Source: Candidatus Babeliales bacterium (GTDB taxonomy: Bacteria > Babelota > Babeliae > Babelales > JANWKD01). Taken from it: a stretch of DNA of 64,000 nt. The notes under the pieces were generated by a model that saw only the letters and a list, made by a program, of their open reading frames with translations, was not told the DNA's origin and ran no database searches. Positions within the stretch are counted from its first letter, which is position 1, and the number at the start of each line of letters is the position of its first letter. Made by a program: the position numbers and the translations under genes. This document shows positions 1 to 64,000 of the stretch, one piece after another. The stretch is from NCBI GenBank assembly GCA_963701665.1, contig OY969622.1, positions 1,273,193 to 1,337,192 of the forward strand, given 5' to 3'.

Positions 1-744
1 GTCAAAATAACCGACGAGCAAGGCACCAAAATAGGAGCGCGATCCTTTTGGCTCGGTAAAACCGCCGATTACAAGCTCTTGCCCAACACTACATTTAAAT
101 TTGAGCCAATTAGGAGAACGTACGCCAACTGCATAAATACCCTCTCGCCTTTTAGCAATCAGGCCCTCCCATTTTAGCCTGCATGCTTTTTTGAATAATA
201 TTAGGGCATTACCGGGCAATTCGCGCGTATATTCGAGCGTCGTGTTAAACGAGAGTAATCTTTTGAGTATTTTTTTGCGAGCGTATAAAGGAAGATGCGT
301 TATATCATAGCCATCAACATATACAATATCAAAAATACAATATTTAATTGGCACGGTACGTTTTTTTTCTGTGATTTCTTGCATCCCTTGCAAATGCATT
401 CTCCCCTGCAACAACTGAAAATCTGAAATCCCTTTTTTATTGCAGGCAACTATTTCACCATCAATAATAAAATTATCTGCTTTTTGTTTTGTTAACGCAG
501 TCACAAGTTCCGGATATTCTGTATTGCTAATTCTGTTATTGCGCGATTTTAAATGCACAACGCCATTTTTTTTAATCGCCAAACACCGCTCCCCATCAAA
601 TTTGTGCTCATACATCCAATGTTCATCGGAAAAATACTTTTTTGTTAGGGTGGCAAGCATGGGCTTAACAAAGGTAGGCTGCTTAACTTTTTTTCTTTTT
701 TTTAAAATCTCTGATGCAATTCCTTGGAAAATATTTTTTATCAT
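1..744 (-). CDS. ligD: ATP-dependent DNA ligase, LigD-type ligase domain (3' end runs off the window)
   Basis: Not in ORF track. Manual minus-strand translation from ATG at 744: MIKNIFQ...PMLATL...WMYEHKFDGERCLA...IIDGEIV...FDIVYVDG...WEGLIAKR...RSPNWLKFK...QELVIGGFTEPKGSRSYFGALLVGYFD. KxDG motif present; GGAG RBS at 751-754. Confidence 0.9.
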   Translation of the reverse strand, partial: MIKNIFQGIASEILKKRKKVKQPTFVKPMLATLTKKYFSDEHWMYEHKFDGERCLAIKKNGVVHLKSRNNRISNTEYPELVTALTKQKADNFIIDGEIVACNKKGISDFQLLQGRMHLQGMQEITEKKRTVPIKYCIFDIVYVDGYDITHLPLYARKKILKRLLSFNTTLEYTRELPGNALILFKKACRLKWEGLIAKRREGIYAVGVRSPNWLKFKCSVGQELVIGGFTEPKGSRSYFGALLVGYFD

Positions 745-881
745 TCTTTTCTCCAAAAACAAAAATGTCATTTTCCTTTCTAACGCTTAAAAAATATGCA
801 GAGAATAATCAAGAATTTTGATTAATACCAATTTCGAGTACATGAAACTTATCCAACACAAAAGATCCAATAAGCAGAATT

Positions 882-975
882 GTCATTGTGAGCTCATCGG
901 AGATGAGCGTAGCAATCCAGTCTGATTAGGATTTTCATTTTAAAGACTGGATCCCTACGCTTCGCTCAGGATGAC
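882..975. repeat. Palindromic REP/RPE-like element, copy 1
   Basis: GTCATTGTGAG-hairpin-CGTAGCAATCCA...TGGATCCCTACG-CTTCG-CTCAGGATGAC. Confidence 0.85.
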
Positions 976-1060
976 ACCGTTGTTTATAATGTTAACTTGC
1001 TAATCTTTAAGTTCTATTGTTTAAAAATAAAGTGCATATTGGAAACAAAATTGTCATTGC

Positions 1061-2238
1061 TGTATGTGTTCAGAGTTTCGGTGAATAATTTTTGGCACAA
1101 AGAGACAAGCAGAGTTAAATTGAAAATTTTTTAATTCCCTTAAACGGGTGTGCTCGATTCCTTCAACAAAGCTGATGGAATTTTACCATCCAAACCTTGA
1201 TGGGGCCGATGTTCATTATGATAGAAATTATAGCCAAGAACAGCATCTTTTAGTTCATCAATTGTGTTAAATATAGATCCTTCAATAACTTCATCATCAA
1301 AAGAACGCCAAAATCTCTCAATTTTTCCATTTGTTTGAGGCTTATAAGGGAGGGTTCTTCGGTGCTTAATAGCAAAATGAAGTAGCAATCTTTCAAAAGG
1401 ATGATTTTTTAATCTTTCTGGACCTGAACAAAATTCAGCACCATTATCAGTTAAAGCTTCATCAAATGTGATACCGTATCGTTGGTTCATATGCAAAATG
1501 ATATCCATCATAGCAAAAGTCACATCTATTGCTTTGAGAGATTCAATTACTTCAACCCAAACTATTCTAGAGAAGTCATCAATAACTCCCAGCACAAAAT
1601 ATTTCTTTTTAGGTTCAGATTGCACAATTTCTTTAGGTAAGTAATGGCAATCTATATGGGCTAATGACCCTGCGAATGTTCTCACGATCTTTCTTTTTTC
1701 CTCTTGTACTCGTTTAGTTAACTTAGAAACGCCATATTTTCGTAATGTTCGATATACTGAACTTGCAGAACAACCCTTTTTAATCAAGGGATTTTTTTTG
1801 AGGGCTGCGGCAATAACATACCTATTTAAACCTGATTTCCGATACTCTAAAATTTGTTTTACAAGACTATCATCTGCAAGCGGCATTTCTTCAAACTTAG
1901 GCTTGGGACCGCGTCTTATAGGCAACAAAAGTTCGGGAATTTCCTGAGCAGCTTTGTAGCGTCTGTAAAGCTTATAAAAATTCTGAAAACAGAGTTCTCT
2001 GGCTTCAAAAAATTCTCGAACACGCTTAAATTGAGGGTGTTTTTTTGACTTAACAAGTTCGTATTCTTCCACATATTTTAGCATATATTTAATTGAATTG
2101 CTTGCTAAAGTACGATACGATGTATTTATACCCATAAAAGGAACTCCTGTTAAAATTGTTAATATTTGCATATTTAATTCTAACTCTGATTTCCCTTTGT
2201 GGGTATCTTTTTATTCACCGAAATTATGAACTTCTACA
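1061..2238 (-). mobile_element. Complete IS481-family insertion sequence (1178 bp)
   Basis: TGT...ACA ends. 28-bp imperfect terminal IRs at 1061-1088 and 2211-2238 (23/28 match). 5-bp direct repeat ATTGC at 1056-1060 and 2239-2243. Confidence 0.92.
1140..2135 (-). CDS. IS481-family DDE transposase (rve integrase core)
   Basis: HIDCH, IDDFSR, LTDNGAEF, PQTNGKIERFWR and HNEHRPHQGL motifs. Likely start at ATG 2135 (AGGAG RBS) rather than 2171. Confidence 0.92.
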   Translation of the reverse strand: MGINTSYRTLASNSIKYMLKYVEEYELVKSKKHPQFKRVREFFEARELCFQNFYKLYRRYKAAQEIPELLLPIRRGPKPKFEEMPLADDSLVKQILEYRKSGLNRYVIAAALKKNPLIKKGCSASSVYRTLRKYGVSKLTKRVQEEKRKIVRTFAGSLAHIDCHYLPKEIVQSEPKKKYFVLGVIDDFSRIVWVEVIESLKAIDVTFAMMDIILHMNQRYGITFDEALTDNGAEFCSGPERLKNHPFERLLLHFAIKHRRTLPYKPQTNGKIERFWRSFDDEVIEGSIFNTIDELKDAVLGYNFYHNEHRPHQGLDGKIPSALLKESSTPV

Positions 2239-2365
2239 ATTGCGAGCAAAGCGTGGCAATCCAATTATAAAATTAGTTCATTAAAGGAATTAATTAAAGT
2301 TTGGATTCCCACGGCGCTTTGCGCCTCGGAATGACATCCCTGTATTTATTGTACGTTTCGTCGCA

Positions 2366-4345
2366 CTATGATAATGGATGGGGCGTAAAAAAAAGTGAAC
2401 TTTTGAAATAGCGTTTATCGATTGTTTGGAATAACAAGGCAATGTGCGCCATACTTTCACTTTTTAAATACATTTTCCGTGCATAAAAATTTTTAATTTT
2501 ATGCACCGGCGGTTTTGCAGGTCCAAGCACGGCAACCTCAAGATCGTGATCAGCAATTTTCTTGCGCAACACAGTACCTAAAAATTTCGCTTCTTTGTCA
2601 ACAACTGATTCATCATGATGTTTGAGTTCAAGTTCAACTAAACGAACAAAGGGAGGATATCTTAACTCTTTTCTGTGCACACTCTCGTGCTGATAATAAG
2701 AAAGGTAATCGACCTCATGCAAATATTCAAAAAGTGGATTTTCGCGCATTGTCTGAATAATAACAAGACTCTTTTCATGTTGTCTTCCGGCGCGCCCTGC
2801 AACTTGAATGAGCTGTTGCAACGCAACTTCCGAGGCATTATATAATGGCGTGTGAATTGCAAGATCCGCCCAAATGACGCCAACGAGTGTAACGCGCGGG
2901 AAATGATAGCCTTTAGTGATCGTCTGCGTGCCTACTAAAATGTCGATCGCGCCATCATGAAACGCGCGCACCGTTTGTTGCCATTTTTTTTTGTTGATCG
3001 TTACATCCATATCCGCCCGTTCAATGCGCGCGTTTGGGAATAATTTTTGTAAAAGCGAAACCAATTGTTGCGTGCCGATTCCTTTTTTGAGCAACTGCGA
3101 TTCATCTGCTTTACAACCTGGACATTGTTTTGGCATCGGCAACGTATAACCGCAATAATGGCACGTAAGCTGCTGATCTTCGTGCAACGTTAAACTTACT
3201 GAACAATTGGCACAGGTAATAATAAAACTGCATGCTGCACATTGCACAAAAAAGCTGTAGCCGCGCCGGTTTAAAAAAATAAGTATCTGTTCTTTTTTTG
3301 TTAAACGATCCTGGATGGCATCTTCTAATTCTTTGCTGATCCAAAACGAACGCTTTTTTTTCATTTTATTGGTTAGTTCAACCAAAACAACCTGAGGGAA
3401 ATTGCCACTGAACCGTTTTTTTATTTGGAAAAAAGGCCAGCCTTTTTCTTTTACATTATAAAGGGATGTTAGCGATGGCGTTGCAGATCCTAAAAGAATC
3501 GGAATACCAGCAAGCTTTGCACGCATTAATGCCGCTTCTTTGGTGTTAATTTTGGGATGCTTTTTTTCTTGATAACCAACATCATGTTCTTCATCAATGA
3601 TAATGAGCCCTAGATGTGCGATGGGTAACAAAATAGGTAAATGCACGCCGATAATGACACAAGGTGATTCGGCGCATAGCATCTGCCACAACCGTTTTTT
3701 TTCTTTTTGACTCGTGGCTGAATGGAAAGAAAGTAGTGGGATACTCGGATCCAATTGATTTTGCAAAAGCACCATAAATTGCACAGCTAAACTTACTTCA
3801 GGCAATAATAACAAAACCGTTTTGCGCTGAGCAAAAGCAACTTCCATCAATTTTTTATAAATTTCTGTTTTGCCCGATCCTGTTACGCCGTGCAACACGG
3901 TTGGGCAAAACGCAGGATGCACGAGATATTCTTTTAAAAACGAGAACACTGCTTCTTGTTCTTGCGTAAGCACCGCACCCTTTTTGGGTTCCATCTCCGA
4001 TGGCAACAATTCGCGCGCAACGACATCATCGGTTGCACTCAACAAAAATTGACGCACTCGTTTAACAAAAAAAAGATAATCAACTTGATAATAATCAGCT
4101 AACTGCGCGACAAACTGTTGATAACACGCGTCTGAAGGAAACTGCTCAACATCTTCAAGATCTTTAATGACAAACGAGGTTTCAGGTTTTTGTTCAAAGA
4201 CTTTTTCAACAATCGCTGCACTCGTTTTATTTCTTATAGGCACGCGTACAAAAGAACCAACGCACGCTTTCTCTTGAGCATGCGAGGGAACTCCATAGAT
4301 GAGAGGTTCTTGAAAACCTTTTAAAAGGCGAACTTGGACAAACAT
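2366..4345 (-). CDS. priA: Primosomal protein N' (replication restart helicase)
   Basis: HGVTGSGKT, DEEH, GSATPS, FLNRRGY, Cys-rich Zn region, QVAGRAGR, YPPF. Confidence 0.96.
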   Translation of the reverse strand: MFVQVRLLKGFQEPLIYGVPSHAQEKACVGSFVRVPIRNKTSAAIVEKVFEQKPETSFVIKDLEDVEQFPSDACYQQFVAQLADYYQVDYLFFVKRVRQFLLSATDDVVARELLPSEMEPKKGAVLTQEQEAVFSFLKEYLVHPAFCPTVLHGVTGSGKTEIYKKLMEVAFAQRKTVLLLLPEVSLAVQFMVLLQNQLDPSIPLLSFHSATSQKEKKRLWQMLCAESPCVIIGVHLPILLPIAHLGLIIIDEEHDVGYQEKKHPKINTKEAALMRAKLAGIPILLGSATPSLTSLYNVKEKGWPFFQIKKRFSGNFPQVVLVELTNKMKKKRSFWISKELEDAIQDRLTKKEQILIFLNRRGYSFFVQCAACSFIITCANCSVSLTLHEDQQLTCHYCGYTLPMPKQCPGCKADESQLLKKGIGTQQLVSLLQKLFPNARIERADMDVTINKKKWQQTVRAFHDGAIDILVGTQTITKGYHFPRVTLVGVIWADLAIHTPLYNASEVALQQLIQVAGRAGRQHEKSLVIIQTMRENPLFEYLHEVDYLSYYQHESVHRKELRYPPFVRLVELELKHHDESVVDKEAKFLGTVLRKKIADHDLEVAVLGPAKPPVHKIKNFYARKMYLKSESMAHIALLFQTIDKRYFKSSLFFTPHPLS

Positions 4346-4349
4346 TATA

Positions 4350-5225
4350 TTATTGTTCTAAATTTAAAGTATCTTCGCGAGCTTTTTTGACTGCTAATTT
4401 AATGGCGCTGATTGTTTTAACGTCTGACTCCGTTATACAAAAATGCTGCGAACGCACTTTTTTGTTGGTAGCAAGCATATATATCCAGGCATAACTCACT
4501 AGCTGTTCTATTGCCCCCAGGCCACAAAAAATAGATGCTAAGCAAGGTTGCCCTGCAGCACAGGAAAGCCCTGCTGCCGAACAATTTGTGCTGCCACACG
4601 TGGAACAGGTAATTGGTACCATGATATCTATATTTGAAATTTGTTCTTCATGATATTTGCGTACTCGTAGATCAAAAAATCGTAAAGTGCCAGAACGAAT
4701 TGTTATATATTCTTCAAGCTTTTTTTGATCGCCTTTTAAAAGCTTTGCCATTGTGTTTGTTGTACAAGTAAAACGGTTAAGATTGTCTTGGATAAGCCGT
4801 GGATTTAATCGATCAGTTTCAATAACACCACACCATGAACGATTGCCTGCAAGATTTTTTGACGATGGTATAGTTTCCCACAAATCAACAGTACCATAAA
4901 AAGGATTTGTTGTGGCCTCACATACAAAACTAAGTGCTGGGTGTTGCCCATAAGTAACTGTTTTTAAATTCTTTTTATAAACACCATAAAAAATATTCTC
5001 AAATTGATCAGTTGCATCCAAAAGATTAGTGCAAATAGCCTTATGAGCAACATTCTTATGTCGCCCATAGTGCATACACTCATAACTTATTAACTTTGAC
5101 GCATCGGTATACTCCATTGCCATTAAATGCAGGCCCCCCATTAAAATCAAAACACCCAAGCTTAATTTTTTTGAAATTTGTATATTAGAAAATTTTACCG
5201 ATATAAATTTGATTGTTTTTTGCAT
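4350..5225 (-). CDS. Hypothetical secreted protein with Cys-rich/hydrophobic C-terminal region
   Basis: 291-aa ORF; hydrophobic leader ending LMA|MEY. Confidence 0.6.
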   Translation of the reverse strand: MQKTIKFISVKFSNIQISKKLSLGVLILMGGLHLMAMEYTDASKLISYECMHYGRHKNVAHKAICTNLLDATDQFENIFYGVYKKNLKTVTYGQHPALSFVCEATTNPFYGTVDLWETIPSSKNLAGNRSWCGVIETDRLNPRLIQDNLNRFTCTTNTMAKLLKGDQKKLEEYITIRSGTLRFFDLRVRKYHEEQISNIDIMVPITCSTCGSTNCSAAGLSCAAGQPCLASIFCGLGAIEQLVSYAWIYMLATNKKVRSQHFCITESDVKTISAIKLAVKKAREDTLNLEQ

Positions 5226-5349
5226 AATTTCTATACTTTATTATATGAAAACGAACGTTTTTTATGGTAACTGCGGGCTTTTCACTCGTTTCATTATTAC
5301 ATTTTTTGTTAGTATACTCTTTTCCTCGTTCACAAAAAAGGATTTTAGC

Positions 5350-8073
5350 GTGACATTACCTAAAGCAAACGATGCAATTTTTCTTATAGATGGTTCTGGT
5401 TTTTTATATCGTGCCTATTATGGCGTACGTCCTTTACATACTCCTCAAGGGATTCCCGTTCAGGCCGTCTATAGTTTCTGCCGCATGATTAAAAAAATTA
5501 TGAACACATTTCATCCCAAACATATGGCACTCGTGTGGGATAGTAAAGGCGAAACGATTCGTCATGAAATATATCCTGCGTATAAAGCGACACGCCAAGC
5601 CCCTCCAAGCGATCTTTTTGAACAAAAAAAATATATTCAACAATTTGCTGACCTTATTGGCCTGAAACAGATTGAAAAACCTGGCGTAGAGGCTGATGAT
5701 TTATTATATTCGCTTGCCCAAGATTACGCTCGCCAAGGAAAAGATGTCGTTATTTTAACGTCCGATAAAGATATGGCACAAACCCTCGGTGATCACGTAA
5801 CAATATATGACGCGTTTAAGGATGCCTTTATCACCCCCGCATCATTCTTAGAAGCAAAAGGATTTCCTATTGAGAAGTTACCTTTTTACTTTGCGCTGGT
5901 TGGCGACACTTCGGATAATATACCCGGTGTAAAAGGCATTGGGGAAAAAACCGCGACTGAACTGGTGAAACAGTTCGCCTCTCTTGAAGATTTGTACGCG
6001 CGTATTGGCGAAGTTGCCAAAGAACGCACGCGCACTTTATTAACAGAACAAATAGCAAACGCGTTTTTAAGTGAGAAATTATTCCGCCTTCATTATTATG
6101 ATTTACAATATGCGGAACAAGCACTCGCTTTTGATCAAAACGCGTGGGCAAATGCACAACCACTTTTTAAAGAATTAAATTTTAAATCACTGCTAGAAGA
6201 AATTGCAAAAACAACACCTGAGGCTGTGCAGCCGGTAGCTTTGTTATCAGAAACAAAGGGATACAAATTTAAAACGGTCACCACCGAGCAAGAGCTTACG
6301 GCTGTTTGCGATGAAATAAAAAAAGCAAAAGTTTTCGCTTTTGATACAGAACTTGATGGCTTAAAGCCTCTTGAAAATCATCTTGTTGGCGTAAGTGTGT
6401 GTACCCATAAGGGAACTGCTTATTATATTCCATTCGGCCATGTCACCGGCGAAAAACAACTTTCACGTGACGAAGTATTGCGCGCATTATCGCCGTTGTT
6501 GTTAGACCCAAACATAGAAAAATTCATGCATCATGCTAAATTTGATGAGCTTGCTTTGTGGCACTATAAGCAAGGCGTCAACAACCTGACTTTCGATACC
6601 ATGCTTGCGGCACAACTTGTCACCCAAGATTGGCAACGCATTAATCTCAAAGCATTATCAGAACTCTATTTACATGAACCTATGCTCACATTTGCACAGA
6701 TTGTTACTGATAAAAAATTAAAAAACTTTGCTGAAGTTCCTCTTGCAGGAGCAACTGAATATGCCGCAGCTGACGCACATCAAACCATGCAGCTTGTACC
6801 CATTTTAAAAAAGGCCCTGCACGAACAACAAATGGACACTCTTTATTATGATATTGAACTGCCGCTCATCCCCATTTTATTTTCCATGGAAGCCGAGGGC
6901 ATTTATCTCGATACAACCGTGCTTAAAAAACTTGATGTAATGGTAACTAAAGATTTAGAAACCGTGCGCACGCTCATCGTAGATTTAAGTGGCGCAACAT
7001 CTAAGGACATTAATTTAAATTCGCCAAAACAGGTAGAACAACTTTTATTTTATGAATTAAAATTACCTACCTACAAAAAAAGCACCAAGCGTACGGGCTA
7101 TTCAACCGATGTTGAAGTACTGCAAGAATTAGCCAAAATACACCCTGTGCCAAAATTGTTATTACAATACCGCGAACTCTCAAAACTAAAAAGCACTTAT
7201 ATTGATGCATTGCCAACCTATATTAATTCTGAAACTGGCAAAATTCATACGAATTTTAGTCAAACGGGTGTTGCTACCGGCCGGCTTTCTAGTTCTGATC
7301 CAAATTTGCAAAATATTCCTGTTGAAACTCCTTATGATATTCACATTCGTTCAGCATTCAAGCCAGAGGCAGGGCATGTTTTTCTTTCAGCCGACTATTC
7401 ACAAATTGAGTTGCGCGTTCTAGCATTTCTCTCACAGGATCCGACACTCATACAAGCTTTTTTACATGATGAAGATATTCATGCAAAAACTGCTGCAGGA
7501 CTCTTTGATGTTCCGATTAATAAAGTTACTCATGAACAACGTCAAATTGGCAAACGTATCAACTTCAGCATTTTATATGGATTAACTGCATACGGTTTAT
7601 CGCAAGATCTTGGTATTTCATTTACCGATGCTAAGCATTATATCGAAAAATATTTTGCACAATATCCGGGCGTCTCAACATGGATGGAAAATGTTCTTCA
7701 TGAAACTAAAAAGTATGGCTACGTAACTACCTTTTATGGAAGAAGACGTTTTATACCCGGCATTTACGAGAAAAACAAAAATTTATATGAAGCTGCTTGC
7801 CGTGTTGCCATTAACACAAAAGCACAGGGTACTGCCGCCGAGATTATGAAACGCGGCATGATCGCCTTAGATAAAACATTTAAAGAGAAAAAATTGGGCG
7901 CAAAACTTGTTATTCAAATCCACGATGAACTTATCATTTCAGTTCCTGAATCTGAGCTCAAAGAAACAGAAAAAATAGTACAAGATGTTCTTGAACATGT
8001 TGTTAAGTGGGATGATGTACCTTTGAAAGTTTCAACGCATGTCGGCTCTAACTGGCAAGAAGTAACAAAATAA
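5350..8073 (+). CDS. polA: DNA polymerase I
   Basis: 5'-exonuclease (LIDGSG..YRAYY, EADD), 3'-exonuclease (FDTE) and polymerase motifs (TGRLSSSDPNLQNIP, ADYSQIELR, QIHDEL). Likely GTG start at 5350 after AAGGA. Confidence 0.97.
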   Translation: MTLPKANDAIFLIDGSGFLYRAYYGVRPLHTPQGIPVQAVYSFCRMIKKIMNTFHPKHMALVWDSKGETIRHEIYPAYKATRQAPPSDLFEQKKYIQQFADLIGLKQIEKPGVEADDLLYSLAQDYARQGKDVVILTSDKDMAQTLGDHVTIYDAFKDAFITPASFLEAKGFPIEKLPFYFALVGDTSDNIPGVKGIGEKTATELVKQFASLEDLYARIGEVAKERTRTLLTEQIANAFLSEKLFRLHYYDLQYAEQALAFDQNAWANAQPLFKELNFKSLLEEIAKTTPEAVQPVALLSETKGYKFKTVTTEQELTAVCDEIKKAKVFAFDTELDGLKPLENHLVGVSVCTHKGTAYYIPFGHVTGEKQLSRDEVLRALSPLLLDPNIEKFMHHAKFDELALWHYKQGVNNLTFDTMLAAQLVTQDWQRINLKALSELYLHEPMLTFAQIVTDKKLKNFAEVPLAGATEYAAADAHQTMQLVPILKKALHEQQMDTLYYDIELPLIPILFSMEAEGIYLDTTVLKKLDVMVTKDLETVRTLIVDLSGATSKDINLNSPKQVEQLLFYELKLPTYKKSTKRTGYSTDVEVLQELAKIHPVPKLLLQYRELSKLKSTYIDALPTYINSETGKIHTNFSQTGVATGRLSSSDPNLQNIPVETPYDIHIRSAFKPEAGHVFLSADYSQIELRVLAFLSQDPTLIQAFLHDEDIHAKTAAGLFDVPINKVTHEQRQIGKRINFSILYGLTAYGLSQDLGISFTDAKHYIEKYFAQYPGVSTWMENVLHETKKYGYVTTFYGRRRFIPGIYEKNKNLYEAACRVAINTKAQGTAAEIMKRGMIALDKTFKEKKLGAKLVIQIHDELIISVPESELKETEKIVQDVLEHVVKWDDVPLKVSTHVGSNWQEVTK

Positions 8074-8087
8074 TTACGAATTATTAA

Positions 8088-8912
8088 TCATTTGTTTATC
8101 TGAATATCATCAGAATCCTGTAAAGCAGACGCCAAATCTTCTTCACTCAGAACCAATGCATTAACCTGAGAAGACTTTCTTTGAAGATGAACTTTTTTAA
8201 GCCCCTCTTGGTAAGTGGCCAAAGCATGTAGCGATAAGCCTCTGTCTGGCGTTGCTACTTGGGCAGATGATCTACTAAGCAGCTGCTGGCTACCATGTAT
8301 ATCGTCGCTACTCTCCGCTGTCTTAAATGTAGCGATTTCGGGAATTTCCAAAGAATCTATGCGACATGAATCACCTCGCTCTACTCTTTTCCTAGCTGCT
8401 GCAGATGCTGCCTCTTTTGTAAGCGCTCTTCGACGGTGTTTTTTACCGCCCTCTGCTTGACCAGGCTTCGGTGTTATTTCTCTAACTATCGCACTTTTGC
8501 TTTTCTGTTTCGATTTCTTCTTTTTCGATACTTCTTTTACAACTATTACGTCGGAACTTTCATTTTTACTTCTCAACGCTTTCAATTTTCCTTCTAGGCG
8601 TGCATTTCTTTTTTCAAGAGTCTCAATTCTGGCAGTGAGACTACCAAGATCACCACAAATATCTTCGATGTGATTAAGGGTCGCACGTTCATGTTCTGCA
8701 AACTTTACATCATAGGCCTCTTGCATCAGCTTAAATTGGTCATTTAAAGCAGCTGACAATCCTACAAGCATTTTTTCTTCTTCCCCAATAGTCGACCCTT
8801 TTGTTTTTGGCGACTTAATACGATCAAAAGGATTTTTTTTCATACCATTAAGACAAAAAATTAATCCAAATGAACATAGCAGAAGTGCTACTTTGTGAGA
8901 AAAACTATTCAT
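8088..8912 (-). CDS. Secreted hypothetical protein with coiled coil and basic NLS-like tracts
   Basis: Signal peptide ...LNG|MKK; heptad segment LTARIETLEKRNARLEGKLKAL; SKKKKSKQKSK and KKHRRR. Confidence 0.65.
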   Translation of the reverse strand: MNSFSHKVALLLCSFGLIFCLNGMKKNPFDRIKSPKTKGSTIGEEEKMLVGLSAALNDQFKLMQEAYDVKFAEHERATLNHIEDICGDLGSLTARIETLEKRNARLEGKLKALRSKNESSDVIVVKEVSKKKKSKQKSKSAIVREITPKPGQAEGGKKHRRRALTKEAASAAARKRVERGDSCRIDSLEIPEIATFKTAESSDDIHGSQQLLSRSSAQVATPDRGLSLHALATYQEGLKKVHLQRKSSQVNALVLSEEDLASALQDSDDIQINK

Positions 8913-9125
8913 AGTGGGATCCTTTGCATGTCATTGTGTAGAGTTTTTTCTTTATATTTCAACTTACTACCGCACGCATTTTTATGTATAGAGCATACTA
9001 CGTTCACGCGTACATGTTCAAGCAGCGCGTGCACAAAAATCTTGAACGCGCGTTTTAATGCCACTGTCGCGCGCGCAAAAAAAACGGTACACTAAGGACA
9101 ATTAAAAATAGCAGAAAGGCTTTTT

Positions 9126-9839
9126 ATGTTAACGGAAAAAAATAGTATTCCAGAAACTACAATTCCGCATTGCGACCCGCTTTTAGATGGCATAAGTTCT
9201 GTAAGCTTGGTGCGCGTTTCTGGATCGGATTTAGATATTGTTAACGCAGCGCGCGTATCATTCGGAAAAGTTGCCACCACAGTGAGCGAGCGCGATAAAA
9301 ATTTAATTAAATATTTAATTGAACACGATCACACGAGTCCATTTGAGCACAATCAATTTTCATTTCGCATAAAAGCACCACTATTTGTTACGCGCCAATG
9401 GATGCGCCATCGTATGAATTCATATAATGAAATTAGTTATCGGTATGTTAAAGCACCGCTTGAATTTTATATTCCTCCCCACTGGCGTCATCAAGATGCA
9501 ACCAACAGACAATGCTCAATGGGATCGTTTTCAGACGACGCCCTTCTTGCCACCTACAAAAAAAGTATTGATGAGGCAGTCAAGGCGTACGAGTTTTTAC
9601 TTGAAAAAGGCGTTGCACGTGAACAAGCGCGTGGATTACTGCCATTGTGCACCTATACTGAATTCATTTTTACGTGTAATTTGCACTCGTTAATGCATTT
9701 TATGCGCTTACGTTTACATACTGGCGCGCAGCAAGAAATTCGCGACTATGCAAAAGCGTTACTCTCGTTAGCATTGCCACATTTTCCTGTTGCACTCGCA
9801 TGTTGGAAAAATAAATATAATGTTGAGGTAGCAGTATAA
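9126..9839 (+). CDS. thyX: FAD-dependent thymidylate synthase
   Basis: NAARVS, HTSPFEH and RQWMRHR..SYNEISYRY ThyX motifs. Confidence 0.96.
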   Translation: MLTEKNSIPETTIPHCDPLLDGISSVSLVRVSGSDLDIVNAARVSFGKVATTVSERDKNLIKYLIEHDHTSPFEHNQFSFRIKAPLFVTRQWMRHRMNSYNEISYRYVKAPLEFYIPPHWRHQDATNRQCSMGSFSDDALLATYKKSIDEAVKAYEFLLEKGVAREQARGLLPLCTYTEFIFTCNLHSLMHFMRLRLHTGAQQEIRDYAKALLSLALPHFPVALACWKNKYNVEVAV

Positions 9840-9909
9840 ATTTAAAAAAATTCTTGCTTTAAAGAATGGCCCAATATTAATTTGATACATATCTTTAAAG
9901 GAAGTATTT

Positions 9910-11001
9910 ATGAAACAAAATATTTTTTTCGTTATAGTGTTATTATTTTTTCTAAATCACCCAATCACTGCAAGCCAAAGACAAAGAATACAAGAAGCTG
10001 CTGAGCAAATTGCCATGCTCCGAACACAGCTGAAAGAAAAATATCTTGAAAAGCTTGATGAGCTCAGAAGAAATTTTAAAAAAGCATATATTCGCGAAGC
10101 CAAAAGAATCTTAGGCGTAGCAACAAAAAAAGAGATAGATGAAATGCCACGAGAGACCTTTGCTAGCCGTAGAAATGAAATACTACAAAATACAAATAAG
10201 CGCAAGTATGAGTTACTAGAAGACTTTATCAACAAAAATGTTAACAACAATACTATTAATATCCAAGATCAAAATGGCAAAACCATTTTATTTGATACCA
10301 TTGCTTCAGGGTTTGAAGATTTAGTAAGCGAGCTGCTTAATAAGGGAGCTGATATCACTATCACTACCCTTTTAGGAAATACTATGTTACATCAAGCAAC
10401 CGCCGTAAATTCAAGAATGACCAATCTAATCCTTCAAAAAGCGTCTCAGCTTGAACATGAACACGAATTTATTAATCAAACAAATAAATTTGGTAACAGT
10501 GCCCTTATCTTGGCCATTGATAGAAATGATGCTGATACTGTTAGGGCGTTATTAAAAGCCGGTGCAAGTCCAAATATAGTTAATAATGATGGATTCACGC
10601 CATTACATCAGGCAATTCTTCAGGAAAAACCTTCAAAAAAAACAGTCATGATTGTAAAGCTCTTACTTGAATCTGGAGCTAATCCAGGAGCTGAAGTTGA
10701 ATCCAAATTAATTTCAGGAAAAAAGAGATATAATAAATCTCCTATGGAGTTGGTAAAAAGGGCGATTGATGATATTTCAGCAACAGAATCTCATGCTAAT
10801 CCTGAGCGAGAAAGCATACGATATACAAATCTAGAAAAAATGTATGAAGCTATGCTTGCTTATACAGGGAAGCCTTTCCAGATAATAAAAAAAACAGCTA
10901 AAAAAAGAGTTCGCATAGAAGATAATACTTTAAGCAATGCTCTAAGAAAACTAATAATACAGCTTGAGACCTTAAAAGGAAAATTAACACGCGGTGTTTA
11001 A
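9910..11001 (+). CDS. Secreted ankyrin-repeat protein
   Basis: Signal peptide; repeats GKTILF, GNTMLH, GNSALILA, GFTPLHQA, LLESGANP. Confidence 0.88.
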   Translation: MKQNIFFVIVLLFFLNHPITASQRQRIQEAAEQIAMLRTQLKEKYLEKLDELRRNFKKAYIREAKRILGVATKKEIDEMPRETFASRRNEILQNTNKRKYELLEDFINKNVNNNTINIQDQNGKTILFDTIASGFEDLVSELLNKGADITITTLLGNTMLHQATAVNSRMTNLILQKASQLEHEHEFINQTNKFGNSALILAIDRNDADTVRALLKAGASPNIVNNDGFTPLHQAILQEKPSKKTVMIVKLLLESGANPGAEVESKLISGKKRYNKSPMELVKRAIDDISATESHANPERESIRYTNLEKMYEAMLAYTGKPFQIIKKTAKKRVRIEDNTLSNALRKLIIQLETLKGKLTRGV

Positions 11002-11026
11002 CGTAATCAAAAAAGAGGGATATCCC

Positions 11027-11608
11027 ATGAATACAAAAATATATTCTTTGTTTTTGATATGTATAATTATCCATGACGTAAGAGCTATAAACACATCATA
11101 CCAGGAAAAATTTAATGCGCTGTATGATAAGATTGCTGCCTACGGACAAGGTCCCAAGGATCAAGAAAAGTTTTTAGAAGAATTTATCAATGCTCCTGAT
11201 TTTACTATTGCATTTATAAGCAACAACGGAGAAACAATCCTAAGCACAGCAGTAAAAAACAATCAAGCTAATGTCGTGAAGAAATTGCTATCATTACCGG
11301 GATACAAAACAATTATCGATCAGCAAGATTCTTATGGGTACACGCCATTATATTCTGCTGTAAATAATCGCAATAAAACAATTACTACCATGCTTCTTGA
11401 AAAAGGTGCTAACCCTAATGCTCCAAGTAAGGGTGGCCTTACCCCTCTTGATAGGGCTACTGAGTTACAATTACCCGAATTGGTAAATACACTACTCAAG
11501 TTCAATGCAGATCCTACAGCAAAACCTATACTACAGGATAAGAGATATACTAGTGAGTTAGAGGCTGCACAATCCCCAAAACAACAGTCCAAAGCAAAAG
11601 GACATTAG
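11027..11608 (+). CDS. Secreted ankyrin-repeat protein
   Basis: Likely start ATG 11027 (GAGGG RBS); GETILSTA, GYTPLYSA, LLEKGANPN, GLTPLDRA. Confidence 0.88.
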   Translation: MNTKIYSLFLICIIIHDVRAINTSYQEKFNALYDKIAAYGQGPKDQEKFLEEFINAPDFTIAFISNNGETILSTAVKNNQANVVKKLLSLPGYKTIIDQQDSYGYTPLYSAVNNRNKTITTMLLEKGANPNAPSKGGLTPLDRATELQLPELVNTLLKFNADPTAKPILQDKRYTSELEAAQSPKQQSKAKGH

Positions 11609-11783
11609 AAAATTCGGTTAGAGCAACTTTAGCTTAGTAAAATAAGCATTGCCTTGACATTTTTAGCTCTTATGCAATACTAAACTATGTGTTTTTCTTA
11701 AAACATATCATAATTATTTCCCCTATTTTTATGCTTTTTAACCTGAAATTTAGGCTAAAAAGGCTCTTTTACAGAGGATAACA

Positions 11784-12044
11784 ATGGCAACTAGTAAATC
11801 GGGCGGATCGACCCAGAATGGCAGAGATAGCCAAAGTAAGCGTTTAGGCGTCAAACTTTTTGATGGCCAAGAAGTAACCGGTGGAGAAATTTTAGTACGC
11901 CAACGTGGCACTCGTTTCCATCCAGGTAAATTAGTGGGCATGGGCTCTGATCACACCCTATTTGCTTTAAATGCAGGATTTGTTAAATTTCATTATGGCC
12001 GTAAAGGCAGACGTTACGTTTCGATATTCGCTACGCGTTCATAA
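11784..12044 (+). CDS. rpmA: 50S ribosomal protein L27
   Basis: [32 protein letters not shown]. Confidence 0.97.
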
Positions 12045-12138
12045 CCTTGACAACGTATCTGCGTGCGGTACCCTAGTCTGAAATCAAAAAAATAAGTATC
12101 AAGCACCTCTTGACAATGAGTTGTCCCTGGAGAGTTTC

Positions 12139-13023
12139 ATGATCGATTTTCTAAAATATCGCTTTGTTTGCGCCATTTTTTCCCTCGTTTTGTTGGTCGG
12201 CTTTGCGGGCCTCTATTTTTATCGAGTCTCAACGCGTGGCTATGCATTTAGCTACAGTGTCGATTTTACGGGAGGAACTCAGCTTCTTTTCCGTTTTTCA
12301 AAACCAGTTTCGGATGCTGCAATCAAAGAAGTTTTAGAAAAGAATGGGTGGCATAATCCTGTTATGCGTGACTTCTCTAACACAGAAGTATTAGTCCGCG
12401 TTAAAGAATTTTCTACCGATGTTAAAGGTTTAGGCCAAGCTATGCTTAAAGCATTACAAGAAGGATTGAACGATAGTGCTATTACTATCCTATCAGTTGA
12501 TAGCGTTAGCGGTGGCGTGGGTGAAGTATTGGCACGGAAATCAATATACGCTGTAACACTCGCTCTTATTTTAATGCTTCTGTATATCTGGCTCAGGTTT
12601 TTTTCAATCAGTTTTGGTGTAGGTGCGGTAGTATCTTTATTGCATGATGCAATAGTAATTTTGGGTATATTTTTGCTTCTCGATAAAGAGATTTCTATCA
12701 ATGTTATAAGTGCTATTTTAGCAGTTCTTGGTTACTCAATTAATGATACTATCGTTATATTTACTAAAATTAGGCAAAACATTAAATCAATGCGTGGTGT
12801 ACCAATTGCAAAGATTGTAAATACAAGTATTAATCAGACATTAAGACGTACTATTTTAACGAGCTTTTCAACAGCATTAGTAGTACTTTCATTGTTTATT
12901 TTAGGCGGTGAGGCTTTACGAGATTTATCCCTGGCGCTTCTCATAGGTATAATCTTTGGCACCTACTCATCCATTTACATTGCCAGCCCACTTATGCTAC
13001 TATTATATAAAGAAGCAAAATAA
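12139..13023 (+). CDS. secF: Protein translocase subunit SecF
   Basis: VDFTGGT, LLHD, GYSINDTIVIF, NQTLRRTILTS, GTYSSIYIASP; ATG 12139 after GGAG. Confidence 0.95.
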   Translation: MIDFLKYRFVCAIFSLVLLVGFAGLYFYRVSTRGYAFSYSVDFTGGTQLLFRFSKPVSDAAIKEVLEKNGWHNPVMRDFSNTEVLVRVKEFSTDVKGLGQAMLKALQEGLNDSAITILSVDSVSGGVGEVLARKSIYAVTLALILMLLYIWLRFFSISFGVGAVVSLLHDAIVILGIFLLLDKEISINVISAILAVLGYSINDTIVIFTKIRQNIKSMRGVPIAKIVNTSINQTLRRTILTSFSTALVVLSLFILGGEALRDLSLALLIGIIFGTYSSIYIASPLMLLLYKEAK

Positions 13024-13314
13024 TTTATTACATTCAATTAATTACATACGTACTTATATGAATTTATGAGTTTAAGGTACGTATTCTTAAATAAAATTTC
13101 CTTAATGCATCATCTTTTTAGATGACTGTATTGCTAGTAAAATATTCAGATACTATTTCGGTGCCATTTTAACCTATAAATTCTGATCAAACTTTAAGTA
13201 ATTGAAATAGAGGTACCTTTTATTTTTTGTATTCAAAGTCGTTAATAACAATTCAGGTCTAACACTATCTTATGATTTTTTCACGTCCTAACACATTCAA
13301 GGAGATCCAAAAAA

Positions 13315-14616
13315 ATGGTTACGCAAGAATTAGCTAAAATGAGTCTTGCAGATTTAAATCAATATGCTCGTAAATTAGGAGTTGTTGGCGCAACTCTTAT
13401 GTCAAAAGAAATGCTCATTCAAAAAATTAAAGAACTTCAAGAAAATCCAGATAAAGAACTGGAAGTTGAAGGAGTTCTAGAAAAATTACCGGATGGGTTT
13501 GGTTTTTTACGTTCTGCAAAATTTGATTATGTATCTGGACCCGATGACATTTATGTTTCTCCTTCACAAATCAGACGATTTGGTCTAAAAACAGGTGATA
13601 CCGTTGTTGGTGTTATCCGCAAACCAAAAGAAGGTGAAAAATATTTTGCCCTTCTAAAAATCGACAAAGTAAACTTTGTTGATCCGTCTACACTCGGTGA
13701 TCGTCTCTTTTTTGATCGCCTCACCCCATTACATCCTGATAAAAAATTCAATTTAGAAGCTAATCCAGCTTTTATTTCCACGCGCCTTATGGATATTTTC
13801 TCACCAATTGGTAAAGGTCAGCGTGGTTTAATTGTAGCACCGCCAAAAGCTGGTAAAACCGTGCTGCTTAAAGAAATTACGCAAAGCATTTTAACCAATC
13901 ACCCCGAAGTATACATGATTGTGTTACTGGTGGACGAGCGTCCTGAAGAAGTATCTGATATGCGCCGCTCGATTAAAGGGGCAAATGCCGAGGTTATTAG
14001 TTCCACATTCGATGAAGCTGCCGAGCGTCACGTACAAGTTGCTGAACTCGTACTTGAAAAAGCAAAACGTCTTGTTGAAGTCGGTAAAGATGTTGTCATC
14101 GTTCTTGATGCTATAACTCGTCTTGCACGCGCTTACAATACAACTGCACCCGCTTCAGGAAAAATTTTAACCGGTGGTATTGATGCGAACGCGCTCCAAC
14201 GGCCAAAACGGTTTTTTGGTGCCGCGCGTAACACCGAAGAAGGTGGCTCACTTACCATTATTGCTACGGCCCTTATTGAAACAGGCTCTCGCATGGATGA
14301 AGTTATCTACGAAGAGTTCAAGGGAACTGGTAACATGGAAATGCATTTAAGCCGTAAATTATCTAACAGACGCTTATTCCCTGCATTTGACTTACTTATT
14401 TCAGGTACTCGTCGTGAAGATCTTTTATTACCACCTGATGAGCTCAACAAAGCATGGATTTTGCATAAACTTTTAGCCACCATGAATACGGTTGAAGGCA
14501 TGGAATTCTTAATTGATAAAATGAAGAAGCATAAAACTAATGCAGAATTTTTTGAATCTATTCAAAAGAAAAATGGCACAGCACCTTCTGGATCAGGATC
14601 ATCTTCCCCTGCATAA
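13315..14616 (+). CDS. rho: Transcription termination factor Rho
   Basis: [45 protein letters not shown]. Confidence 0.98.
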
Positions 14617-14630
14617 TAAAAATCACGAAA

Positions 14631-14680
14631 AAAACTCTTTCGTGACATAATTTTTTACGGAAATCACGAAAGAGTTTTTA
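14631..14680 (+). terminator. Inverted repeat after rho (putative terminator)
   Basis: AAAACTCTTTCGTGA (14631-14645) pairs with TCACGAAAGAGTTTT (14664-14678). Confidence 0.55.
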
Positions 14681-14774
14681 GATACATTTTCAAAAATTTT
14701 TCTCTTATTAAGAAATATAGTATCGTAGTAATGTTTTTATTGGGTACACATTTTTTTACAACAGGAACTACGAT

Positions 14775-15320
14775 ATGATTATAAAAAAAGCTTTCTTTTG
14801 CTTCATAATGTTAATGTCATGTTCTTTCACTTCACTTAGCATGCAAAAACCCAAGGTTAGATATTGCATCACGTTCAAAAAAGATGATGAACAGCCGGGC
14901 AGATATCAAGATCTAAAAACATTAGACCAGTTAGAAACAATGGCACGAAAATCATTCATCAGTTTACAAAAACAAAAGTATGTCCTATCTTCTGACGCCT
15001 TTTCAAGATTAAACGAAGCAAAAAAACAGTTTAACGGCAGTGAAGAAATCACTATTGATAAAGACATAATCAAAGATTTTCTTTCTTTTATCATGGTCGA
15101 TGGCGGCCGCGTAGAATTTTGGAAATTTCCTGATGGGACAATTGTAGACTTGAATGTTAAGTTAATTGATAGCCGGGAAGGAAGTATTTTCATAGAAGGT
15201 CCAATACTTAATATTGCGCGCGAAGCAAAATTTGTCACCCAGAAACCTAATGTTCAACAAATGCCTCAAGAAGAAAACAAAAACTCATCATGGTGGCAAA
15301 AGCAATGTTCCCTGCAGTAA
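14775..15320 (+). CDS. Secreted hypothetical protein with C-terminal CaaX-like motif (CSLQ)
   Basis: Signal peptide ...SLS|MQK; ends SSWWQKQCSLQ-stop. Confidence 0.7.
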   Translation: MIIKKAFFCFIMLMSCSFTSLSMQKPKVRYCITFKKDDEQPGRYQDLKTLDQLETMARKSFISLQKQKYVLSSDAFSRLNEAKKQFNGSEEITIDKDIIKDFLSFIMVDGGRVEFWKFPDGTIVDLNVKLIDSREGSIFIEGPILNIAREAKFVTQKPNVQQMPQEENKNSSWWQKQCSLQ

Positions 15321-15388
15321 ATAGAGCTTAAAAACCGCAAAATTTGATTTGACCTATATCCCAGCAAATGCGTATTGAAAACGAAATT

Positions 15389-15486
15389 GTCATTGCAAGC
15401 GAATGCGTGGCAATCCAATTATAAAATTAGTTCCTTTAAGCAATTAATTAAAGTTTGGATCCCCACGGCTAAAGCCTCGGGATGAC
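15389..15486. repeat. Palindromic element copy 3
   Basis: GTCATTGCAAG..CGTGGCAATCCA...TGGATCCCCACG GCTAAAGC CTCGGGATGAC. Confidence 0.9.
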
Positions 15487-15521
15487 GTCCTTGGGTTTAT
15501 TGTAAGTTCATCGAGTTCGCG

Positions 15522-16544
15522 TTAAAAAATATCTAAGCTTAAATCCGAAAAAAGATTTTGTTGCGCACGATAATGGCCAACAAAAGCGATCATAGCAGCA
15601 TTATCAGTACAGTACTGTGCTGAAGGCGTATAAAAATTAATATTTTTTGATGAGCAAAACGTTTGCAATTCTTTTTTAAGATACTTGTTACACGCAACAC
15701 CGCCAACAAAGGTGACTGCTTTTAGCTGAGGATATTCTTTTAAACAATGCTCAATTTTATGTATAAAAATATCTTCTATGCATACCAACAGTGAACTTGC
15801 AATCTTATTTATTTCAAGCTCCGTCAATGAAGGCAGCAATGTTTTTGCTTTCAAATCATAAAATCCACGGTTTATCATATCATATAGCACCGCAGTTTTA
15901 AGCCCAGAAAAGCTAAAGTCAAAACTATGTGCCATGCTGCGTGGATATTTATAAAAATCTTCGTAATGTACCATGTGCGCGCATTTTTCTATTTCAGGCC
16001 CGCCCGGATAGGGCAAATGCAACAGCTTTGCAATTTTATCAAATGCTTCACCGGCAGCATCATCGAGCGTTGATCCTAATACCGTGTATTCACCGTAGTT
16101 ATGCATAAGATAAAGTGACGTGTGTCCACCGGATGCTGTTAAGCACAGATGCGGAAATGGTACATCATGCTCAATAGATGCAGAAAACGCGTGTCCTTCT
16201 AGATGATTTATGCCAATGATTTTTTTTTGTTTTGCAAATGCGAGCGCTTTTGCAAATGAGAGCCCGATCAACAATGCACCCGATAAACCCGGCTTGCTCG
16301 TAACGGCAATAACATCCACGTCGTCGAGCGTTGTTGCAGCTGTTGCGAGTGCTTCTTCTATAATATTAGTAATTTTTTCTAAATGCGTGCGCGAAGCAAC
16401 TTCTGGAACCACGCCGCCATATTTTTTTTGGAGTTCAACTTGGGTAAAGAGTACATTTGAAAGAACCCCTTTGCGCGTGTGATAAATAGCAGCTGCCGTT
16501 TCATCACAAGATGTTTCAATACCTAATACAGTGAATTCTTTCAT
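15522..16544 (-). CDS. tsaD: tRNA N6-threonylcarbamoyladenosine transferase TsaD
   Basis: GIETSCDET, GGVVPEVASR, NHLEGH, SGGHT, DDAAGEAFDK, TDNAAMI. Confidence 0.97.
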   Translation of the reverse strand: MKEFTVLGIETSCDETAAAIYHTRKGVLSNVLFTQVELQKKYGGVVPEVASRTHLEKITNIIEEALATAATTLDDVDVIAVTSKPGLSGALLIGLSFAKALAFAKQKKIIGINHLEGHAFSASIEHDVPFPHLCLTASGGHTSLYLMHNYGEYTVLGSTLDDAAGEAFDKIAKLLHLPYPGGPEIEKCAHMVHYEDFYKYPRSMAHSFDFSFSGLKTAVLYDMINRGFYDLKAKTLLPSLTELEINKIASSLLVCIEDIFIHKIEHCLKEYPQLKAVTFVGGVACNKYLKKELQTFCSSKNINFYTPSAQYCTDNAAMIAFVGHYRAQQNLFSDLSLDIF

Positions 16545-17380
16545 GAATTAAGGATGTATCGGTTTAAAGGATTCTGCACGGTTATAGTGCGATTTTGTGC
16601 AATAGCTGCAATCGTTTTGGTTGGCTTTTTATGAATGCATTTAAAATCAAGCAGTGCGCATACCATTCGTGCACCTACTGCGTGTAATGTTTTTTCATCA
16701 ATTTCATCACGAAACTTCAATGTAGGCAATGGCACTGTTGCATCATCAGGACGCCATGACTCAGTAACTACCTCAACAAAAGTCGGATTCATAAGAAAGA
16801 TAAGGGTGTTATCAGGAAGTACAGGAAGTATCATTTCAGGATCATTTTTTCGAGCGTCATCTTTCTTATCAAGCTGCTCATTATTCTTATTGTTATCTTT
16901 GGTATCAGATGGGTCTTGAGAACTATCCTGATCCTTTTTTTCCATCTTGGTAATTTCCCAATATTCTATTTTCTCACCAGGATTTAATGGCACTGAAGTG
17001 CCTGTTTGGTGTTCATCAACTATTGTTTTTATCGTCGACATGCGTTTGACATGATAAAAAGCATAGGGATGTTGATCAGATGTTTCAAGATGAGCAAAAT
17101 CATTTGCGTTCGGTCTTTTTAAATATTCGGTAATAAGAATATAAAATTCGCAGCATACACGATCATCATAAAGTTCATAGGTTGCTCTGCGGGGAATACG
17201 CGTATCATGTTTATCAACATCAACACAATGCTCACCACCTTTATAGAGTAATGATGGCATAGGAGGCGCGCATTCAATGCATGGAGGGAATTGGATCTTA
17301 CCCACATACATGGTTTGGCTACCAAACATAGTAAAACTTTGAAGCAAGAGAATAAGCATCAATTTTTTTTGAATGAACAT
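16541..17380 (-). CDS. Hypothetical exported protein, translationally coupled to tsaD
   Basis: 279-aa ORF with signal-like N-terminus; ATGA overlap with the tsaD start. Confidence 0.65.
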   Translation of the reverse strand: MFIQKKLMLILLLQSFTMFGSQTMYVGKIQFPPCIECAPPMPSLLYKGGEHCVDVDKHDTRIPRRATYELYDDRVCCEFYILITEYLKRPNANDFAHLETSDQHPYAFYHVKRMSTIKTIVDEHQTGTSVPLNPGEKIEYWEITKMEKKDQDSSQDPSDTKDNNKNNEQLDKKDDARKNDPEMILPVLPDNTLIFLMNPTFVEVVTESWRPDDATVPLPTLKFRDEIDEKTLHAVGARMVCALLDFKCIHKKPTKTIAAIAQNRTITVQNPLNRYILNS

Positions 17381-17497
17381 ACTGATGATCCCTTTTACAA
17401 AAATAACGTTATTAATGCTAGTATATAGGTATAGAATACTGTAAAAGAAATCTTTTTAAAACTAATACCTTTTATTGCCCCTCATTGAGGATTTTTT

Positions 17498-18724
17498 ATG
17501 AAAAACCAAAGTCACCTTGATACCAAGATTCAAGCACTCATGGATCAAGAAAAAAAGCGTCAGAAAGAAACGATCGATCTCATTGCATCGGAAAATTATG
17601 TTGATAAAGAAATCCTTGAAGCCATGGGCTCCGTTTTGACCAACAAATACGCTGAAGGATATCCTGGTAAACGCTATTATAGCGGATGTGCATTTGTTGA
17701 TGAGATAGAAATTATTGCTCAAGAACGGTGTAAAGAATTATTCGGCGCTGAACATGCTAACGTACAACCACACGCTGGATCGCAAGCAAATATGGCAGTT
17801 TATTTTGCCTGTTTACAACCAGGTGATCTTATTATGGGCATGAGTTTAGCAGAAGGTGGCCATCTGACACACGGCCATGCGGTCAACTTTTCTGGTTCTC
17901 TCTACCGTTCCGTGCAGTACACGGTTGATAAAGAATCAGAACAACTTGATTATGATGCTATTGAAAAAATCGCCCAAGAACATAAACCAAAATTAATTAT
18001 TGCAGGTGCTTCGGCATATTCACGCATCATTGATTTTGAACGTTTTTCAGCAATTGCCAAAAAAGTAGGCGCTTTGTTTCTGGCTGATATTGCTCATATT
18101 GCAGGATTAGTTGCCGCACAGCTTCATCCAAGTCCAGTACCTTATGCTGATTTTGTCTCAAGCACCACGCACAAAACATTACGAGGGCCTCGCGGTGGGC
18201 TTGTTATGTGCAAAAATGCACACGCGCAAAATCTTGATCGCGCGATTATGCCCGGATCGCAAGGCGGTCCTTTCATGAATATGATTGCCGCAAAAGCGAT
18301 CGCATTTCATCAAGCATTACAACCCTCGTTCAAAGATTACCAAAAAAAGATTATAGAAAACGCTCAACTGATGGCTTCACTATTTTTAGATCTTCAATAT
18401 CGCATTGTTGCTGGCGGCACCGATAATCATTTATTTGTGCTTGATCTGCGCAGTAAAAATGTTTCGGGCCGAGCGGCAGAAGTCGCCTTAGAAAAAGCGG
18501 GCATTACCGTCAGCAGAAGTTGCATCCCTTTTGATCCTGCAAAACCATGGATAACGAGTGGCATTCGCCTTGGCACACCCGCCATAACAACACGAGGCAT
18601 CACGGAAAATACTATTAGATTATTGGTTGAATATATCGATGAAGTATTAAAAAATCATGAAAATGAAAACGCACTCGCTGCCATTAATGAAAAAATAAAA
18701 AAATTAACGCGCGATTTGGCATAG
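17498..18724 (+). CDS. glyA: Serine hydroxymethyltransferase
   Basis: LIASEN, NKYAEGYPGKRYY, GGHLTHG, TTHKTLRGPRGG, SGIRLGTPA. Confidence 0.98.
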   Translation: MKNQSHLDTKIQALMDQEKKRQKETIDLIASENYVDKEILEAMGSVLTNKYAEGYPGKRYYSGCAFVDEIEIIAQERCKELFGAEHANVQPHAGSQANMAVYFACLQPGDLIMGMSLAEGGHLTHGHAVNFSGSLYRSVQYTVDKESEQLDYDAIEKIAQEHKPKLIIAGASAYSRIIDFERFSAIAKKVGALFLADIAHIAGLVAAQLHPSPVPYADFVSSTTHKTLRGPRGGLVMCKNAHAQNLDRAIMPGSQGGPFMNMIAAKAIAFHQALQPSFKDYQKKIIENAQLMASLFLDLQYRIVAGGTDNHLFVLDLRSKNVSGRAAEVALEKAGITVSRSCIPFDPAKPWITSGIRLGTPAITTRGITENTIRLLVEYIDEVLKNHENENALAAINEKIKKLTRDLA

Positions 18725-18736
18725 AATTTGGCATAG

Positions 18737-18773
18737 AAAATGAGGGCACTCATCGCGATGTGCCCTCGTTTTT
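18737..18773. terminator. Bidirectional intrinsic terminator between convergent genes
   Basis: AAAATGAGGGCAC-TCATCGCGAT-GTGCCCTCGTTTTT hairpin with A/T tails. Confidence 0.75.
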
Positions 18774-18777
18774 AATT

Positions 18778-19539
18778 TTATGCTGTTTGCGCTGCTTTTT
18801 TACGTTTCTTTGCTGCTTTTTTCTTTTGTTTTTCTGCGCGCATTTTTTTGGGATGTGTTTTTTTCGTTTTGCTTTGATTCTTTTTCTTTTTTTCCTCGCT
18901 CATTTTAGCTCTTTTTGCTCGCTTTTCATGCATTCTTTGCGCACGTTTTGAAGTAGCGAGGGAACCAGCCGTTGCTCCTGCTGCGCCCGCCGCGCCAGCC
19001 GCTACTGCGCCGCCGCGCGTTCCTGATGACGTTGTTTGCGCAGCACCCGAAGTGTTTTCACCTCCCATTGCATTTTCGATCGTTTGCAACCAGCCACTCG
19101 ACTTTGTTTTTGCTGGTTCGGCAGCTGTTGGGTGCACTGCTGCGCGCGCTGAAGATTTTTTAGATCCACCACCACCACGAGGGTTAATATGCAATCCAAT
19201 GACGCCCATCGCGCGTTCTGCATAATTATGGGCAGCTTGCATGTGGTTTCCCTTTTTCTGCGCAATATCTTCATACGAATTAATAATGGAACGTGCTAAT
19301 GCACTCGTTTTTGGATTATCCAATTTTTTTGATTTTCTGTTGGTACCATACATTCTATTATTAAGCTCTCCACGAAGGTTGCCCTCTAATTTTCTGCGTT
19401 CTTTATAATTGAGTGGCGAAGCTTTTAATTCGTTTTTGAGGCTATTTATGTGGCCTTGAACAAGATTTTCTTTTGCATAACTTTTAGTAAAACCCAAAAG
19501 CAATACCGTAAAAATAATACGTACACAGCACTTGCGCAT
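18778..19539 (-). CDS. Secreted protein with Ala/Gly linker and very Lys/Arg-rich C-terminal tail
   Basis: Signal peptide; C-terminus ...EEKKKKNQSKTKKTHPKKMRAEKQKKKAAKKRKKAAQTA. Confidence 0.7.
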   Translation of the reverse strand: MRKCCVRIIFTVLLLGFTKSYAKENLVQGHINSLKNELKASPLNYKERRKLEGNLRGELNNRMYGTNRKSKKLDNPKTSALARSIINSYEDIAQKKGNHMQAAHNYAERAMGVIGLHINPRGGGGSKKSSARAAVHPTAAEPAKTKSSGWLQTIENAMGGENTSGAAQTTSSGTRGGAVAAGAAGAAGATAGSLATSKRAQRMHEKRAKRAKMSEEKKKKNQSKTKKTHPKKMRAEKQKKKAAKKRKKAAQTA

Positions 19540-19715
19540 CCTATCTCCTTTTTAAAAAAATTGTACTATTTGTTCCATGCTAGGCAAACACAATGCAGCA
19601 TTGCAATATTTTTTTGTAAACGATCATCACTATTAGTCATAAGTTCCTACAAAAAATCTAGATTTTTTTATTTAAAACATGATAACGTAGGAAAAGTATA
19701 GAAAAGAGGAAACAT

Positions 19716-19925
19716 ATGAAGAAATTAATTATCGCCTTTATTGCATCTATTCCTATCGCAGTGCTCAAACCAATGGAAGATAAAGCTGCTGTTGGTCTTA
19801 AGAAAATCAAAGCAACACAACAAGAACAAACAAAAAATAACAAATCATCTTCTCATATAAGAGATCAAGAATGCTTTTTTTGCGGCCACACAGATTGCGA
19901 TAATCTCAGAAGGCTTAAAGAATGA
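19716..19925 (+). CDS. Small secreted hypothetical protein
   Basis: AGAGG RBS; signal peptide ...LKP|MED; CFFCGHTDC motif. Confidence 0.55.
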   Translation: MKKLIIAFIASIPIAVLKPMEDKAAVGLKKIKATQQEQTKNNKSSSHIRDQECFFCGHTDCDNLRRLKE

Positions 19926-20329
19926 CTATGAAAAAAATATATTTTTTGATTATTACTTTTTCTTTGGTAACAAGTGTCCAAGCAGCACATAAAAAGAAGC
20001 CAAAAACACCACCGGTCACTATCCCTGGCAAAGTAACCCCAAATTCATCATCACCAAGTTCTGGAAGTTATACGAGTGGTTGGGACCAAACACCACGCTC
20101 ATGGGACACAGACAAAAATGATGGGAACCTTACTGAAGCTTTGGCTGATGTGACAAGTGAGACTGATCAAGAAGGTCACCTTCGGTTTGTTTCTCCACTC
20201 ACATCTCCGCGCGGTGACAATGATGAAGGACCTACACAAAAAAAATCTTGTTGTACCAAATTCTTTTGTTATTTCTGTTGTTGCTGTCGCAAAAAAAAGA
20301 CATCTTCAGAATATGCAGCAATCTCTTAA
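19922..20329 (+). CDS. Secreted low-complexity protein with Cys-cluster/basic C-terminus
   Basis: Signal peptide; Ser/Pro/Thr-rich body; KKSCCTKFFCYFCCCCRKKK. Confidence 0.65.
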   Translation: MTMKKIYFLIITFSLVTSVQAAHKKKPKTPPVTIPGKVTPNSSSPSSGSYTSGWDQTPRSWDTDKNDGNLTEALADVTSETDQEGHLRFVSPLTSPRGDNDEGPTQKKSCCTKFFCYFCCCCRKKKTSSEYAAIS

Positions 20330-20461
20330 TTGCGTTAATTAATTCATGAACATTTCATCTCAAAATAAAGTTTCTTATTAATTTTCTAATTCTATATATT
20401 TTTTTAAAAAAAAATTATACGATCATTAAAAAAGTAGTAGCTAACAAAAAAGGGAAGATTT

Positions 20462-22993
20462 ATGAAGCTATCTCTTCATTTAAAGTATCTTTTTATACTT
20501 AGTTTTTTAAATTTTTATGCGTGCGAAATGTTGACATTTCCAGCACATAGTATTGATAATCAACATTCCTCTTCTTATGCTAATCTTCTAATTCCAGAAG
20601 AAGAATTCCTCATTAATGACGAATTCAAAGAGTTCATAAAAGAATATGTTGAAAGAACACGTAATACAACAGACGAAGAGACTCTTTCGATTGGATTACG
20701 CAACTGCTATAAAAAAATCATTGAAACACCAACGTGTACAACATTACCACTCAATGATCTCATAGATGCATTTCCCGAATTAGTAACAGAATTAGAGAAT
20801 CAAATCAAATCTCCTCGTCCTGCAACGAGTAATCTCCATGCTATTGTCGGTGATAGTACAATTGACTTTACGACTATTATGAGCTTATTGGCACAGCTAC
20901 AATATCTTATCAATCAACTGATTTTACAACAAGCAGCTTGTTGCAACCAGATATTTATTGATTTCCAACAAACATGGACTATTATTGCCAATCTTATTAC
21001 TCCTACAGCTATCGTTGATCTTTCTGGCGTATTTACTGCACTCAATGCTTGTTGCAATAATATAAACTCAGAATTCCAACAAACATGGACTATTCTTGCT
21101 AACCTTAACACAACAGCTACCGTTGACCTTTCTCCTGTATTTACCGCACTCAATGCTTGTTGCAATAACATAACCTCAGAGTTCCAACAAACATGGACCA
21201 TTATTGCTAATCTTAATACTACAGCTACTGTTGACCTTTCTCCCGTATTTACCGCACTGAATGCATGTTGCAATAATATAAACTCAGAATTTCAACAAAC
21301 ATGGACCATCTTAGCTGCCGGTTTCAATGGAACTTTCAGTGAAATTAATAGTTGTTGCACAAACATAACTTCTGAGTTTCAGCAGACATGGACTATTCTT
21401 GCTAACCTTGCTATAACAGCTACTGCTGATCTTTCTGGCGTATTTACTGCACTGAATGCCTGTTGCAATAATATAAACTCAGAATTCCAACAAACATGGA
21501 CTATTTTAGCTGCCGGTTTCAATGGAACTTTCAGTAGTATTGCCACCCTTACTAACGATTTCGAGGCAACATGGACCATCTTAGCTGCAGGGTTTAATGG
21601 CACATGGACCATATTAAATGCCGACTTTGATGCGACATGGACTATTTTAGCTGCTGATTTTGATGGAACTTTCAGCATGTTAAATGTGTTAATTCAAAAT
21701 GATTGCAATCCAACTATGATCACACAAGCAAGCTTCGGTGCAAGTGGTGGTACTCAGTATGTTATTTCAACGCCAGGTGTTTACAAATTTGGCAGCAATA
21801 TTATCTTCACGCCAGCTTCAGCAACTTCAGCTATTCTTATTGCCACTTCGGGCGTCACTTTAGATCTGCAATGCTTCACAATTAGTCAAGGAAATGTCGT
21901 AACAGGCGTAAATGCTATCCTTGTTGATACTGGATTAACTGGTGTTTATATTAGAAATGGCATGATAGAAAATTTCACACGCGCTGGAATCTCATTCCAA
22001 GGAGACAATACGAATGTCGGGATTGATAATACTAACATCGTGTCATGTGCAACTCGTGGTATCGAGCTCCTTTCCACAGGAGTCTCGAGTCAAGACATGA
22101 CCATTGCAAATTGTAATATATATAACTGTTCTCAAGGAAGTAGTGCCGATTTTCCGGTTGAGTTACAATTATGTCAAGAATGCAACATACTGAATTGTAA
22201 TTTTACCGGAAATGGCAATCAGTCAAATACTATCACCGTGCTCAATATGAGTGGCTGCCTTGACTGTGAGGTAACCAATATTACTATGTATGAAAATATT
22301 GGCTCTATCTTCAATGGCATAACTTTAGACACTACTTGTTCTTATAATAATTTCACCAATTGCATAATAATAAATAATCAAAGTGTATTATCGACTGGCA
22401 CCTGTTCAGCAATTAATATTAATGGAGCTAACGGTAATGCTTTTAACTATTGTGTCGCTAATAATAATCACGCTCTCAATAATGGCACCATCAACGCCAT
22501 CTGGCTTCAAGGTATTGCGCCGAATAACAATACGTTTAGCTTATGTATAGCAGCCTTTAACACAGGCGGAATCAGTTACGGCTTTTATCTCAGTAGTGGT
22601 TCTTATAATAACCTCCTCTATTGCCAAGCCAATGAAAATGTAGGATCTGTAACCTCAGCTGGATTTAATTGTAATGCCACGGATACGTTGTTTGATAATG
22701 GTATAGCATTAGCTAATGCCGCAAATCAAACATTTGGCTTCAATATTTCAGCAGGTAGTTGTGTCATTAAGGATTGTCTCGCTGCATTTAATGTAGGTCC
22801 TCACGGCAGCAATGGTTTTGGGTTTAATAATACGAGCGCTGAATATCTATTCTATAGAAATGTAGCCTATGAGAATAACACTCAATTTAACGGAATAGCA
22901 GCAGGAGCTATAACAGTGCCCATAGGGTCACCTGCATCACAAAACCTTAACACTGTTACTGGACCATGGACTAATGTATCAGTTGCAAGCTAA
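20462..22993 (+). CDS. Secreted Cys-Cys repeat stalk plus right-handed beta-helix protein (paralog 1)
   Basis: Signal peptide; 36/29/11-aa repeats (DLSxVFTALNACCNNINSEFQQTWTIL); ISTPGVYK..GVTLDL beta-helix start; Asn/Cys-rich rungs. Confidence 0.85.
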   Translation: MKLSLHLKYLFILSFLNFYACEMLTFPAHSIDNQHSSSYANLLIPEEEFLINDEFKEFIKEYVERTRNTTDEETLSIGLRNCYKKIIETPTCTTLPLNDLIDAFPELVTELENQIKSPRPATSNLHAIVGDSTIDFTTIMSLLAQLQYLINQLILQQAACCNQIFIDFQQTWTIIANLITPTAIVDLSGVFTALNACCNNINSEFQQTWTILANLNTTATVDLSPVFTALNACCNNITSEFQQTWTIIANLNTTATVDLSPVFTALNACCNNINSEFQQTWTILAAGFNGTFSEINSCCTNITSEFQQTWTILANLAITATADLSGVFTALNACCNNINSEFQQTWTILAAGFNGTFSSIATLTNDFEATWTILAAGFNGTWTILNADFDATWTILAADFDGTFSMLNVLIQNDCNPTMITQASFGASGGTQYVISTPGVYKFGSNIIFTPASATSAILIATSGVTLDLQCFTISQGNVVTGVNAILVDTGLTGVYIRNGMIENFTRAGISFQGDNTNVGIDNTNIVSCATRGIELLSTGVSSQDMTIANCNIYNCSQGSSADFPVELQLCQECNILNCNFTGNGNQSNTITVLNMSGCLDCEVTNITMYENIGSIFNGITLDTTCSYNNFTNCIIINNQSVLSTGTCSAININGANGNAFNYCVANNNHALNNGTINAIWLQGIAPNNNTFSLCIAAFNTGGISYGFYLSSGSYNNLLYCQANENVGSVTSAGFNCNATDTLFDNGIALANAANQTFGFNISAGSCVIKDCLAAFNVGPHGSNGFGFNNTSAEYLFYRNVAYENNTQFNGIAAGAITVPIGSPASQNLNTVTGPWTNVSVAS
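20930..21690 (+). repeat. Intragenic tandem repeats (108/87/33-bp units)
   Basis: CA(A/G)CA(A/G)ACATGGAC recurs at 108, 108, 87 and 108 bp spacing, followed by 33-bp units. Confidence 0.85.
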
Positions 22994-23009
22994 CAATAAA
23001 GGAAGATTA

Positions 23010-25577
23010 ATGAAGCATATTTCCCCCTTTAAAAAATATTATTATAGCTTTATTTTTTTAATTTTTTTTGTTTGTAATTTTTGGACAGCTCAGGCACATG
23101 ACAACAAGTATTGGCAAGATACGCTGGTATCTTACCAACATGAAGGAATTATTTTAGATGAATTTACCATCAATGATGACTTCAAAGAGTTCATAAAAGA
23201 ATATGTTGAAAGAACATCTGATGCTGGAAACGAGGAGATTCTTTCGATTGCATTGCGCAACTGCTATACAAAAATCATTGAAACTCCTATGTGTACAACA
23301 TTACCTCTCAATGATCTCATAGATGCATTTCCCGAATTAGTAGCAGAATTAGAAGATCAAATAAAATCACCACGTCCCCCTTCGAATAATCATTTTATAG
23401 TCGGTCCAGGAGTATGCGATTTAGCGTCTATTGCCAACCTTTTGCTCCATTTAAAATTTCTCATCAATCAACTGATTGTGCAACAAGCAGCTTGTTGTAG
23501 CCAGATATTCTCAGACTTCCAACAAACATGGACAATGCTTGCCCAAATTAGTACTTCCACAGCCACCGTTGATCTTTCTTCAGTATTTACCGCACTCAAT
23601 GCCTGCTGCACTAACATAAATTCTGAATTCCAACAAACATGGACCATTCTTGCCAATCTTACCGTAACAGCATCTGCTGATCTTTCTGCCGTATTTACCG
23701 CTCTGAATGCTTGTTGCACTAACATAAATTCTGAATTCCAACAAACATGGACCATTCTTGCTAACCTTACGGTAACAGCATCTGTTGACCTTTCTGCTGT
23801 ATTTACCGCTCTGAATGCTTGTTGCACCAACATAAACTCAGAATTCCAACAAACATGGACTATTTTAGCTGCTGGATTCGATGGAACTTTTAGTGACATT
23901 AATGCATGCTGTACTAATATCAACTCTGAATTCCAACAAACATGGTCCATTCTTGCCAATCTTCATACTACAGCTACTGTTGACCTTTCTGGCGTATTTA
24001 CCGCATTGAACGCCTGTTGCAATAATATAAACTCTGAATTCCAACAAACATGGACCATCTTAGCTGCCGGTTTCAATGGTACTTTCAGTAGTATTGCCGC
24101 CCTTGCTAACGATTTCGAGGCAACATGGACTATTTTAGCTGCAGGATTTAATGGGACATGGACCATATTAAATGCCGACTTTGATGCAACGTGGACTATC
24201 TTAGCTGCCGGATTTGATGGAACTTTCAGTGTTTTAAATGTGTTAATTCAAAATGTCTGCAATCCAACTATGATCACACAAGCAAGTTTCGGTGCTGGTG
24301 GTGGTACTCAGTATGTTATTTCAACACCAGGTGTCTACAAATTTGGCAGCAATATTACCTTCACACCAGCTTCAGCAACTTCAGCGATTCTTATCACCAC
24401 TTCAGGCGTCACTTTAGATATGCAATGTTTCTCAATCAGTCAAGGAAACGCGCTAGCCGGCGTAAACGCTATTGTTGTTAATACTGGATTAACTGATGTT
24501 TATATTAGAAATGGCACAGTAGAAAATTTCACAAATGTTGGCATCTCATTTCAAGGAAACGATGCTCGTGTTGGTATTAATAATACCACACTGCTATCAT
24601 GTGCAACTCGCGCTATTCAGTTCCTCCCAACAGGAACAAGCCAAAACATTATCATTCAAAACTGCAATATTTATAATTGCTCGCAAGGAAGCAGTGCTGA
24701 TAATCCCCTATCCTTACAATCATGTAAGGAATGCATCGTACAAAATTGTGAATTTACCGGAAATGGCAATAGTACCAATACCATCACTGTGATTAATATG
24801 AGTAGTTGCATTGAATGCATTATATCAAACATTGCTATGTATGAAAATCTCGGAGCCGCTTTTAACGGTATAACATTAGATAGCACATCTTCCCTTAATA
24901 ATTTCACCAATTGCACTATTGTAAATAACCAAAGCATTACTACAGATGTGAACGTCATTAACGTGAATGGTAACGCAAATATTTTAATCGATTGTGTCAC
25001 TAATGACAATATTGCGGCAGGAAACACTGCTGGTTTTATTCTTGCTGGATCCTATAATACGTGTATTGGATGTACTGCTTCAGCTAACACATCCTTAGGT
25101 ACTTTTGGATCTTGCACTGGCTTTAGCATAGATCCTGGTAATTTTAATATTTTGCTCGATTGTGTAGCAGATTCAAATTTTGGGGGAGGTAACCCAGTTG
25201 CATCGATTTTGGGGGAAGACGGTGATCCATCTACGGCATGTTTCGTTTTATCTTTTTCCAGTTTAGTAGACCATTTTACAGCGAATAATAATTTTGCTAC
25301 AGGTTCAGGTTCTACCACAGGTATTTGGCTTTTCGAAGGCGCTATGAATATAGTCAAAGATTGTCTATGCGCGAATAACTTCGTACCATTCAGTACCGCT
25401 CAAGCTGGTATCACCAATGATACTTCAGAATATTTATTTTATAGAAATGTTGCCTATAACAGTACATTCCCAATTGTCGGGGTTGCAGCAGGATCAGTAA
25501 CAACGCCTCTCGCACCCGCATCACAAAACATAGCATCGGTGACCGCACCATGGACTAATCTTGCTCTTCAAACTTAA
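23010..25577 (+). CDS. Secreted Cys-Cys repeat stalk plus right-handed beta-helix protein (paralog 2)
   Basis: Likely start ATG 23010 (AAGGAAG). Near-identical N-domain and repeats to paralog 1; the distal beta-helix diverges. Confidence 0.85.
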   Translation: MKHISPFKKYYYSFIFLIFFVCNFWTAQAHDNKYWQDTLVSYQHEGIILDEFTINDDFKEFIKEYVERTSDAGNEEILSIALRNCYTKIIETPMCTTLPLNDLIDAFPELVAELEDQIKSPRPPSNNHFIVGPGVCDLASIANLLLHLKFLINQLIVQQAACCSQIFSDFQQTWTMLAQISTSTATVDLSSVFTALNACCTNINSEFQQTWTILANLTVTASADLSAVFTALNACCTNINSEFQQTWTILANLTVTASVDLSAVFTALNACCTNINSEFQQTWTILAAGFDGTFSDINACCTNINSEFQQTWSILANLHTTATVDLSGVFTALNACCNNINSEFQQTWTILAAGFNGTFSSIAALANDFEATWTILAAGFNGTWTILNADFDATWTILAAGFDGTFSVLNVLIQNVCNPTMITQASFGAGGGTQYVISTPGVYKFGSNITFTPASATSAILITTSGVTLDMQCFSISQGNALAGVNAIVVNTGLTDVYIRNGTVENFTNVGISFQGNDARVGINNTTLLSCATRAIQFLPTGTSQNIIIQNCNIYNCSQGSSADNPLSLQSCKECIVQNCEFTGNGNSTNTITVINMSSCIECIISNIAMYENLGAAFNGITLDSTSSLNNFTNCTIVNNQSITTDVNVINVNGNANILIDCVTNDNIAAGNTAGFILAGSYNTCIGCTASANTSLGTFGSCTGFSIDPGNFNILLDCVADSNFGGGNPVASILGEDGDPSTACFVLSFSSLVDHFTANNNFATGSGSTTGIWLFEGAMNIVKDCLCANNFVPFSTAQAGITNDTSEYLFYRNVAYNSTFPIVGVAAGSVTTPLAPASQNIASVTAPWTNLALQT
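23480..24240 (+). repeat. Intragenic tandem repeats (same family as in paralog 1)
   Basis: Repeated GAATTCCAACAAACATGG units encoding ACC.NINSEFQQTWTIL. Confidence 0.85.
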
Positions 25578-25615
25578 AATTTAGGATCTTATCCCTAAAT
25601 TAGTAAAATAAATTA

Positions 25616-25660
25616 AAAACGCCCCCGAACTAACATTAGTTCGGGGGCGTTTTGTTTTTT
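25616..25660. terminator. Bidirectional intrinsic terminator
   Basis: AAAACGCCCCCGAACTAA-CA-TTAGTTCGGGGGCGTTTT perfect stem between convergent genes. Confidence 0.9.
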
Positions 25661-25674
25661 GATAAAAATATCAA

Positions 25675-28600
25675 TTAAAATGACATGAAATGAATCGCCA
25701 TATGGGTGTCACCCGATATAATAGTATCGTTTTTAGCAGTATTAAAACTCACCGTAACAAGTTGTCCAGCAGTCAAAGAAAGTAAAACACATGTTGTCAT
25801 TGGCAATTGATCATTATTCGTACTCAATATCTGTGAAACTGACGCGCCCGTTACCGATGTTCCATTTACCGCAATATTAACTTTCTGCGTTGAAGGCATC
25901 GTAGCTGTTAAAGCAGTAACTGTAACATTAATCATATAAACACCGGTGACCGGCACAGTATAAGTTCCCGTTGTTGCATTGTAGTTCGAATTTGAATCAA
26001 ATAACACTGTATTAAAAATAACATTTGCAGTGGTATTGTTAACACCTTGGTTTGCGCTTAGGTAGGCATACATTTTGTAATTTGATTTATGGGTGACGCT
26101 TCCCGTCGAATCGATAATCAATCGTGCGCTACCAGAAGTAATCATAGAAAGAAAATTTGTAGCCGAAGAAGTAATACCTAGATCAGTACTACCTGAAAAC
26201 TGCAATGATGGTGATGCAATAGTTCCTGCTGGCAAGGTAAGAGGACCAGTCAGTGTTCCACCCGTGAGTAACAGGTTTAATGATGCCGCACCCGTTAATG
26301 CTGCAGTGATAGTACCTGCAATAAAGTTTCCAGAAGCATCACGGCGCACAATGGTACTTGGCGTATTACTACTCGTTGCATTATTTGCAAGAATGGTCGC
26401 AGCAGCAACATTTGCTGCCGTTTGACCTCCCACCGTGCTCACGACTGTTGCACTTTGGGAACCTGTTACATCTCCTGTTAATGAACCCGTAAAGTTCGTC
26501 GCTGATCCAGCTGTTGTTGCTGTTGTCGCATTACCACTTAAATTACCCGTCACATTTCCTGTTAAGTTTGCCGTTATGGTGCCAGCACTAAAATTGCCAG
26601 ATGCATCACGTTTAACAATCGTACTTGCTGTGTTAGTATTGGTTGCTGCATTTGCAGCTACTGTTGCCGAAGCAACGTTCACTGCTGTTTGGCCGCCCAC
26701 CGTGCTTACTACCGTTGCACTTTGATTGCCGGTAACATCGCCACTTAATGATCCACTAAAGTTAGTCGCTGTTGTTGCTGTTGAGGCATTACCATTCAAG
26801 GTTGCTGTAATGGTTCCGGCGGCAAAATTTCCTGATGCATCACGTTTGACAAGCGTATTTGCAATATTATTGCTCGTCGCCGTTGCTACTAATGATGCTG
26901 CGAGTGCAACACTTGCTGCACTTTGTCCACCAACAAAACTTACCACCGTTGCACCTTGGGTGCCCGTTACATCTCCTGCAAGTGACCCGGTGAAATTTGT
27001 TGCTGATCCAGCTGTTGTTGCTGTTGTTGCACTCGTTGCCGTTGTTGCATTACCTGAAAGATTTGCTGTAATCGTTCCGGCTGCAAAATTTCCTGATGCG
27101 TCGCGTTTAACAATCGTACTTGGCGTATTGCTACTTGTTGCTGCATTTGCTGCTACTGTTGCCGATGCAACGTTTGCCGCAGTTTGACCACCCACCGTAC
27201 TTACCACAGTGGAACTTTGATTGCCCGTAACATCACCACTTAATGAACCGGTGAAGTTTGTTGCTGATCCAGCTGTTGTTGCTGTTGTCGCATTACCACT
27301 TAAATTACCGGTCACATTTCCTGTTAAGTTTGCCGTTATGGTGCCTGCATTAAAATTACCCGATCCATCGCGTTCAACAATAGTATTTGGTGTGTTGGTA
27401 TTCGTTGCTGCATTAGCTGCGATAGTTGCTGAAGCAACGTTCGTTGCAGTTTGACCTCCGACCATACTTACTACGGTGGCACTTTGATTGCCAGTAACAT
27501 CGCCACTTAATGCACCAGTGAAGTTCGTTGCCGTTGAGGCGTTACCTGATAGATTTGCGGTAATCGTCGTGGCACTAAAATTACCTGATGCATCTCGTGC
27601 AACAATAGTACTTGGTGTATTTGCGTTAGTTGCATTAGTTGCAATATTTACATCACTGGTATTATTGGTAACAATAATATCGGTACCTGCTGAAATCGTT
27701 TTAAAATTTAAGGTAACACCAGTTTTCCCTTGGAATATTTGCCCCGCGCCACTTCCTACATTCGCGCCAGTTGTTTGTGACGGTAATGAGAATTCCGAAA
27801 ATTCTATAGGATTTGTATCAATAATTGCCGATGGAGTACTACAAACCCAACTTGAACCAGCATTCACGGTACCTTCCAGGATAAGCACATACGCATTACC
27901 CGCTGATGTGCCCGTTAAAAAATCAGTTGGCCTTATCCATGAACCGGATTCAGCTAACCACAAACCATTTTGCACTGCATTAGTTTGTCCAACTAATAAG
28001 ACAGTATTACTACTAACTAACGTTACTCCATCTATTGTTTGCAAACCACTCAGCGCAACATTTGACGTGCTTACTACAAGAGCAGGGCTTTTTACAATTA
28101 GGCCTGTTGATGCTGTGGAATCAACATAACTTTTTGTTGCTACATCAGTAGGATTGGTAGTGGTACCATCAATAGTAATCATGTTAGTAGTAAAATTACC
28201 TGATCCGTCGCGTAGAACGATCGTATTTGGCACATTGGAACTTGTCGCCGTGGTTGCAGAATTGGCAACTTTACCAGCTGTTGAAATAGTTGCTAATTTA
28301 TTATCAGTAATTCCTGCACTCGCACTAATATCAGCATTCACAATGAGTGATGTTGTTAAATTTCCTACGTTATCATTGTGCACGACGCCGGCTGGTGTTA
28401 AACCACCAACCTGAAAATTACCATCGGTAGTTAATACGCCCGCTGATGAACGATATATATTCGTATCACTCGCCCACACTAATGGTGCCACCGTATTTGT
28501 TGGCAGCGGTGCATTTGTTGCCAGTGGAAATAACACTTGGTTATTAAAACCATCCAGTTGCATCACACTATTTGATCCGCGAGCGGCTTGTCCTGATGTA

Positions 28601-31600
28601 TCATTATTCGTATACGTAAATGCTAAGTTTGCACTCGTTCCAAATTTATCGATTGCCCAACCACGAATATTGGCACCACTGCCAACTGATCCGCTCGTAT
28701 CGGATAGTAAATTGATACTTGCATCTTTTGTGCGATCTGTGGTTATAACATAATGTGAGGCATTACTTTGCGACTCAATACCGGTAAATGCTGGATCACT
28801 ATTAGGATCAATATACAACGTTCCTTTATTACTGTAACAATCTGATTGGTAGTTCAAGCTCGGCAAATCTAGTTGCCCGTTAAACACTTGGAATAATAAT
28901 TGATTCATGTCAGCATCATTGCCAATCGTTAAGGCATTATTATTATCAGTATCAAAGCCAGCAAAACTTACATTGGTTGCATTTGCAATACTCAATAGAT
29001 CTGAATCAAATACACCGCCTACAAATCGTAATGTTGAACTTCCTATTTGTTGAATATCAGTAATACAATCATAAAAACTAGTTGAATTTGCTTGAATTTC
29101 TGTACTGTTCGTATCACCGACAGCGCCACATTGCATGCCAACTGCTGCATTTTCAATACTGCATGCAACAGCAAGTAAAAATGCACCAGTTGTTGCTTGT
29201 AACGCGATACCTTGTGGATTGCCATTGGTATCCGTACAATGAAATTGACATGCATCAATCGTAACTTGCGTGCTTGCACCCGAAGCAGCTATGTTCACCG
29301 AACTCGCAATGTTATTGGCAAAGTTACAACCAACAATACCCAAATTACTTGCATTGGTACAAAGTATACCTGTGACCGATGAATCAATGTCACATGATAA
29401 AACATGAGCATTTGCACCATTGGTAATTTCAATAGCAACGTCAAACGAGCGTAATATTGAGCCAATTATAGCAACTTGCGTATTGGTACCGGTCATAATG
29501 ATACCGGCATTTGATATTGCTCCTGCGCCTAAAGGTCCCTGAAACACAGAATTCTGAACTGCTACTTGAATATTACTAATCGAAATGTTCGTAGTATTAC
29601 CACCACATTGCACATTATCAAAAGCCACCACAGGAACTCCTGCAATACTACTTACCGCAAAAGCATTGGCAAATTGTGCAACAGCAACTGAATTAAAACG
29701 TGATCGGCCAAAATAAGTTGGTGTTAAAGAGAAAGCATCAGCACTTGAAAGACTAAATGATTCGACCGTTAAATTGGTACATTCAAAGTTAGCTGATACT
29801 ATTGAAAATAAGTTTGTTATTAAAGATGCTGGTATAACGATTGTACTAGTTTCTGAACTACCAACGAGGCTAATTCCGTCAGCAGTAATAGTTATCGGCC
29901 CACCCGTGTTATTTTCAACAAAGGTACCGGCACCTACATAAATAACAACAGGGTTAGTCATACTTGCAACACCATTTGCTATTGTGACTGCTTTGCTTAT
30001 GGTACGGAATGGATATGCATACGAACCATCATTAGAATCATTACCCGCCAAGGAAACATAATATGTTCTTGCTGTGGTTGGCGAACCCCCAATGGTATTC
30101 CATTGTGTTGCAGAAGGCGATGTTGCTTGCAGCACTTGTCCTGCAACTGGCGCGCTCGCTGGCAAATTCACCGTATAACTTATTCCTACGGTAGCTGGCG
30201 CATTTAACCCAACATAATTACCGCTTCCCGTTCCATCTTGAAAACGCACCTGCGATTGTAAGGCCATATTCAAGTTGCCCGTCATCGTATCACCAGTTTT
30301 GAGCACATCCAGTGATGCTGCGCCTACTAAAGTTGCTGTAATAATATTTGCTGAAAAACTACCGGTCAGATCACGTAGAACTATAGTATTTGGCACATTT
30401 GAACTCGTTGCCGTTGTTGCTGAATTTGCCACTTTACCTGGCGTTGAAATAGTTGCTAACTTATCATCAGTAATTCCTGCACTTGCACTAATATCAGCAT
30501 TTACAATTAACGAGGTTGTTAAATTACCCAAATTATCATTATGCACAACACCGGCTGGTGTTAAACCACCAACCTGAAAATTACCATCTGTTGTTAATAC
30601 GCCTGCTGATGAACGATATATATTCGTATCGCCTGCCCACACTAATGGTGCCACCGTATTTGTTGGCAGCGGTGCATTTGTTGCCAGTGGAAATAACACT
30701 TGGTTATTAAGACCATCCAGTTGCATTACACTATATGATCCTACTGCCGCTTGGCCCGAAGTATCATTATTGGTATAGGTAAATGCTAAATCTGCTGAGG
30801 TACCAACCTTATTAATTCCCCAACCTCGGATATCTGTGCCATTGTTGAGGCCTGACGTATCGGAAATAAGATTAATACTTGCTTGATTAGTACGATTACC
30901 GGTTACTACATAATAATTAGCATCATTATTTGATGCTTGCGTAGCATTAAACGTTGGGTCCGAATTTGGATCTGTATACACCGTTCCTTGATTACCATAG
31001 TAATTATCGTTGTAAGCCAAATTTGGTTTTGACGTTTGCCCGTTTAAAACTTGATACAAAATATGGACTTCTTGAATATCACTTCCTAATGTCAAATTGC
31101 CTTGTATCGTCTCATCAAATCCTGCAAAACCCACATTAACACCACTTGCAATGCTTAATTTTGTTGGATCAAAAGCGCCACCAAAAAATTGTAGGGTTGA
31201 ACTTCCTGCTTGTTGAATATCCGTTGTGCAATTTATTAACGTAGTAGAATTTGCTTGTAATGCGGTAGAACTTGTATCGCCAGGAGCACCACATTGAATC
31301 CCGACTGCTGCATTTTCAACACTACATCCTACAGCAAGTAAAGATGCACCGGTTGTAGCTTGTAACGCAATACCTCGTGGATTGCCATCGGTACCCGTAC
31401 AATTAAATTGACAGCCATCAATAGTAACTTGAGTATTTGCACCCGAAGCAGCTATATTAACCGAGCTAGAATTGTTTCCATAAAAATTACAGCCAACAAT
31501 CCCTAAAATACTTGCATTATTGCACACTATACTCGTCACACTCAAATCAATATCACATGCCAAAATACGAGCGTTTGCGCCATTGGTAACTTCAATAGCA

Positions 31601-34600
31601 TTTTGAAACGAACGCAATAGTGAGCCAATTATAGCAACTTGCGTATTGGTACCCGTCATAATGATACCAGCATTTGATATTGCACCTGCGCCTAAAGGTC
31701 CCTGAAACACAGAATTCTGAATCACTACTTGAATATTGCTAATCGAAATGTTCGTGCTATTGCCACCACCTTGCACATTATCAAAAGTCACAACAGGAAC
31801 TCCTGCAATACTACTTACCGCAAAAGCATTTGCAAATTGTGCAACGGCAACAGAAGTAAATCGTGAACGCCCGAAATAAGTTGGCGTTAAGGAAAAAGCA
31901 TCGGCACTCGAAACAAGCAATGATTCGACTGTTAAATTGGTGCATTCAAAGTTCGCTGATACTATTGAAAATAAGTTTGTTATTAAAGATGCTGGTATAA
32001 CGATCGTACTAGTTTCTGAACTACCAACGAGGCTGATGCCATCAGCGGTAACAAGGATGGGACCGCCTGTGTTATTTTCAACAAAGGTGCCTGCCCCTAC
32101 ATAAATAACAACGGGATTAGCCATACTTGCAACACCATTTGCTACTGTTACTCCATAACTTATAGTACGGAATGGATATGCATAAGAACCATCATTAGAA
32201 TCATTACCCGCCAAGGAAACATAATATGTTCTTGCTGCAGTTGGCGAACCACCAACGGTATTCCATTGCGTTGCTGAAGGTGATGTTGCTTGAAGTACTT
32301 GGCCTGCTGTTGGTGCACTCGCCGGTAAATTCACGGTGTAACTGGTATCTACCGTTGCAGGTGCATTTAATCCGACGTAGTTTCCACTTCCAGTACCATC
32401 TTGGAATTGCACTTGCGATTGCAATGCCATCGCCAAGTTGCCCGTCATGGTGTCACCAGCTTTGAGCACATTTTGTGATGCGGCACCCGTTAAATTTGCT
32501 GTTATAGTACCCGCATTAAAATTACCTGAGCTATCGCGAGCAACAATGGTGCTTGGTGTATTTGCATTGGTTGCATCAGTTGAAAGCATGACATCATTTG
32601 GATCATTCGTAACAACCATATGCGTACCAGCAAGGATCGTTTTAAAGTTTAAGGTGACTCCTACGGTACCTTGATACACCTGCCCAGCCCCTGTACCAAC
32701 ATTTGCGCCTGTTGTTTGGCTTGGCAATGAAAATTCTGCAAAGGTAATTGTATTTGTATCAATAAGGGCCGATGGGGTATTACAAAGCCAGCTTGAACCG
32801 CCATTTATAGCACCAGAAAGCGTAAGAACATACGCGGAGCCCGCCGATGTGCCCGTTAAAAAATCGGTTGGCCGCATCCATGAACCAGTTTCGGCTACCC
32901 ACAAACCATTTTGTATTTCATTGGTTTGTCCTACTAAAAGTACGCGATCTCCAGCAGAAAGAGATATACTATCAATTGTTTGCAAACTACTTAGAGCAAC
33001 ATCAGTGGTACTCACTACAAGCGCAGGAGTGTGGGCGACAATACCAAGTGCTGCCACAGAATCAACATATGCTTTTGTTGCCACATCAGTTGGATTGGTT
33101 GTAGTACCATCAATCGTAATCATATTGGTGATAAAGTCACCAGAAGCATCGCGCAAAACAATGGTGCCAGGCATATCAATATTTGTAGCAGTATTTGCAA
33201 GCGAAACACCCGAAGCAACATTTGCTGCACTTTGACCACCAACAAAACTCACCACTGTTGCAGGTTGCGTTCCTGTTACGTCACCTGCTAATGGTCCAGT
33301 AAAATTAGTTGCCGATCCCGCTGTTGTTGCACTGGTTGCCGTTGTTGCATTACCACTCAAATTACCGGTGACATTACCAACAACATTACCCGTTACATTA
33401 CCCGTTAAGTTTGCCGTAACCGTCGCGGCAGAAAAATTTCCCGATCCATCACGTCGAACAATCGTACTTGCTGTATTATTATTTGTTGCATTGTTGGCCA
33501 ATAGAGTAGCTGCTGCAACGTTTGCTGCCGTTTGACCACCCACGGTACTTACAACCGTTGAATTTTGATTGCCGGTTACATCGCCTGATAAAGGACCAGT
33601 AAAATTTGTTGCTGATCCGGCTGTTGTTGCACTCGTTGCATTGCCACTTAAATTACCGGTAACGTTTCCGATGAGATTTGCCGTAATGGTACCTGCGTTG
33701 AAATTTCCTGATGCATCGCGCTCAACTATAGTATTTGGTGTATTAGTATTTGTTGCTGCATTTGCTGCTATCACCCCTGATGCAACATTCGCGGCACTCT
33801 GGCCACCAACAAAACTAACCACCGTTGAATTTTGATTTCCTGTTACATCCCCTACTAAAGGACCAGTAAAATTTGTTGTTGATACTGCTGTTGTTGCCGT
33901 TGTCGCATTACCTGCTAAATTTGCTGTAATGGTACCGGCAGCAAAATTTCCAGAGCTATCTCGTTCAACAAGAGTATTTGGCGTATTAAGCGCCGTTGCA
34001 GCATCTACCGTAACTGTTGCCGCTGCAACATTTGCTGCACTCTGACCATCAACAAAACTCACCACTGTTGCAGGTTGTGTTCCGGTAACATCTCCTGCTA
34101 ATGATCCAGTAAAATTTGTTGCCGATCCCGCTGTTGTTGCGCTGGTTGCCGTTGTTGCTGTTGTCGCATTACCTGAAAGATTTGCAGTAATGGTACCCGC
34201 TGTAAAATTTCCTGATGCATCACGTTTTACAATCGTACTTGGCGAATTAGTATTCGTTGCGGCATTTGCTGCTATAGTTGCTGCTGCAACATTTGTTGCA
34301 GTCTGACCACCCACCGTACTCACAACGGTAGAACTTTGATTGCCGGTTACATCACCAAGTAAAGGCCCCGTAAAGTTTGTAGCACTTCCAGCTGTTGTTG
34401 CACTTGTCGCATTACCACTCAAATTACCGGTTACATTACCAATTAAATTTGCCGAAATAGTTCCTGCATTAAAATTACCCGATGAATCACGCTCAACGAT
34501 GGTATTTGGTGTATTTGTGTTAGTTGCTGCATTCGCTGCGATTACACCTGCAGCAACATTTGCCGCACTCTGACCACCAACAAAACTAACTACCGTCGCA

Positions 34601-35325
34601 CTTTGATGACCCGTAACATCGCCTGTTAATGGGCCCGTAAAATTCACCGCTGAAGTAACGGTCCCATTTATTACCGGCGCATTTATGGTATTAGCATTGA
34701 GCGTATTTACACCACTAATATTATTAGATGAATCGAGAGTAACACCAGATTGTTTGATATTATCAGGACTACTCGGCGTATCAACCGTTAAGATGGCATT
34801 ATTTGTTGTGAAAGGCAGCGCAGTACTAACGTTACCACCGCCAGCAGGTATTGCATAGATTAAATTACCAGCACCATCACTTCCTAAGAAGGTGCCCGCT
34901 GCACCAACTATTAATGGCCAACTTACCGTATTACCATTTTTTGTAATGCCAACTAGCGTAACGTTACCGGCATCATCAACAAGGACAGAAGAATTTTTTA
35001 GCAATTTGCCTGTTGTATCAGCAAAACGAGCAACGGCATTTGTTGTTGAACTTGATGGACCGGTAACATTTCCTGATGATGAAGATGAGGACGAGGACGA
35101 TGGTGTTGTTGCTAAAATAGAATGAACAACATTCGAAATTAAACCAGTTAAATCAGGCAAATGAACCGCCGGTCCTGCACCACCTCCACCACCATTACCT
35201 AACGAGGGACGCGGCGCACGCGCTTCCGTGATAGTGCTTTCAATATAATCTTCAGCTTCTACAGCCGCAAGCGGCGCTGCAAAAAGATGAAAAATAGCAA
35301 GTAGACTAAGAAAATATTGCTTCAT
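25675..35325 (-). CDS. Giant (3216 aa) secreted repetitive fibre/adhesin with phage-tail-fibre-like modules and C-terminal C1q/TNF-like domain
   Basis: Signal peptide; 11 GDVTG..TVVS.VGGQ..IVxRDxSGNF repeats; two ATKxYVD/LQTID..VLLVGQT..QNGLW modules; duplicated 721-aa unit with YYVSLAGNDSNDG; VIFNTVLFD..YNATTGTYTVPVTGVY C1q-like end. Confidence 0.85.
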   Translation of the reverse strand: MKQYFLSLLAIFHLFAAPLAAVEAEDYIESTITEARAPRPSLGNGGGGGAGPAVHLPDLTGLISNVVHSILATTPSSSSSSSSSGNVTGPSSSTTNAVARFADTTGKLLKNSSVLVDDAGNVTLVGITKNGNTVSWPLIVGAAGTFLGSDGAGNLIYAIPAGGGNVSTALPFTTNNAILTVDTPSSPDNIKQSGVTLDSSNNISGVNTLNANTINAPVINGTVTSAVNFTGPLTGDVTGHQSATVVSFVGGQSAANVAAGVIAANAATNTNTPNTIVERDSSGNFNAGTISANLIGNVTGNLSGNATSATTAGSATNFTGPLLGDVTGNQSSTVVSTVGGQTATNVAAATIAANAATNTNSPSTIVKRDASGNFTAGTITANLSGNATTATTATSATTAGSATNFTGSLAGDVTGTQPATVVSFVDGQSAANVAAATVTVDAATALNTPNTLVERDSSGNFAAGTITANLAGNATTATTAVSTTNFTGPLVGDVTGNQNSTVVSFVGGQSAANVASGVIAANAATNTNTPNTIVERDASGNFNAGTITANLIGNVTGNLSGNATSATTAGSATNFTGPLSGDVTGNQNSTVVSTVGGQTAANVAAATLLANNATNNNTASTIVRRDGSGNFSAATVTANLTGNVTGNVVGNVTGNLSGNATTATSATTAGSATNFTGPLAGDVTGTQPATVVSFVGGQSAANVASGVSLANTATNIDMPGTIVLRDASGDFITNMITIDGTTTNPTDVATKAYVDSVAALGIVAHTPALVVSTTDVALSSLQTIDSISLSAGDRVLLVGQTNEIQNGLWVAETGSWMRPTDFLTGTSAGSAYVLTLSGAINGGSSWLCNTPSALIDTNTITFAEFSLPSQTTGANVGTGAGQVYQGTVGVTLNFKTILAGTHMVVTNDPNDVMLSTDATNANTPSTIVARDSSGNFNAGTITANLTGAASQNVLKAGDTMTGNLAMALQSQVQFQDGTGSGNYVGLNAPATVDTSYTVNLPASAPTAGQVLQATSPSATQWNTVGGSPTAARTYYVSLAGNDSNDGSYAYPFRTISYGVTVANGVASMANPVVIYVGAGTFVENNTGGPILVTADGISLVGSSETSTIVIPASLITNLFSIVSANFECTNLTVESLLVSSADAFSLTPTYFGRSRFTSVAVAQFANAFAVSSIAGVPVVTFDNVQGGGNSTNISISNIQVVIQNSVFQGPLGAGAISNAGIIMTGTNTQVAIIGSLLRSFQNAIEVTNGANARILACDIDLSVTSIVCNNASILGIVGCNFYGNNSSSVNIAASGANTQVTIDGCQFNCTGTDGNPRGIALQATTGASLLAVGCSVENAAVGIQCGAPGDTSSTALQANSTTLINCTTDIQQAGSSTLQFFGGAFDPTKLSIASGVNVGFAGFDETIQGNLTLGSDIQEVHILYQVLNGQTSKPNLAYNDNYYGNQGTVYTDPNSDPTFNATQASNNDANYYVVTGNRTNQASINLISDTSGLNNGTDIRGWGINKVGTSADLAFTYTNNDTSGQAAVGSYSVMQLDGLNNQVLFPLATNAPLPTNTVAPLVWAGDTNIYRSSAGVLTTDGNFQVGGLTPAGVVHNDNLGNLTTSLIVNADISASAGITDDKLATISTPGKVANSATTATSSNVPNTIVLRDLTGSFSANIITATLVGAASLDVLKTGDTMTGNLNMALQSQVRFQDGTGSGNYVGLNAPATVGISYTVNLPASAPVAGQVLQATSPSATQWNTIGGSPTTARTYYVSLAGNDSNDGSYAYPFRTISKAVTIANGVASMTNPVVIYVGAGTFVENNTGGPITITADGISLVGSSETSTIVIPASLITNLFSIVSANFECTNLTVESFSLSSADAFSLTPTYFGRSRFNSVAVAQFANAFAVSSIAGVPVVAFDNVQCGGNTTNISISNIQVAVQNSVFQGPLGAGAISNAGIIMTGTNTQVAIIGSILRSFDVAIEITNGANAHVLSCDIDSSVTGILCTNASNLGIVGCNFANNIASSVNIAASGASTQVTIDACQFHCTDTNGNPQGIALQATTGAFLLAVACSIENAAVGMQCGAVGDTNSTEIQANSTSFYDCITDIQQIGSSTLRFVGGVFDSDLLSIANATNVSFAGFDTDNNNALTIGNDADMNQLLFQVFNGQLDLPSLNYQSDCYSNKGTLYIDPNSDPAFTGIESQSNASHYVITTDRTKDASINLLSDTSGSVGSGANIRGWAIDKFGTSANLAFTYTNNDTSGQAARGSNSVMQLDGFNNQVLFPLATNAPLPTNTVAPLVWASDTNIYRSSAGVLTTDGNFQVGGLTPAGVVHNDNVGNLTTSLIVNADISASAGITDNKLATISTAGKVANSATTATSSNVPNTIVLRDGSGNFTTNMITIDGTTTNPTDVATKSYVDSTASTGLIVKSPALVVSTSNVALSGLQTIDGVTLVSSNTVLLVGQTNAVQNGLWLAESGSWIRPTDFLTGTSAGNAYVLILEGTVNAGSSWVCSTPSAIIDTNPIEFSEFSLPSQTTGANVGSGAGQIFQGKTGVTLNFKTISAGTDIIVTNNTSDVNIATNATNANTPSTIVARDASGNFSATTITANLSGNASTATNFTGALSGDVTGNQSATVVSMVGGQTATNVASATIAANAATNTNTPNTIVERDGSGNFNAGTITANLTGNVTGNLSGNATTATTAGSATNFTGSLSGDVTGNQSSTVVSTVGGQTAANVASATVAANAATSSNTPSTIVKRDASGNFAAGTITANLSGNATTATSATTATTAGSATNFTGSLAGDVTGTQGATVVSFVGGQSAASVALAASLVATATSNNIANTLVKRDASGNFAAGTITATLNGNASTATTATNFSGSLSGDVTGNQSATVVSTVGGQTAVNVASATVAANAATNTNTASTIVKRDASGNFSAGTITANLTGNVTGNLSGNATTATTAGSATNFTGSLTGDVTGSQSATVVSTVGGQTAANVAAATILANNATSSNTPSTIVRRDASGNFIAGTITAALTGAASLNLLLTGGTLTGPLTLPAGTIASPSLQFSGSTDLGITSSATNFLSMITSGSARLIIDSTGSVTHKSNYKMYAYLSANQGVNNTTANVIFNTVLFDSNSNYNATTGTYTVPVTGVYMINVTVTALTATMPSTQKVNIAVNGTSVTGASVSQILSTNNDQLPMTTCVLLSLTAGQLVTVSFNTAKNDTIISGDTHMAIHFMSF
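28190..32475 (-). repeat. About 2.16-kb tandem duplication inside the giant gene
   Basis: Homologous positions 30281/32444 and 28401/30564 are both offset by 2163 bp (721 codons). Confidence 0.9.
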
Positions 35326-35509
35326 ACTACTCCTTTTTAAAGTGCTACCTTTTTAGCACTGTTATTTTATTTTTTTATTCGTGCACAAAAATTTTATTCA
35401 TACTTTTTCTAAACGCATACTCAACAGTACATTAGATAATAAAAAAATCAAAAAAACTTTGTGTTATTTTTTTTTAAAAAAAAAACTTTTAATTACATCT
35501 ATATAACTA

Positions 35510-35539
35510 TTGACATGAAAACTTAGGCTTGCTTAGATT
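35510..35539 (+). promoter_or_regulatory. Putative sigma70 promoter
   Basis: TTGACA (35510-35515), 18-nt spacer, TAGATT upstream of the Zn-ribbon/tsaB pair. Confidence 0.45.
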
Positions 35540-35564
35540 GAAGATAGAAAAAAGGAAGGGTCGT

Positions 35565-35744
35565 ATGAAGTGTAAAAAATGCTCGGGCCTCATGGTCCTG
35601 CAATCTTTTTTCGATCATTTTTTAAATTTTGATGGCTGGAAATGCTTAAATTGTGGTAAAGTAATAGCTAAAAAAGAAAAGACAATTGAGTATGATGCGT
35701 TTAGTATTTTTTATCAACAACAAAAATGTAAAAACAAAAACTAA
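35565..35744 (+). CDS. Small Zn-ribbon protein (CxxC...CxxC)
   Basis: MKCKKCSGLM...WKCLNCGK; AGGAAGG RBS before ATG 35565. Confidence 0.75.
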   Translation: MKCKKCSGLMVLQSFFDHFLNFDGWKCLNCGKVIAKKEKTIEYDAFSIFYQQQKCKNKN

Positions 35745-35747
35745 TAC

Positions 35748-36428
35748 ATGCATCTATTTTTAGCAGTTCAAGCCGGGTATCAAAATTATGAAGTTGGTCT
35801 TTTTAATGGTATTACCTGTCTTGCTTGGCATAAGCAAGATAAGTCAGAAGCCAGTAAAAATCTAATTCCAGTTATAGAAGATCTTCTTAAAAAACATTCC
35901 TATTCCATTCATGACTTAACTTTTATTGGCATTAACAAAGGTCCAGCACCTTTTACTACGTTGCGCATTCTTATTGCAACGATCAATGGTATAGCATTTG
36001 CCACAAATGTTCCTTTAGTCAGTTGCTCGAGCCTAGAAGCACTTTTGCATGAAGCTTATGATCCCGCATGGCCTGGATATTCAGTTGCCCTATTGAATGC
36101 TTATAACAATGATGTGTATTTTGCTGTCCATCATCCCAAAAAGGATCTGTGGATGGGATGTGCAAACGTACGCTTCTTTCTTGAAACATTAAAAAATAAG
36201 ATCGGGCAAGAACGCGTGCGCTTTATTGGCAATGGTGTACCTCTTTTTCAAACCCTCGTTCAAGAAATTATTGGCGACAATGCCCTCGCACAAACACCGT
36301 TTATAGAAGAAGCATCATTAAATACGGTCGCCTATTTAACGCGTACGTCTTTTGAAAAAAAAGAAGTAGTAAAGCAGATTGAGCCACTTTATTTAAAAGA
36401 AGTTGCTTATAAAACAATTACGTTTTAA
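35748..36428 (+). CDS. tsaB: tRNA threonylcarbamoyladenosine biosynthesis protein TsaB
   Basis: LIPVIEDLL..GINKGPAPFTTLRI..NGIAFA..SSLEAL..IEPLYL. Confidence 0.88.
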   Translation: MHLFLAVQAGYQNYEVGLFNGITCLAWHKQDKSEASKNLIPVIEDLLKKHSYSIHDLTFIGINKGPAPFTTLRILIATINGIAFATNVPLVSCSSLEALLHEAYDPAWPGYSVALLNAYNNDVYFAVHHPKKDLWMGCANVRFFLETLKNKIGQERVRFIGNGVPLFQTLVQEIIGDNALAQTPFIEEASLNTVAYLTRTSFEKKEVVKQIEPLYLKEVAYKTITF

Positions 36429-36471
36429 TAGATTTAGAAAAGAAACCCTTCATAAACATTCTTTCATTTTT

Positions 36472-37164
36472 ACTTACGCAGTTATGCGGGCCCGTGCGGG
36501 CAGCATCCTCCTACGCTTATCCACGCCTTCCGGCTTGGCAAGCTACGTAGGACAGGCCAATGTATTGCGTGCCCAATACATTGGATACAAGGGCAATAAG
36601 AGGGCAAGCCTCTTATTTATCTCCCCGACGCAAACAAGTCGACCTTGCACACCTAACGTGTGACAAGGTCTCCAACATGTTGTGCTTATATGGAAATCGA
36701 TTCATCAGATGATCTAAAAATTGTAAGTTAATATTTTAAACAACAGTGTCATCACGAGGCGAAGCCGTGGTGACCCAGAATTTAATAATTCCTTATTTTT
36801 AATGAACTAATTTTATCATCTGGGTTGCCACGCCCTTAACAGGGCTCGCAATGACATCTTTGCATACAATGTCTTTACCGTGCCGCAATACTTACATGCG
36901 AGAATAAATCTGTTAAATTCAAGTCCTGCAGCGCGACAAGCTCAAAATCATGATGCGCAGCATCAATGTTTTTGAGTGCGCATCTCGCGCGGCCCTACTA
37001 CGCTAAAGCTTCGAAGGATTAAAACATTGTTGGCCTGTCCTTCCGTAGCTTGCCAAGCCGGAAGGCGTGGATAAGCGTAGGAGGGCGCCCTTTTGTTCAA
37101 GGTATTTTGGGCGCGCAAAATACCTTGTGCCTGTCCGGCATGAGGACAGCATGACTGCGTAAGT
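36472..37164. repeat. About 700-bp composite nested inverted-repeat element (MITE/BIME-like)
   Basis: Outer IR 36472-36487/37149-37164; ~54-bp near-perfect IR 36507-36560/37030-37084; central palindromic element copy. Confidence 0.8.
36748..36855. repeat. Palindromic element copy 4 (reverse orientation)
   Basis: GTCATCACGAG..CGTGGTGACCCAG...CTGGGTTGCCACG CCCTTAACAGGG CTCGCAATGAC. Confidence 0.9.
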
Positions 37165-37209
37165 CACAATAAAAAAGTTTTTCTAAGGGATGTAATTAAT
37201 ACCAAGATT

Positions 37210-39648
37210 TTAGAAATCATACGAAGATGTTAAGTGAACTTCACTCGCTGATTCACCTCTTCTTCGATCAAGTTTGAAACCCCAGTCAATACGGATTGGC
37301 GTTGGCTTGTAAATACGAACACCAAAACCAACTGAATGGCGATAACTGAAATGATTATTTTTCAATCGTCTGCGCGCAATTTGATCAGCATCCGGCGTAT
37401 CCCAACCAGCACCACCATCATAGAAGAGAACACCCTTTATAGAAAAATCAGGAGCGACGGGGAAAATAAGTTCTGCGTTTAACCAGAAAGCTTTTTTTCC
37501 GCCAATTGAATCTACACCTTTATACGTAGGTCCGATTTCACCAAAGAGGAAACCTCGCACGCTTGATGGACCACCAATATGATACAGTTCTCTAAAAGGT
37601 ATTAATTTACCGCCCACAGCAGTCACCAAGCCTAAATGCGCGTGTAAATAAAACACTAAATCACGCTCGCCAATAATTGGCGTATAATAACCCGCGTCAA
37701 AGTCGAATTTCCAAAAACCAAACTCCTGATTAGGAATACCGAGTCGTGATGTTGCTTGCCATTGATACCCGCGACTTGGGTGTATTGGATGATTACGAAA
37801 ATCTTGCGATGCTGCGCCGCCAAGCCAAGGGAAATTTCCTTGTGGGAATCTTTTATTTAAAATGTTTTGGAATTCCAGCACTTCATTCGGATCAGCACCC
37901 GCACCAAGATTAGCAGTCGGCGTCTTATGATAATGCAAACCTTCGTAGCCGGCTTGCCCAACAAACCGTATTTGATGAAATTTTTGCGCAACAAATCCTA
38001 AACTAAGTGATCCACTTGCTAATTGTTCTTTTACTTCATTTTTTGTGAACTGAAATTCATCATAGGTAGATTTTTTAAACGCAAGATCAAAAGCACCATA
38101 AATAGGGCGATCAAAAAGCCATGGTTCTGTAACGTTAAAAAGTAATTGACGTTCTTGCCTTGAAATTTCACCACTTAAATTAAAACTAACGCCAAGACCA
38201 AGTAAATTGGTATCAGAAAGGGACCCACCAACGCGCAACGATTCTGTTGGGTTTTGTAAATCTTTTGGCGAACCACCAAAACCAACTTGCATATCTAAAC
38301 GCCCAGTTTTTACTTCTTTAACGTACAAGGTTAAATCGGCATTCTCTTTTGTAGTGCGATCGTATTTCCAACTCACACCACCTTGTTGATCAAAGTACCC
38401 TAAATTTTCAACGCGCGTTTTGGAATCTTCTAGTTTTTTAGTCGTCAGCAAATCGCCCTCGTCAAACAATAATTGACGCCGGATAATCTTGTCGCGCGTT
38501 TTTTCATTACCAACAATTTTAATTCTTTGAAGATATACTTTATCGCCAAGCTCCGTAAGAAACGATATGCTCACCGTTTTATTAACATCATCGGGTTCAA
38601 TGGATGGCTCAACATCAGCATAAATATACCCGAATTCACCAAGTAGCAGGCGAATAACCTCAATTGCTTGGCGAATGTTCTCTCGTGAATAAAGCTGGCC
38701 GGGCGCAACGGGTAATCGTGCTAAAATCTGTCTCTCGGTAAGAACATCATTACCTTGCGCAGAAACAGAGCTGATGGTATAAAGATCACCTTCATCAATA
38801 TGAAAAGTCACTTGCACATAATGAGGGTCTTCATCAGGAACCACATCGATATGCGTTACTTTTGCATTCAGGTATCCATTACTTTGATAAAAGTTTTCAA
38901 TGGAATGCTTATCCCCTTCGATCGCTTCAGGTTGATAGCTACCGGCACGATCAAGAAATCCGCCTATCCAATCTTCGCGGGTAAAAATAAGACTACGTAA
39001 TTTTTTACTCTCGAACGCCTTATTGCCTTCAAAAAACACTCGGCGCACCGCAGTCTTTTTGCCTTCATTGATAGTAAAGATCGCGGTAACTTTTTGTCCA
39101 TCATCTTCCAGCGTGCCCTCGACAGTCACTTGATGATAATCTTTATCACGATAGAGCTTTTTTAAAGCGAGTGCATATTTCTTTATATCAATTTCGTCCA
39201 TGGCGGGAATATCGGCAAATGGAATTTTTGCCTTTATTTCCTTTTCTGTAAGATTCTTATTACCCTTAAATTGGACTTCTTTTAACAGCTTTTTTTCTGT
39301 CACTACAATGTAGATAATAACGCCATCATCCCCTACGTTCTTACCAAAAAGCTGCACATTCTTGAAATATCCCATGTCCATGAGATTGTTAATGACGCTT
39401 TTCGATTTGAGCGGCGTAAATAGTTCTCCCCTATGGTAGGTTATCTTATTGAGAATAGCTTCAGCGCTCACATTATGATTGCCCTCGATAACAATATCCC
39501 GAATAATCTTGCCTTGAGGGCGCTCGCTGCCATCGTCAAACGAGGGTGATCCTTGCATCGAAACGAGGGTATTGCACTGCAGTAATAAGAAAAAAACAGA
39601 TAAAAAAAATAATAAAGTCGTAGATTTTTCGATCGACGATGCTGTCAT
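37210..39648 (-). CDS. bamA: Outer membrane protein assembly factor BamA
   Basis: Five POTRA-like domains (IVIEGN, GNEKTRDKIIRR); barrel with SVRGF; C-terminal Phe. Confidence 0.95.
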   Translation of the reverse strand: MTASSIEKSTTLLFFLSVFFLLLQCNTLVSMQGSPSFDDGSERPQGKIIRDIVIEGNHNVSAEAILNKITYHRGELFTPLKSKSVINNLMDMGYFKNVQLFGKNVGDDGVIIYIVVTEKKLLKEVQFKGNKNLTEKEIKAKIPFADIPAMDEIDIKKYALALKKLYRDKDYHQVTVEGTLEDDGQKVTAIFTINEGKKTAVRRVFFEGNKAFESKKLRSLIFTREDWIGGFLDRAGSYQPEAIEGDKHSIENFYQSNGYLNAKVTHIDVVPDEDPHYVQVTFHIDEGDLYTISSVSAQGNDVLTERQILARLPVAPGQLYSRENIRQAIEVIRLLLGEFGYIYADVEPSIEPDDVNKTVSISFLTELGDKVYLQRIKIVGNEKTRDKIIRRQLLFDEGDLLTTKKLEDSKTRVENLGYFDQQGGVSWKYDRTTKENADLTLYVKEVKTGRLDMQVGFGGSPKDLQNPTESLRVGGSLSDTNLLGLGVSFNLSGEISRQERQLLFNVTEPWLFDRPIYGAFDLAFKKSTYDEFQFTKNEVKEQLASGSLSLGFVAQKFHQIRFVGQAGYEGLHYHKTPTANLGAGADPNEVLEFQNILNKRFPQGNFPWLGGAASQDFRNHPIHPSRGYQWQATSRLGIPNQEFGFWKFDFDAGYYTPIIGERDLVFYLHAHLGLVTAVGGKLIPFRELYHIGGPSSVRGFLFGEIGPTYKGVDSIGGKKAFWLNAELIFPVAPDFSIKGVLFYDGGAGWDTPDADQIARRRLKNNHFSYRHSVGFGVRIYKPTPIRIDWGFKLDRRRGESASEVHLTSSYDF

Positions 39649-39812
39649 CTAGTGCTCCTGAGAGAAATTTCTGCGTATTTACGCGCAGGCTACAGTGTGG
39701 CAATGTAATAAAATAGGATACATCCTTTTTTAAAATTGACCAGAGGCCAAGATCTCTTTTAGACTTATACATAACCTAACAGGAATAATTTTTTTTAAAA
39801 CCTTGGAACCTA

Positions 39813-41141
39813 ATGCTCACTATTACCAATACGCTGCCCAATAAAAAAGAAACCTTTGATTTGCCTTCAGGGGCACCCGTTACGCTCTATGTATGTGGCA
39901 TCACCCCGTATGATTTTGCACACATAGGCCATGCTCGCGTGTACATTACCTTTGATGTACTTTTCCGCTTATTAACCTTCCTTGGCTATAGAGTAACCTA
40001 CTGCCGCAATTATACGGATATTGATGATAAGTTACTCATGCGGGCAGAAAAAGAACTTGGCAACAAAGCAGATTATCATAAAGTTGCTGACAAATTTATA
40101 ACCGCATTCAAAGAAGATATGGCTGCTCTGAATTGCTTAACACCAACGGTGGAACCAAAAGTTACGGAGAATATGCATGAAATTATCGAGTTCATTAAAA
40201 AACTCATAAAAACAGGCCATGCTTATCAAAAAGATGGCGATGTATATTTCAGAATAAGCTCGTTTCCCGACTATGGAAAACTCTCAAAACAAAACATTAA
40301 TGATTTGATTGCTGGTACGCGCGTTGAAGTTAATGATATGAAAGAAAATCCACTCGACTTTGCATTATGGAAAGGCGAAGACGAGGGCACCTTTTGGCAA
40401 AGCCCTTGGGGATGGGGAAGGCCCGGTTGGCATATTGAATGCTCTGCACTCGCAAAAAAATATTTAGGCGAGCACATTTCACTCCATGGCGGGGGCATGG
40501 ATTTGATGTTCCCTCATCATGAAAATGAAATTGCGCAATCAGAATCTCTTTTTGGCGCACCATTTTCACGATTTTGGATGCACAATGCTTTTGTGCGCAT
40601 TGATAAAGAAAAAATGTCAAAATCATTGGGAAATTTTTTTACGGTGAAAGACACGTTAAAGGAATTTGATCCGATGGTATTGCGCTTTTTTATTTTAAAT
40701 CATTATTATCGCGCACCACTTGATTTTTCTCATGATGATTTAAGAATGGTACAAAAAAGTTATCAAAAATTGTGCACCTTTTTTTCAAAAGTTCCGACGC
40801 CGTCTACCCTTGAAAAAAACTATTGTTCCGTTGTCGAAAAAATGATTGCCTTCTTATGCGATGATCTTAATACACCCGGTATGTTTGGTGTCATTTTTGA
40901 AAATTTGCCGTATTTAACTCAGCATATGCAAGAAGCCGGCCAAGTAAAATTGTTTCTGCAAAAAATTCTTGGCTTAACGCTCGAGCCGTTACGAGAAAAA
41001 ACAGTCACGATAACACCCGAGATTCAAAAATTGATCGATGAAAGAAATGAAGCGCGTGTTCAAAAAAATTGGAAACGCTCGGATGAATTGCGCGATGAGT
41101 TACTTAAATTAGGTATTGATGTTCGCGATAAGAAGAGTTGA
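39813..41141 (+). CDS. cysS: Cysteine--tRNA ligase
   Basis: CGITPY..HIGH, GRPGWHIECS, FPHHENE, KMSKS. Confidence 0.98.
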   Translation: MLTITNTLPNKKETFDLPSGAPVTLYVCGITPYDFAHIGHARVYITFDVLFRLLTFLGYRVTYCRNYTDIDDKLLMRAEKELGNKADYHKVADKFITAFKEDMAALNCLTPTVEPKVTENMHEIIEFIKKLIKTGHAYQKDGDVYFRISSFPDYGKLSKQNINDLIAGTRVEVNDMKENPLDFALWKGEDEGTFWQSPWGWGRPGWHIECSALAKKYLGEHISLHGGGMDLMFPHHENEIAQSESLFGAPFSRFWMHNAFVRIDKEKMSKSLGNFFTVKDTLKEFDPMVLRFFILNHYYRAPLDFSHDDLRMVQKSYQKLCTFFSKVPTPSTLEKNYCSVVEKMIAFLCDDLNTPGMFGVIFENLPYLTQHMQEAGQVKLFLQKILGLTLEPLREKTVTITPEIQKLIDERNEARVQKNWKRSDELRDELLKLGIDVRDKKS

Positions 41142-41194
41142 CCCTACTTCGATAATGCGACTATGCTGTTGAAATGAATATTAGAAACAAAGTT

Positions 41195-41353
41195 GTCATT
41201 GCGATCCTACTTCGCTCTATGAGCTTCGAAGGAGTTGGCAACTTGTTCTACGAAGTTTTAACGAAGTAGAATCCAGCTTATAAAATTAATCCTTTAAGGA
41301 ATTAATTAAAGTTCTGGATCCCCACGGCCGTGCTACGCAGGCCTCGGGAAGAC
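41195..41353. repeat. Palindromic element copy 5 with nested hairpin modules
   Basis: GTCATTGCGA[TCCTACTTCGCTCTATGAGCTTCGAAGGA]GTTGGCAA[..TCTACGAAGTTTTAACGAAGTAGA]ATCCAG...CTGGATCCCCACG..CTCGGGAAGAC. Confidence 0.85.
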
Positions 41354-41395
41354 ATTCTTTTGTTAATTGTACAATTTTATATTAATTTGCGTCCG

Positions 41396-41881
41396 TTACT
41401 GACTTACTTTGATATTATACGGCTGTGCAATACTTATTTCGCCACGTTTATCACGACTATCGATAATGGTGTAGGTGCCTGATGGTTGCTGTAAATAATT
41501 TGAAAATAAGGTGTTACCAATAATAATCTTATTGGTGCCTTGTCCACGGCCCGTATATCCTATAATTTCTAGCGTTCTTCCAATAGGCGGTTCACCCGTA
41601 AACACCCATGGCACATCAGTAGTTTGCAGCGTTTTATAATCACGACCTACCGCAGCGGTCACCCAACGCGTTCTATAAAAATTACCTGGATTGACAATTA
41701 CCTTATAATTTTTCTGTGTTTGTGGATAATAAACGGTATCAATAATGGCGAGTGCGTAACTTGATTTATTCATAACCTCTAAACCAAAAAGTTGACTCAC
41801 ACCTTGAAGAAAAATAATCGAAAATGTCGTTTGAATGCCTAGCAATGCAAGCAATAAAAATGATACTACGACTTTCTTCAT
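41396..41881 (-). CDS. Secreted hypothetical protein
   Basis: 161-aa ORF with signal peptide. Confidence 0.6.
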   Translation of the reverse strand: MKKVVVSFLLLALLGIQTTFSIIFLQGVSQLFGLEVMNKSSYALAIIDTVYYPQTQKNYKVIVNPGNFYRTRWVTAAVGRDYKTLQTTDVPWVFTGEPPIGRTLEIIGYTGRGQGTNKIIIGNTLFSNYLQQPSGTYTIIDSRDKRGEISIAQPYNIKVSQ

Positions 41882-41898
41882 GGTACTTCTCTTTTTTG

Positions 41899-42438
41899 TT
41901 ATAAAGTGTTTTTAGCCTCAACCTGCAGTTCATTATTAATGATTGAAACGGCATACTCTCTTTGTTTAACCAGACCATATAAAACATCAATTTGAGACAT
42001 AATCGGTATCTGTATTGATAAAGGTTTGAAAGGTTTTTCTTCAAAACCCGGTTTCACTGTTACTGAGCAGGAAGCAAGAATCCAATAACCAGTATTTTTA
42101 TCAAGAGAATTATTTTTTATAAAAGAATCAAAAAATTTTAGTTCTCCATTAGGGCTAAGAAAAAACTGTGCGCTTCTGATAATATCACTGTTTTGTGCAT
42201 ATTTCTTGAGATCTTCTTGAGATCGATAATCGACTTTTTTGCCATTAGGTAAAAAACCATCATTAGTTTTGGAGCATTGAATTTCTACCATAATCGTTTT
42301 ATTTGTCTTATTTACGATTGAATCGTTACGATGCTTCTCATTATAACCCGTAGCCGCTTCTTGCAATGTATTTTGGGCAATACTTTGGTAAATAGGCGAA
42401 AACAACATAACTGTGACAAAAACCGCAGAACGCTTCAT
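41899..42438 (-). CDS. Secreted hypothetical protein
   Basis: 179-aa ORF with signal peptide and AGGAG RBS. Confidence 0.65.
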   Translation of the reverse strand: MKRSAVFVTVMLFSPIYQSIAQNTLQEAATGYNEKHRNDSIVNKTNKTIMVEIQCSKTNDGFLPNGKKVDYRSQEDLKKYAQNSDIIRSAQFFLSPNGELKFFDSFIKNNSLDKNTGYWILASCSVTVKPGFEEKPFKPLSIQIPIMSQIDVLYGLVKQREYAVSIINNELQVEAKNTL

Positions 42439-42633
42439 ACTACTTCTCCTGTTTAGGATAATTCTATCTTTTATACCTTAATAATAGCACACTGTTATTT
42501 CAGATAGCAATGATAATTAATTTTTAACCTGTAATACAGGTTCAACTATATATACAGCCAGAAAAAGAAAACTATTGCGTTTTTAAGCCCCTTTTTTGTA
42601 GACTTATACTATAGAATAAGGAGATTTCTACCT

Positions 42634-42903
42634 ATGAAAAAATTTAATAAAACAGTAAAAGATAACCAGTCTTCCAAAAAACATGCTAATCATACAGATC
42701 CAGCAAAAAACTCGAGTATGAAACAGGAACTTAAAGAAGCATGGTCAAAATTGATGCACTCGACTCATAATAAACTATCCGAGGGTTCTTCTGAATATAC
42801 ACGCGAAATACGATCTCGCGGTGGCTCAAACCGTAGAGTTGACCGAGGGCCCACAAAAGGTCACCATAAGGTGTATCATAATAAGTCTTCTAAGAAGAAA
42901 TAA
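42634..42903 (+). CDS. Small basic hypothetical protein
   Basis: AAGGAG RBS; 89 aa, Lys/Arg/His-rich. Confidence 0.55.
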   Translation: MKKFNKTVKDNQSSKKHANHTDPAKNSSMKQELKEAWSKLMHSTHNKLSEGSSEYTREIRSRGGSNRRVDRGPTKGHHKVYHNKSSKKK

Positions 42904-44170
42904 CATTGTTAAAATCGGCAACGCGCGTTCCGTAAGGCACAATTTTGCGCGCGACGTTCAGCGCAGATACAACAGCACTTTCATGTGAATCTAAATCATC
43001 CATATATAAACCAACTAACCACACATTGTTATTCCCTTGTAAAGTTTTTAATCTCGCTTGCGCTTTAAAGTAAGCAGGCGTCACTTGCTGATGGTCATAA
43101 TGTTCAATGGCAAAAATATTTTTTGGCATATGATCTTCGTAGGGCAACCAACTGCGAAAAATCGGTTTCTGAGGATCTAGTTTCCAGTGTTTATACACTG
43201 TCATTGCACTTCTTCCCCGTTCATAGCGAACATTAGCAACAGACCAATCACGTTTATCTTTTGGCATAAATCGCTCGTCATCATGTATTGCTACCGTTGC
43301 AGGAAATGATTCAAACAAACATAACTGCTTATAACGTTCATGCATACGGGGCATGTTTTGCAAAAAATGAGCGGCTTGTTGCGGATTAGTAGCAAAAATA
43401 AGATGGTCAACGCGCGTGCAAGTACCCGTGTCATCAATAAGAGAATACGCGTGTCCATCATACGTGATCGAGTGCACAGAAGTTTTAAGCTTAACGCTCG
43501 TTTTTTCTAATTGGGAAACGAGTGCATCAATGTAGACTGAAATGCCGCCAACAATTTCCAGCCACTGTTGAGGTTTTATGGTAACTTTTTTGTGACATAT
43601 CCACGATAACACATCATAGGCAGCAAATAATTTGAATTCTTCAAGTTTACATCCCCACATTGCTACCAAAAAAGGATATAAAAAATTATTTCTAAATTCG
43701 TTTGTAAGCCATAACGTATTTGCAAATTGTTCAATGGTCATAACAACATTATGTTTCTTAATAAATTCTTCGCCCTGTGCAATAAACATTTTAAATTGTA
43801 AAAATGTTGCCACATCAGGCTTTAATAATTGTTGTAGTAGCCGTGTGGTGTGTTCTGAAGAAAGGACAAGCAAATGCTCTGGGGTATAGAAACAGTAAGT
43901 CAACGGAAATGACACCACCGGAACATTAAGGTTTTTCAGTAAATGAGTGAATGTCGGAAAAAGCCACGCGTTAAAAAATTCAAAACCAATTTCAATCGGA
44001 ACCGTCGAACCTCGATATGGTACATGTACCGTGTGTGCATGACCGCCTAAGCGCGCTTCTTTTTCAAAAAGAATAACCTCGCATTCGCGATCAAGTAACC
44101 ATGCTGCTGTCAATCCTGCTGCGCCTCCCCCAATAATCCCCACTTTCATGATGTGTACTTCATTAGACAT
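42890..44170 (-). CDS. FAD-dependent oxidoreductase (amine oxidase/NAD(FAD)-binding family)
   Basis: IGGGAAGL dinucleotide fold, FEKEARLGGHAHT, HESAVVSAL. Confidence 0.85.
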   Translation of the reverse strand: MSNEVHIMKVGIIGGGAAGLTAAWLLDRECEVILFEKEARLGGHAHTVHVPYRGSTVPIEIGFEFFNAWLFPTFTHLLKNLNVPVVSFPLTYCFYTPEHLLVLSSEHTTRLLQQLLKPDVATFLQFKMFIAQGEEFIKKHNVVMTIEQFANTLWLTNEFRNNFLYPFLVAMWGCKLEEFKLFAAYDVLSWICHKKVTIKPQQWLEIVGGISVYIDALVSQLEKTSVKLKTSVHSITYDGHAYSLIDDTGTCTRVDHLIFATNPQQAAHFLQNMPRMHERYKQLCLFESFPATVAIHDDERFMPKDKRDWSVANVRYERGRSAMTVYKHWKLDPQKPIFRSWLPYEDHMPKNIFAIEHYDHQQVTPAYFKAQARLKTLQGNNNVWLVGLYMDDLDSHESAVVSALNVARKIVPYGTRVADFNNVISS

Positions 44171-44305
44171 GCCCCCCCTAATGTTTACAACATGATGCTA
44201 CCACATCAGGACACGCACAAAAAACAGTTTGCACAAAATATACACGGGGTATTTTTTCATTTATGATTACAATGAAAATAATAATATTTCTATTGGGGCA
44301 CATTT

Positions 44306-44974
44306 ATGATGTATACAAAAGCAGCATTTAATTTTTTTTTAAGTATTATTTTCACAGGCTTTCTTTTTGCATCTGAATTGCATACGCAACAATCTGACGT
44401 TGATTATGCCTCTTCATCATCACCAGAGCCAAAAGAATATGATTATCTTGTAATCATGGGTTGTCATGCGTTGAATATGAGTAAACGCATTAAACATGCA
44501 ATGGATCTCACTCATCATGGACTTATGTTCAAAGAACTTATTTTTTTATCGGGACAGCGAAAATTAGCTGAAGATGAAACGTCGGCCACTCTAGAAGAAA
44601 TCTTCACAACGATTTTGCCACGTAATAGTCTTGCATCAAAAAATCAAAGATTTCCAAATCACGAATCAGCGTTGCTTAGATATCTGCTTAATAATACTGA
44701 CCTCCCACAAACGTGGTCAAAAAGAATGTTTATTGAAGCGCCCATGTTTCAAATGCAAGTTGTTGAAGATTCCATTTCAGAACAGATGAAAGAAATATGG
44801 GTAGAATATATGCCGCATCATGCGGTTGAAGAATGGCTAAAAAGAGAACCAAAATCCGGATCCATTTTGGTTATTTCGGATCAGAATAATATTTTCAAAG
44901 AATTATTACCTGCATTTAATACTGAAATAATTAACATAGATAAACCAAAAACATTATCAATGGCAAAACTTTAA
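44306..44974 (+). CDS. Secreted hypothetical protein (possibly DUF218/ElyC-like fold)
   Basis: Signal peptide; YDYLVIMG, IFLSGQR, GSILVISDQ. Confidence 0.5.
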   Translation: MMYTKAAFNFFLSIIFTGFLFASELHTQQSDVDYASSSSPEPKEYDYLVIMGCHALNMSKRIKHAMDLTHHGLMFKELIFLSGQRKLAEDETSATLEEIFTTILPRNSLASKNQRFPNHESALLRYLLNNTDLPQTWSKRMFIEAPMFQMQVVEDSISEQMKEIWVEYMPHHAVEEWLKREPKSGSILVISDQNNIFKELLPAFNTEIINIDKPKTLSMAKL

Positions 44975-44990
44975 ACCCTATGGCACTCCT

Positions 44991-46235
44991 TTAGTTATTG
45001 GCATTACCATTTTCATATTTCTCAAAAAGTTCTATTGCCTCTTGTTTACCACTAGCACGAACATGATCAAAAAGATTAATTTGTCTCCCTAATATTGGAC
45101 TTATATATTGTACATTCGGATCAGCCCCATGTTGCAATGACAACTCTATTAATGCCAAATCATAATTAAATGCCTCACAGGCAATTCCAAGGAGAGGAAC
45201 TTTCATCGCACGCACAGGTCGTGATATCCCTCCATAATCGAACCTATAATTAGCATTTAATCCATTGTTAATTAAAAGTACAAATAGTTTCTTAAATTCT
45301 TCACGTTCCGCTTCGCCAAACATAGCCCCAGCCATCTTTTCGTATGATATATGCATAAAAATCCCTGGCTGACTCCAGCAAGATATATGCATAAAAGCTT
45401 TATCATCAGGAAAATTTTCCAGCGTTGCACCATTTTCCAACAATTCAATTGCAAGGCCTGGCTCTAATTGAAAATCAAGATAACTGGGCAAACCTTGATT
45501 GTTTATTTTTACTCGATGATTAAGTCCCACGCTCATAAGATCCCTTATGACCCCACAAGGCGCATCATCATTTGGAGTAAATTTTAACTTACCACACAGG
45601 TGAATAATATTTTTTATATCTTTTTGCATAAAGCTAAATATCTCACTTTTTTCCAATATTTGAATATCATTTTTTGCATCCTTAGCATCTTTAAGATCCC
45701 AAGACTCGATCAAATGTATAAGTTTTGCTTTGTTTGTGAGCAATTCAGAATAAATTAGCCCATAATTTTTTGTATCAACCGTAGCCCAACTATAAATATC
45801 TTTTAAAAGCTGAAGAAAATCTTTTGTAGTTTTAATTGATGAGGGCATAAGGGAATAATATATTGTAAGTTTAAGTTCATCTACAAAATCACTGTAAGAT
45901 AACGGCTCATCATCATTTTCTTTTTCATTCGTTCCTCCTTTGTGTTTTTCTCTTTTGAGCTCCTTTTTCGGTGTTCTTATTTGATCTTCATGACTTAGAT
46001 GAAAAAGATTATTGCGTACTTGCCTGCTAAGAGTCATAAGTTCGTTGAGTGTCGATGATTCTTCATCGTCCTCATTACCATCACTAAAGTACAAAAAAGC
46101 TTGGTTATCCGGGGATATTCTTCTTAATCCATGCAAAGCACAAATTTGAGCTGTTGGCTCGCTTTCTTCACCTTCTTCCATGCATAGTGCATCATAAACA
46201 GGTAATATACTTAGCAAAAGAAGAAGAATTAGCAT
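44991..46235 (-). CDS. Secreted protein with degenerate C-terminal ankyrin repeats
   Basis: ...ALC|MEE; LLENGA, LINNGLNAN, LQHGADPN. Confidence 0.7.
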   Translation of the reverse strand: MLILLLLLSILPVYDALCMEEGEESEPTAQICALHGLRRISPDNQAFLYFSDGNEDDEESSTLNELMTLSRQVRNNLFHLSHEDQIRTPKKELKREKHKGGTNEKENDDEPLSYSDFVDELKLTIYYSLMPSSIKTTKDFLQLLKDIYSWATVDTKNYGLIYSELLTNKAKLIHLIESWDLKDAKDAKNDIQILEKSEIFSFMQKDIKNIIHLCGKLKFTPNDDAPCGVIRDLMSVGLNHRVKINNQGLPSYLDFQLEPGLAIELLENGATLENFPDDKAFMHISCWSQPGIFMHISYEKMAGAMFGEAEREEFKKLFVLLINNGLNANYRFDYGGISRPVRAMKVPLLGIACEAFNYDLALIELSLQHGADPNVQYISPILGRQINLFDHVRASGKQEAIELFEKYENGNANN

Positions 46236-46370
46236 GGTGTATCCTTAATTGGAAAGAATTATATTTTTTTGGATTCAAAGTCTGCTTATTCTACTACAAA
46301 CAATCACATTTGAAAATAATTTTTTTTATAAGATATTGTTAGATTCGACGAAAGATACACCATGAAAATT

Positions 46371-46988
46371 TTATTTGAACTTTTTCACCCAAAAAACAAA
46401 AGAATTCCCTCGATCTTCAACGGTCCCTCGTTCATCTATTACCGTAGGTTGCACATTATCAATAACGATCGTAGTTTTTTCAAAACCATAATGTTCCCAG
46501 ATTAAACCTGCGTCATAATAATCTTTTGGTTTTAACGGATGATTTTCATCGCGCACCGCTGTAATAAGCGCCAACCCTTTAAATCCCCATTCTTTCACTC
46601 GATCTTCAAGCATCGTAAACATTGCCCTACACAATTTTTGCTTGCGATGTGAGGGCAAAACAATGACATCGCCACAATAATAATAATCATTGAGCGTCAA
46701 TCCATATTCTTGAAAAAGCGCATCAATAGTTGGCACATAGTCGCGCACCGCACTCATAGGAATTCCCGTTATAAATCCACACAATTGCTCATCTTCCTGC
46801 GCAAGAACTATCATTCCCTCGTTATTGTGTGCAAACCACGCGACATACTCTTTTTTTTCATTCAGCGTAGGCGCGTGCAAATAAGGATATTCCTTGAATG
46901 TATCCAAAATAATTTCTGCCACCGGGGGAACATACTGCATAATGCTCAACCCAAGCACTATTGAAATAATAGGAGCTATCATAAACAT
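46371..46988 (-). CDS. GNAT-family N-acetyltransferase
   Basis: YYCGDVIVLPSHRKQKLCRAMF motif A; WEHYGFEK. Confidence 0.8.
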   Translation of the reverse strand: MFMIAPIISIVLGLSIMQYVPPVAEIILDTFKEYPYLHAPTLNEKKEYVAWFAHNNEGMIVLAQEDEQLCGFITGIPMSAVRDYVPTIDALFQEYGLTLNDYYYCGDVIVLPSHRKQKLCRAMFTMLEDRVKEWGFKGLALITAVRDENHPLKPKDYYDAGLIWEHYGFEKTTIVIDNVQPTVIDERGTVEDRGNSFVFWVKKFK

Positions 46989-47086
46989 TCCTTTCTTATT
47001 TAACTTTTTATATTTTATTGCAAATTAGAATTACCTTGTAATACCATTATATAAAAGCAGGAAATCAAAAATAGGTATGCCAGATC

Positions 47087-48325
47087 ATGAAAAAAAGTAC
47101 AATTCTTTTATTAATTACGTTCATGTTTCTAACTACAGCGATGGAAGAACTGCCTGAAACTACGACAACCGAAGAACCGCCAGAAAAAATTGCAAAAACA
47201 ATTGAAAATCCGATCATACAAGAACCAGCATCATTACTATCGCAAGCATCACGACAAGCAATTGCCACCATTATGAATACGCTACCAGAAGAAATGACCC
47301 ACTATTTAACGACTATAGCCATCAATGAGCCAATTAATAAAAGTGGCAAACGTTGGCTGCATATGGCGCGAACGCCCGAAGATGTCTATAAAGCACTCGC
47401 ATTAGGCGCTAATGTAAATATTCTAACGAACAAAGATGAAACGCCACTTAATACTATACTTGCCAACGGCTACACTGACGCGGCAATTGCATTGGTCACT
47501 CATGGAAAGAATGTTAATCTTGCAACATATGATATATATGACACAACACCATTGCACAATGCTGCTTTTACCGGTAATGAAAAAATTATTGAATTATTAA
47601 TACCGGCATACGAAAGATTAGATATACTTGATTCCGCAGGTTTCACACCACTTTTCTATGCTATCTCCAATAACCCTTCTGTTGTTTCTTTTCTTATAGA
47701 AAAGGGAGAACGCGCGGACGAACTAAATACTAATCGTACAACCGCACTCCATGTAGCAGCTCAATTTAATCCTTCATTACTTCCATTACTTTTGGATCAC
47801 GGCGCTAAAATACTTATCAATGATCGGAATAATCGTGGACTCACTCCTCTCCATAAAGCTACATCTCTTGGCCGTGCTGATGGCGTTAGGATATTGCTCG
47901 AGAATGGCGCAGATCCCAATATACCCGATAATGACCAAAGAACACCTATTTTTTCCTCGATTGAAACAAATCTTACACCATTAAAATTATTATTGGCCAA
48001 CGGCGCCGATGTTAATATACGATCCAGCAAAGGAATAACAGTGCTTATGATTGCTGCGCACAATAATTATCATGCCGTTAAAAAATTGCTCAAAACAGGC
48101 AAAGTTACCACACTCAATGATAATAATACATTCAATAAAACAGCACTCTATTATGCCATCGAATCACAAAATCTAAAAACGGTTAAACTGTTGCTTGCAT
48201 CCGGTGCAAATGTACATCTAAATGAATACGATCTTGCATTTTCTCTTGAAAATGAAGCAATTCGCACTCTCATAAAAGATGCTTATTCTGCTCGTCAAAA
48301 AAAACTTTCCCTCCAAAATTTCTAG
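47087..48325 (+). CDS. Secreted ankyrin-repeat protein
   Basis: ...TTA|MEE; about 9 repeats (TPLHNAA, GFTPLFYA, TALHVAA, GLTPLHKA, LLENGADPN). Confidence 0.92.
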   Translation: MKKSTILLLITFMFLTTAMEELPETTTTEEPPEKIAKTIENPIIQEPASLLSQASRQAIATIMNTLPEEMTHYLTTIAINEPINKSGKRWLHMARTPEDVYKALALGANVNILTNKDETPLNTILANGYTDAAIALVTHGKNVNLATYDIYDTTPLHNAAFTGNEKIIELLIPAYERLDILDSAGFTPLFYAISNNPSVVSFLIEKGERADELNTNRTTALHVAAQFNPSLLPLLLDHGAKILINDRNNRGLTPLHKATSLGRADGVRILLENGADPNIPDNDQRTPIFSSIETNLTPLKLLLANGADVNIRSSKGITVLMIAAHNNYHAVKKLLKTGKVTTLNDNNTFNKTALYYAIESQNLKTVKLLLASGANVHLNEYDLAFSLENEAIRTLIKDAYSARQKKLSLQNF

Positions 48326-48392
48326 TAAGGCGTACTAGCAACTCGTGATAATTTATAGCAAACTAAAATGAGCTTACCTAAAGGAATGTAGT

Positions 48393-49145
48393 ATGCCGAC
48401 AAAAAAATATTGTATCGTTGCTAATTGGAAAATGTATTTTTCCTATACCGATGCACTCGCATGGTTAAACAACTATCATGATGATTTTATAACCCTCGCT
48501 CACACAACAACATCGCTCGTTCTCTGCCCCTCGTTTGAAGCATTAAGCGCGTGCGCAACCCTGCTACAACACTCGCCTATAAAACTTGGCGCTCAAGATT
48601 GTTCTGCGCATGACTTAGGGGCATTCACGGGGCAAGTGAGCGCAGAATCATTGGCACAAATCGGTTGCCGTTATTGCATAGTTGGGCACAGTGAAACGTA
48701 TACTGAATGGCAAACCGTGCGCGACGATGTACTCAAAAAAATTTCATTAATACTCAAGAATGGCATGACTCCAATTATTTGCGTTGGAGAAACATCCCAA
48801 GAACACCAGAACAAGATGACGCAAAAAAGTATTGCACAAAAATTAGAATTCCTTATGACGGAGCTCAACAATCGCTCTGACATTTTTATTGCGTATGAAC
48901 CAGTATGGGCAATAGGATCGGGCAACATTCCAACCCAAGAAGATCTACAGGCTGTCATCAACCTCATCCATGAATATGTGCTAAAAAACAATATTAAAGC
49001 GACCATCCTTTATGGCGGCGGCGTCACCCCGGCAACTATAGCATCTTTGAAGAGTCTCGCCCATTTAGATGGCTTTTTACTTGGCAAAGCAAGCACCGAT
49101 TTTCAAGAGCTAAAAAAAGTTGTATCATTATTACATGAAGGCTAA
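48393..49145 (+). CDS. tpiA: Triosephosphate isomerase
   Basis: ANWKM, GAFTG, VGHSE, AYEPVWAIG, LYGGGV. Confidence 0.95.
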   Translation: MPTKKYCIVANWKMYFSYTDALAWLNNYHDDFITLAHTTTSLVLCPSFEALSACATLLQHSPIKLGAQDCSAHDLGAFTGQVSAESLAQIGCRYCIVGHSETYTEWQTVRDDVLKKISLILKNGMTPIICVGETSQEHQNKMTQKSIAQKLEFLMTELNNRSDIFIAYEPVWAIGSGNIPTQEDLQAVINLIHEYVLKNNIKATILYGGGVTPATIASLKSLAHLDGFLLGKASTDFQELKKVVSLLHEG

Positions 49146-49194
49146 TTTCGATACTTGATACTTGATGTTAGAAAGGCACATTAAAAACGGAATC

Positions 49195-49303
49195 GTCATT
49201 GCGAGCCAACGAAGTTGGTGTGGCAATCCAAATAATAAAATTAGTTCATTAAAGGAATTTATTAAATTTTGGATCCTCACGTCGCTACGCTCCTCAGGAT
49301 GAC
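49195..49303. repeat. Palindromic element copy 6
   Basis: GTCATTGCGAG CCAACGAAGTTGG TGTGGCAATCCA...TGGATCCTCACG..CTCAGGATGAC. Confidence 0.9.
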
Positions 49304-49381
49304 GAGCTGGACATAGGGCAATTTGTATCGATCAATTACGTAAAAAAGTTGTTATTATATTATTTTCTTTGGAGAACTTCT

Positions 49382-49693
49382 ATGTTGTTTACCTTATTAG
49401 TGAGCATATACTCTTTTGTATGCTTTTTGTTGATTTTATTAATCCTTATTCAACGGGGCAAAGGGAGCATGGGAATCGGCAACTTGGGCGGCGGTGCTCA
49501 AATGTTATTCGGCGGTTCTGGGGGCCAAGACCTTTTTCAAAAAATCACCTGGGGTTTAGGAGTAATTTTTATAGGTGGTTCACTCTGCTTATCGATGCTC
49601 AAAACACAAAATTATCAAACATCACGCTACCTTCCTTCAGCACAAGCGTACGTTTTTGAATTGCCTCTATTACAGCAAATAAAAAATATATAA
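49382..49693 (+). CDS. secG: Preprotein translocase subunit SecG
   Basis: LILIQRGKGSMG..GGAQMLFGGSGG..QKITW; follows tpiA; ATG 49382 after GGAG. Confidence 0.9.
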   Translation: MLFTLLVSIYSFVCFLLILLILIQRGKGSMGIGNLGGGAQMLFGGSGGQDLFQKITWGLGVIFIGGSLCLSMLKTQNYQTSRYLPSAQAYVFELPLLQQIKNI

Positions 49694-49737
49694 TTGGTAA
49701 GTTGGTAGTATTGAAAGAAGACATGCATGACACAAAT

Positions 49738-49846
49738 GTCATTGCGAGCCAACGTAGTTGGCGTGGCAACCCAGATAACAAAATTAATTCCTTAAAGGAT
49801 TTATTAAAGTTCTGGATCCCCACGTCGCTTCGCTCCTCGGGAAGAC
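49738..49846. repeat. Palindromic element copy 7
   Basis: GTCATTGCGAG CCAACGTAGTTGG CGTGGCAACCCAG...CTGGATCCCCACG..CTCGGGAAGAC. Confidence 0.9.
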
Positions 49847-49898
49847 AATTTTTACTTCATATACGCACTTTTAATAATCAAGTATTAGGAAATGGGTA

Positions 49899-50687
49899 AT
49901 GAAATCAAGCTCGCTTTTTGACTCCATCTTTGGATACATAGGCAATTCCATAATGCAAATATGTATCATGTTGGGAGCTTTAGTATTATTTTTGCTTGAT
50001 GTCATTAAAACATTATTCAGCACGCGTCTGAAATTGCGCAAGACCTTCGTACAAATTGAAGAAATTGGTGTTGATTCATGGATCATTGCCATTTTGACGG
50101 GCATTTTTGCTGGTGCCGTTTTGGCGTTACAAAGTTATATTGGATTCAAGCGCTATGGCGGCCAGGAATTTGTCGGCCCCGTTGTCGCCCTCAGTATGGC
50201 GCGCGAGCTTGGGCCTGTTATCACTGGTCTCATGGTCACCGGACGAGCTGGATCAGCAATCGCTGCTGAAATAGGCACTATGCGTATCACTGAACAAATT
50301 GATGCGTTACAAACTTTAGCAATTAATCCCTTACAATATCTCGTTATCCCTCGCATGGTTGCCGGCACGATTATCATGCCCTTCTTAACGATATTTTCTA
50401 TGATATTTGGTGTACTCGGCGGTTATTTTATTGCCGTTTATGTTCTTGATTTAAATGGCGAACAATTTATTCACGGCATTAAAAAATATCTTGAATTTTC
50501 TGACGTGCGCAGCGGCCTTATTAAAGCTGCATGGTTTGGCTTTGTCTTAACATGGGTTGGTTGTTTTAAAGGATATACCGCATCGGGCGGTGCACGCGGT
50601 GTTGGAGCTGCAACCACACAGAGTGTTGTCATGGGTTCTATCTTGTTAATTTTGGCAAACTACTTCTTAACAGCAATCTTATTTTAA
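49899..50687 (+). CDS. mlaE: MlaE-family ABC permease
   Basis: RELGPVITGLMVTGRAGSAIAAEIGTMRITEQIDAL, GARGVGAATT. Confidence 0.93.
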   Translation: MKSSSLFDSIFGYIGNSIMQICIMLGALVLFLLDVIKTLFSTRLKLRKTFVQIEEIGVDSWIIAILTGIFAGAVLALQSYIGFKRYGGQEFVGPVVALSMARELGPVITGLMVTGRAGSAIAAEIGTMRITEQIDALQTLAINPLQYLVIPRMVAGTIIMPFLTIFSMIFGVLGGYFIAVYVLDLNGEQFIHGIKKYLEFSDVRSGLIKAAWFGFVLTWVGCFKGYTASGGARGVGAATTQSVVMGSILLILANYFLTAILF

Positions 50688-50694
50688 GAGTAAC

Positions 50695-51462
50695 ATGATT
50701 AGATTAGTTGATCTGAAAAAAAAGTTTGGCACACGGTGGGTAACTGACGGTGTTAACCTTGATATTCCCGAGGGAAAAATGACCGTCATTGTTGGACGAT
50801 CGGGTGAAGGTAAATCGGTACTTTTAAAACAGATCATTGGTTTGATCGAGCCAACATCGGGTGCTGTCTATGTTGGCGATGTCAATATCACGGAACTCAG
50901 CAAAAAAGATCGTGAAGCTGTATTTAAAGAATTTGGGTATGTATTTCAGTTTGCCGCATTGCTCGATTCACTCAACATCTTTCAAAATATCGGTATAAAA
51001 CTTCTTGAAGAAGGAGTATCTGAAAAAGATGTGGCGCCATTAGTCAATCACCAACTAGCTCTTGTTAATTTATCTCCTGATGTCTTACAAAAATTTCCTT
51101 CAGAACTTTCAGGCGGTATGAGAAAACGTGTCGGATTGGCGCGTACGCTCATGACACAGCCAAAAATTATTCTCTATGATGAGCCAACCACCGGTCTTGA
51201 TCCTATTACATCCCGCGTGATCCATGAATTAATGTTTTCTATGCAACAACAACTTAACATTACTTCAATCATCATTTCCCATGATGTTGAAATATTTAAA
51301 TATGCCGATTATGTTGCGTTGCTCAATGGAGGAAAAATTCAGTTCTTTGGTGAGGCAAAAACAATTTGGGAATCTGACAACCCGTATATTTATCAATTCA
51401 TCCGTGGGCTGCCTGAGGGCCCGATACAAACAGAAATTCCTGCTCAACCGCACGATTATTAA
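50695..51462 (+). CDS. mlaF: MlaF-family ABC ATPase
   Basis: GRSGEGKS, FQFAALLDS, ELSGGMRKRVGLAR, YDEPTTGLDP. Confidence 0.9.
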   Translation: MIRLVDLKKKFGTRWVTDGVNLDIPEGKMTVIVGRSGEGKSVLLKQIIGLIEPTSGAVYVGDVNITELSKKDREAVFKEFGYVFQFAALLDSLNIFQNIGIKLLEEGVSEKDVAPLVNHQLALVNLSPDVLQKFPSELSGGMRKRVGLARTLMTQPKIILYDEPTTGLDPITSRVIHELMFSMQQQLNITSIIISHDVEIFKYADYVALLNGGKIQFFGEAKTIWESDNPYIYQFIRGLPEGPIQTEIPAQPHDY

Positions 51463-51562
51463 TTCACTTTGTAGAAATTGCCTATTTTTATTTTTTATAA
51501 AAATACTCTATAATAATAAATGAACTTGATTATTCACTTTAACTTTAGCAGTTGGGAAGCGT

Positions 51563-52852
51563 ATGATTTTAGCTTTTTTACTCGTATTCATTATTCATAC
51601 CGCTCTCGTAGGCATGGAACAAGAGAAAGAAAACGAATTACATGTGTGGTATGATTTTCAATGTGCTCCATCAACAAAAGCCCCTGACATAAAACAAGCG
51701 GCACATCATAAAGTTATTCCAGAGACTTTCGCTCATCATTATTTCCCTCAATGGGTAGAAATTACACTACAAGAAGGAACGGCCAATCGTTATAAGGCCG
51801 CAAGCAAAACTATTGCATGGACTACTGCAGAAAACCATCAAAGGTGTTATTATTTCAACAAAAAATTTGCAAAAAGCATACGTGAAATTGCTTTTAATAA
51901 ACCCATTGAGTTATTTGATATATCATCCAATGGGGAAAAATTGATAGTTGTTACGGGCAAAAATTTTTGCACAATATGGGATCTAAAAGAGCACAAGCAA
52001 ATTCAAAAAGATACCCTGACATCAGAAAACAAAACGCCAATTATTACGGCAGTACAATTTATTGATTCTAATTCCTGCCTTGCTGCCGCTGATGATCACA
52101 CATTCACGTGCTTCGCTTGTGATGGTACATCACAAAAATATTTTGCCCTCAACCATCATGACCCAACAGTAGCACTTTCAATAGATAATGTTATTAACAG
52201 GCACCATTGTTTTTTTGCTTACCACGCAAGTGGTGATGTCCATTATTATCACATGATGGATGATACAGAATATAACGATCTCATATACAAACTTGATGAA
52301 AAAATACCCCCATTCAATGCAATTCTATCAGCTAATGATAAAAATTGGATTGCACAGGATGAAAACAAAGGACTCTATTGCTTTACTCTTCAATCTGGCT
52401 CTCATTTTATTTTTGATACATTAAATTATTGTGGCACCTTAGTAGGAAAAACGTATAAAGGAACAATTCTTATATTCGAAGAATCTGAAGAATCTACCCA
52501 CGAACTTCCGAAATTAATTAATTTTTCTCTAAACACACGGAGAATACTTGATAAAATACCGCTTGCCAGAAACACAAAACCAGTTCCCCAAAAATTCTAT
52601 TCATCTCGAATAATACCTAAAGAGAATTGGCTTCCTCGCTTCTTAATTTATCAAGATAACCCAGCTTTTTTCACCTTATTGAAAAAGAAATCGCCATCGC
52701 CAGAACAATCAGTATGGCTTGCTCAATTTGCAGAAGCATCGAAAGCGCAGAACCACGCAGCAATAAACGACCTTTTAAATCATGAAATTTTTAAAAACCT
52801 GAGTCCTTCTACACAGGAATCATTAAAAGCGCTGTATGCACCTGAACATTAG
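51563..52852 (+). CDS. Secreted protein with degenerate WD40/beta-propeller-like region
   Basis: ...LVG|MEQ; ISSNGEKLIVVTGKNFCTIWDL, ITAVQF. Confidence 0.6.
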   Translation: MILAFLLVFIIHTALVGMEQEKENELHVWYDFQCAPSTKAPDIKQAAHHKVIPETFAHHYFPQWVEITLQEGTANRYKAASKTIAWTTAENHQRCYYFNKKFAKSIREIAFNKPIELFDISSNGEKLIVVTGKNFCTIWDLKEHKQIQKDTLTSENKTPIITAVQFIDSNSCLAAADDHTFTCFACDGTSQKYFALNHHDPTVALSIDNVINRHHCFFAYHASGDVHYYHMMDDTEYNDLIYKLDEKIPPFNAILSANDKNWIAQDENKGLYCFTLQSGSHFIFDTLNYCGTLVGKTYKGTILIFEESEESTHELPKLINFSLNTRRILDKIPLARNTKPVPQKFYSSRIIPKENWLPRFLIYQDNPAFFTLLKKKSPSPEQSVWLAQFAEASKAQNHAAINDLLNHEIFKNLSPSTQESLKALYAPEH

Positions 52853-52902
52853 AAAAACTTTTGTTTAATAGCCATAAATAAGCTACAATAAAACATACCA
52901 GC

Positions 52903-54270
52903 CTATGAATAAATAATTTTAGTTGGTTGAAATACAGGATATCCTTTATAGAAGCTGCCTCCGGGCAAAAAATAAAGAGCAATCGGCGTCACAATACTTC
53001 CTCCTAATGCAAGCCATTTTGCAATAAATTCAGCTGATTCTAATTCAATAATAGTTTTACGTTTCAGTTGTGCTCCGGCTAATTGCATACTTTTCGTAAC
53101 AAAATATGCTGTTAATTTTATAACATTTTCTATCCATGCATGTTTGCCGCCATGGTTTGTCTGGCTTGGACCAAATGAACTAAGCCCCAATAAGCCTCCT
53201 GAACATAATCCAATGAAAGCTGCTAATGATATTTTTTTTGCAAAAAATGGATAATGCATTCTTTTTTCAAAAAAATTTGGTTCCACAGCATCTTGAAGAA
53301 CGCTCTTACACTCTTGTGGAAGAGTAGCTGAAAATTGTAACTCGCCATTTTCTCCTGCTTTAAAGGACGAAATACACTCAATAGGATTATTATATAATGC
53401 AATCGTTATCTGAATATTAGACATGCATCTGGGAAAAATTACATTTTTTACGTTGCTAGAAATTACTCTGAGTATTCTTATATTTGGAAAATGTTGTAAT
53501 AAAGATGCAATATCTAATTTAATAAAATTATTACGTGAAAGATCTAGGAAATCAACACTGTCTTTATTTGGTTTCAAAGATATTCCATATAATGTGGATA
53601 AGCCCTCACCAGCCAAAGAAATCATATTACTAAAACGCTGGGCTCTTTCATGATCACGCATTAAATCAGCTACGGATCGTATACCACAACGCTGAAGACA
53701 TTTATGAACTTTTTTATCATATTCAGCAAATTCATCAAAATGAAGAGCCATTTTTTGTATTGATTCTTCAGGGAGCCCAAAATAATCAGCCGCTTTCATA
53801 ACCGGCTTAATATTTTCTTGAGGAATAACATGCATGGTTATATCATCATTGGCCACATCAATAACAGTTTCAACAATGTCTCTTCTTGCAATATCACGAT
53901 CAACTAACCTGGCAAGATCAATGTAAGAATCTGGAGGGCAAAAATAATCCTCTCTTGTGTCATTAATACCATCAAAGCTTCCTTCTTTGAGCACATACTG
54001 TTCCTCAAAACAGTAAAAAAAAGGAACTTTTCTTGTTATATCGCTCTTAAAATCATCTTCATCAGAAATATTAAATATATTTTGAGCGGCATTTAATTTT
54101 TGCGCACGATCTAGATCAACATGAAAAAAGTTGCCATCGGCATCTTTCATGGTAATTTTCCTAGCCATTTCTTGCGGTTCACCATGCAGAAGTTGCGCAA
54201 TAAGTTCTGAATTCATTGCATGAGTAAAAAGAGATGTACTAAGAAATAATAAAAGAATGATATTCTTCAT
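52903..54270 (-). CDS. Secreted leucine-rich-repeat protein with BTB/Skp1-like segment and C-terminal hydrophobic helices
   Basis: ...THA|MNS; VMKAADYFGL; ISLAGEGLSTL, LDLSRNNF, ALYNNPI. Confidence 0.6.
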   Translation of the reverse strand: MKNIILLLFLSTSLFTHAMNSELIAQLLHGEPQEMARKITMKDADGNFFHVDLDRAQKLNAAQNIFNISDEDDFKSDITRKVPFFYCFEEQYVLKEGSFDGINDTREDYFCPPDSYIDLARLVDRDIARRDIVETVIDVANDDITMHVIPQENIKPVMKAADYFGLPEESIQKMALHFDEFAEYDKKVHKCLQRCGIRSVADLMRDHERAQRFSNMISLAGEGLSTLYGISLKPNKDSVDFLDLSRNNFIKLDIASLLQHFPNIRILRVISSNVKNVIFPRCMSNIQITIALYNNPIECISSFKAGENGELQFSATLPQECKSVLQDAVEPNFFEKRMHYPFFAKKISLAAFIGLCSGGLLGLSSFGPSQTNHGGKHAWIENVIKLTAYFVTKSMQLAGAQLKRKTIIELESAEFIAKWLALGGSIVTPIALYFLPGGSFYKGYPVFQPTKIIYS

Positions 54271-54362
54271 GGAAGCTAACCTTAAAAAGCAATATTTATT
54301 TTAAATAGAATAACACAACATTAAAAACTAATCAGTAAAGAATTAAGAAAAAGGAATGGAAT

Positions 54363-55343
54363 ATGTGCACCGGAATTAAATTACTTGCGCAAAATGGCGC
54401 GCCAATATACGCGCGCACGTTAGAATTTGGTCAAAATATCGAATCAAAAATAATTATTATACCGCGCAATTATTCATTCATTGGTACACCGCTATCACGA
54501 GAATCTGCAGGAATGTCATGGCAATCTAAATATGCTGCAGTCGGCACGAATGCGCTCGGGCTCAATCATATTCTTGACGGCGTTAATGAAAAAGGACTTG
54601 CGGGTGGCATTTTTTATTTTCCCCACTATGCACAGTATCAAGATGTTGCATCTCAAGACTATAATCGTTCACTAGCGCCCTGGGAATTATTAACATGGCT
54701 GCTTACCAATTTTGCGACTGTTAATGAAGCCAAAACAGCATTGCCAACAATATTTGTAAGCAATACGGTATACAAACCATGGAACATGGTGCCGCCAATA
54801 CATTTCATTATGCATGATGTGACGGGCGCTTCGCTTGTTATTGAATATCTACAAGGAAAGCTCGTCATGCATGACAATCCACTCGGCGTCATTACGAACG
54901 CGCCTCAATTTGAATGGCACATGATGAACTTGAATAATTATCTTCATCTCAGCCCGATCAACAGAAAAAACACTCAACTTAATAGTGTAACGTTAACATC
55001 CTTTGGCCAAGGTTCTGGCATGCTTGGGTTACCCGGCGATTTCACGCCGCCATCGCGCTTTGTACGTGCAACGTTTTTCAGCCAAACTGCTTTTGTTGGT
55101 AACAATGAAGATGAAGCGCGGCAAACAGCATTCAGGATTTTAAATCTCTTTAACATCCCAAAAGGGATCATACAGGATGTTGATGATGATAAAACCTTCT
55201 GCGATTACACGCAATGGACAAGCGCGTGCGATCTTAAAAACGCGCGTTATTATTATCATACCTATGAGGATGCACGCGTTCGCACCGTTGATTTGCGTAC
55301 GCATGACTTAAACGCTCGTGAGCCGATTATTATGGAAATGTAG
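54363..55343 (+). CDS. Choloylglycine hydrolase / penicillin V acylase family Ntn-hydrolase
   Basis: N-terminal MCT nucleophile, ARTLEF, DGVNEKGL, TNAP, GLPGDFTPPSRFVRA. Confidence 0.93.
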   Translation: MCTGIKLLAQNGAPIYARTLEFGQNIESKIIIIPRNYSFIGTPLSRESAGMSWQSKYAAVGTNALGLNHILDGVNEKGLAGGIFYFPHYAQYQDVASQDYNRSLAPWELLTWLLTNFATVNEAKTALPTIFVSNTVYKPWNMVPPIHFIMHDVTGASLVIEYLQGKLVMHDNPLGVITNAPQFEWHMMNLNNYLHLSPINRKNTQLNSVTLTSFGQGSGMLGLPGDFTPPSRFVRATFFSQTAFVGNNEDEARQTAFRILNLFNIPKGIIQDVDDDKTFCDYTQWTSACDLKNARYYYHTYEDARVRTVDLRTHDLNAREPIIMEM

Positions 55344-55368
55344 CATGGCAACAAATCATTAAAAAAAT

Positions 55369-55397
55369 TTGACAACATTTCAAATATCGGTTAAATT
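55369..55397 (+). promoter_or_regulatory. Putative sigma70 promoter
   Basis: TTGACA, 17-nt spacer, TAAATT. Confidence 0.6.
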
Positions 55398-55446
55398 TTT
55401 AAATAGACTTTTTTCTTTCAAGGAACTCCCACAAGGAGAGCGTATC

Positions 55447-55482
55447 ATGGAAATTGCCATTCATCATCCCCGTATCTTCTAG
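55447..55482 (+). CDS. Putative leader peptide MEIAIHHPRIF
   Basis: Strong AAGGAG RBS; 11 codons plus TAG, in the 5' leader of the ABC exporter. Confidence 0.5.
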   Translation: MEIAIHHPRIF

Positions 55483-55622
55483 CGTAGCACGCGCACACTT
55501 AATTTTTGCATAACTCAGCTTATGCGTAATTCTTCACTTTAATTATTTATTTAAAAACGTATCCCTGCATTTTTTATCAAAATGGCATGGATTATAACTT
55601 AATCTTCCCACTAAGAGGTATT

Positions 55623-56360
55623 ATGAACTCTGTTTTACTTCGTATAAAAAACATTCAAAAAAAATATGGTGATAAAACTGTTTTAAAAGGAATTAATCTT
55701 GATATTTTCAAAGGTGAAATTCTGAGCCTGCTAGGCGTCAACGGTGCAGGAAAAACGACGCTATCCTCGATAATTGCCACATTGCATCCTGCAACACAGG
55801 GTGACATTGAATACGAGGGTAGCTCAATTTATCACAACATTCCTGACTTTCGCTTAAAGTTAGGATATTGCCCGCAAAAACCAAATCTCAACATGATGCT
55901 CACTTTGGAACAAAATTTATTTTTTGCAGGAAAATTTTATGGGCTCTCGCGCGCAACTATCCAAGCACGCATCAATGAACTTGCTCAAAAATTAGGCTTG
56001 CAAGAATATCTGCAACAAAAAGCATCGGTTTTATCAGGTGGGTATATGCAACGATTCATGATTGCACGCAGCCTTATTCATAATCCTGAATTTTTGATTT
56101 TGGATGAACCGACAGTGGGTCTTGACCCTCACATCAGAAGAAATTTGTGGGACATAATCAAACAATTAAAACATGATGGCATCACAGTATTATTGACTAC
56201 GCACTATCTTGATGAAGCAGAAAAACTTTCTGATCGCGTGTGTATTTTGGATGCAGGACAAATAAAACTTATTGATACGCCCGACAAGCTTCTGCATGAT
56301 TTCAAGCAAAAGAATCTCGAAGATGTCTTTATTGAATTGCTCAAAGCTGGCCAACAATAA
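55623..56360 (+). CDS. ABC-2 type (DrrA/NodI-like) exporter ATP-binding protein
   Basis: GVNGAGKTT, LSGG, LDEPTVGLDP, LTTHYLDEAE; likely start ATG 55623 after AGAGGT. Confidence 0.92.
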   Translation: MNSVLLRIKNIQKKYGDKTVLKGINLDIFKGEILSLLGVNGAGKTTLSSIIATLHPATQGDIEYEGSSIYHNIPDFRLKLGYCPQKPNLNMMLTLEQNLFFAGKFYGLSRATIQARINELAQKLGLQEYLQQKASVLSGGYMQRFMIARSLIHNPEFLILDEPTVGLDPHIRRNLWDIIKQLKHDGITVLLTTHYLDEAEKLSDRVCILDAGQIKLIDTPDKLLHDFKQKNLEDVFIELLKAGQQ

Positions 56361-56430
56361 TATTTTAGAGTGAATTCTATGAAGAAAAACATAAATTTAG
56401 CCTCGAGCAAATGACTTTGAAAACAAAATT

Positions 56431-56536
56431 GTCATTGCGAGCCCTGAAAGGGCGTGGCAACCCAGATAATAAAATAAGTTCATTAAAAATAAGGATTTAT
56501 CAAAATTCTGGATCCCCACGCTCCGCTCGGGAAGAC
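56431..56536. repeat. Palindromic element copy 8
   Basis: GTCATTGCGAG CCCTGAAAGGG CGTGGCAACCCAG...CTGGATCCCCACG CTCCG CTCGGGAAGAC. Confidence 0.9.
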
Positions 56537-56614
56537 ATTTGGGGATATTTTATTTGCTGATAAATGAGTAACTTTTTTTATCGAATTCAAATTATTTTAC
56601 AATGAAAGAATTAT

Positions 56615-57409
56615 ATGAAACATACAAACATATGGTCATACGCAACAGTATGCAAAGAACTCATCTATGCAGATTTATTAGGATTCAAACAAACATTTTT
56701 AGACAAACTCATTGATGTAAGTATATGGGTTATCTTAACCATGATCGTCACCAGTTATATCATGCCGTATTTTGGCTTGTCACATGATTTTGGCGTATTT
56801 CAATTAGCCGGCATTATTGCTGCTATCGGACTTTTTGAATTGTATGCAAGCGCCGTCGAATTTGTTTCAGATCTTGAAGGTAACCGCTGCATAAATTACA
56901 GTTTAACTTTGCCAATACCTTCATGGTTAGCTCTTATAAGCAAAGCCACTTATTATTTCATCATTTACTTCATTTTATCTGTCCTTATGCTTCCTATAGG
57001 CAAATTAACCTTATGGAGTCAATTTAATCTTGCCCAGATTAATTACTTCAAATTATTCTTGAGCTTTATTTTTCAAAATATATTCTATGCCTGCTTTGTT
57101 TTATGGATAGCCAGCATTGTTGATAACATGAATAAATTTGGCAGCGTCTGGGCACGTTATATTTTTCCCCTGTGGTTCATGGGCGGATTTCAATTTTCAT
57201 GGGTTGCACTGCATCACGTGTTACCGTATGTTGCCTATATAAACTTACTCAATCCCATGATATACATCACTGAAGCAATGCGTATTTCTTTATTAGGGCA
57301 AGATGGCTATCTTAATTTCTGGCTCAGCTTGTTAGCAATTGCATTTTTTTCAGTAATTACCTTATGTGTTGGCATCAGAAATTTAAAACGGCGACTTGAT
57401 TTTGTATAA
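56615..57409 (+). CDS. ABC-2 type exporter permease
   Basis: About 6 TM helices; LLNPMIYITEAMR motif; follows the ATPase. Confidence 0.88.
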   Translation: MKHTNIWSYATVCKELIYADLLGFKQTFLDKLIDVSIWVILTMIVTSYIMPYFGLSHDFGVFQLAGIIAAIGLFELYASAVEFVSDLEGNRCINYSLTLPIPSWLALISKATYYFIIYFILSVLMLPIGKLTLWSQFNLAQINYFKLFLSFIFQNIFYACFVLWIASIVDNMNKFGSVWARYIFPLWFMGGFQFSWVALHHVLPYVAYINLLNPMIYITEAMRISLLGQDGYLNFWLSLLAIAFFSVITLCVGIRNLKRRLDFV

Positions 57410-57427
57410 TCGGATAGGAGAGAGCGG

Positions 57428-58711
57428 TTAACGGCTTTCTCCTACCACCCCACCATATTTCCGTTTCATAAAATAACCCCGTGCTTTAAGATCTTTATAC
57501 AAGTTTTTGCACTGTTGATCGTCCTTATCACAATATAACTTAGGAGAGCCTTCAATAAAGTCTGGATCAAAATTTTGTTTAACAAGGGATCCCTTGTTAA
57601 AAACAGTTACAGCCGCACTTGCACATTGGTATCTATGGCTAATAAAGCTTATGTTACTGGTATATTCAAGAGGAATCTCCAGTTCCTTTTTATTATTTCG
57701 CATTAAAAGAAATTGACCCGTGTCTCTTCCGCAGTCCCAAGCTCGAAAAATCGGGGTAGCATTAGCATGAATAAGAATATTTTCGTTCTTCTCAGGGAAA
57801 GCTCGAACCTTATCAGAATCATTAAACTTAAATAGGAAGCCATTGGAAAGTAGCATGCCTTGATTTGACGTTAAAAGGCTATACATCCGCTTCAACGTTC
57901 CAAAAGGATCAACAAGATGCCGAAGCGTCCAATTAGAAACAATCAAATCAACCTTTCCTTTGAGGTCAAAACCTCTTTTTGAAAGCTCTTCATCAATGTT
58001 TTCTATTTTAAACCGATTCAGTTGATAAAGAGTAACGTGACCCTCTTGCTGTACTATTTCTTCGCATTCTTTTCCACCAGTAACACTAAAAATATGAAAT
58101 CGTTTTCCGCTTTTTTTACATGCTTTACTTTGCAAAATGCGCATAGCATGCCTTCCCCAGCCGCCTCTTGCACAACCAACATCTATGATATAAACATCCT
58201 CTTTTTCCTGATTCTCAGAAGCAAGATGCTTAAGTAACAATTTATCATTAATGCCAAGCAATCCATAAAAATCGAAGCCATTATATAACCATTGATCATC
58301 GCCCGTATCTTTGTTCAGTTCAAATGCCTTATCTGCTTCAGCCTGAATTTGCGATGGTCGATCACCAAGCACAGCATTTTCTTCTTTTTCTATAGCAGAT
58401 TGGTATTTTTTCCAATCCGCAGCACCCACACCTAAGGCCACACCAAGAATAACAGGTCCCTTTATATTAAGAGCTTTTGAGGCTCTATTATTAGTTCTCA
58501 TAAAACGTGTATTAAAACACGATGATTTTAAAGGCTTATGATATGTGTTAGTAAAACGCGTAGTTGAAAGTGCATTTCCTCTAAAAAATCCCCTATTAAA
58601 GGCCATCCCCCGATATTTCATAGGATACAGAGAAAAACATAGAAATAATAAGCTAAAAAACAGTAATTTTTTACCAATCAAGAAAGACTCCATTTCAATT
58701 TCATTAACCAA
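57428..58711 (-). CDS. Secreted class I SAM-dependent methyltransferase-like protein
   Basis: IIDVGCARG motif I; VDLIVSNWTLRHLVDP..LKRMYSLL; signal peptide ...LYP|MKY. Confidence 0.75.
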   Translation of the reverse strand: MVNEIEMESFLIGKKLLFFSLLFLCFSLYPMKYRGMAFNRGFFRGNALSTTRFTNTYHKPLKSSCFNTRFMRTNNRASKALNIKGPVILGVALGVGAADWKKYQSAIEKEENAVLGDRPSQIQAEADKAFELNKDTGDDQWLYNGFDFYGLLGINDKLLLKHLASENQEKEDVYIIDVGCARGGWGRHAMRILQSKACKKSGKRFHIFSVTGGKECEEIVQQEGHVTLYQLNRFKIENIDEELSKRGFDLKGKVDLIVSNWTLRHLVDPFGTLKRMYSLLTSNQGMLLSNGFLFKFNDSDKVRAFPEKNENILIHANATPIFRAWDCGRDTGQFLLMRNNKKELEIPLEYTSNISFISHRYQCASAAVTVFNKGSLVKQNFDPDFIEGSPKLYCDKDDQQCKNLYKDLKARGYFMKRKYGGVVGESR

Positions 58712-58845
58712 GAAAAGCTTAATTCACTCCATTTATTTTACATTAAATACTCAATTTGTCAATAATTAGGCGTTGCAACACAGAAAATACAAAAAATGTG
58801 TATTTATATATTTACTAAAAACAGAGACTTTTTAGGAATTTTTAT

Positions 58846-59051
58846 ATGACCTCTCCAAGAAATGAAATTTCTAGAATAATTATCGAAATGCCAAAAGAGC
58901 AACATAAAAGGTTTAAATGCGAGCAGCAATGCTTGGAAACAGCATGGAAGATATTATTTTGGAATCATTAGAAGCAACGGAAGAATGTTTGAATAGTGAT
59001 CATTATCCTAATAAGACAACATTGAAAACGATTGAAAGTGCTAAAAAATAA
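58846..59051 (+). pseudogene. Frameshifted antitoxin-like (RHH/DinJ-RelB-like) gene remnant
   Basis: MTSPRNEISRIIIEMPKEQHKRFK, then a 1-nt shift to MRAAMLGNSMEDIILESLE...DHYPNKTTLKTIESAKK*. Confidence 0.55.
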
Positions 59052-59058
59052 CAACATA

Positions 59059-60360
59059 TCACAATGAACGCGTGCGCATAAAATTTGATAAGGCAAACGT
59101 CAATTTTGTGCCCAATATTTTTTGAACGGTGGGCCCTAAAGTGAAATGGCGATCGGGAGAAAAAACATCATCAAGATCATTGCGTTTGTTCACAATGCTT
59201 TCAGCACTATAAACGCCCAAAGCGGCTGCCCACGGAAGTCCCGCTGCGCCACTTACATAATAAAGCGAAGGATTATTCTTATCGCGGCCTGCTACGGGCA
59301 TAATATCTTTGGTAATGCCAATGATGCCAGGCCAGATATAATTGAACTGAACAGAGAGAGCGGGAAATTTTTTCTTGAAATAACGCATGAGTATTTTTTG
59401 TATTGCTGTCGTGTTGTGCTGCGCGCGCGAATCATAGGTTGCAAGTAAACGAGCGCCGCCAAGCATTACTCTATTATCACCATCCAAACGAAAATAATTA
59501 TAGATCAAATCGGTATCCCAGCACATCATGCGCTGTGCGGGAAAAATGTGTCGTGCTTGTTCATCGGTCAGCGGTGAACTCATCATTAAAAAAGTTTGCG
59601 CGTGATAAACGGCGGTAAGCAATTTTTTAAAATCTCGTATGAAGGCATCTATGCATATAACAATCGTATCTGCTTGGAACTCCATTGATGGCGTTATAAC
59701 CTTGTGAGCATTAATCTCGAGCGCGGGACAATCTTCAAAAATCTGTACGCCTTGATTCAACAAAATATGTTTCATCGCCTGACAATATTGGTAGGCACAG
59801 ATACCGAACGTACCCGGATAACGAATCGCGCCATAATAATCGGAAGAACCTAGAATAGAGGGCAGTTCTCCTTGTGTGTATAATTTGCTCTCGTAATGCA
59901 GATCTCTGTGAGCTTTGTATTCTCGTTCTATAGAATTTTTTAATCCTCTCCAGCTTGTTGCAAGGACCAACGTATCCTGTTCTTGATAATCACATGCGAT
60001 AGAATATTTTTTGATATTTGCGCGAATATTTTCAACGCCTGATAGCGCGAATTCCCATAAATTTTTTCCTTGTTCAGGCCCATAAATTTCTAAGAAATTA
60101 TGCAATGAAAATTCTGAATCGGGCGTAATGAACCCCGAACTTCTCCCACTTGCGCCAGCACCGCAATAGTTTTTTTCAATAAGCGCAACAGAAAGTCCTT
60201 TTTGGATAAAACTTTGTGCAGCACTTAAGCCAGCCATTCCGCCACCAATAACAAGAACGTCCGTTTTTACTGATTTTTTTGTCGGGCTGCAAAAGGGCCT
60301 GTTAATATACCACAATACTTCATCAAGTGGCGCGATATGCATATTTTTATTTCCATGCAA
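59059..60360 (-). CDS. FAD-dependent oxidoreductase (DadA/PuuB-like)
   Basis: VIGGGMAGLS, GAGASGRSSGF, YFRLDGDNRVMLGG, WPGIIG. Confidence 0.88.
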   Translation of the reverse strand: MHGNKNMHIAPLDEVLWYINRPFCSPTKKSVKTDVLVIGGGMAGLSAAQSFIQKGLSVALIEKNYCGAGASGRSSGFITPDSEFSLHNFLEIYGPEQGKNLWEFALSGVENIRANIKKYSIACDYQEQDTLVLATSWRGLKNSIEREYKAHRDLHYESKLYTQGELPSILGSSDYYGAIRYPGTFGICAYQYCQAMKHILLNQGVQIFEDCPALEINAHKVITPSMEFQADTIVICIDAFIRDFKKLLTAVYHAQTFLMMSSPLTDEQARHIFPAQRMMCWDTDLIYNYFRLDGDNRVMLGGARLLATYDSRAQHNTTAIQKILMRYFKKKFPALSVQFNYIWPGIIGITKDIMPVAGRDKNNPSLYYVSGAAGLPWAAALGVYSAESIVNKRNDLDDVFSPDRHFTLGPTVQKILGTKLTFALSNFMRTRSL

Positions 60361-60415
60361 AGAAGACTTAACTCATACAACACTATGCATGGTATCATGT
60401 TGTTTTTAAAGAAAT

Positions 60416-60841
60416 CTACCATCCATGTTCTGAATAGGGGATATTTTTTTGAATTTGTTCAATCGCGTGCCGATGGGCGGGCACTATATTGTCAGGCAAT
60501 TGATCGAGTGGAAACCAACGAAGATCATCATATCGTTGATCGTTATAAACATACACTTCAAGAGTGAGCCATTCGCGAGCGTTAAAAACGACCGTAAAAA
60601 ATTCTGGATCATTGCATTTACGATACATAACATGTAAAAACTCTAAATTTTGCGGCTTAATCACCATATTAAGGAGGTCGAGCGTTTCACGTACAACGGT
60701 AGCGCGCGCCGTTTCCCCTCGTTTAATTTCTCCGCCCGGCAATGCATAACACCCGTTACAAAATGGGGTATTTATTCTGCGCATAAGCAGCACTTCATTG
60801 TTGGCATTTAATAAAAGAAGTAAAGCAAAGTTAGCAAACAT
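60416..60841 (-). CDS. NUDIX hydrolase
   Basis: VLLMRR..LPGGEIKRGETARATVVRET (degenerate Nudix box), WFPLDQLP. Confidence 0.82.
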   Translation of the reverse strand: MFANFALLLLLNANNEVLLMRRINTPFCNGCYALPGGEIKRGETARATVVRETLDLLNMVIKPQNLEFLHVMYRKCNDPEFFTVVFNAREWLTLEVYVYNDQRYDDLRWFPLDQLPDNIVPAHRHAIEQIQKNIPYSEHGW

Positions 60842-61632
60842 TATTTTTGTCTCTCCAATTCTTCTTCGATTATTTCTTTTATATGCGTAAATTTCTCATA
60901 ATGTTCTTTATGACGTGGACACAAAAAGTTATGTAAAAAGGCATAGGGATATCTCAATGAACAAACACTCAATGTTCCCAACATAACTTCTACGGGCATT
61001 ACAAATTGTTCCTTGTAGTTTAAAAGTTCAACTAGTCTCTCATGCGAACTGTTAACATATTCAGAATCTTGCGGCATAACAGGATTTTTTGTACGTAAAC
61101 CTATAAAAGTAACCATGTTACCGCATGAAAATCCATGAGATTTTTGAATAGAAATGCCGCGCCTTGCAAGGTCATCTTTAATTCGTTCATATTCTTCATT
61201 TGAGCCCTTATGCCATTTTTCATAAACCTTATAAGTAAGCGCAAAACCGGCAATACTCAGTGCTGTGGCTGCCAATCCACAACCAAGCATAAAATAATCT
61301 CGTTCATTGTTAATTCTTTCCTGATGATATGCAATTGAAGGTTCAAGCCCTTTCTTGACTCCACGCAAAATCGTATTCATATGGCGACTACCACCAAGAA
61401 GTTTAAGATCCCTTAATGCATTTTTTGTTTCAGCATCATTTAATCTTAAAACATTTATATTGACGTAAGACTGAAAAAGATTAGTTAATTTTTGTTGATC
61501 ATATTGGTCATTATTGCGGGCGTTTTTGACATAATAATCGAAAAAACTCTGTGTTGATGGCCTTGCAGCACAAAAAATATGCGCTGTTACTACTAACAAT
61601 AATCCCAAATGCACATACCAAATATATTTCAT
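60841..61632 (-). CDS. Secreted/membrane hypothetical protein
   Basis: Signal peptide and internal hydrophobic helix; stop overlaps the NUDIX start. Confidence 0.6.
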   Translation of the reverse strand: MKYIWYVHLGLLLVVTAHIFCAARPSTQSFFDYYVKNARNNDQYDQQKLTNLFQSYVNINVLRLNDAETKNALRDLKLLGGSRHMNTILRGVKKGLEPSIAYHQERINNERDYFMLGCGLAATALSIAGFALTYKVYEKWHKGSNEEYERIKDDLARRGISIQKSHGFSCGNMVTFIGLRTKNPVMPQDSEYVNSSHERLVELLNYKEQFVMPVEVMLGTLSVCSLRYPYAFLHNFLCPRHKEHYEKFTHIKEIIEEELERQK

Positions 61633-61943
61633 AATAATGTTACTCTTTTTCAGGTTGGAACTAAAAATATCTTTTAATAATCTAATACTAACTAAAAATT
61701 AAAAAATACTGAACTTTCTCAATGAATAACAAACTTCTTGCATCAATATTTATATTTGCTATAATTATTGATTGTGCATGCTTTTCGTTATTAGGATATC
61801 CTTAAAGTCCGCACGGCTGTTTTGTATCTTTTTATGATACAAAGGGATAGTTCTATACTCTTTTTTATTACTTCTCTTTTTCTATCATACAAAGATCAAC
61901 GCTCTCGTTAGTTTTTAGTTTTTTTATTGAGGAGTTCATCTGT

Positions 61944-63338
61944 ATGATTTCATTACTTCAGACAATCTGTAAACCTTTATTTGGCACCTTTGAGCGTGAA
62001 GAATTTAAGAAATTTTTGCGCATGGGTCTGACCTTCACTTGCATTATTGGTTCATATTGGACGTTGCGCACGTTAAAAAATGCGTTATTTTGCAGCCTCG
62101 TTGGCGGTGCTTATTTACCTCTAGCTAAAACGGCATCCATCATTTGTTTAGTGCCACTCGTCATGCTCTATACAAAATTACTCGATATGTTTTCACGCGA
62201 AAAAATGTTTTACATGCTTTCAGCAGCATACGCTATTATCACGGTACTTTTTGCAGTTTTGTTTATAAGTCCTATCGGCATCGGAACCTCAGCTGACATC
62301 TGCGCACGCAGTGGTATACTATTTTATGCAACACAAACCTTAGCATTTTTATGGTATGTGTTTGTTGAAAGCTACGGCTCATTAATTATCGCACTCTTTT
62401 GGGCCATAGCATCAGATATTACGTTGCCTGATTCAGCAAAAAAAGGATTCTCACTCGTTGTTGCTATTGGACAAATTGGCGGTATCGCGGGGCCATTCTT
62501 ATTGACACGCTTGCCGCGTTTCTTGGGTTTTGCAACGAGCGCCATTTCCGTTTTTGCATGTGCATTTTTCATTGTTGGATCAATCCTACTTTTAAAGAAT
62601 TTCTTTAGTGCAACCCCACAAAATCTTTTACAATCATTCCATGGAAAAAATGAAGCACAAGAAAAAGGTGAACAAGAACCAGGATTTTTTGAAGGTCTAA
62701 AATTATTAGTCAAACATGGTTACTTGCTTGGCATTTTTGCGGTGCTTTTCTTTTTTGAAGTCATCGTCACCGTGTTTGATTTTCACTTTCAAACGCTCGC
62801 AGCCACGCACTACACCGGCACTGCACTCGCTGAATTTCAAGGTCTTTATGGCACCCTCGTTAACGTAGTAACACTCGTATGCCTTTTATGCGGCATTGGC
62901 AACATCACGCGTTTACTCGGCGTTGGTGTTTCTTTAGCGCTCGTTCCTCTTATTTTTGGCCTCGCAGTTTTTGGCTTCACATCGTTTAATAGTCTTATGT
63001 TCTTGCTTGCTTTAATGGTCAGCTCAAAAGCAATTAACTATGCATTAAATGGCCCTGCATTAAAACAACTTTACATTCCAACAACGCACGACGTTCGCTT
63101 CAAGTCACAGGCATGGATCGAAACATTTGGTTCACGCGCCTCAAAAGAAGCGGGCTCATTATTTAACTTGCTTTTACTACCATTGCAAAAAAGCTTGGGC
63201 GAAATTGCTGGCAGAGCGCGCCATGTTGTGCTCAGTTCTTATTTAGGATTTATACTTGTAGCTGCATGGTTTTTAATTGCGCTCTATTTAGGAAGAACCT
63301 ATAAGAAAGCAATTGATAATGATAAAGTTGTTTGTTAA
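61944..63338 (+). CDS. NTT/TLC-family nucleotide transporter (ATP/ADP translocase-like)
   Basis: YWTLRTLKN, FVESYGSLIIALFW, KAINYALNGP..QLYIPT..RFKSQAWIETFGSR; many TM helices; GAGGAG RBS. Confidence 0.88.
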   Translation: MISLLQTICKPLFGTFEREEFKKFLRMGLTFTCIIGSYWTLRTLKNALFCSLVGGAYLPLAKTASIICLVPLVMLYTKLLDMFSREKMFYMLSAAYAIITVLFAVLFISPIGIGTSADICARSGILFYATQTLAFLWYVFVESYGSLIIALFWAIASDITLPDSAKKGFSLVVAIGQIGGIAGPFLLTRLPRFLGFATSAISVFACAFFIVGSILLLKNFFSATPQNLLQSFHGKNEAQEKGEQEPGFFEGLKLLVKHGYLLGIFAVLFFFEVIVTVFDFHFQTLAATHYTGTALAEFQGLYGTLVNVVTLVCLLCGIGNITRLLGVGVSLALVPLIFGLAVFGFTSFNSLMFLLALMVSSKAINYALNGPALKQLYIPTTHDVRFKSQAWIETFGSRASKEAGSLFNLLLLPLQKSLGEIAGRARHVVLSSYLGFILVAAWFLIALYLGRTYKKAIDNDKVVC

Positions 63339-63380
63339 TAAACGCGAGTTCGATGTAAATTTTGCAATAAACATAGAAAT

Positions 63381-63538
63381 GTCTTCACGACCCTACTTCG
63401 CTCTATGAGCTTCGAAGGGCTGTGGGGACATGTTCTTCGAAGTTTTTAACGAAGGAGAAGCCAGAACTTTAATTAATTCCTTAAAGGAACTGATTTTATT
63501 GGCTGGATTGCCACACCTACTTCGGGCAAAGCCCTCCT
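63381..63538. repeat. Palindromic element copy 9 (reverse orientation, nested modules, degenerate end)
   Basis: GTCTTCACGA[CCCTACTTCGCTCTATGAGCTTCGAAGGG]..CCAGAACTTTAATTAATTCCTTAAAGG..CTGGATTGCCAC. Confidence 0.8.
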
Positions 63539-63545
63539 TAAATCT

Positions 63546-63989
63546 TTATTTGACATGAGAGTAATTAAAGCTTGGTGAGTCCCCACCACTGGCTCTAAAC
63601 TCCGCATAAAAACTATTCATATCACTCACTTTGCTATAATTAAAAGAAGGTGAATCTGTTCCGCCGGAAGCTTTAAATTCCGCCCAAAAACTATTAAAAT
63701 CATGTACCTTGCTGTGATTAAAACCAGGCCCGCCGCAACCACTGGCTCTCCACTCAGCGTAAAAACTAGTAAAGAGTGTAGAAGGCGATGGTTTCGGTTT
63801 TTTGACGACAGCTTTCTTTGACAGTCCTGCATAAATTGGTCCAGGAGCTGGCTTTGGTTTTGGTTTGACAACGGCTCTACGTACGAGGGTTTGTTTAGCT
63901 CGTCTTACAGGAGCAGCTTTTTTCTTTTGCATTGCGCTTAACTGAAAATTCGCACATAAAACAACTATCACAAATAATTTTTTATACAT
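63546..63989 (-). CDS. Secreted basic protein with three ~25-aa C-terminal repeats
   Basis: ...LSA|MQKKK; three copies of SF[YW]AE[WF][RK]ASG..P.FN.S.V. Confidence 0.7.
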   Translation of the reverse strand: MYKKLFVIVVLCANFQLSAMQKKKAAPVRRAKQTLVRRAVVKPKPKPAPGPIYAGLSKKAVVKKPKPSPSTLFTSFYAEWRASGCGGPGFNHSKVHDFNSFWAEFKASGGTDSPSFNYSKVSDMNSFYAEFRASGGDSPSFNYSHVK

Positions 63990-64000
63990 TATTAACTACT

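Follow-up and report, generated by a model that had tools for sequence, protein, structure and literature searches.

In a genome of Ca. Dependentiae (Babeliales), a parasite of protists, ~200 predicted exported proteins start with a methionine directly after the predicted signal peptide. The pattern, [L/S/T/I/V/A]-x-[A/S/G/C/P] followed across the cut by M-[E/Q/D/N], is found in ~220 genes from 156 unrelated families, or about a sixth to ~18% of all genes. It had been noticed in the window, the 64,000-nt stretch of DNA analysed here, and we confirm that the observation is real, far above chance and much wider than the window. The motif bears on the question of how Dependentiae put their hundreds of ankyrin and other eukaryote-like proteins with signal peptides to use in the host. 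No published description of a Met-after-cleavage rule was found in the literature searched.

All 11 post-signal Met motifs listed for the window by the earlier note were found in the sequence at the genes it named, among 24 signal-peptide-like ORFs of which one or two are doubtful (the arrow marks the predicted cut):

4350 to 5225, reverse strand: 291-aa ORFan with a signal peptide and LMA↓MEY; Met is residue 37, codon 5117; no Pfam or NCBIfam family
8088 to 8912, reverse strand: 274-aa ORFan, LNG↓MKK; Met is residue 24, codon 8843
14775 to 15320, forward strand: 181-aa ORFan, SLS↓MQK; Met is residue 23, codon 14841
19716 to 19925, forward strand: 69-aa ORF with a ribosome-binding site, LKP↓MED; Met is residue 20, codon 19773
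37210 to 39648, reverse strand: BamA with 5 POTRA domains and Omp85, LVS↓MQG; Met is residue 31, codon 39558; the resident exception
44991 to 46235, reverse strand: 414-aa protein with only weak F-box/ankyrin look-alikes, ALC↓MEE; Met is residue 19, codon 46181
47087 to 48325, forward strand: 412-aa ankyrin-repeat protein, TTA↓MEE; Met is residue 19, codon 47141
51563 to 52852, forward strand: 429-aa weak WD40-like protein, LVG↓MEQ; Met is residue 18, codon 51614
52903 to 54270, reverse strand: 455-aa protein, THA↓MNS; Met is residue 19, codon 54216
57428 to 58693, reverse strand: 421-aa protein with a weak methyltransferase domain, LYP↓MKY; Met is residue 25, codon 58621
63546 to 63989, reverse strand: 147-aa basic protein, LSA↓MQK; Met is residue 20, codon 63932

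That the predicted cut abuts the Met, as had been claimed, holds for 10 of the 11 under a -3/-1 rule blind to the +1 residue. The exception is 57428, which has Pro at -1 and was missed; E. coli LepB probably accepts Pro at this position. The site of 19716 scored weakly; this ORF is preceded by AGGA, and its predicted mature peptide is ~50 aa long with three Cys in the C-terminal part. The domain labels given to the protein bodies stood in part: Pfam recovered the ankyrin (47087), BamA and, weakly, the WD40-like (51563) and methyltransferase (57428) assignments, but not the leucine-rich repeats, and an LRR-like motif looked for in 52903 was not seen. Neither 44991 nor 52903 matched Pfam or NCBIfam, the former being F-box/ankyrin-like by weak Atlas features. 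An Rfam search of the window gave no match, nor did an Atlas search with the N-terminal 45 residues.

Since sites were placed genome-wide by our own -3/-1 rule, which ignores the +1 residue, cleavage is predicted throughout. With this rule Met occupies +1 in 103 of 368 signal-peptide-like genes, against 0–17 at offsets -8 to +11, and in 100 of 371 when internal Mets are masked prior to prediction. Comparison with another phylum, a check proposed earlier, bears out the enrichment (3 of 102 Bacteroidota loci; Fisher p 2e-9). The Met-class sites look like predicted Sec/SPI sites, with a basic n-region, a hydrophobic h-region, a small -1 and a small or aliphatic -3 residue; Met is preceded by A86 S45 G43 C18 P10 T10 (n=253), and -3 is L69 S34 T18 I17 A17 V16 (n=202). 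Lipobox matches (10/511) were taken out ahead of counting, and the lipobox [LVI][ASTVIG][GAS]C is absent at the 18 remaining Cys(-1) sites, so that a lipoprotein (SPII) reading of these was rejected. A C-terminal co-signal was likewise rejected, the last residue and CaaX being without bias.

The same ATG might instead serve as an additional initiation codon, from which a cytosolic isoform is made, or be read by host ribosomes as a Kozak-like start. Ala/Gly and Glu/Asp codons do make G frequent at -3 and +4 of the ATG, and AGY encodes 21 of the 49 Ser(-1) residues against 32% genome-wide, a difference that is not significant. However, synonymous codons at -1 equal those preceding any internal ATG, and with codon use at background Kozak-like selection was rejected. 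The earlier suggestion of an internal start finds no support in the ribosome-binding sites: an RBS-like site precedes 1 of 202 motif ATGs, compared with 96 of 202 first ATGs and 30 of 890 other internal ATGs. The -1/-3 amino-acid pattern is moreover that of a peptidase site. We consider such a start highly improbable.

The Met is conserved. In a masked alignment with some one-column shifts and false members, an aligned +1 Met was kept in 18 of 28 cases, against 3 of 27 for a non-Met +1 and 1 of 15 for other nearby Mets. It persists in pairs 22–50% identical while -1 varies among A/G/S/C/P, and both homologues found of 52903 (33% and 29% identical) also have M-N after A or G. In relatives' loci, two scored Met-class orthologue pairs and one gapped pair, too few to weigh, all have Met. 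This retention argues against a functionless Met left over as the former start codon of genes that gained an upstream signal peptide, or as a piece of a mobile signal cassette. Such an origin would suit the carriers, which are mostly lineage-specific ORFans and include an ATAD3-like protein whose nearest named matches are eukaryotic and whose alignment to eukaryotic ATAD3 begins at residue 178. But cytosolic starts are M-K 123, M-N 83 and M-E 33 (n=640), whereas M-E makes up 94 of 220 at the motif. Signal sequences are common to neighbouring paralogues; the signal DNA of unrelated genes averages only 35% identity, and a shared DNA cassette was rejected because likeness is confined to tandem neighbours. 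We regard both origins as very unlikely.

The residue after the Met is strongly biased as well. Position +2 is E, D, N or Q at 157 of 220 Met sites but at 49 of 141 non-Met sites called with high confidence. At the Met sites these residues peak there, falling to 99, 69 and 64 at +3 to +5. Small (25/220 vs 46/141) and hydrophobic (18/220 vs 37/141) +2 residues are few, and the bias is unchanged with one gene per family. In addition, an NLS-like K[KR]x[KR] occurs in the first 50 mature residues of 37 of 220 Met-class proteins, compared with 18 of 309 others. The motif is also biased to eukaryote-like domains: read by eye, 28 of the 39 ankyrin genes with a signal and all 7 WD40 genes have it, and 6 of 7 DnaJ genes bring the three classes to 41 of 52 distinct genes, versus roughly one in three of the remaining signal-like ORFs. 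This enrichment is overstated owing to false signal calls in the non-Met set and to ankyrin paralogy, 34 of the ankyrin genes coming from one 44-member cluster. Resident proteins such as Skp, secretin, AmiC, S41 protease, thioredoxin, SodFe and GH3 mostly lack the motif.

Our best explanation, held tentatively, is that the motif provides a host-facing, Met-retaining, NatB-type N-terminus of secreted effectors, with both cleavage and function predicted. Following Sec export, signal peptidase I would cut directly before Met-[Glu/Gln/Asp/Asn]; onward release, in vesicles or through the type II secretion system that the genome encodes, would bring the protein to the host cytosol, where the protist would probably treat the M-[E/Q/D/N] end as a normal, stable, Met-retaining protein start. 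A large acidic or amide residue at +2 would block the host Met aminopeptidase, and the end would escape Met-hydrophobic and Arg/N-degron recognition and suit NatB acetylation; an ordinary bacterial +1 (Glu, Asp, Gln, Lys) would be a degron there. NatB acts on Met before N/D/Q/E and MetAP strips Met before small residues (PMC8358657), and Met-hydrophobic ends and signal-peptidase-exposed Glu are degrons (PMC8037982). Two paper titles in the reference list of PMC6160973 state that Listeria Sec-secreted proteins obey the host N-end rule. As PMC8358657 describes NatB as co-translational, a protein imported in the folded state would not necessarily be acetylated.

The earlier idea of a host-like N-terminus thus gains indirect support from the domain enrichment, the +2 bias and the NLS-like motifs. 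It is weakened by BamA and a TolB-like protein, which carry the motif although they stay in the envelope, and by clear effector-like proteins without the Met: 11 ankyrin proteins and one protein each of the ubiquitin hydrolase, RING and Macro domain kinds. Among the non-Met proteins other stabilising residues are not visibly favoured (the predictor is noisy), and plain degron avoidance has no specific need of Met.

A rule on the bacterial side could also place a Met after the cut, if Met at P1' is what the signal peptidase or the Sec path of Babeliales handles best, or if Met-E resists periplasmic aminopeptidases or is modified in the periplasm, comparable to pyroglutamate under the Q-rule of Bacteroidetes. 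Met occurs on BamA and a TolB-like protein in 5–6 of 63 orthologues, above a 2% background; -1 is often non-Ala (S47 G43 C18 P9, n=202), with Leu at -3; and the peptidase boxes read VP[TS]GS and NW[TV]KR in place of the IPSGS and DYIKR of E. coli. However, Met-rich (G000, G014, G032) and Met-poor (G016, G034) genomes do not differ in their catalytic boxes. Two tandem peptidase genes are present here and copy number is weakly associated with Met (p 0.047, kin not independent), but the Met-rich family f11 has one gene, and a dedicated paralogue was therefore rejected. Of four GNAT genes, the one with a cleavable signal matched 1 of 61 genomes, and this secreted GNAT was rejected as the modifying partner. 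The Met is, moreover, mostly absent from conserved resident substrates. The earlier caveat about BamA was right: its Met is sporadic, occurring in 4–5 of 39 orthologues/genomes and not conserved across the order, and the TolB-like protein, soluble and of the envelope, has M-Q in this genome and Met in 1 of 24 orthologues. Under the host-facing reading, Met would be tolerated but not required on resident proteins, and in lineages rich in Met it would drift onto BamA or TolB. Overall we judge a bacterial-side rule rather improbable.

A further alternative, possible but doubtful, is that M-[E/Q/D/N] is a sorting tag. A receptor or translocon of the bacterium, at the T2SS or a vacuole-crossing step, would recognise it and so part outbound from resident Sec substrates. 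A fixed residue with a sharp +2 preference is easier to reconcile with a binding pocket than with a choice among several safe residues, and T2SS genes are encoded (two secretins, GspC, GspG, pseudopilins). Plasmodium proteins are exported by virtue of their mature N-terminus, even where signal peptidase has made it (PMC10653839). On the other side, the soluble TolB-like protein with M-Q would be mis-sorted, effector-like proteins exist without the Met, and no partner gene was found. The T2SS recognises folded surfaces, not N-termini, which also speaks against a tag. In a combined form, which we likewise think unlikely, a PEXEL-like bacterial address system would have a receptor move ~200 effectors to the protist cytosol, where the same end would be taken for a start made by the host and acetylated by NatB. 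In that case the motif would allow an effector catalogue to be read from sequence for the whole parasitic phylum, in which, to our knowledge, effector signals of type III or IV have not been described.

In the PEXEL consensus the mature second residue is E/Q/D. The Plasmodium system (PMC10653839) resembles ours in exposing an N-terminus proteolytically on host-bound proteins, but it involves a eukaryotic ER, plasmepsin V and PTEX, whereas Babeliales have a Sec/SPI site, a fixed Met and a putative export role. No conserved Arg of a PEXEL RxL was found upstream of the Babeliales sites, where -3 to -1 is an SPI site. With NatB and N-degron systems (PMC8358657, PMC8037982), the motif shares the M-E/D/N/Q class that evades MetAP and Met-hydrophobic degrons; unlike NatB substrates, its Met would be generated post-translationally by a bacterial peptidase, and host acetylation is putative. 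The closest analogue is the Bacteroidetes Q-rule, in which Gln at +1 of SPI substrates is cyclised by glutaminyl cyclase (PMC5837995, PMC10653852). Both show a lineage-wide preferred residue after the SPI cut of unrelated proteins, a relaxed -1 (A/G/S/P/C) and a reading as N-terminus protection, and our -3/-1 rule recovers the Q-rule in the Bacteroidota control (Q 30/102). In Babeliales, by contrast, Met is the favoured residue (Q 17/368, M 103/368) and +2 shows a preference of its own, the bias is to eukaryote-like proteins and not all SPI substrates, the occurrence is patchy across families, and no modifying enzyme was found among the GNAT genes examined.

Over 41 genomes, motif density follows ankyrin density (rho 0.55, kin not independent), in line with the host-facing reading. 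Babeliales families differ, however: in some the motif is strong, in others it is close to background. Ankyrin-rich families can be Met-poor (f8, f12), a point against that reading. In Chromulinavorax destructans, of the same order, 44% of CDS and 78% of ankyrin proteins have signal peptides (PMC6561590); the word methionine is absent from that paper. A nucleotide-transporter search aimed at other intracellular lineages (Holosporales, Chlamydiota, Rickettsiales) returned matches of Babeliales type.

The Met rule predicts a candidate effector set among the ORFans and an N-terminal proteomic signature, in which peptides begin with Met and may be acetylated. It further predicts either that host N-degrons exert selection on the bacterial secretome or that there is a sorting receptor. 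It also matters for annotation, as gene callers can take the internal ATG and so lose the signal peptide; our own did so for 52903 and others.

The window closes a single-contig genome of 1,337,192 bases, of which it is the final 64 kb. Rho shares 81% and 79% identity with proteins of two Ca. Dependentiae MAGs (best 2 of 80 loci kept), and most named matches of the nucleotide transporter belong to Babeliales or Dependentiae; the relatives comprise one order and 21 families. A purpose-written gene caller returned 1,242 genes. Signal peptides were called with a rule of our own and cuts with a -3/-1 rule blind to the residue after the cut (+1); all sites discussed here are predictions from these rules. 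Removing 9 lipoproteins and 64 weak sites from 441 signal-like genes left a strict set of 368.

Met occupied +1 in 103 of these 368 genes, against 0–17 at other offsets, and in 28/58 genes whose start had been shifted upstream. When internal Met was masked before prediction, the count was 100/371. The enrichment over another phylum anticipated by the earlier note was borne out: 77 Bacteroidota loci run through the same code gave Met at 3/102 sites and Gln at 30/102, the latter being the known Q-rule and thus a positive control for the cleavage rule. A looser rule placed 220 of 602 signal-like ORFs in the Met class, false members being present in both sets (anchors, pilins or cytosolic enzymes account for at least 5 of the annotated entries in the Met class). 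Met-class ORFs fell into 156 of 460 body-homology clusters, 123 of the 156 being singletons, and c-region Met was preceded by A, S, G, C or P in 202/253 cases. All 11 motifs originally noted exist in the window; the blind rule put the cut directly before Met at 10 of them and missed the Pro(-1) site of ORF 57428, while the LRR label was not confirmed. The available part of PMC9360617 contains nothing on Pro at -1.

Disjoint paralogue pairs were aligned with +1 masked. Met was retained in 18 of the 28 Met-class pairs scored, compared with 3/27 non-Met +1 residues and 1/15 other nearby Mets; two of the non-retained pairs are one-column shifts with Met adjacent, and several others are false members. 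Flanking columns were retained in 9–17 of 25–28 pairs, so the margin of the +1 Met over its neighbours is modest. Across pairs -1 exchanges among A, G, S, C and P, and both homologues of 52903 (33% and 29% identity) keep M-N. We conclude that Met after the cut is a real, selected, lineage-level convention.

The consensus is [L/S/T/I/A/V]-x-[A/S/G/C/P] followed by M-[E/Q/D/N], with Met mostly at residue 18–26. Position +2 (n=202) held E80, Q26, D22, N15, H10 and K9. E, D, N or Q stood there in 157/220 Met-class versus 49/141 confident non-Met sites, an excess strongest at +2 and declining over +3 to +5, and small and hydrophobic residues were depleted at +2. The suggestion that Met is an internal start did not survive a search for ribosome-binding-site-like (RBS-like) sequences, which were found at 1/202 internal ATGs versus 96/202 first ATGs (30/890 at other internal ATGs), and we consider it hardly credible. 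That Met is a relic start codon is very unlikely; the genome's true cytosolic starts are mainly M-K and M-N. The -1 codons resemble those ahead of any internal ATG.

Most of the 203 Met-class and 240 non-Met proteins compared with Pfam matched no family. A signal peptide is present in 39 of the 40 ankyrin genes and the Met in 28 (judged by eye), and 7/7 WD40 and 6/7 DnaJ genes also carry the Met; M48-like, ATAD3-like and NCA2-like proteins are further members, and the class is enriched in NLS-like motifs.

L250:14955-16646 (contig about 1,049,950-1,051,650), minus strand: ATAD3-like signal-Met protein, ATAD3_N plus AAA
L232:3687-5276: NCA2-like protein

The former resembles eukaryotic mitochondrial ATAD3, its nearest named matches being from protists, animals and plants (30–38%); both may be relevant to any remodelling of mitochondria by the parasites. 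Eleven ankyrin proteins lack Met and count against exclusivity, as do the first three of the following signal-bearing proteins without it:

L259:16729-17925: ubiquitin hydrolase
L260:580-1623: RING protein
L251:19226-19987: Macro-domain protein
L236:12835-13491: DOT1-like methyltransferase

Nor is the motif confined to host-targeted proteins, as already argued from BamA: BamA and a TolB-like protein carry Met, the former in G000 (this genome) and its relatives G001, G014, G048 and perhaps G006 among 39 genomes, the latter in 1/24. Skp, a secretin, AmiC, an S41 protease, thioredoxin, SodFe and GH3 lack it. Two beta-helix/coiled-coil paralogues and a 3,216-aa giant protein at window 20462-35325 are all signal-bearing, without Met.

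Judged from sequence, the pattern is best called a +1-residue rule akin to the one known from Bacteroidetes, with a proposed function in host interaction. Our tentative preference, at somewhat under an even chance, is a host-facing N-terminus: Sec would export Met-class proteins, SPI would cut directly before Met, the cleaved proteins would reach the protist, and the Met-retaining NatB-type end would evade N-degron turnover. The +2 pattern fits the NatB class and avoids the MetAP and Met-hydrophobic classes, as these are set out in the parts of PMC8358657 and PMC8037982 available. That M-[E/Q/D/N] might instead be a sorting tag is rather doubtful; from sequence alone it accommodates a fixed dipeptide as well as a host-facing end does, and the accessible text of PMC10653839 offers a Plasmodium precedent, but the TolB-like protein is an exception to it.

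Type II secretion genes are present. Two further loci were noted:

Contig 911618-913409 (L094): two tandem signal peptidase I genes
Window 46371-46988, minus strand: GNAT-domain protein with hydrophobic N-terminus

The catalytic boxes of both peptidases do not differ from the ones in Met-poor genomes, and a bacterial processing or stability preference is an unlikely explanation. Babeliales signal peptidases have Thr or Val before the catalytic Lys where E. coli has Ile, a residue we take to have a role in the substrate pocket; this may explain Leu at -3. No partner enzyme akin to glutaminyl cyclase was found among the four GNAT genes, three of which bear a signal or anchor.

No description of the rule turned up in the mostly open-access literature searched on Dependentiae/Babeliales signal peptides, Babelota secretion, Met after cleavage, and N-degrons with effectors, a body without the main TM6 comparative-genomics papers; earlier notice in print is possible. 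Listeria and the N-end rule are reportedly the subject of papers, by title. In the available part of PMC6561590, signal peptides are put at 44%, and at 78% of ankyrin proteins, with methionine unmentioned; the Q-rule is defined in PMC5837995 and PMC10653852, in whose accessible parts TM6 is absent.

Across Babeliales, 20-kb BamA regions from 40 relatives gave Met at 28/209 sites (other offsets 0–7), and 20 more regions, mostly with ankyrin genes, 8/78. Direct examples come from families f1, f3, f5, f6, f7, f9, f10, f11, f12, f14, f15, f17 and f19. A crude DNA pattern (hydrophobic-x-small-Met-Glu, detecting M-E only) run on 121 genomes matched, per Mb, 47 times in f1, 35 in f11 and f17, 26–27 in f5 and f19, and 11–14 in f12, f13, f14 and f18, with at least 25 in 33 genomes; four outgroup genomes gave 8–20, so on this M-E-only measure many Babeliales do not rise above background. 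Similar A-M-E starts may also occur in Holosporales proteins.

Other genes were seen in passing.

L113:3040-4425, L114:16819-17610 and L234:14526-15983: glutamine synthetase, Fe/Mn SOD and thioredoxin reductase-thioredoxin fusions, normally cytosolic, here with signal peptides or anchors
Window 1140-2171, minus strand: IS481-like transposase, three genome copies

The polA-like ORF (window 5245-5350, plus strand) is preceded in frame by a hydrophobic extension whose ATG lacks an RBS; translation more probably begins with the GTG at 5350. Long acidic N-terminal extensions ahead of POTRA1 occur in many BamA proteins of Babeliales (genes in L131-L150).

Follow-up and report, generated by a model that had tools for sequence, protein, structure and literature searches.

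Introduction

Mitochondrial matrix presequences are N-terminal, 10–70 amino acids long, positively charged and poor in acidic residues and form an amphipathic helix (PMC9041937, PMC13684279), and the MPP site carries Arg at position −2 and an aromatic residue at +1 (PMC9041937). Presequence-like leaders are expected to evolve cheaply, since about one quarter of random 10-mers function as presequences (Lemire 1989, as cited in PMC13684279). In the bipartite presequences of the intermembrane space, such as those of cytochrome b2, cytochrome c1 and Gut2 (PMC9041937), a basic, acid-free part is followed by a hydrophobic sorting segment and a soluble domain.

Among bacterial effectors, Ats-1 of Anaplasma phagocytophilum is a type IV secretion substrate with a cleavable presequence at its translated N-terminus, through which it is imported by the host machinery into the mitochondrial matrix or inner membrane (PMC2824752). 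In rust and oomycete effectors, a signal peptide is followed by a transit peptide or an NLS; these proteins are eukaryotic, are secreted through the ER and are mostly targeted to the chloroplast or the nucleus (PMC5353544). Within the Babelota (Dependentiae), an expanded host mitochondrion encloses the cultured Chromulinavorax, which carries signal peptides on 44% of its proteins, and a mitofilin-like protein was the sole candidate named in that paper for mitochondrial reshaping (PMC6561590). Babelota secretomes contain many signal-bearing ankyrin and orphan proteins and an ATP/ADP translocase, and the passages of these descriptions considered here mention neither an organelle address behind a signal peptide nor a methyltransferase family of the kind reported below (PMC6561590, PMC4378268). 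Likewise, no organelle address behind a Babelota signal peptide was found by a term search of PMC12172432, or in the openly accessible articles searched.

The window analysed in this study is a stretch of 64,000 nucleotides from the genome of a Candidatus Babeliales bacterium, and one of its genes encodes a predicted methyltransferase with an unusual leader. The protein resembles Ats-1 in being a bacterial effector candidate with a presequence-like part, import being demonstrated for Ats-1 and predicted for the protein described here. In contrast to Ats-1, the segment is preceded by a predicted Sec signal, whose removal would be needed to expose it, and VirD4 (PF02534) was not found in the genome, which is 93.6% complete. 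With the rust and oomycete effectors it shares tandem labels, a secretion signal followed by a putative host-organelle mimic, as well as the occurrence of both organelle-like and nuclear-like addresses, whereas it uses bacterial Sec and its putative address varies inside one enzyme family. The arrangement of basic acid-free part, hydrophobic segment and soluble domain corresponds to that of cytochrome b2, cytochrome c1 and Gut2, but the amphipathicity is not above that of shuffled sequences, the patch is short and an IMP-like site was not found. The genome shares with the described Babelota secretomes the many signal-bearing ankyrin and orphan proteins and the ATP/ADP translocase.

Coding Sequence and Secretion Routes

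The window lies on a single 1.34-Mb contig with 37% GC. Residue numbers given below follow the public gene call (P0002, 421 aa), which starts at ATG 58693. The true start is probably TTG 58681 rather than ATG 58693, as judged from the sequence, because a GGAG motif is located 6 nt upstream of this TTG. The gene is flanked by a convergent ABC-2 permease gene and a divergent ORF of 433 aa, and genes encoding an ATP/ADP translocase, ankyrin proteins and beta-propeller proteins lie nearby. No conserved neighbourhood was observed at 45 homologue loci, where the ABC-2 permease neighbour recurred at one locus only and the other matches were generic ABC ATPase, NUDIX and translocase genes. No independent sequencing run was found that spans the leader or the junction between leader and domain. 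The features of the protein are listed in Table 1.

Table 1. Features of the leader-bearing methyltransferase gene, with positions in the window.
Feature	Residues (P0002)	Position	Strand	Basis or remark
Whole ORF, longest form		57428..58711	−	From TTG 58711, 427 aa
Predicted Sec signal peptide	1–24	58622..58693	−	Sequence, heuristic
Presequence-like segment	25–78	58460..58621	−	Composition, AlphaFold
Gly/Ala-rich hydrophobic patch, 14 aa	79–92	58418..58459	−	Candidate stop-transfer or membrane anchor
Charged linker helix	93–107	58373..58417	−	AlphaFold helix 91–103
Family N-terminal lid (RP..VQ..F, W.YNG...Y) and class I SAM-methyltransferase core	108–335	57689..58372	−	
Motif I, SAM-binding glycine loop	169–180	58154..58189	−	Family alignment
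Family-specific C-terminal beta/alpha extension	336–421	57431..57688	−	AlphaFold, fold matches

Signal peptides, which were called throughout by our own heuristic and not by SignalP, were predicted in 515 of the 1227 ORFs of the genome. Parts of a T2SS were identified, and the T2SS was the only secretion system found. TatC (PF00902) was not found in the 93.6% complete genome, the control search being positive in 11 of 14, and FlhA/SctV was not found either. A Tat route for the protein was rejected, since there is no RR within residues 1–92 and TatC was not found. T2SS substrates exit in a folded state, an observation that speaks against a mitochondrial address. In Babela, the T2SS is the sole secretion system and growth takes place in a vacuole (PMC4378268), the latter also being an observation against such an address.

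Anatomy and Composition of the Leader

The signal of P0002 has a KK n-region and an L/F-rich h-region, ends directly ahead of Met25 and was modelled by AlphaFold as a helix over residues 2–21. By the heuristic, it shows the features of a Sec (SPase I) signal, namely a basic n-region, a hydrophobic h-region and a small residue before the cleavage site. For the segment behind it to form the N-terminus, cleavage would have to take place ahead of Met25, as predicted. This segment consists of Met and 53 further residues (54 aa; R7, K5, N7, F6, T6, S4, A4, D/E 0) with a charge of +12, and residues 28–79 are disordered in the AlphaFold model (pLDDT < 50). The first acidic residues past the signal fall in the linker.

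A preliminary description made from the sequence had pointed to a basic segment of about 54 residues without Asp or Glu, and this was confirmed. Behind the h-region, 73 aa follow without an acidic residue, the longest such run among the 515 signal-bearing ORFs of the genome; in the 474 of these with at most one TM, the run has a median of 9 and a 99th percentile of 46. Given a D+E frequency of 0.13 in the secretome, an acid-free leader of 68 residues, as in this protein, has a probability of about 8e-5 per protein. The basic residues are also shifted towards Arg, with R/(R+K) of 7/12 in the segment vs 0.32 in the secretome.

The order of signal peptide, 54-residue segment, hydrophobic patch and methyltransferase domain that had been described was likewise found, from the sequence, weak Pfam matches and fold matches together. 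The further statement that this layout matches a mitochondrial presequence with an inner-membrane stop-transfer held for composition and was not clearly borne out by the finer features. In none of six combinations of window and length did the hydrophobic moment of the segment exceed that of its shuffled versions (p 0.11–0.67), with maxima of 0.56 in the first 20 residues (p 0.37) and 0.79 at 39–49 (p 0.11). There is one R-x-F in residues 25–78, and shuffles yield such sites in about 45% of the members of the leader class defined below. The patch, GPVILGVALGVGAA, has a mean Kyte-Doolittle value of 2.1 and is followed by D-W-K-K; its residues are uncharged, it is bounded by Asp, and it was modelled as coil up to residue 90. 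IMP cleavage prefers A-x-A, and a pattern search found no A-x-A-acidic site after the patch, which may still serve as an uncleaved anchor. Since the match is compositional, the word established, used in the preliminary description, overstates it.

No homologue of the leader was found in its own genome, in the protein collection (64 candidates) or in 261 genomes of the phylum. In the phylum search, 14 other genomes matched weakly (E up to 0.05), and 11 weak-match loci that were inspected proved to be unrelated or non-coding. Against PDB chains the best match was not significant (E 0.32), and the leader of homologue P0024 gave no usable feature match in the ESM Atlas.

The Methyltransferase Domain and Its Family

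The core was modelled by AlphaFold with a pLDDT of 96.4. The Pfam matches were weak and under the curated cut-offs (Methyltransf_23, E 1.4e-5), and no NCBIfam match was obtained. The fold matches were class I methyltransferases, tied at Z of about 10–12 with about 10–17% identity, including OxaG (5w7k), TmtA (5egp), Coq5 (4obw), METTL6 (8p7b) and PmtA (8ys9) at Z 10.7–11.7, 10–14% identity and rmsd 3.6–4.3 over about 175–188 residues. Foldseek also matched the class I fold, and the ESM Atlas features of P0024 agreed. According to the model, the domain is a class I SAM-dependent methyltransferase fold, with methyl transfer itself predicted. Three PDB searches and one viral search returned tied generic matches only, and because the fold matches are tied at Z 10–12, no substrate can be read from them.

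The protein shares the seven-strand Rossmann-like core and motif I with the enzymes of the Methyltransf_23/11/31 clan and differs from them in its family-specific lid and C-terminal extension, with no match standing out. The extension was modelled confidently to about residue 410, and the fold matches hardly cover it. In motif I, D171 and G177 are nearly invariant and G173 is invariant in 64 sequences, the glycine being invariant in 122. In class I methyltransferases, an acidic residue ending strand 2 binds the SAM ribose. Strand 2 of the protein ends with S203-x-T205-G206 (S-x-T-G-G), and E209, which follows it and is invariant in the 64 sequences, may substitute for this acid.

The family is without a name and comprises 71 close members; with E up to 0.001 as the limit, it extends to 807 clusters. 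It was found in 12 of 201 phylum genomes, and a search of a genome from the same genus did not find it. Among the homologues with a named source are Ca. Dependentiae and Babeliales, and homologue records are also labelled Rickettsiales, Coxiellaceae, Rhabdochlamydiaceae, Verrucomicrobia and Oligoflexia, while plasmids and viral contigs gave no match. Ankyrin fusions were found in 14 of the 29 long homologues scanned. This distribution and the ankyrin architecture would fit a host-directed effector.

Leaders across the Family

Leader types were assigned by a fixed rule in 179 family proteins, 158 of which had a scorable leader. No signal was called in 68 of these; the 90 signal-bearing homologues had short (46), other (21), basic-plus-hydrophobic (13, two of them mis-called signals) and NLS-like (10) leaders. 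Trees were built without 13 partial rows of the 179, and leader types were mapped onto a tree of the 85 cores with the highest scores, rows under 255 bits being left out.

Basic-plus-hydrophobic leaders were observed in 10 of the 32 rows of the clade containing the protein (SH-aLRT 98) vs 0 of 53 rows outside, or 2 of 53 if the two mis-called signals are retained, whereas NLS-like leaders were observed in 0/32 rows of this clade vs 9/53 outside. The corresponding p values (2e-5 and 0.012) both overstate the contrast, since kin are not independent. The basic-plus-hydrophobic label is scattered within the clade and needs 12 changes on the tree; the leaders of the sister protein P0003 (66% identical) and of P0005, the relative that comes next, are short and acidic. 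Among 16 leaders compared, two near-copy pairs could be aligned and no others, and one low-depth contig from a relative diverges at the domain boundary. Judged from the tree and the alignments, the leader is a swappable module that is gained and lost, outside the core of the enzyme family.

It had been expected that homologues keep the acid-free segment while its sequence drifts. This was borne out for 11 members including the protein itself, which keep a basic, acid-poor segment and a G/A-rich hydrophobic patch that can be aligned between near-copies only, but most homologues with a signal do not have it (those with short, other and NLS-like leaders, P0003 among the relatives without it). The character of the segment is thus kept under sequence drift in one third of one clade, and the expectation fails family-wide.

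The second patches of these leaders have 31% G+A and a Kyte-Doolittle value of 1.9, vs 9% and 2.6 for 506 signal h-regions, indicating by their higher G+A and lower hydrophobicity that they are not copies of the signals of these genomes. On this composition, an origin of the patch as a remnant copy of the type of signal used in the genome was rejected. An A-x-A followed by an acidic residue was present after the patch in 6 of the 11 basic-plus-hydrophobic members, the protein described here belonging to those without it.

Methionine Directly after the Signal Peptide

Predicted cleavage sites with a small residue followed by Met were observed in 215 of 490 signal-bearing ORFs in the genome of the protein (G000), and in 173/429 (G130), 65/291 (G049) and 61/140 (G194) signal-bearing ORFs in tiles of three other genomes. 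At residues 15–32, this pair was found in 39% of 1350 signal-bearing proteins vs 8–9% in control windows. An alternative start at the post-signal Met was rejected by the missing SD-like motifs, which were present ahead of 3 of the 215 such Met codons vs 123 of the 215 signal starts. Pro at position −1 occurred in 14 of 213 proteins with Met directly after the signal (Met+1 proteins). In 137 of these 213 proteins, Met is followed by E, Q, D or N, which is the NatB pattern of eukaryotic N-termini; in the protein described here, Met25 is followed by Lys.

In a sample of 150 of the 153 signal-bearing ORFs in G000 1–381,000, Met+1 was observed in 9/10 ankyrin proteins, a WD40 protein and a DnaJ protein (11/12), vs 0/6 envelope proteins (T2SS C, secretin, solute-binding protein, OmpA/Pal, BamD and PBP), a contrast with p 0.0004 in which the ankyrins are paralogues and not independent. 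The export signal and the effector status proposed in the preliminary description are supported by this pattern of eukaryote-like proteins and by the ankyrin fusions of the family.

Presequence-Like Leaders on Other Secreted Proteins

A first, loosely defined class comprised 87 basic, acid-poor proteins of 1317 signal-bearing proteins. In this class, R-x-F was found in 18 vs 13.0 (p 0.083) and the R-3 motif in 3 vs 1.5 (p 0.15), and cytoplasmic controls in the same test were enriched for the motif (42 vs 28.9). A narrower class, set by composition alone after the null result of the loose class and including paralogues and orthologues, was defined by Met+1, at least 3 Arg, at least 5 Arg+Lys and at most 2 acidic residues in 40 residues. 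It comprised 19 of the 499 Met+1 proteins of four genomes vs a mean of 8.3 and a maximum of 18 in pooled shuffles (200). R-x-[FY] was present in 14 of the 19 leaders vs 8.6 in shuffles (p 0.0125), with flat controls (7/22 vs 7.2 and 34/95 vs 33.1). A tighter motif, chosen post hoc, was found in 8/19 members vs 1.6, the protein described here being without it. Bipartite leaders were not enriched among Met+1 proteins (16/436 vs 18/729).

An NLS-like motif was found genome-wide in 17 of the 499 Met+1 proteins vs a shuffle mean of 9.6 and maximum of 17; this excess was discounted and not counted, because cytoplasmic proteins showed a similar one (34 vs 21.6).

Several individual proteins show the same kind of leader. 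The gene at G000 643188–644450 encodes a signal-bearing protein with a leader that starts with Met and is rich in Arg and Ser, and with a weak J domain at its C-terminus. Two relatives, G130 and G194, contain three homologues of this J-domain protein, whose leaders cannot be aligned but are likewise Arg/Ser-rich and contain motifs of the R-x-F type. In a homologous pair shared by these two relatives, R-T-Y-S/V-T is retained where the otherwise different leaders end, and the G130 proteins L108:1953 and L131:1735 display the full bipartite layout on unrelated cargo. Some Met+1 proteins have the presequence-like part without any patch. Among 35 proteins picked by eye for basic/hydrophobic leaders, Pfam searches identified ankyrin, M48 peptidase, GH1 and J domains, and none of the 35 matched a mitochondria-specific Pfam family. 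The original claim, confined to one gene, is widened by these unrelated secreted proteins, and presequence-like leaders are likely a class that extends beyond it, as far as their composition and motifs indicate.

Proposed Function and Alternative Explanations

Our preferred explanation, to which we assign somewhat less than an even chance, is that the protein is an effector directed at the host by a protist parasite of the Babelota type, and that its leader serves as an address for mitochondria. From the anatomy and comparative patterns observed above, we infer the following trafficking steps and activity. The protein would be exported by Sec, for which the signal is seen in the sequence, and cleavage by signal peptidase would create a new N-terminal Met. 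It would be released by the T2SS or in outer-membrane vesicles and would reach the host cytosol, crossing any vacuole membrane by some route. TOM/TIM23 would then recognise the Arg-rich, acid-free 54-residue segment as a presequence, and the patch rich in G/A would arrest the protein in the inner membrane or anchor it in the outer membrane, so that the enzyme domain would face the intermembrane space or the cytosol and methylate a host substrate with host SAM. Because relatives bear NLS-like leaders or ankyrin repeats, this substrate would most likely be a protein or an RNA that the host has in more than one compartment, rather than a metabolite confined to mitochondria.

The protein might instead be a delivered effector whose leader is a generic tether, a moderately hydrophobic signal-anchor with a positive flank, to the vacuole that contains the bacterium, the ER, a lipid droplet or another host membrane, with no presequence import involved. 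We consider this unlikely, although it would account for the ordinary amphipathicity of the segment, for the M48 peptidases and GH1 hydrolases with similar short basic-plus-G/A leaders, and for the family members P0013, P0017, P0029, P0030 and P0048, which have just 4–12 residues ahead of the patch, too short for a typical presequence. A tether would not need an acid-free, Arg-rich segment of 54 residues, and the Met+1 proteins that have a presequence-like part and no patch, together with the enrichment of R-x-F/Y, also argue against it.

It is improbable that the leader is a recent, neutrally drifting spacer and that the enzyme acts where its leaderless relatives do, probably in the host cytosol. 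The AT-rich genome, whose A/T-rich codons favour K, N, F and I, is consistent with a spacer, and so are the missing leader homologues in the protein collection and phylum genomes, the closest relatives without such a leader, the low-depth contig diverging at the domain boundary and the patchy occurrence of the gene. A drifting spacer, however, would not be expected to have the longest acid-free run of the secretome, nor more Arg than Lys, contrary to AT bias, and the two-part layout recurs in one clade only, without sequence homology.

There is likewise little probability that the enzyme methylates the bacterium's own glycan or lipid in the periplasm, at the cell surface or in the vacuole lumen, with segment and patch forming a second bacterial signal or anchor: the patch ends with G-A-A before Asp, a Tat-like signal has a long basic n-region and a G/A-rich h-region, and the fold matches are mostly small-molecule methyltransferases, but the segment has no twin-arginine pair, TatC was not found, Met+1 is present in the protein and missing from seven of the eight signal-bearing ORFs at G000 1,121,776–1,140,693, and the family has ankyrin fusions, NLS-like leaders and members in other host-associated bacterial lineages.

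Beyond the mitochondrial address of the single protein, it is possible, though doubtful, that the Babelota Sec/T2SS secretome uses a modular address code, in which this protein would be the inner-membrane form of a new effector family joining in mitochondrial remodelling of the Chromulinavorax type. Cleavage would give a eukaryote-like Met N-terminus with an exchangeable cassette directly behind it, this cassette being a matrix presequence, a presequence plus stop-transfer, a bipartite NLS or nothing. Such cassettes would direct unrelated enzymes to host mitochondria, nucleus or cytosol, and the methyltransferase family of effectors would be common to protist endosymbionts.

If the mitochondrial address is real, a bacterial Sec signal and a host presequence would work in series, an arrangement not found described for bacteria in the literature searched, and large-scale delivery of Sec/T2SS substrates into the host cytosol would be implied. 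For the mitochondrial remodelling by Babelota, a short list of proteins addressed to mitochondria would then also be available for testing. If only a tether or a spacer is present, the protein would be one more orphan secreted enzyme. The effector-like methyltransferase family without a name, with its about 800 clusters, is flagged here.

Secreted proteins with presequence-like or bipartite leaders

The leader of the secreted J-domain protein at L034, in the genome containing the window (G000), looks more clearly like a matrix presequence than that of the target methyltransferase. This presequence-like leader is followed by an ankyrin-like middle and a weak C-terminal J domain (HPD), and homologues were found at three further loci (listed in the table below). 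In the secreted M48 peptidases, the leader is short and basic with a G/A-rich hydrophobic part, a layout that we take to be reminiscent of the mitochondrial M48 protease OMA1.

In the related genome G130, bipartite leaders (a basic segment plus a hydrophobic patch) were found on two proteins, L108 and L107, sharing one type of C-terminal domain. No Pfam family matched this domain, which 78 of the 261 genomes of the phylum encode, its copies frequently being arranged in tandem. Since H-G and Y/F-x-N motifs are conserved in this domain, inspection by eye suggests an ADP-ribosyltransferase-like fold. A secreted member of the MavL-like ADP-ribosylhydrolase family (L061:15755-17248) lacks a Met directly behind the signal (Met+1).

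The long leaders of the small membrane proteins from G130 and G194 (another related genome) differ, yet each closes with R-T-Y-S/V-T followed by acidic residues. The 689-aa protein, with no Pfam match, has an acid-free start containing Arg and many hairpin-like, G/A-rich hydrophobic segments.

Across G000, several Met+1 ankyrin proteins have K-R-K clusters resembling NLSs among the first 30 residues of the mature chain. In the genome-wide count, NLS-like motifs occurred in 17 of 499 Met+1 proteins pooled from four genomes against a shuffle maximum of 17, a borderline excess.

Coordinates of the features
Feature	Position	Strand
J-domain protein, secreted	L034:192-1451 (G000 643188-644450)	minus
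Homologues of the J-domain protein	L065:1501-2721; L066:1333-2241; L070:1093-1962	
M48 peptidases, secreted, tandem	L032:547-1590; L032:1594-2607; L037:669-1676; L127:36-1001 (G130)	
Bipartite-leader proteins	L108:1953-3995; L107:17373-19790	
Small membrane proteins, mutually homologous	L143:4178-4879 (G130); L202:2827-3756 (G194)	
689-aa secreted protein	L031:1995-4061 (G000 152991-155060)	minus
Met+1 ankyrin proteins with K-R-K clusters (examples)	L044:17802-19127; L045:1295-3094; L053:9855-11282	
Ankyrin, beta-propeller and weak LRR proteins, each with a signal	window 47087-48325; 51563-52852; 52903-54270	
ABC ATPase, then ABC-2 permease, both convergent with the target	window 55587-56360 and 56615-57409	
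TLC ATP/ADP translocase	window 61944-63338	plus
147-aa secreted Met+1 protein	window 63546-63989	minus

Genomic context and split family members

The ABC ATPase ORF ends 254 nt ahead of the ABC-2 permease, and the permease (61% identity) also adjoins the target-family homologue in L001. The first half of the 147-aa protein is Lys/Pro-rich and acid-free, its acid-free run being the second-longest among signal-bearing ORFs of the genome, and its C-terminal repeats read F-Y/W-A-E-F/W-R/K-A-S-G. Several members of the methyltransferase family in other assemblies (L019, L075, L078 and L081) are split by frameshifts or stops, reflecting either decay or sequencing error.
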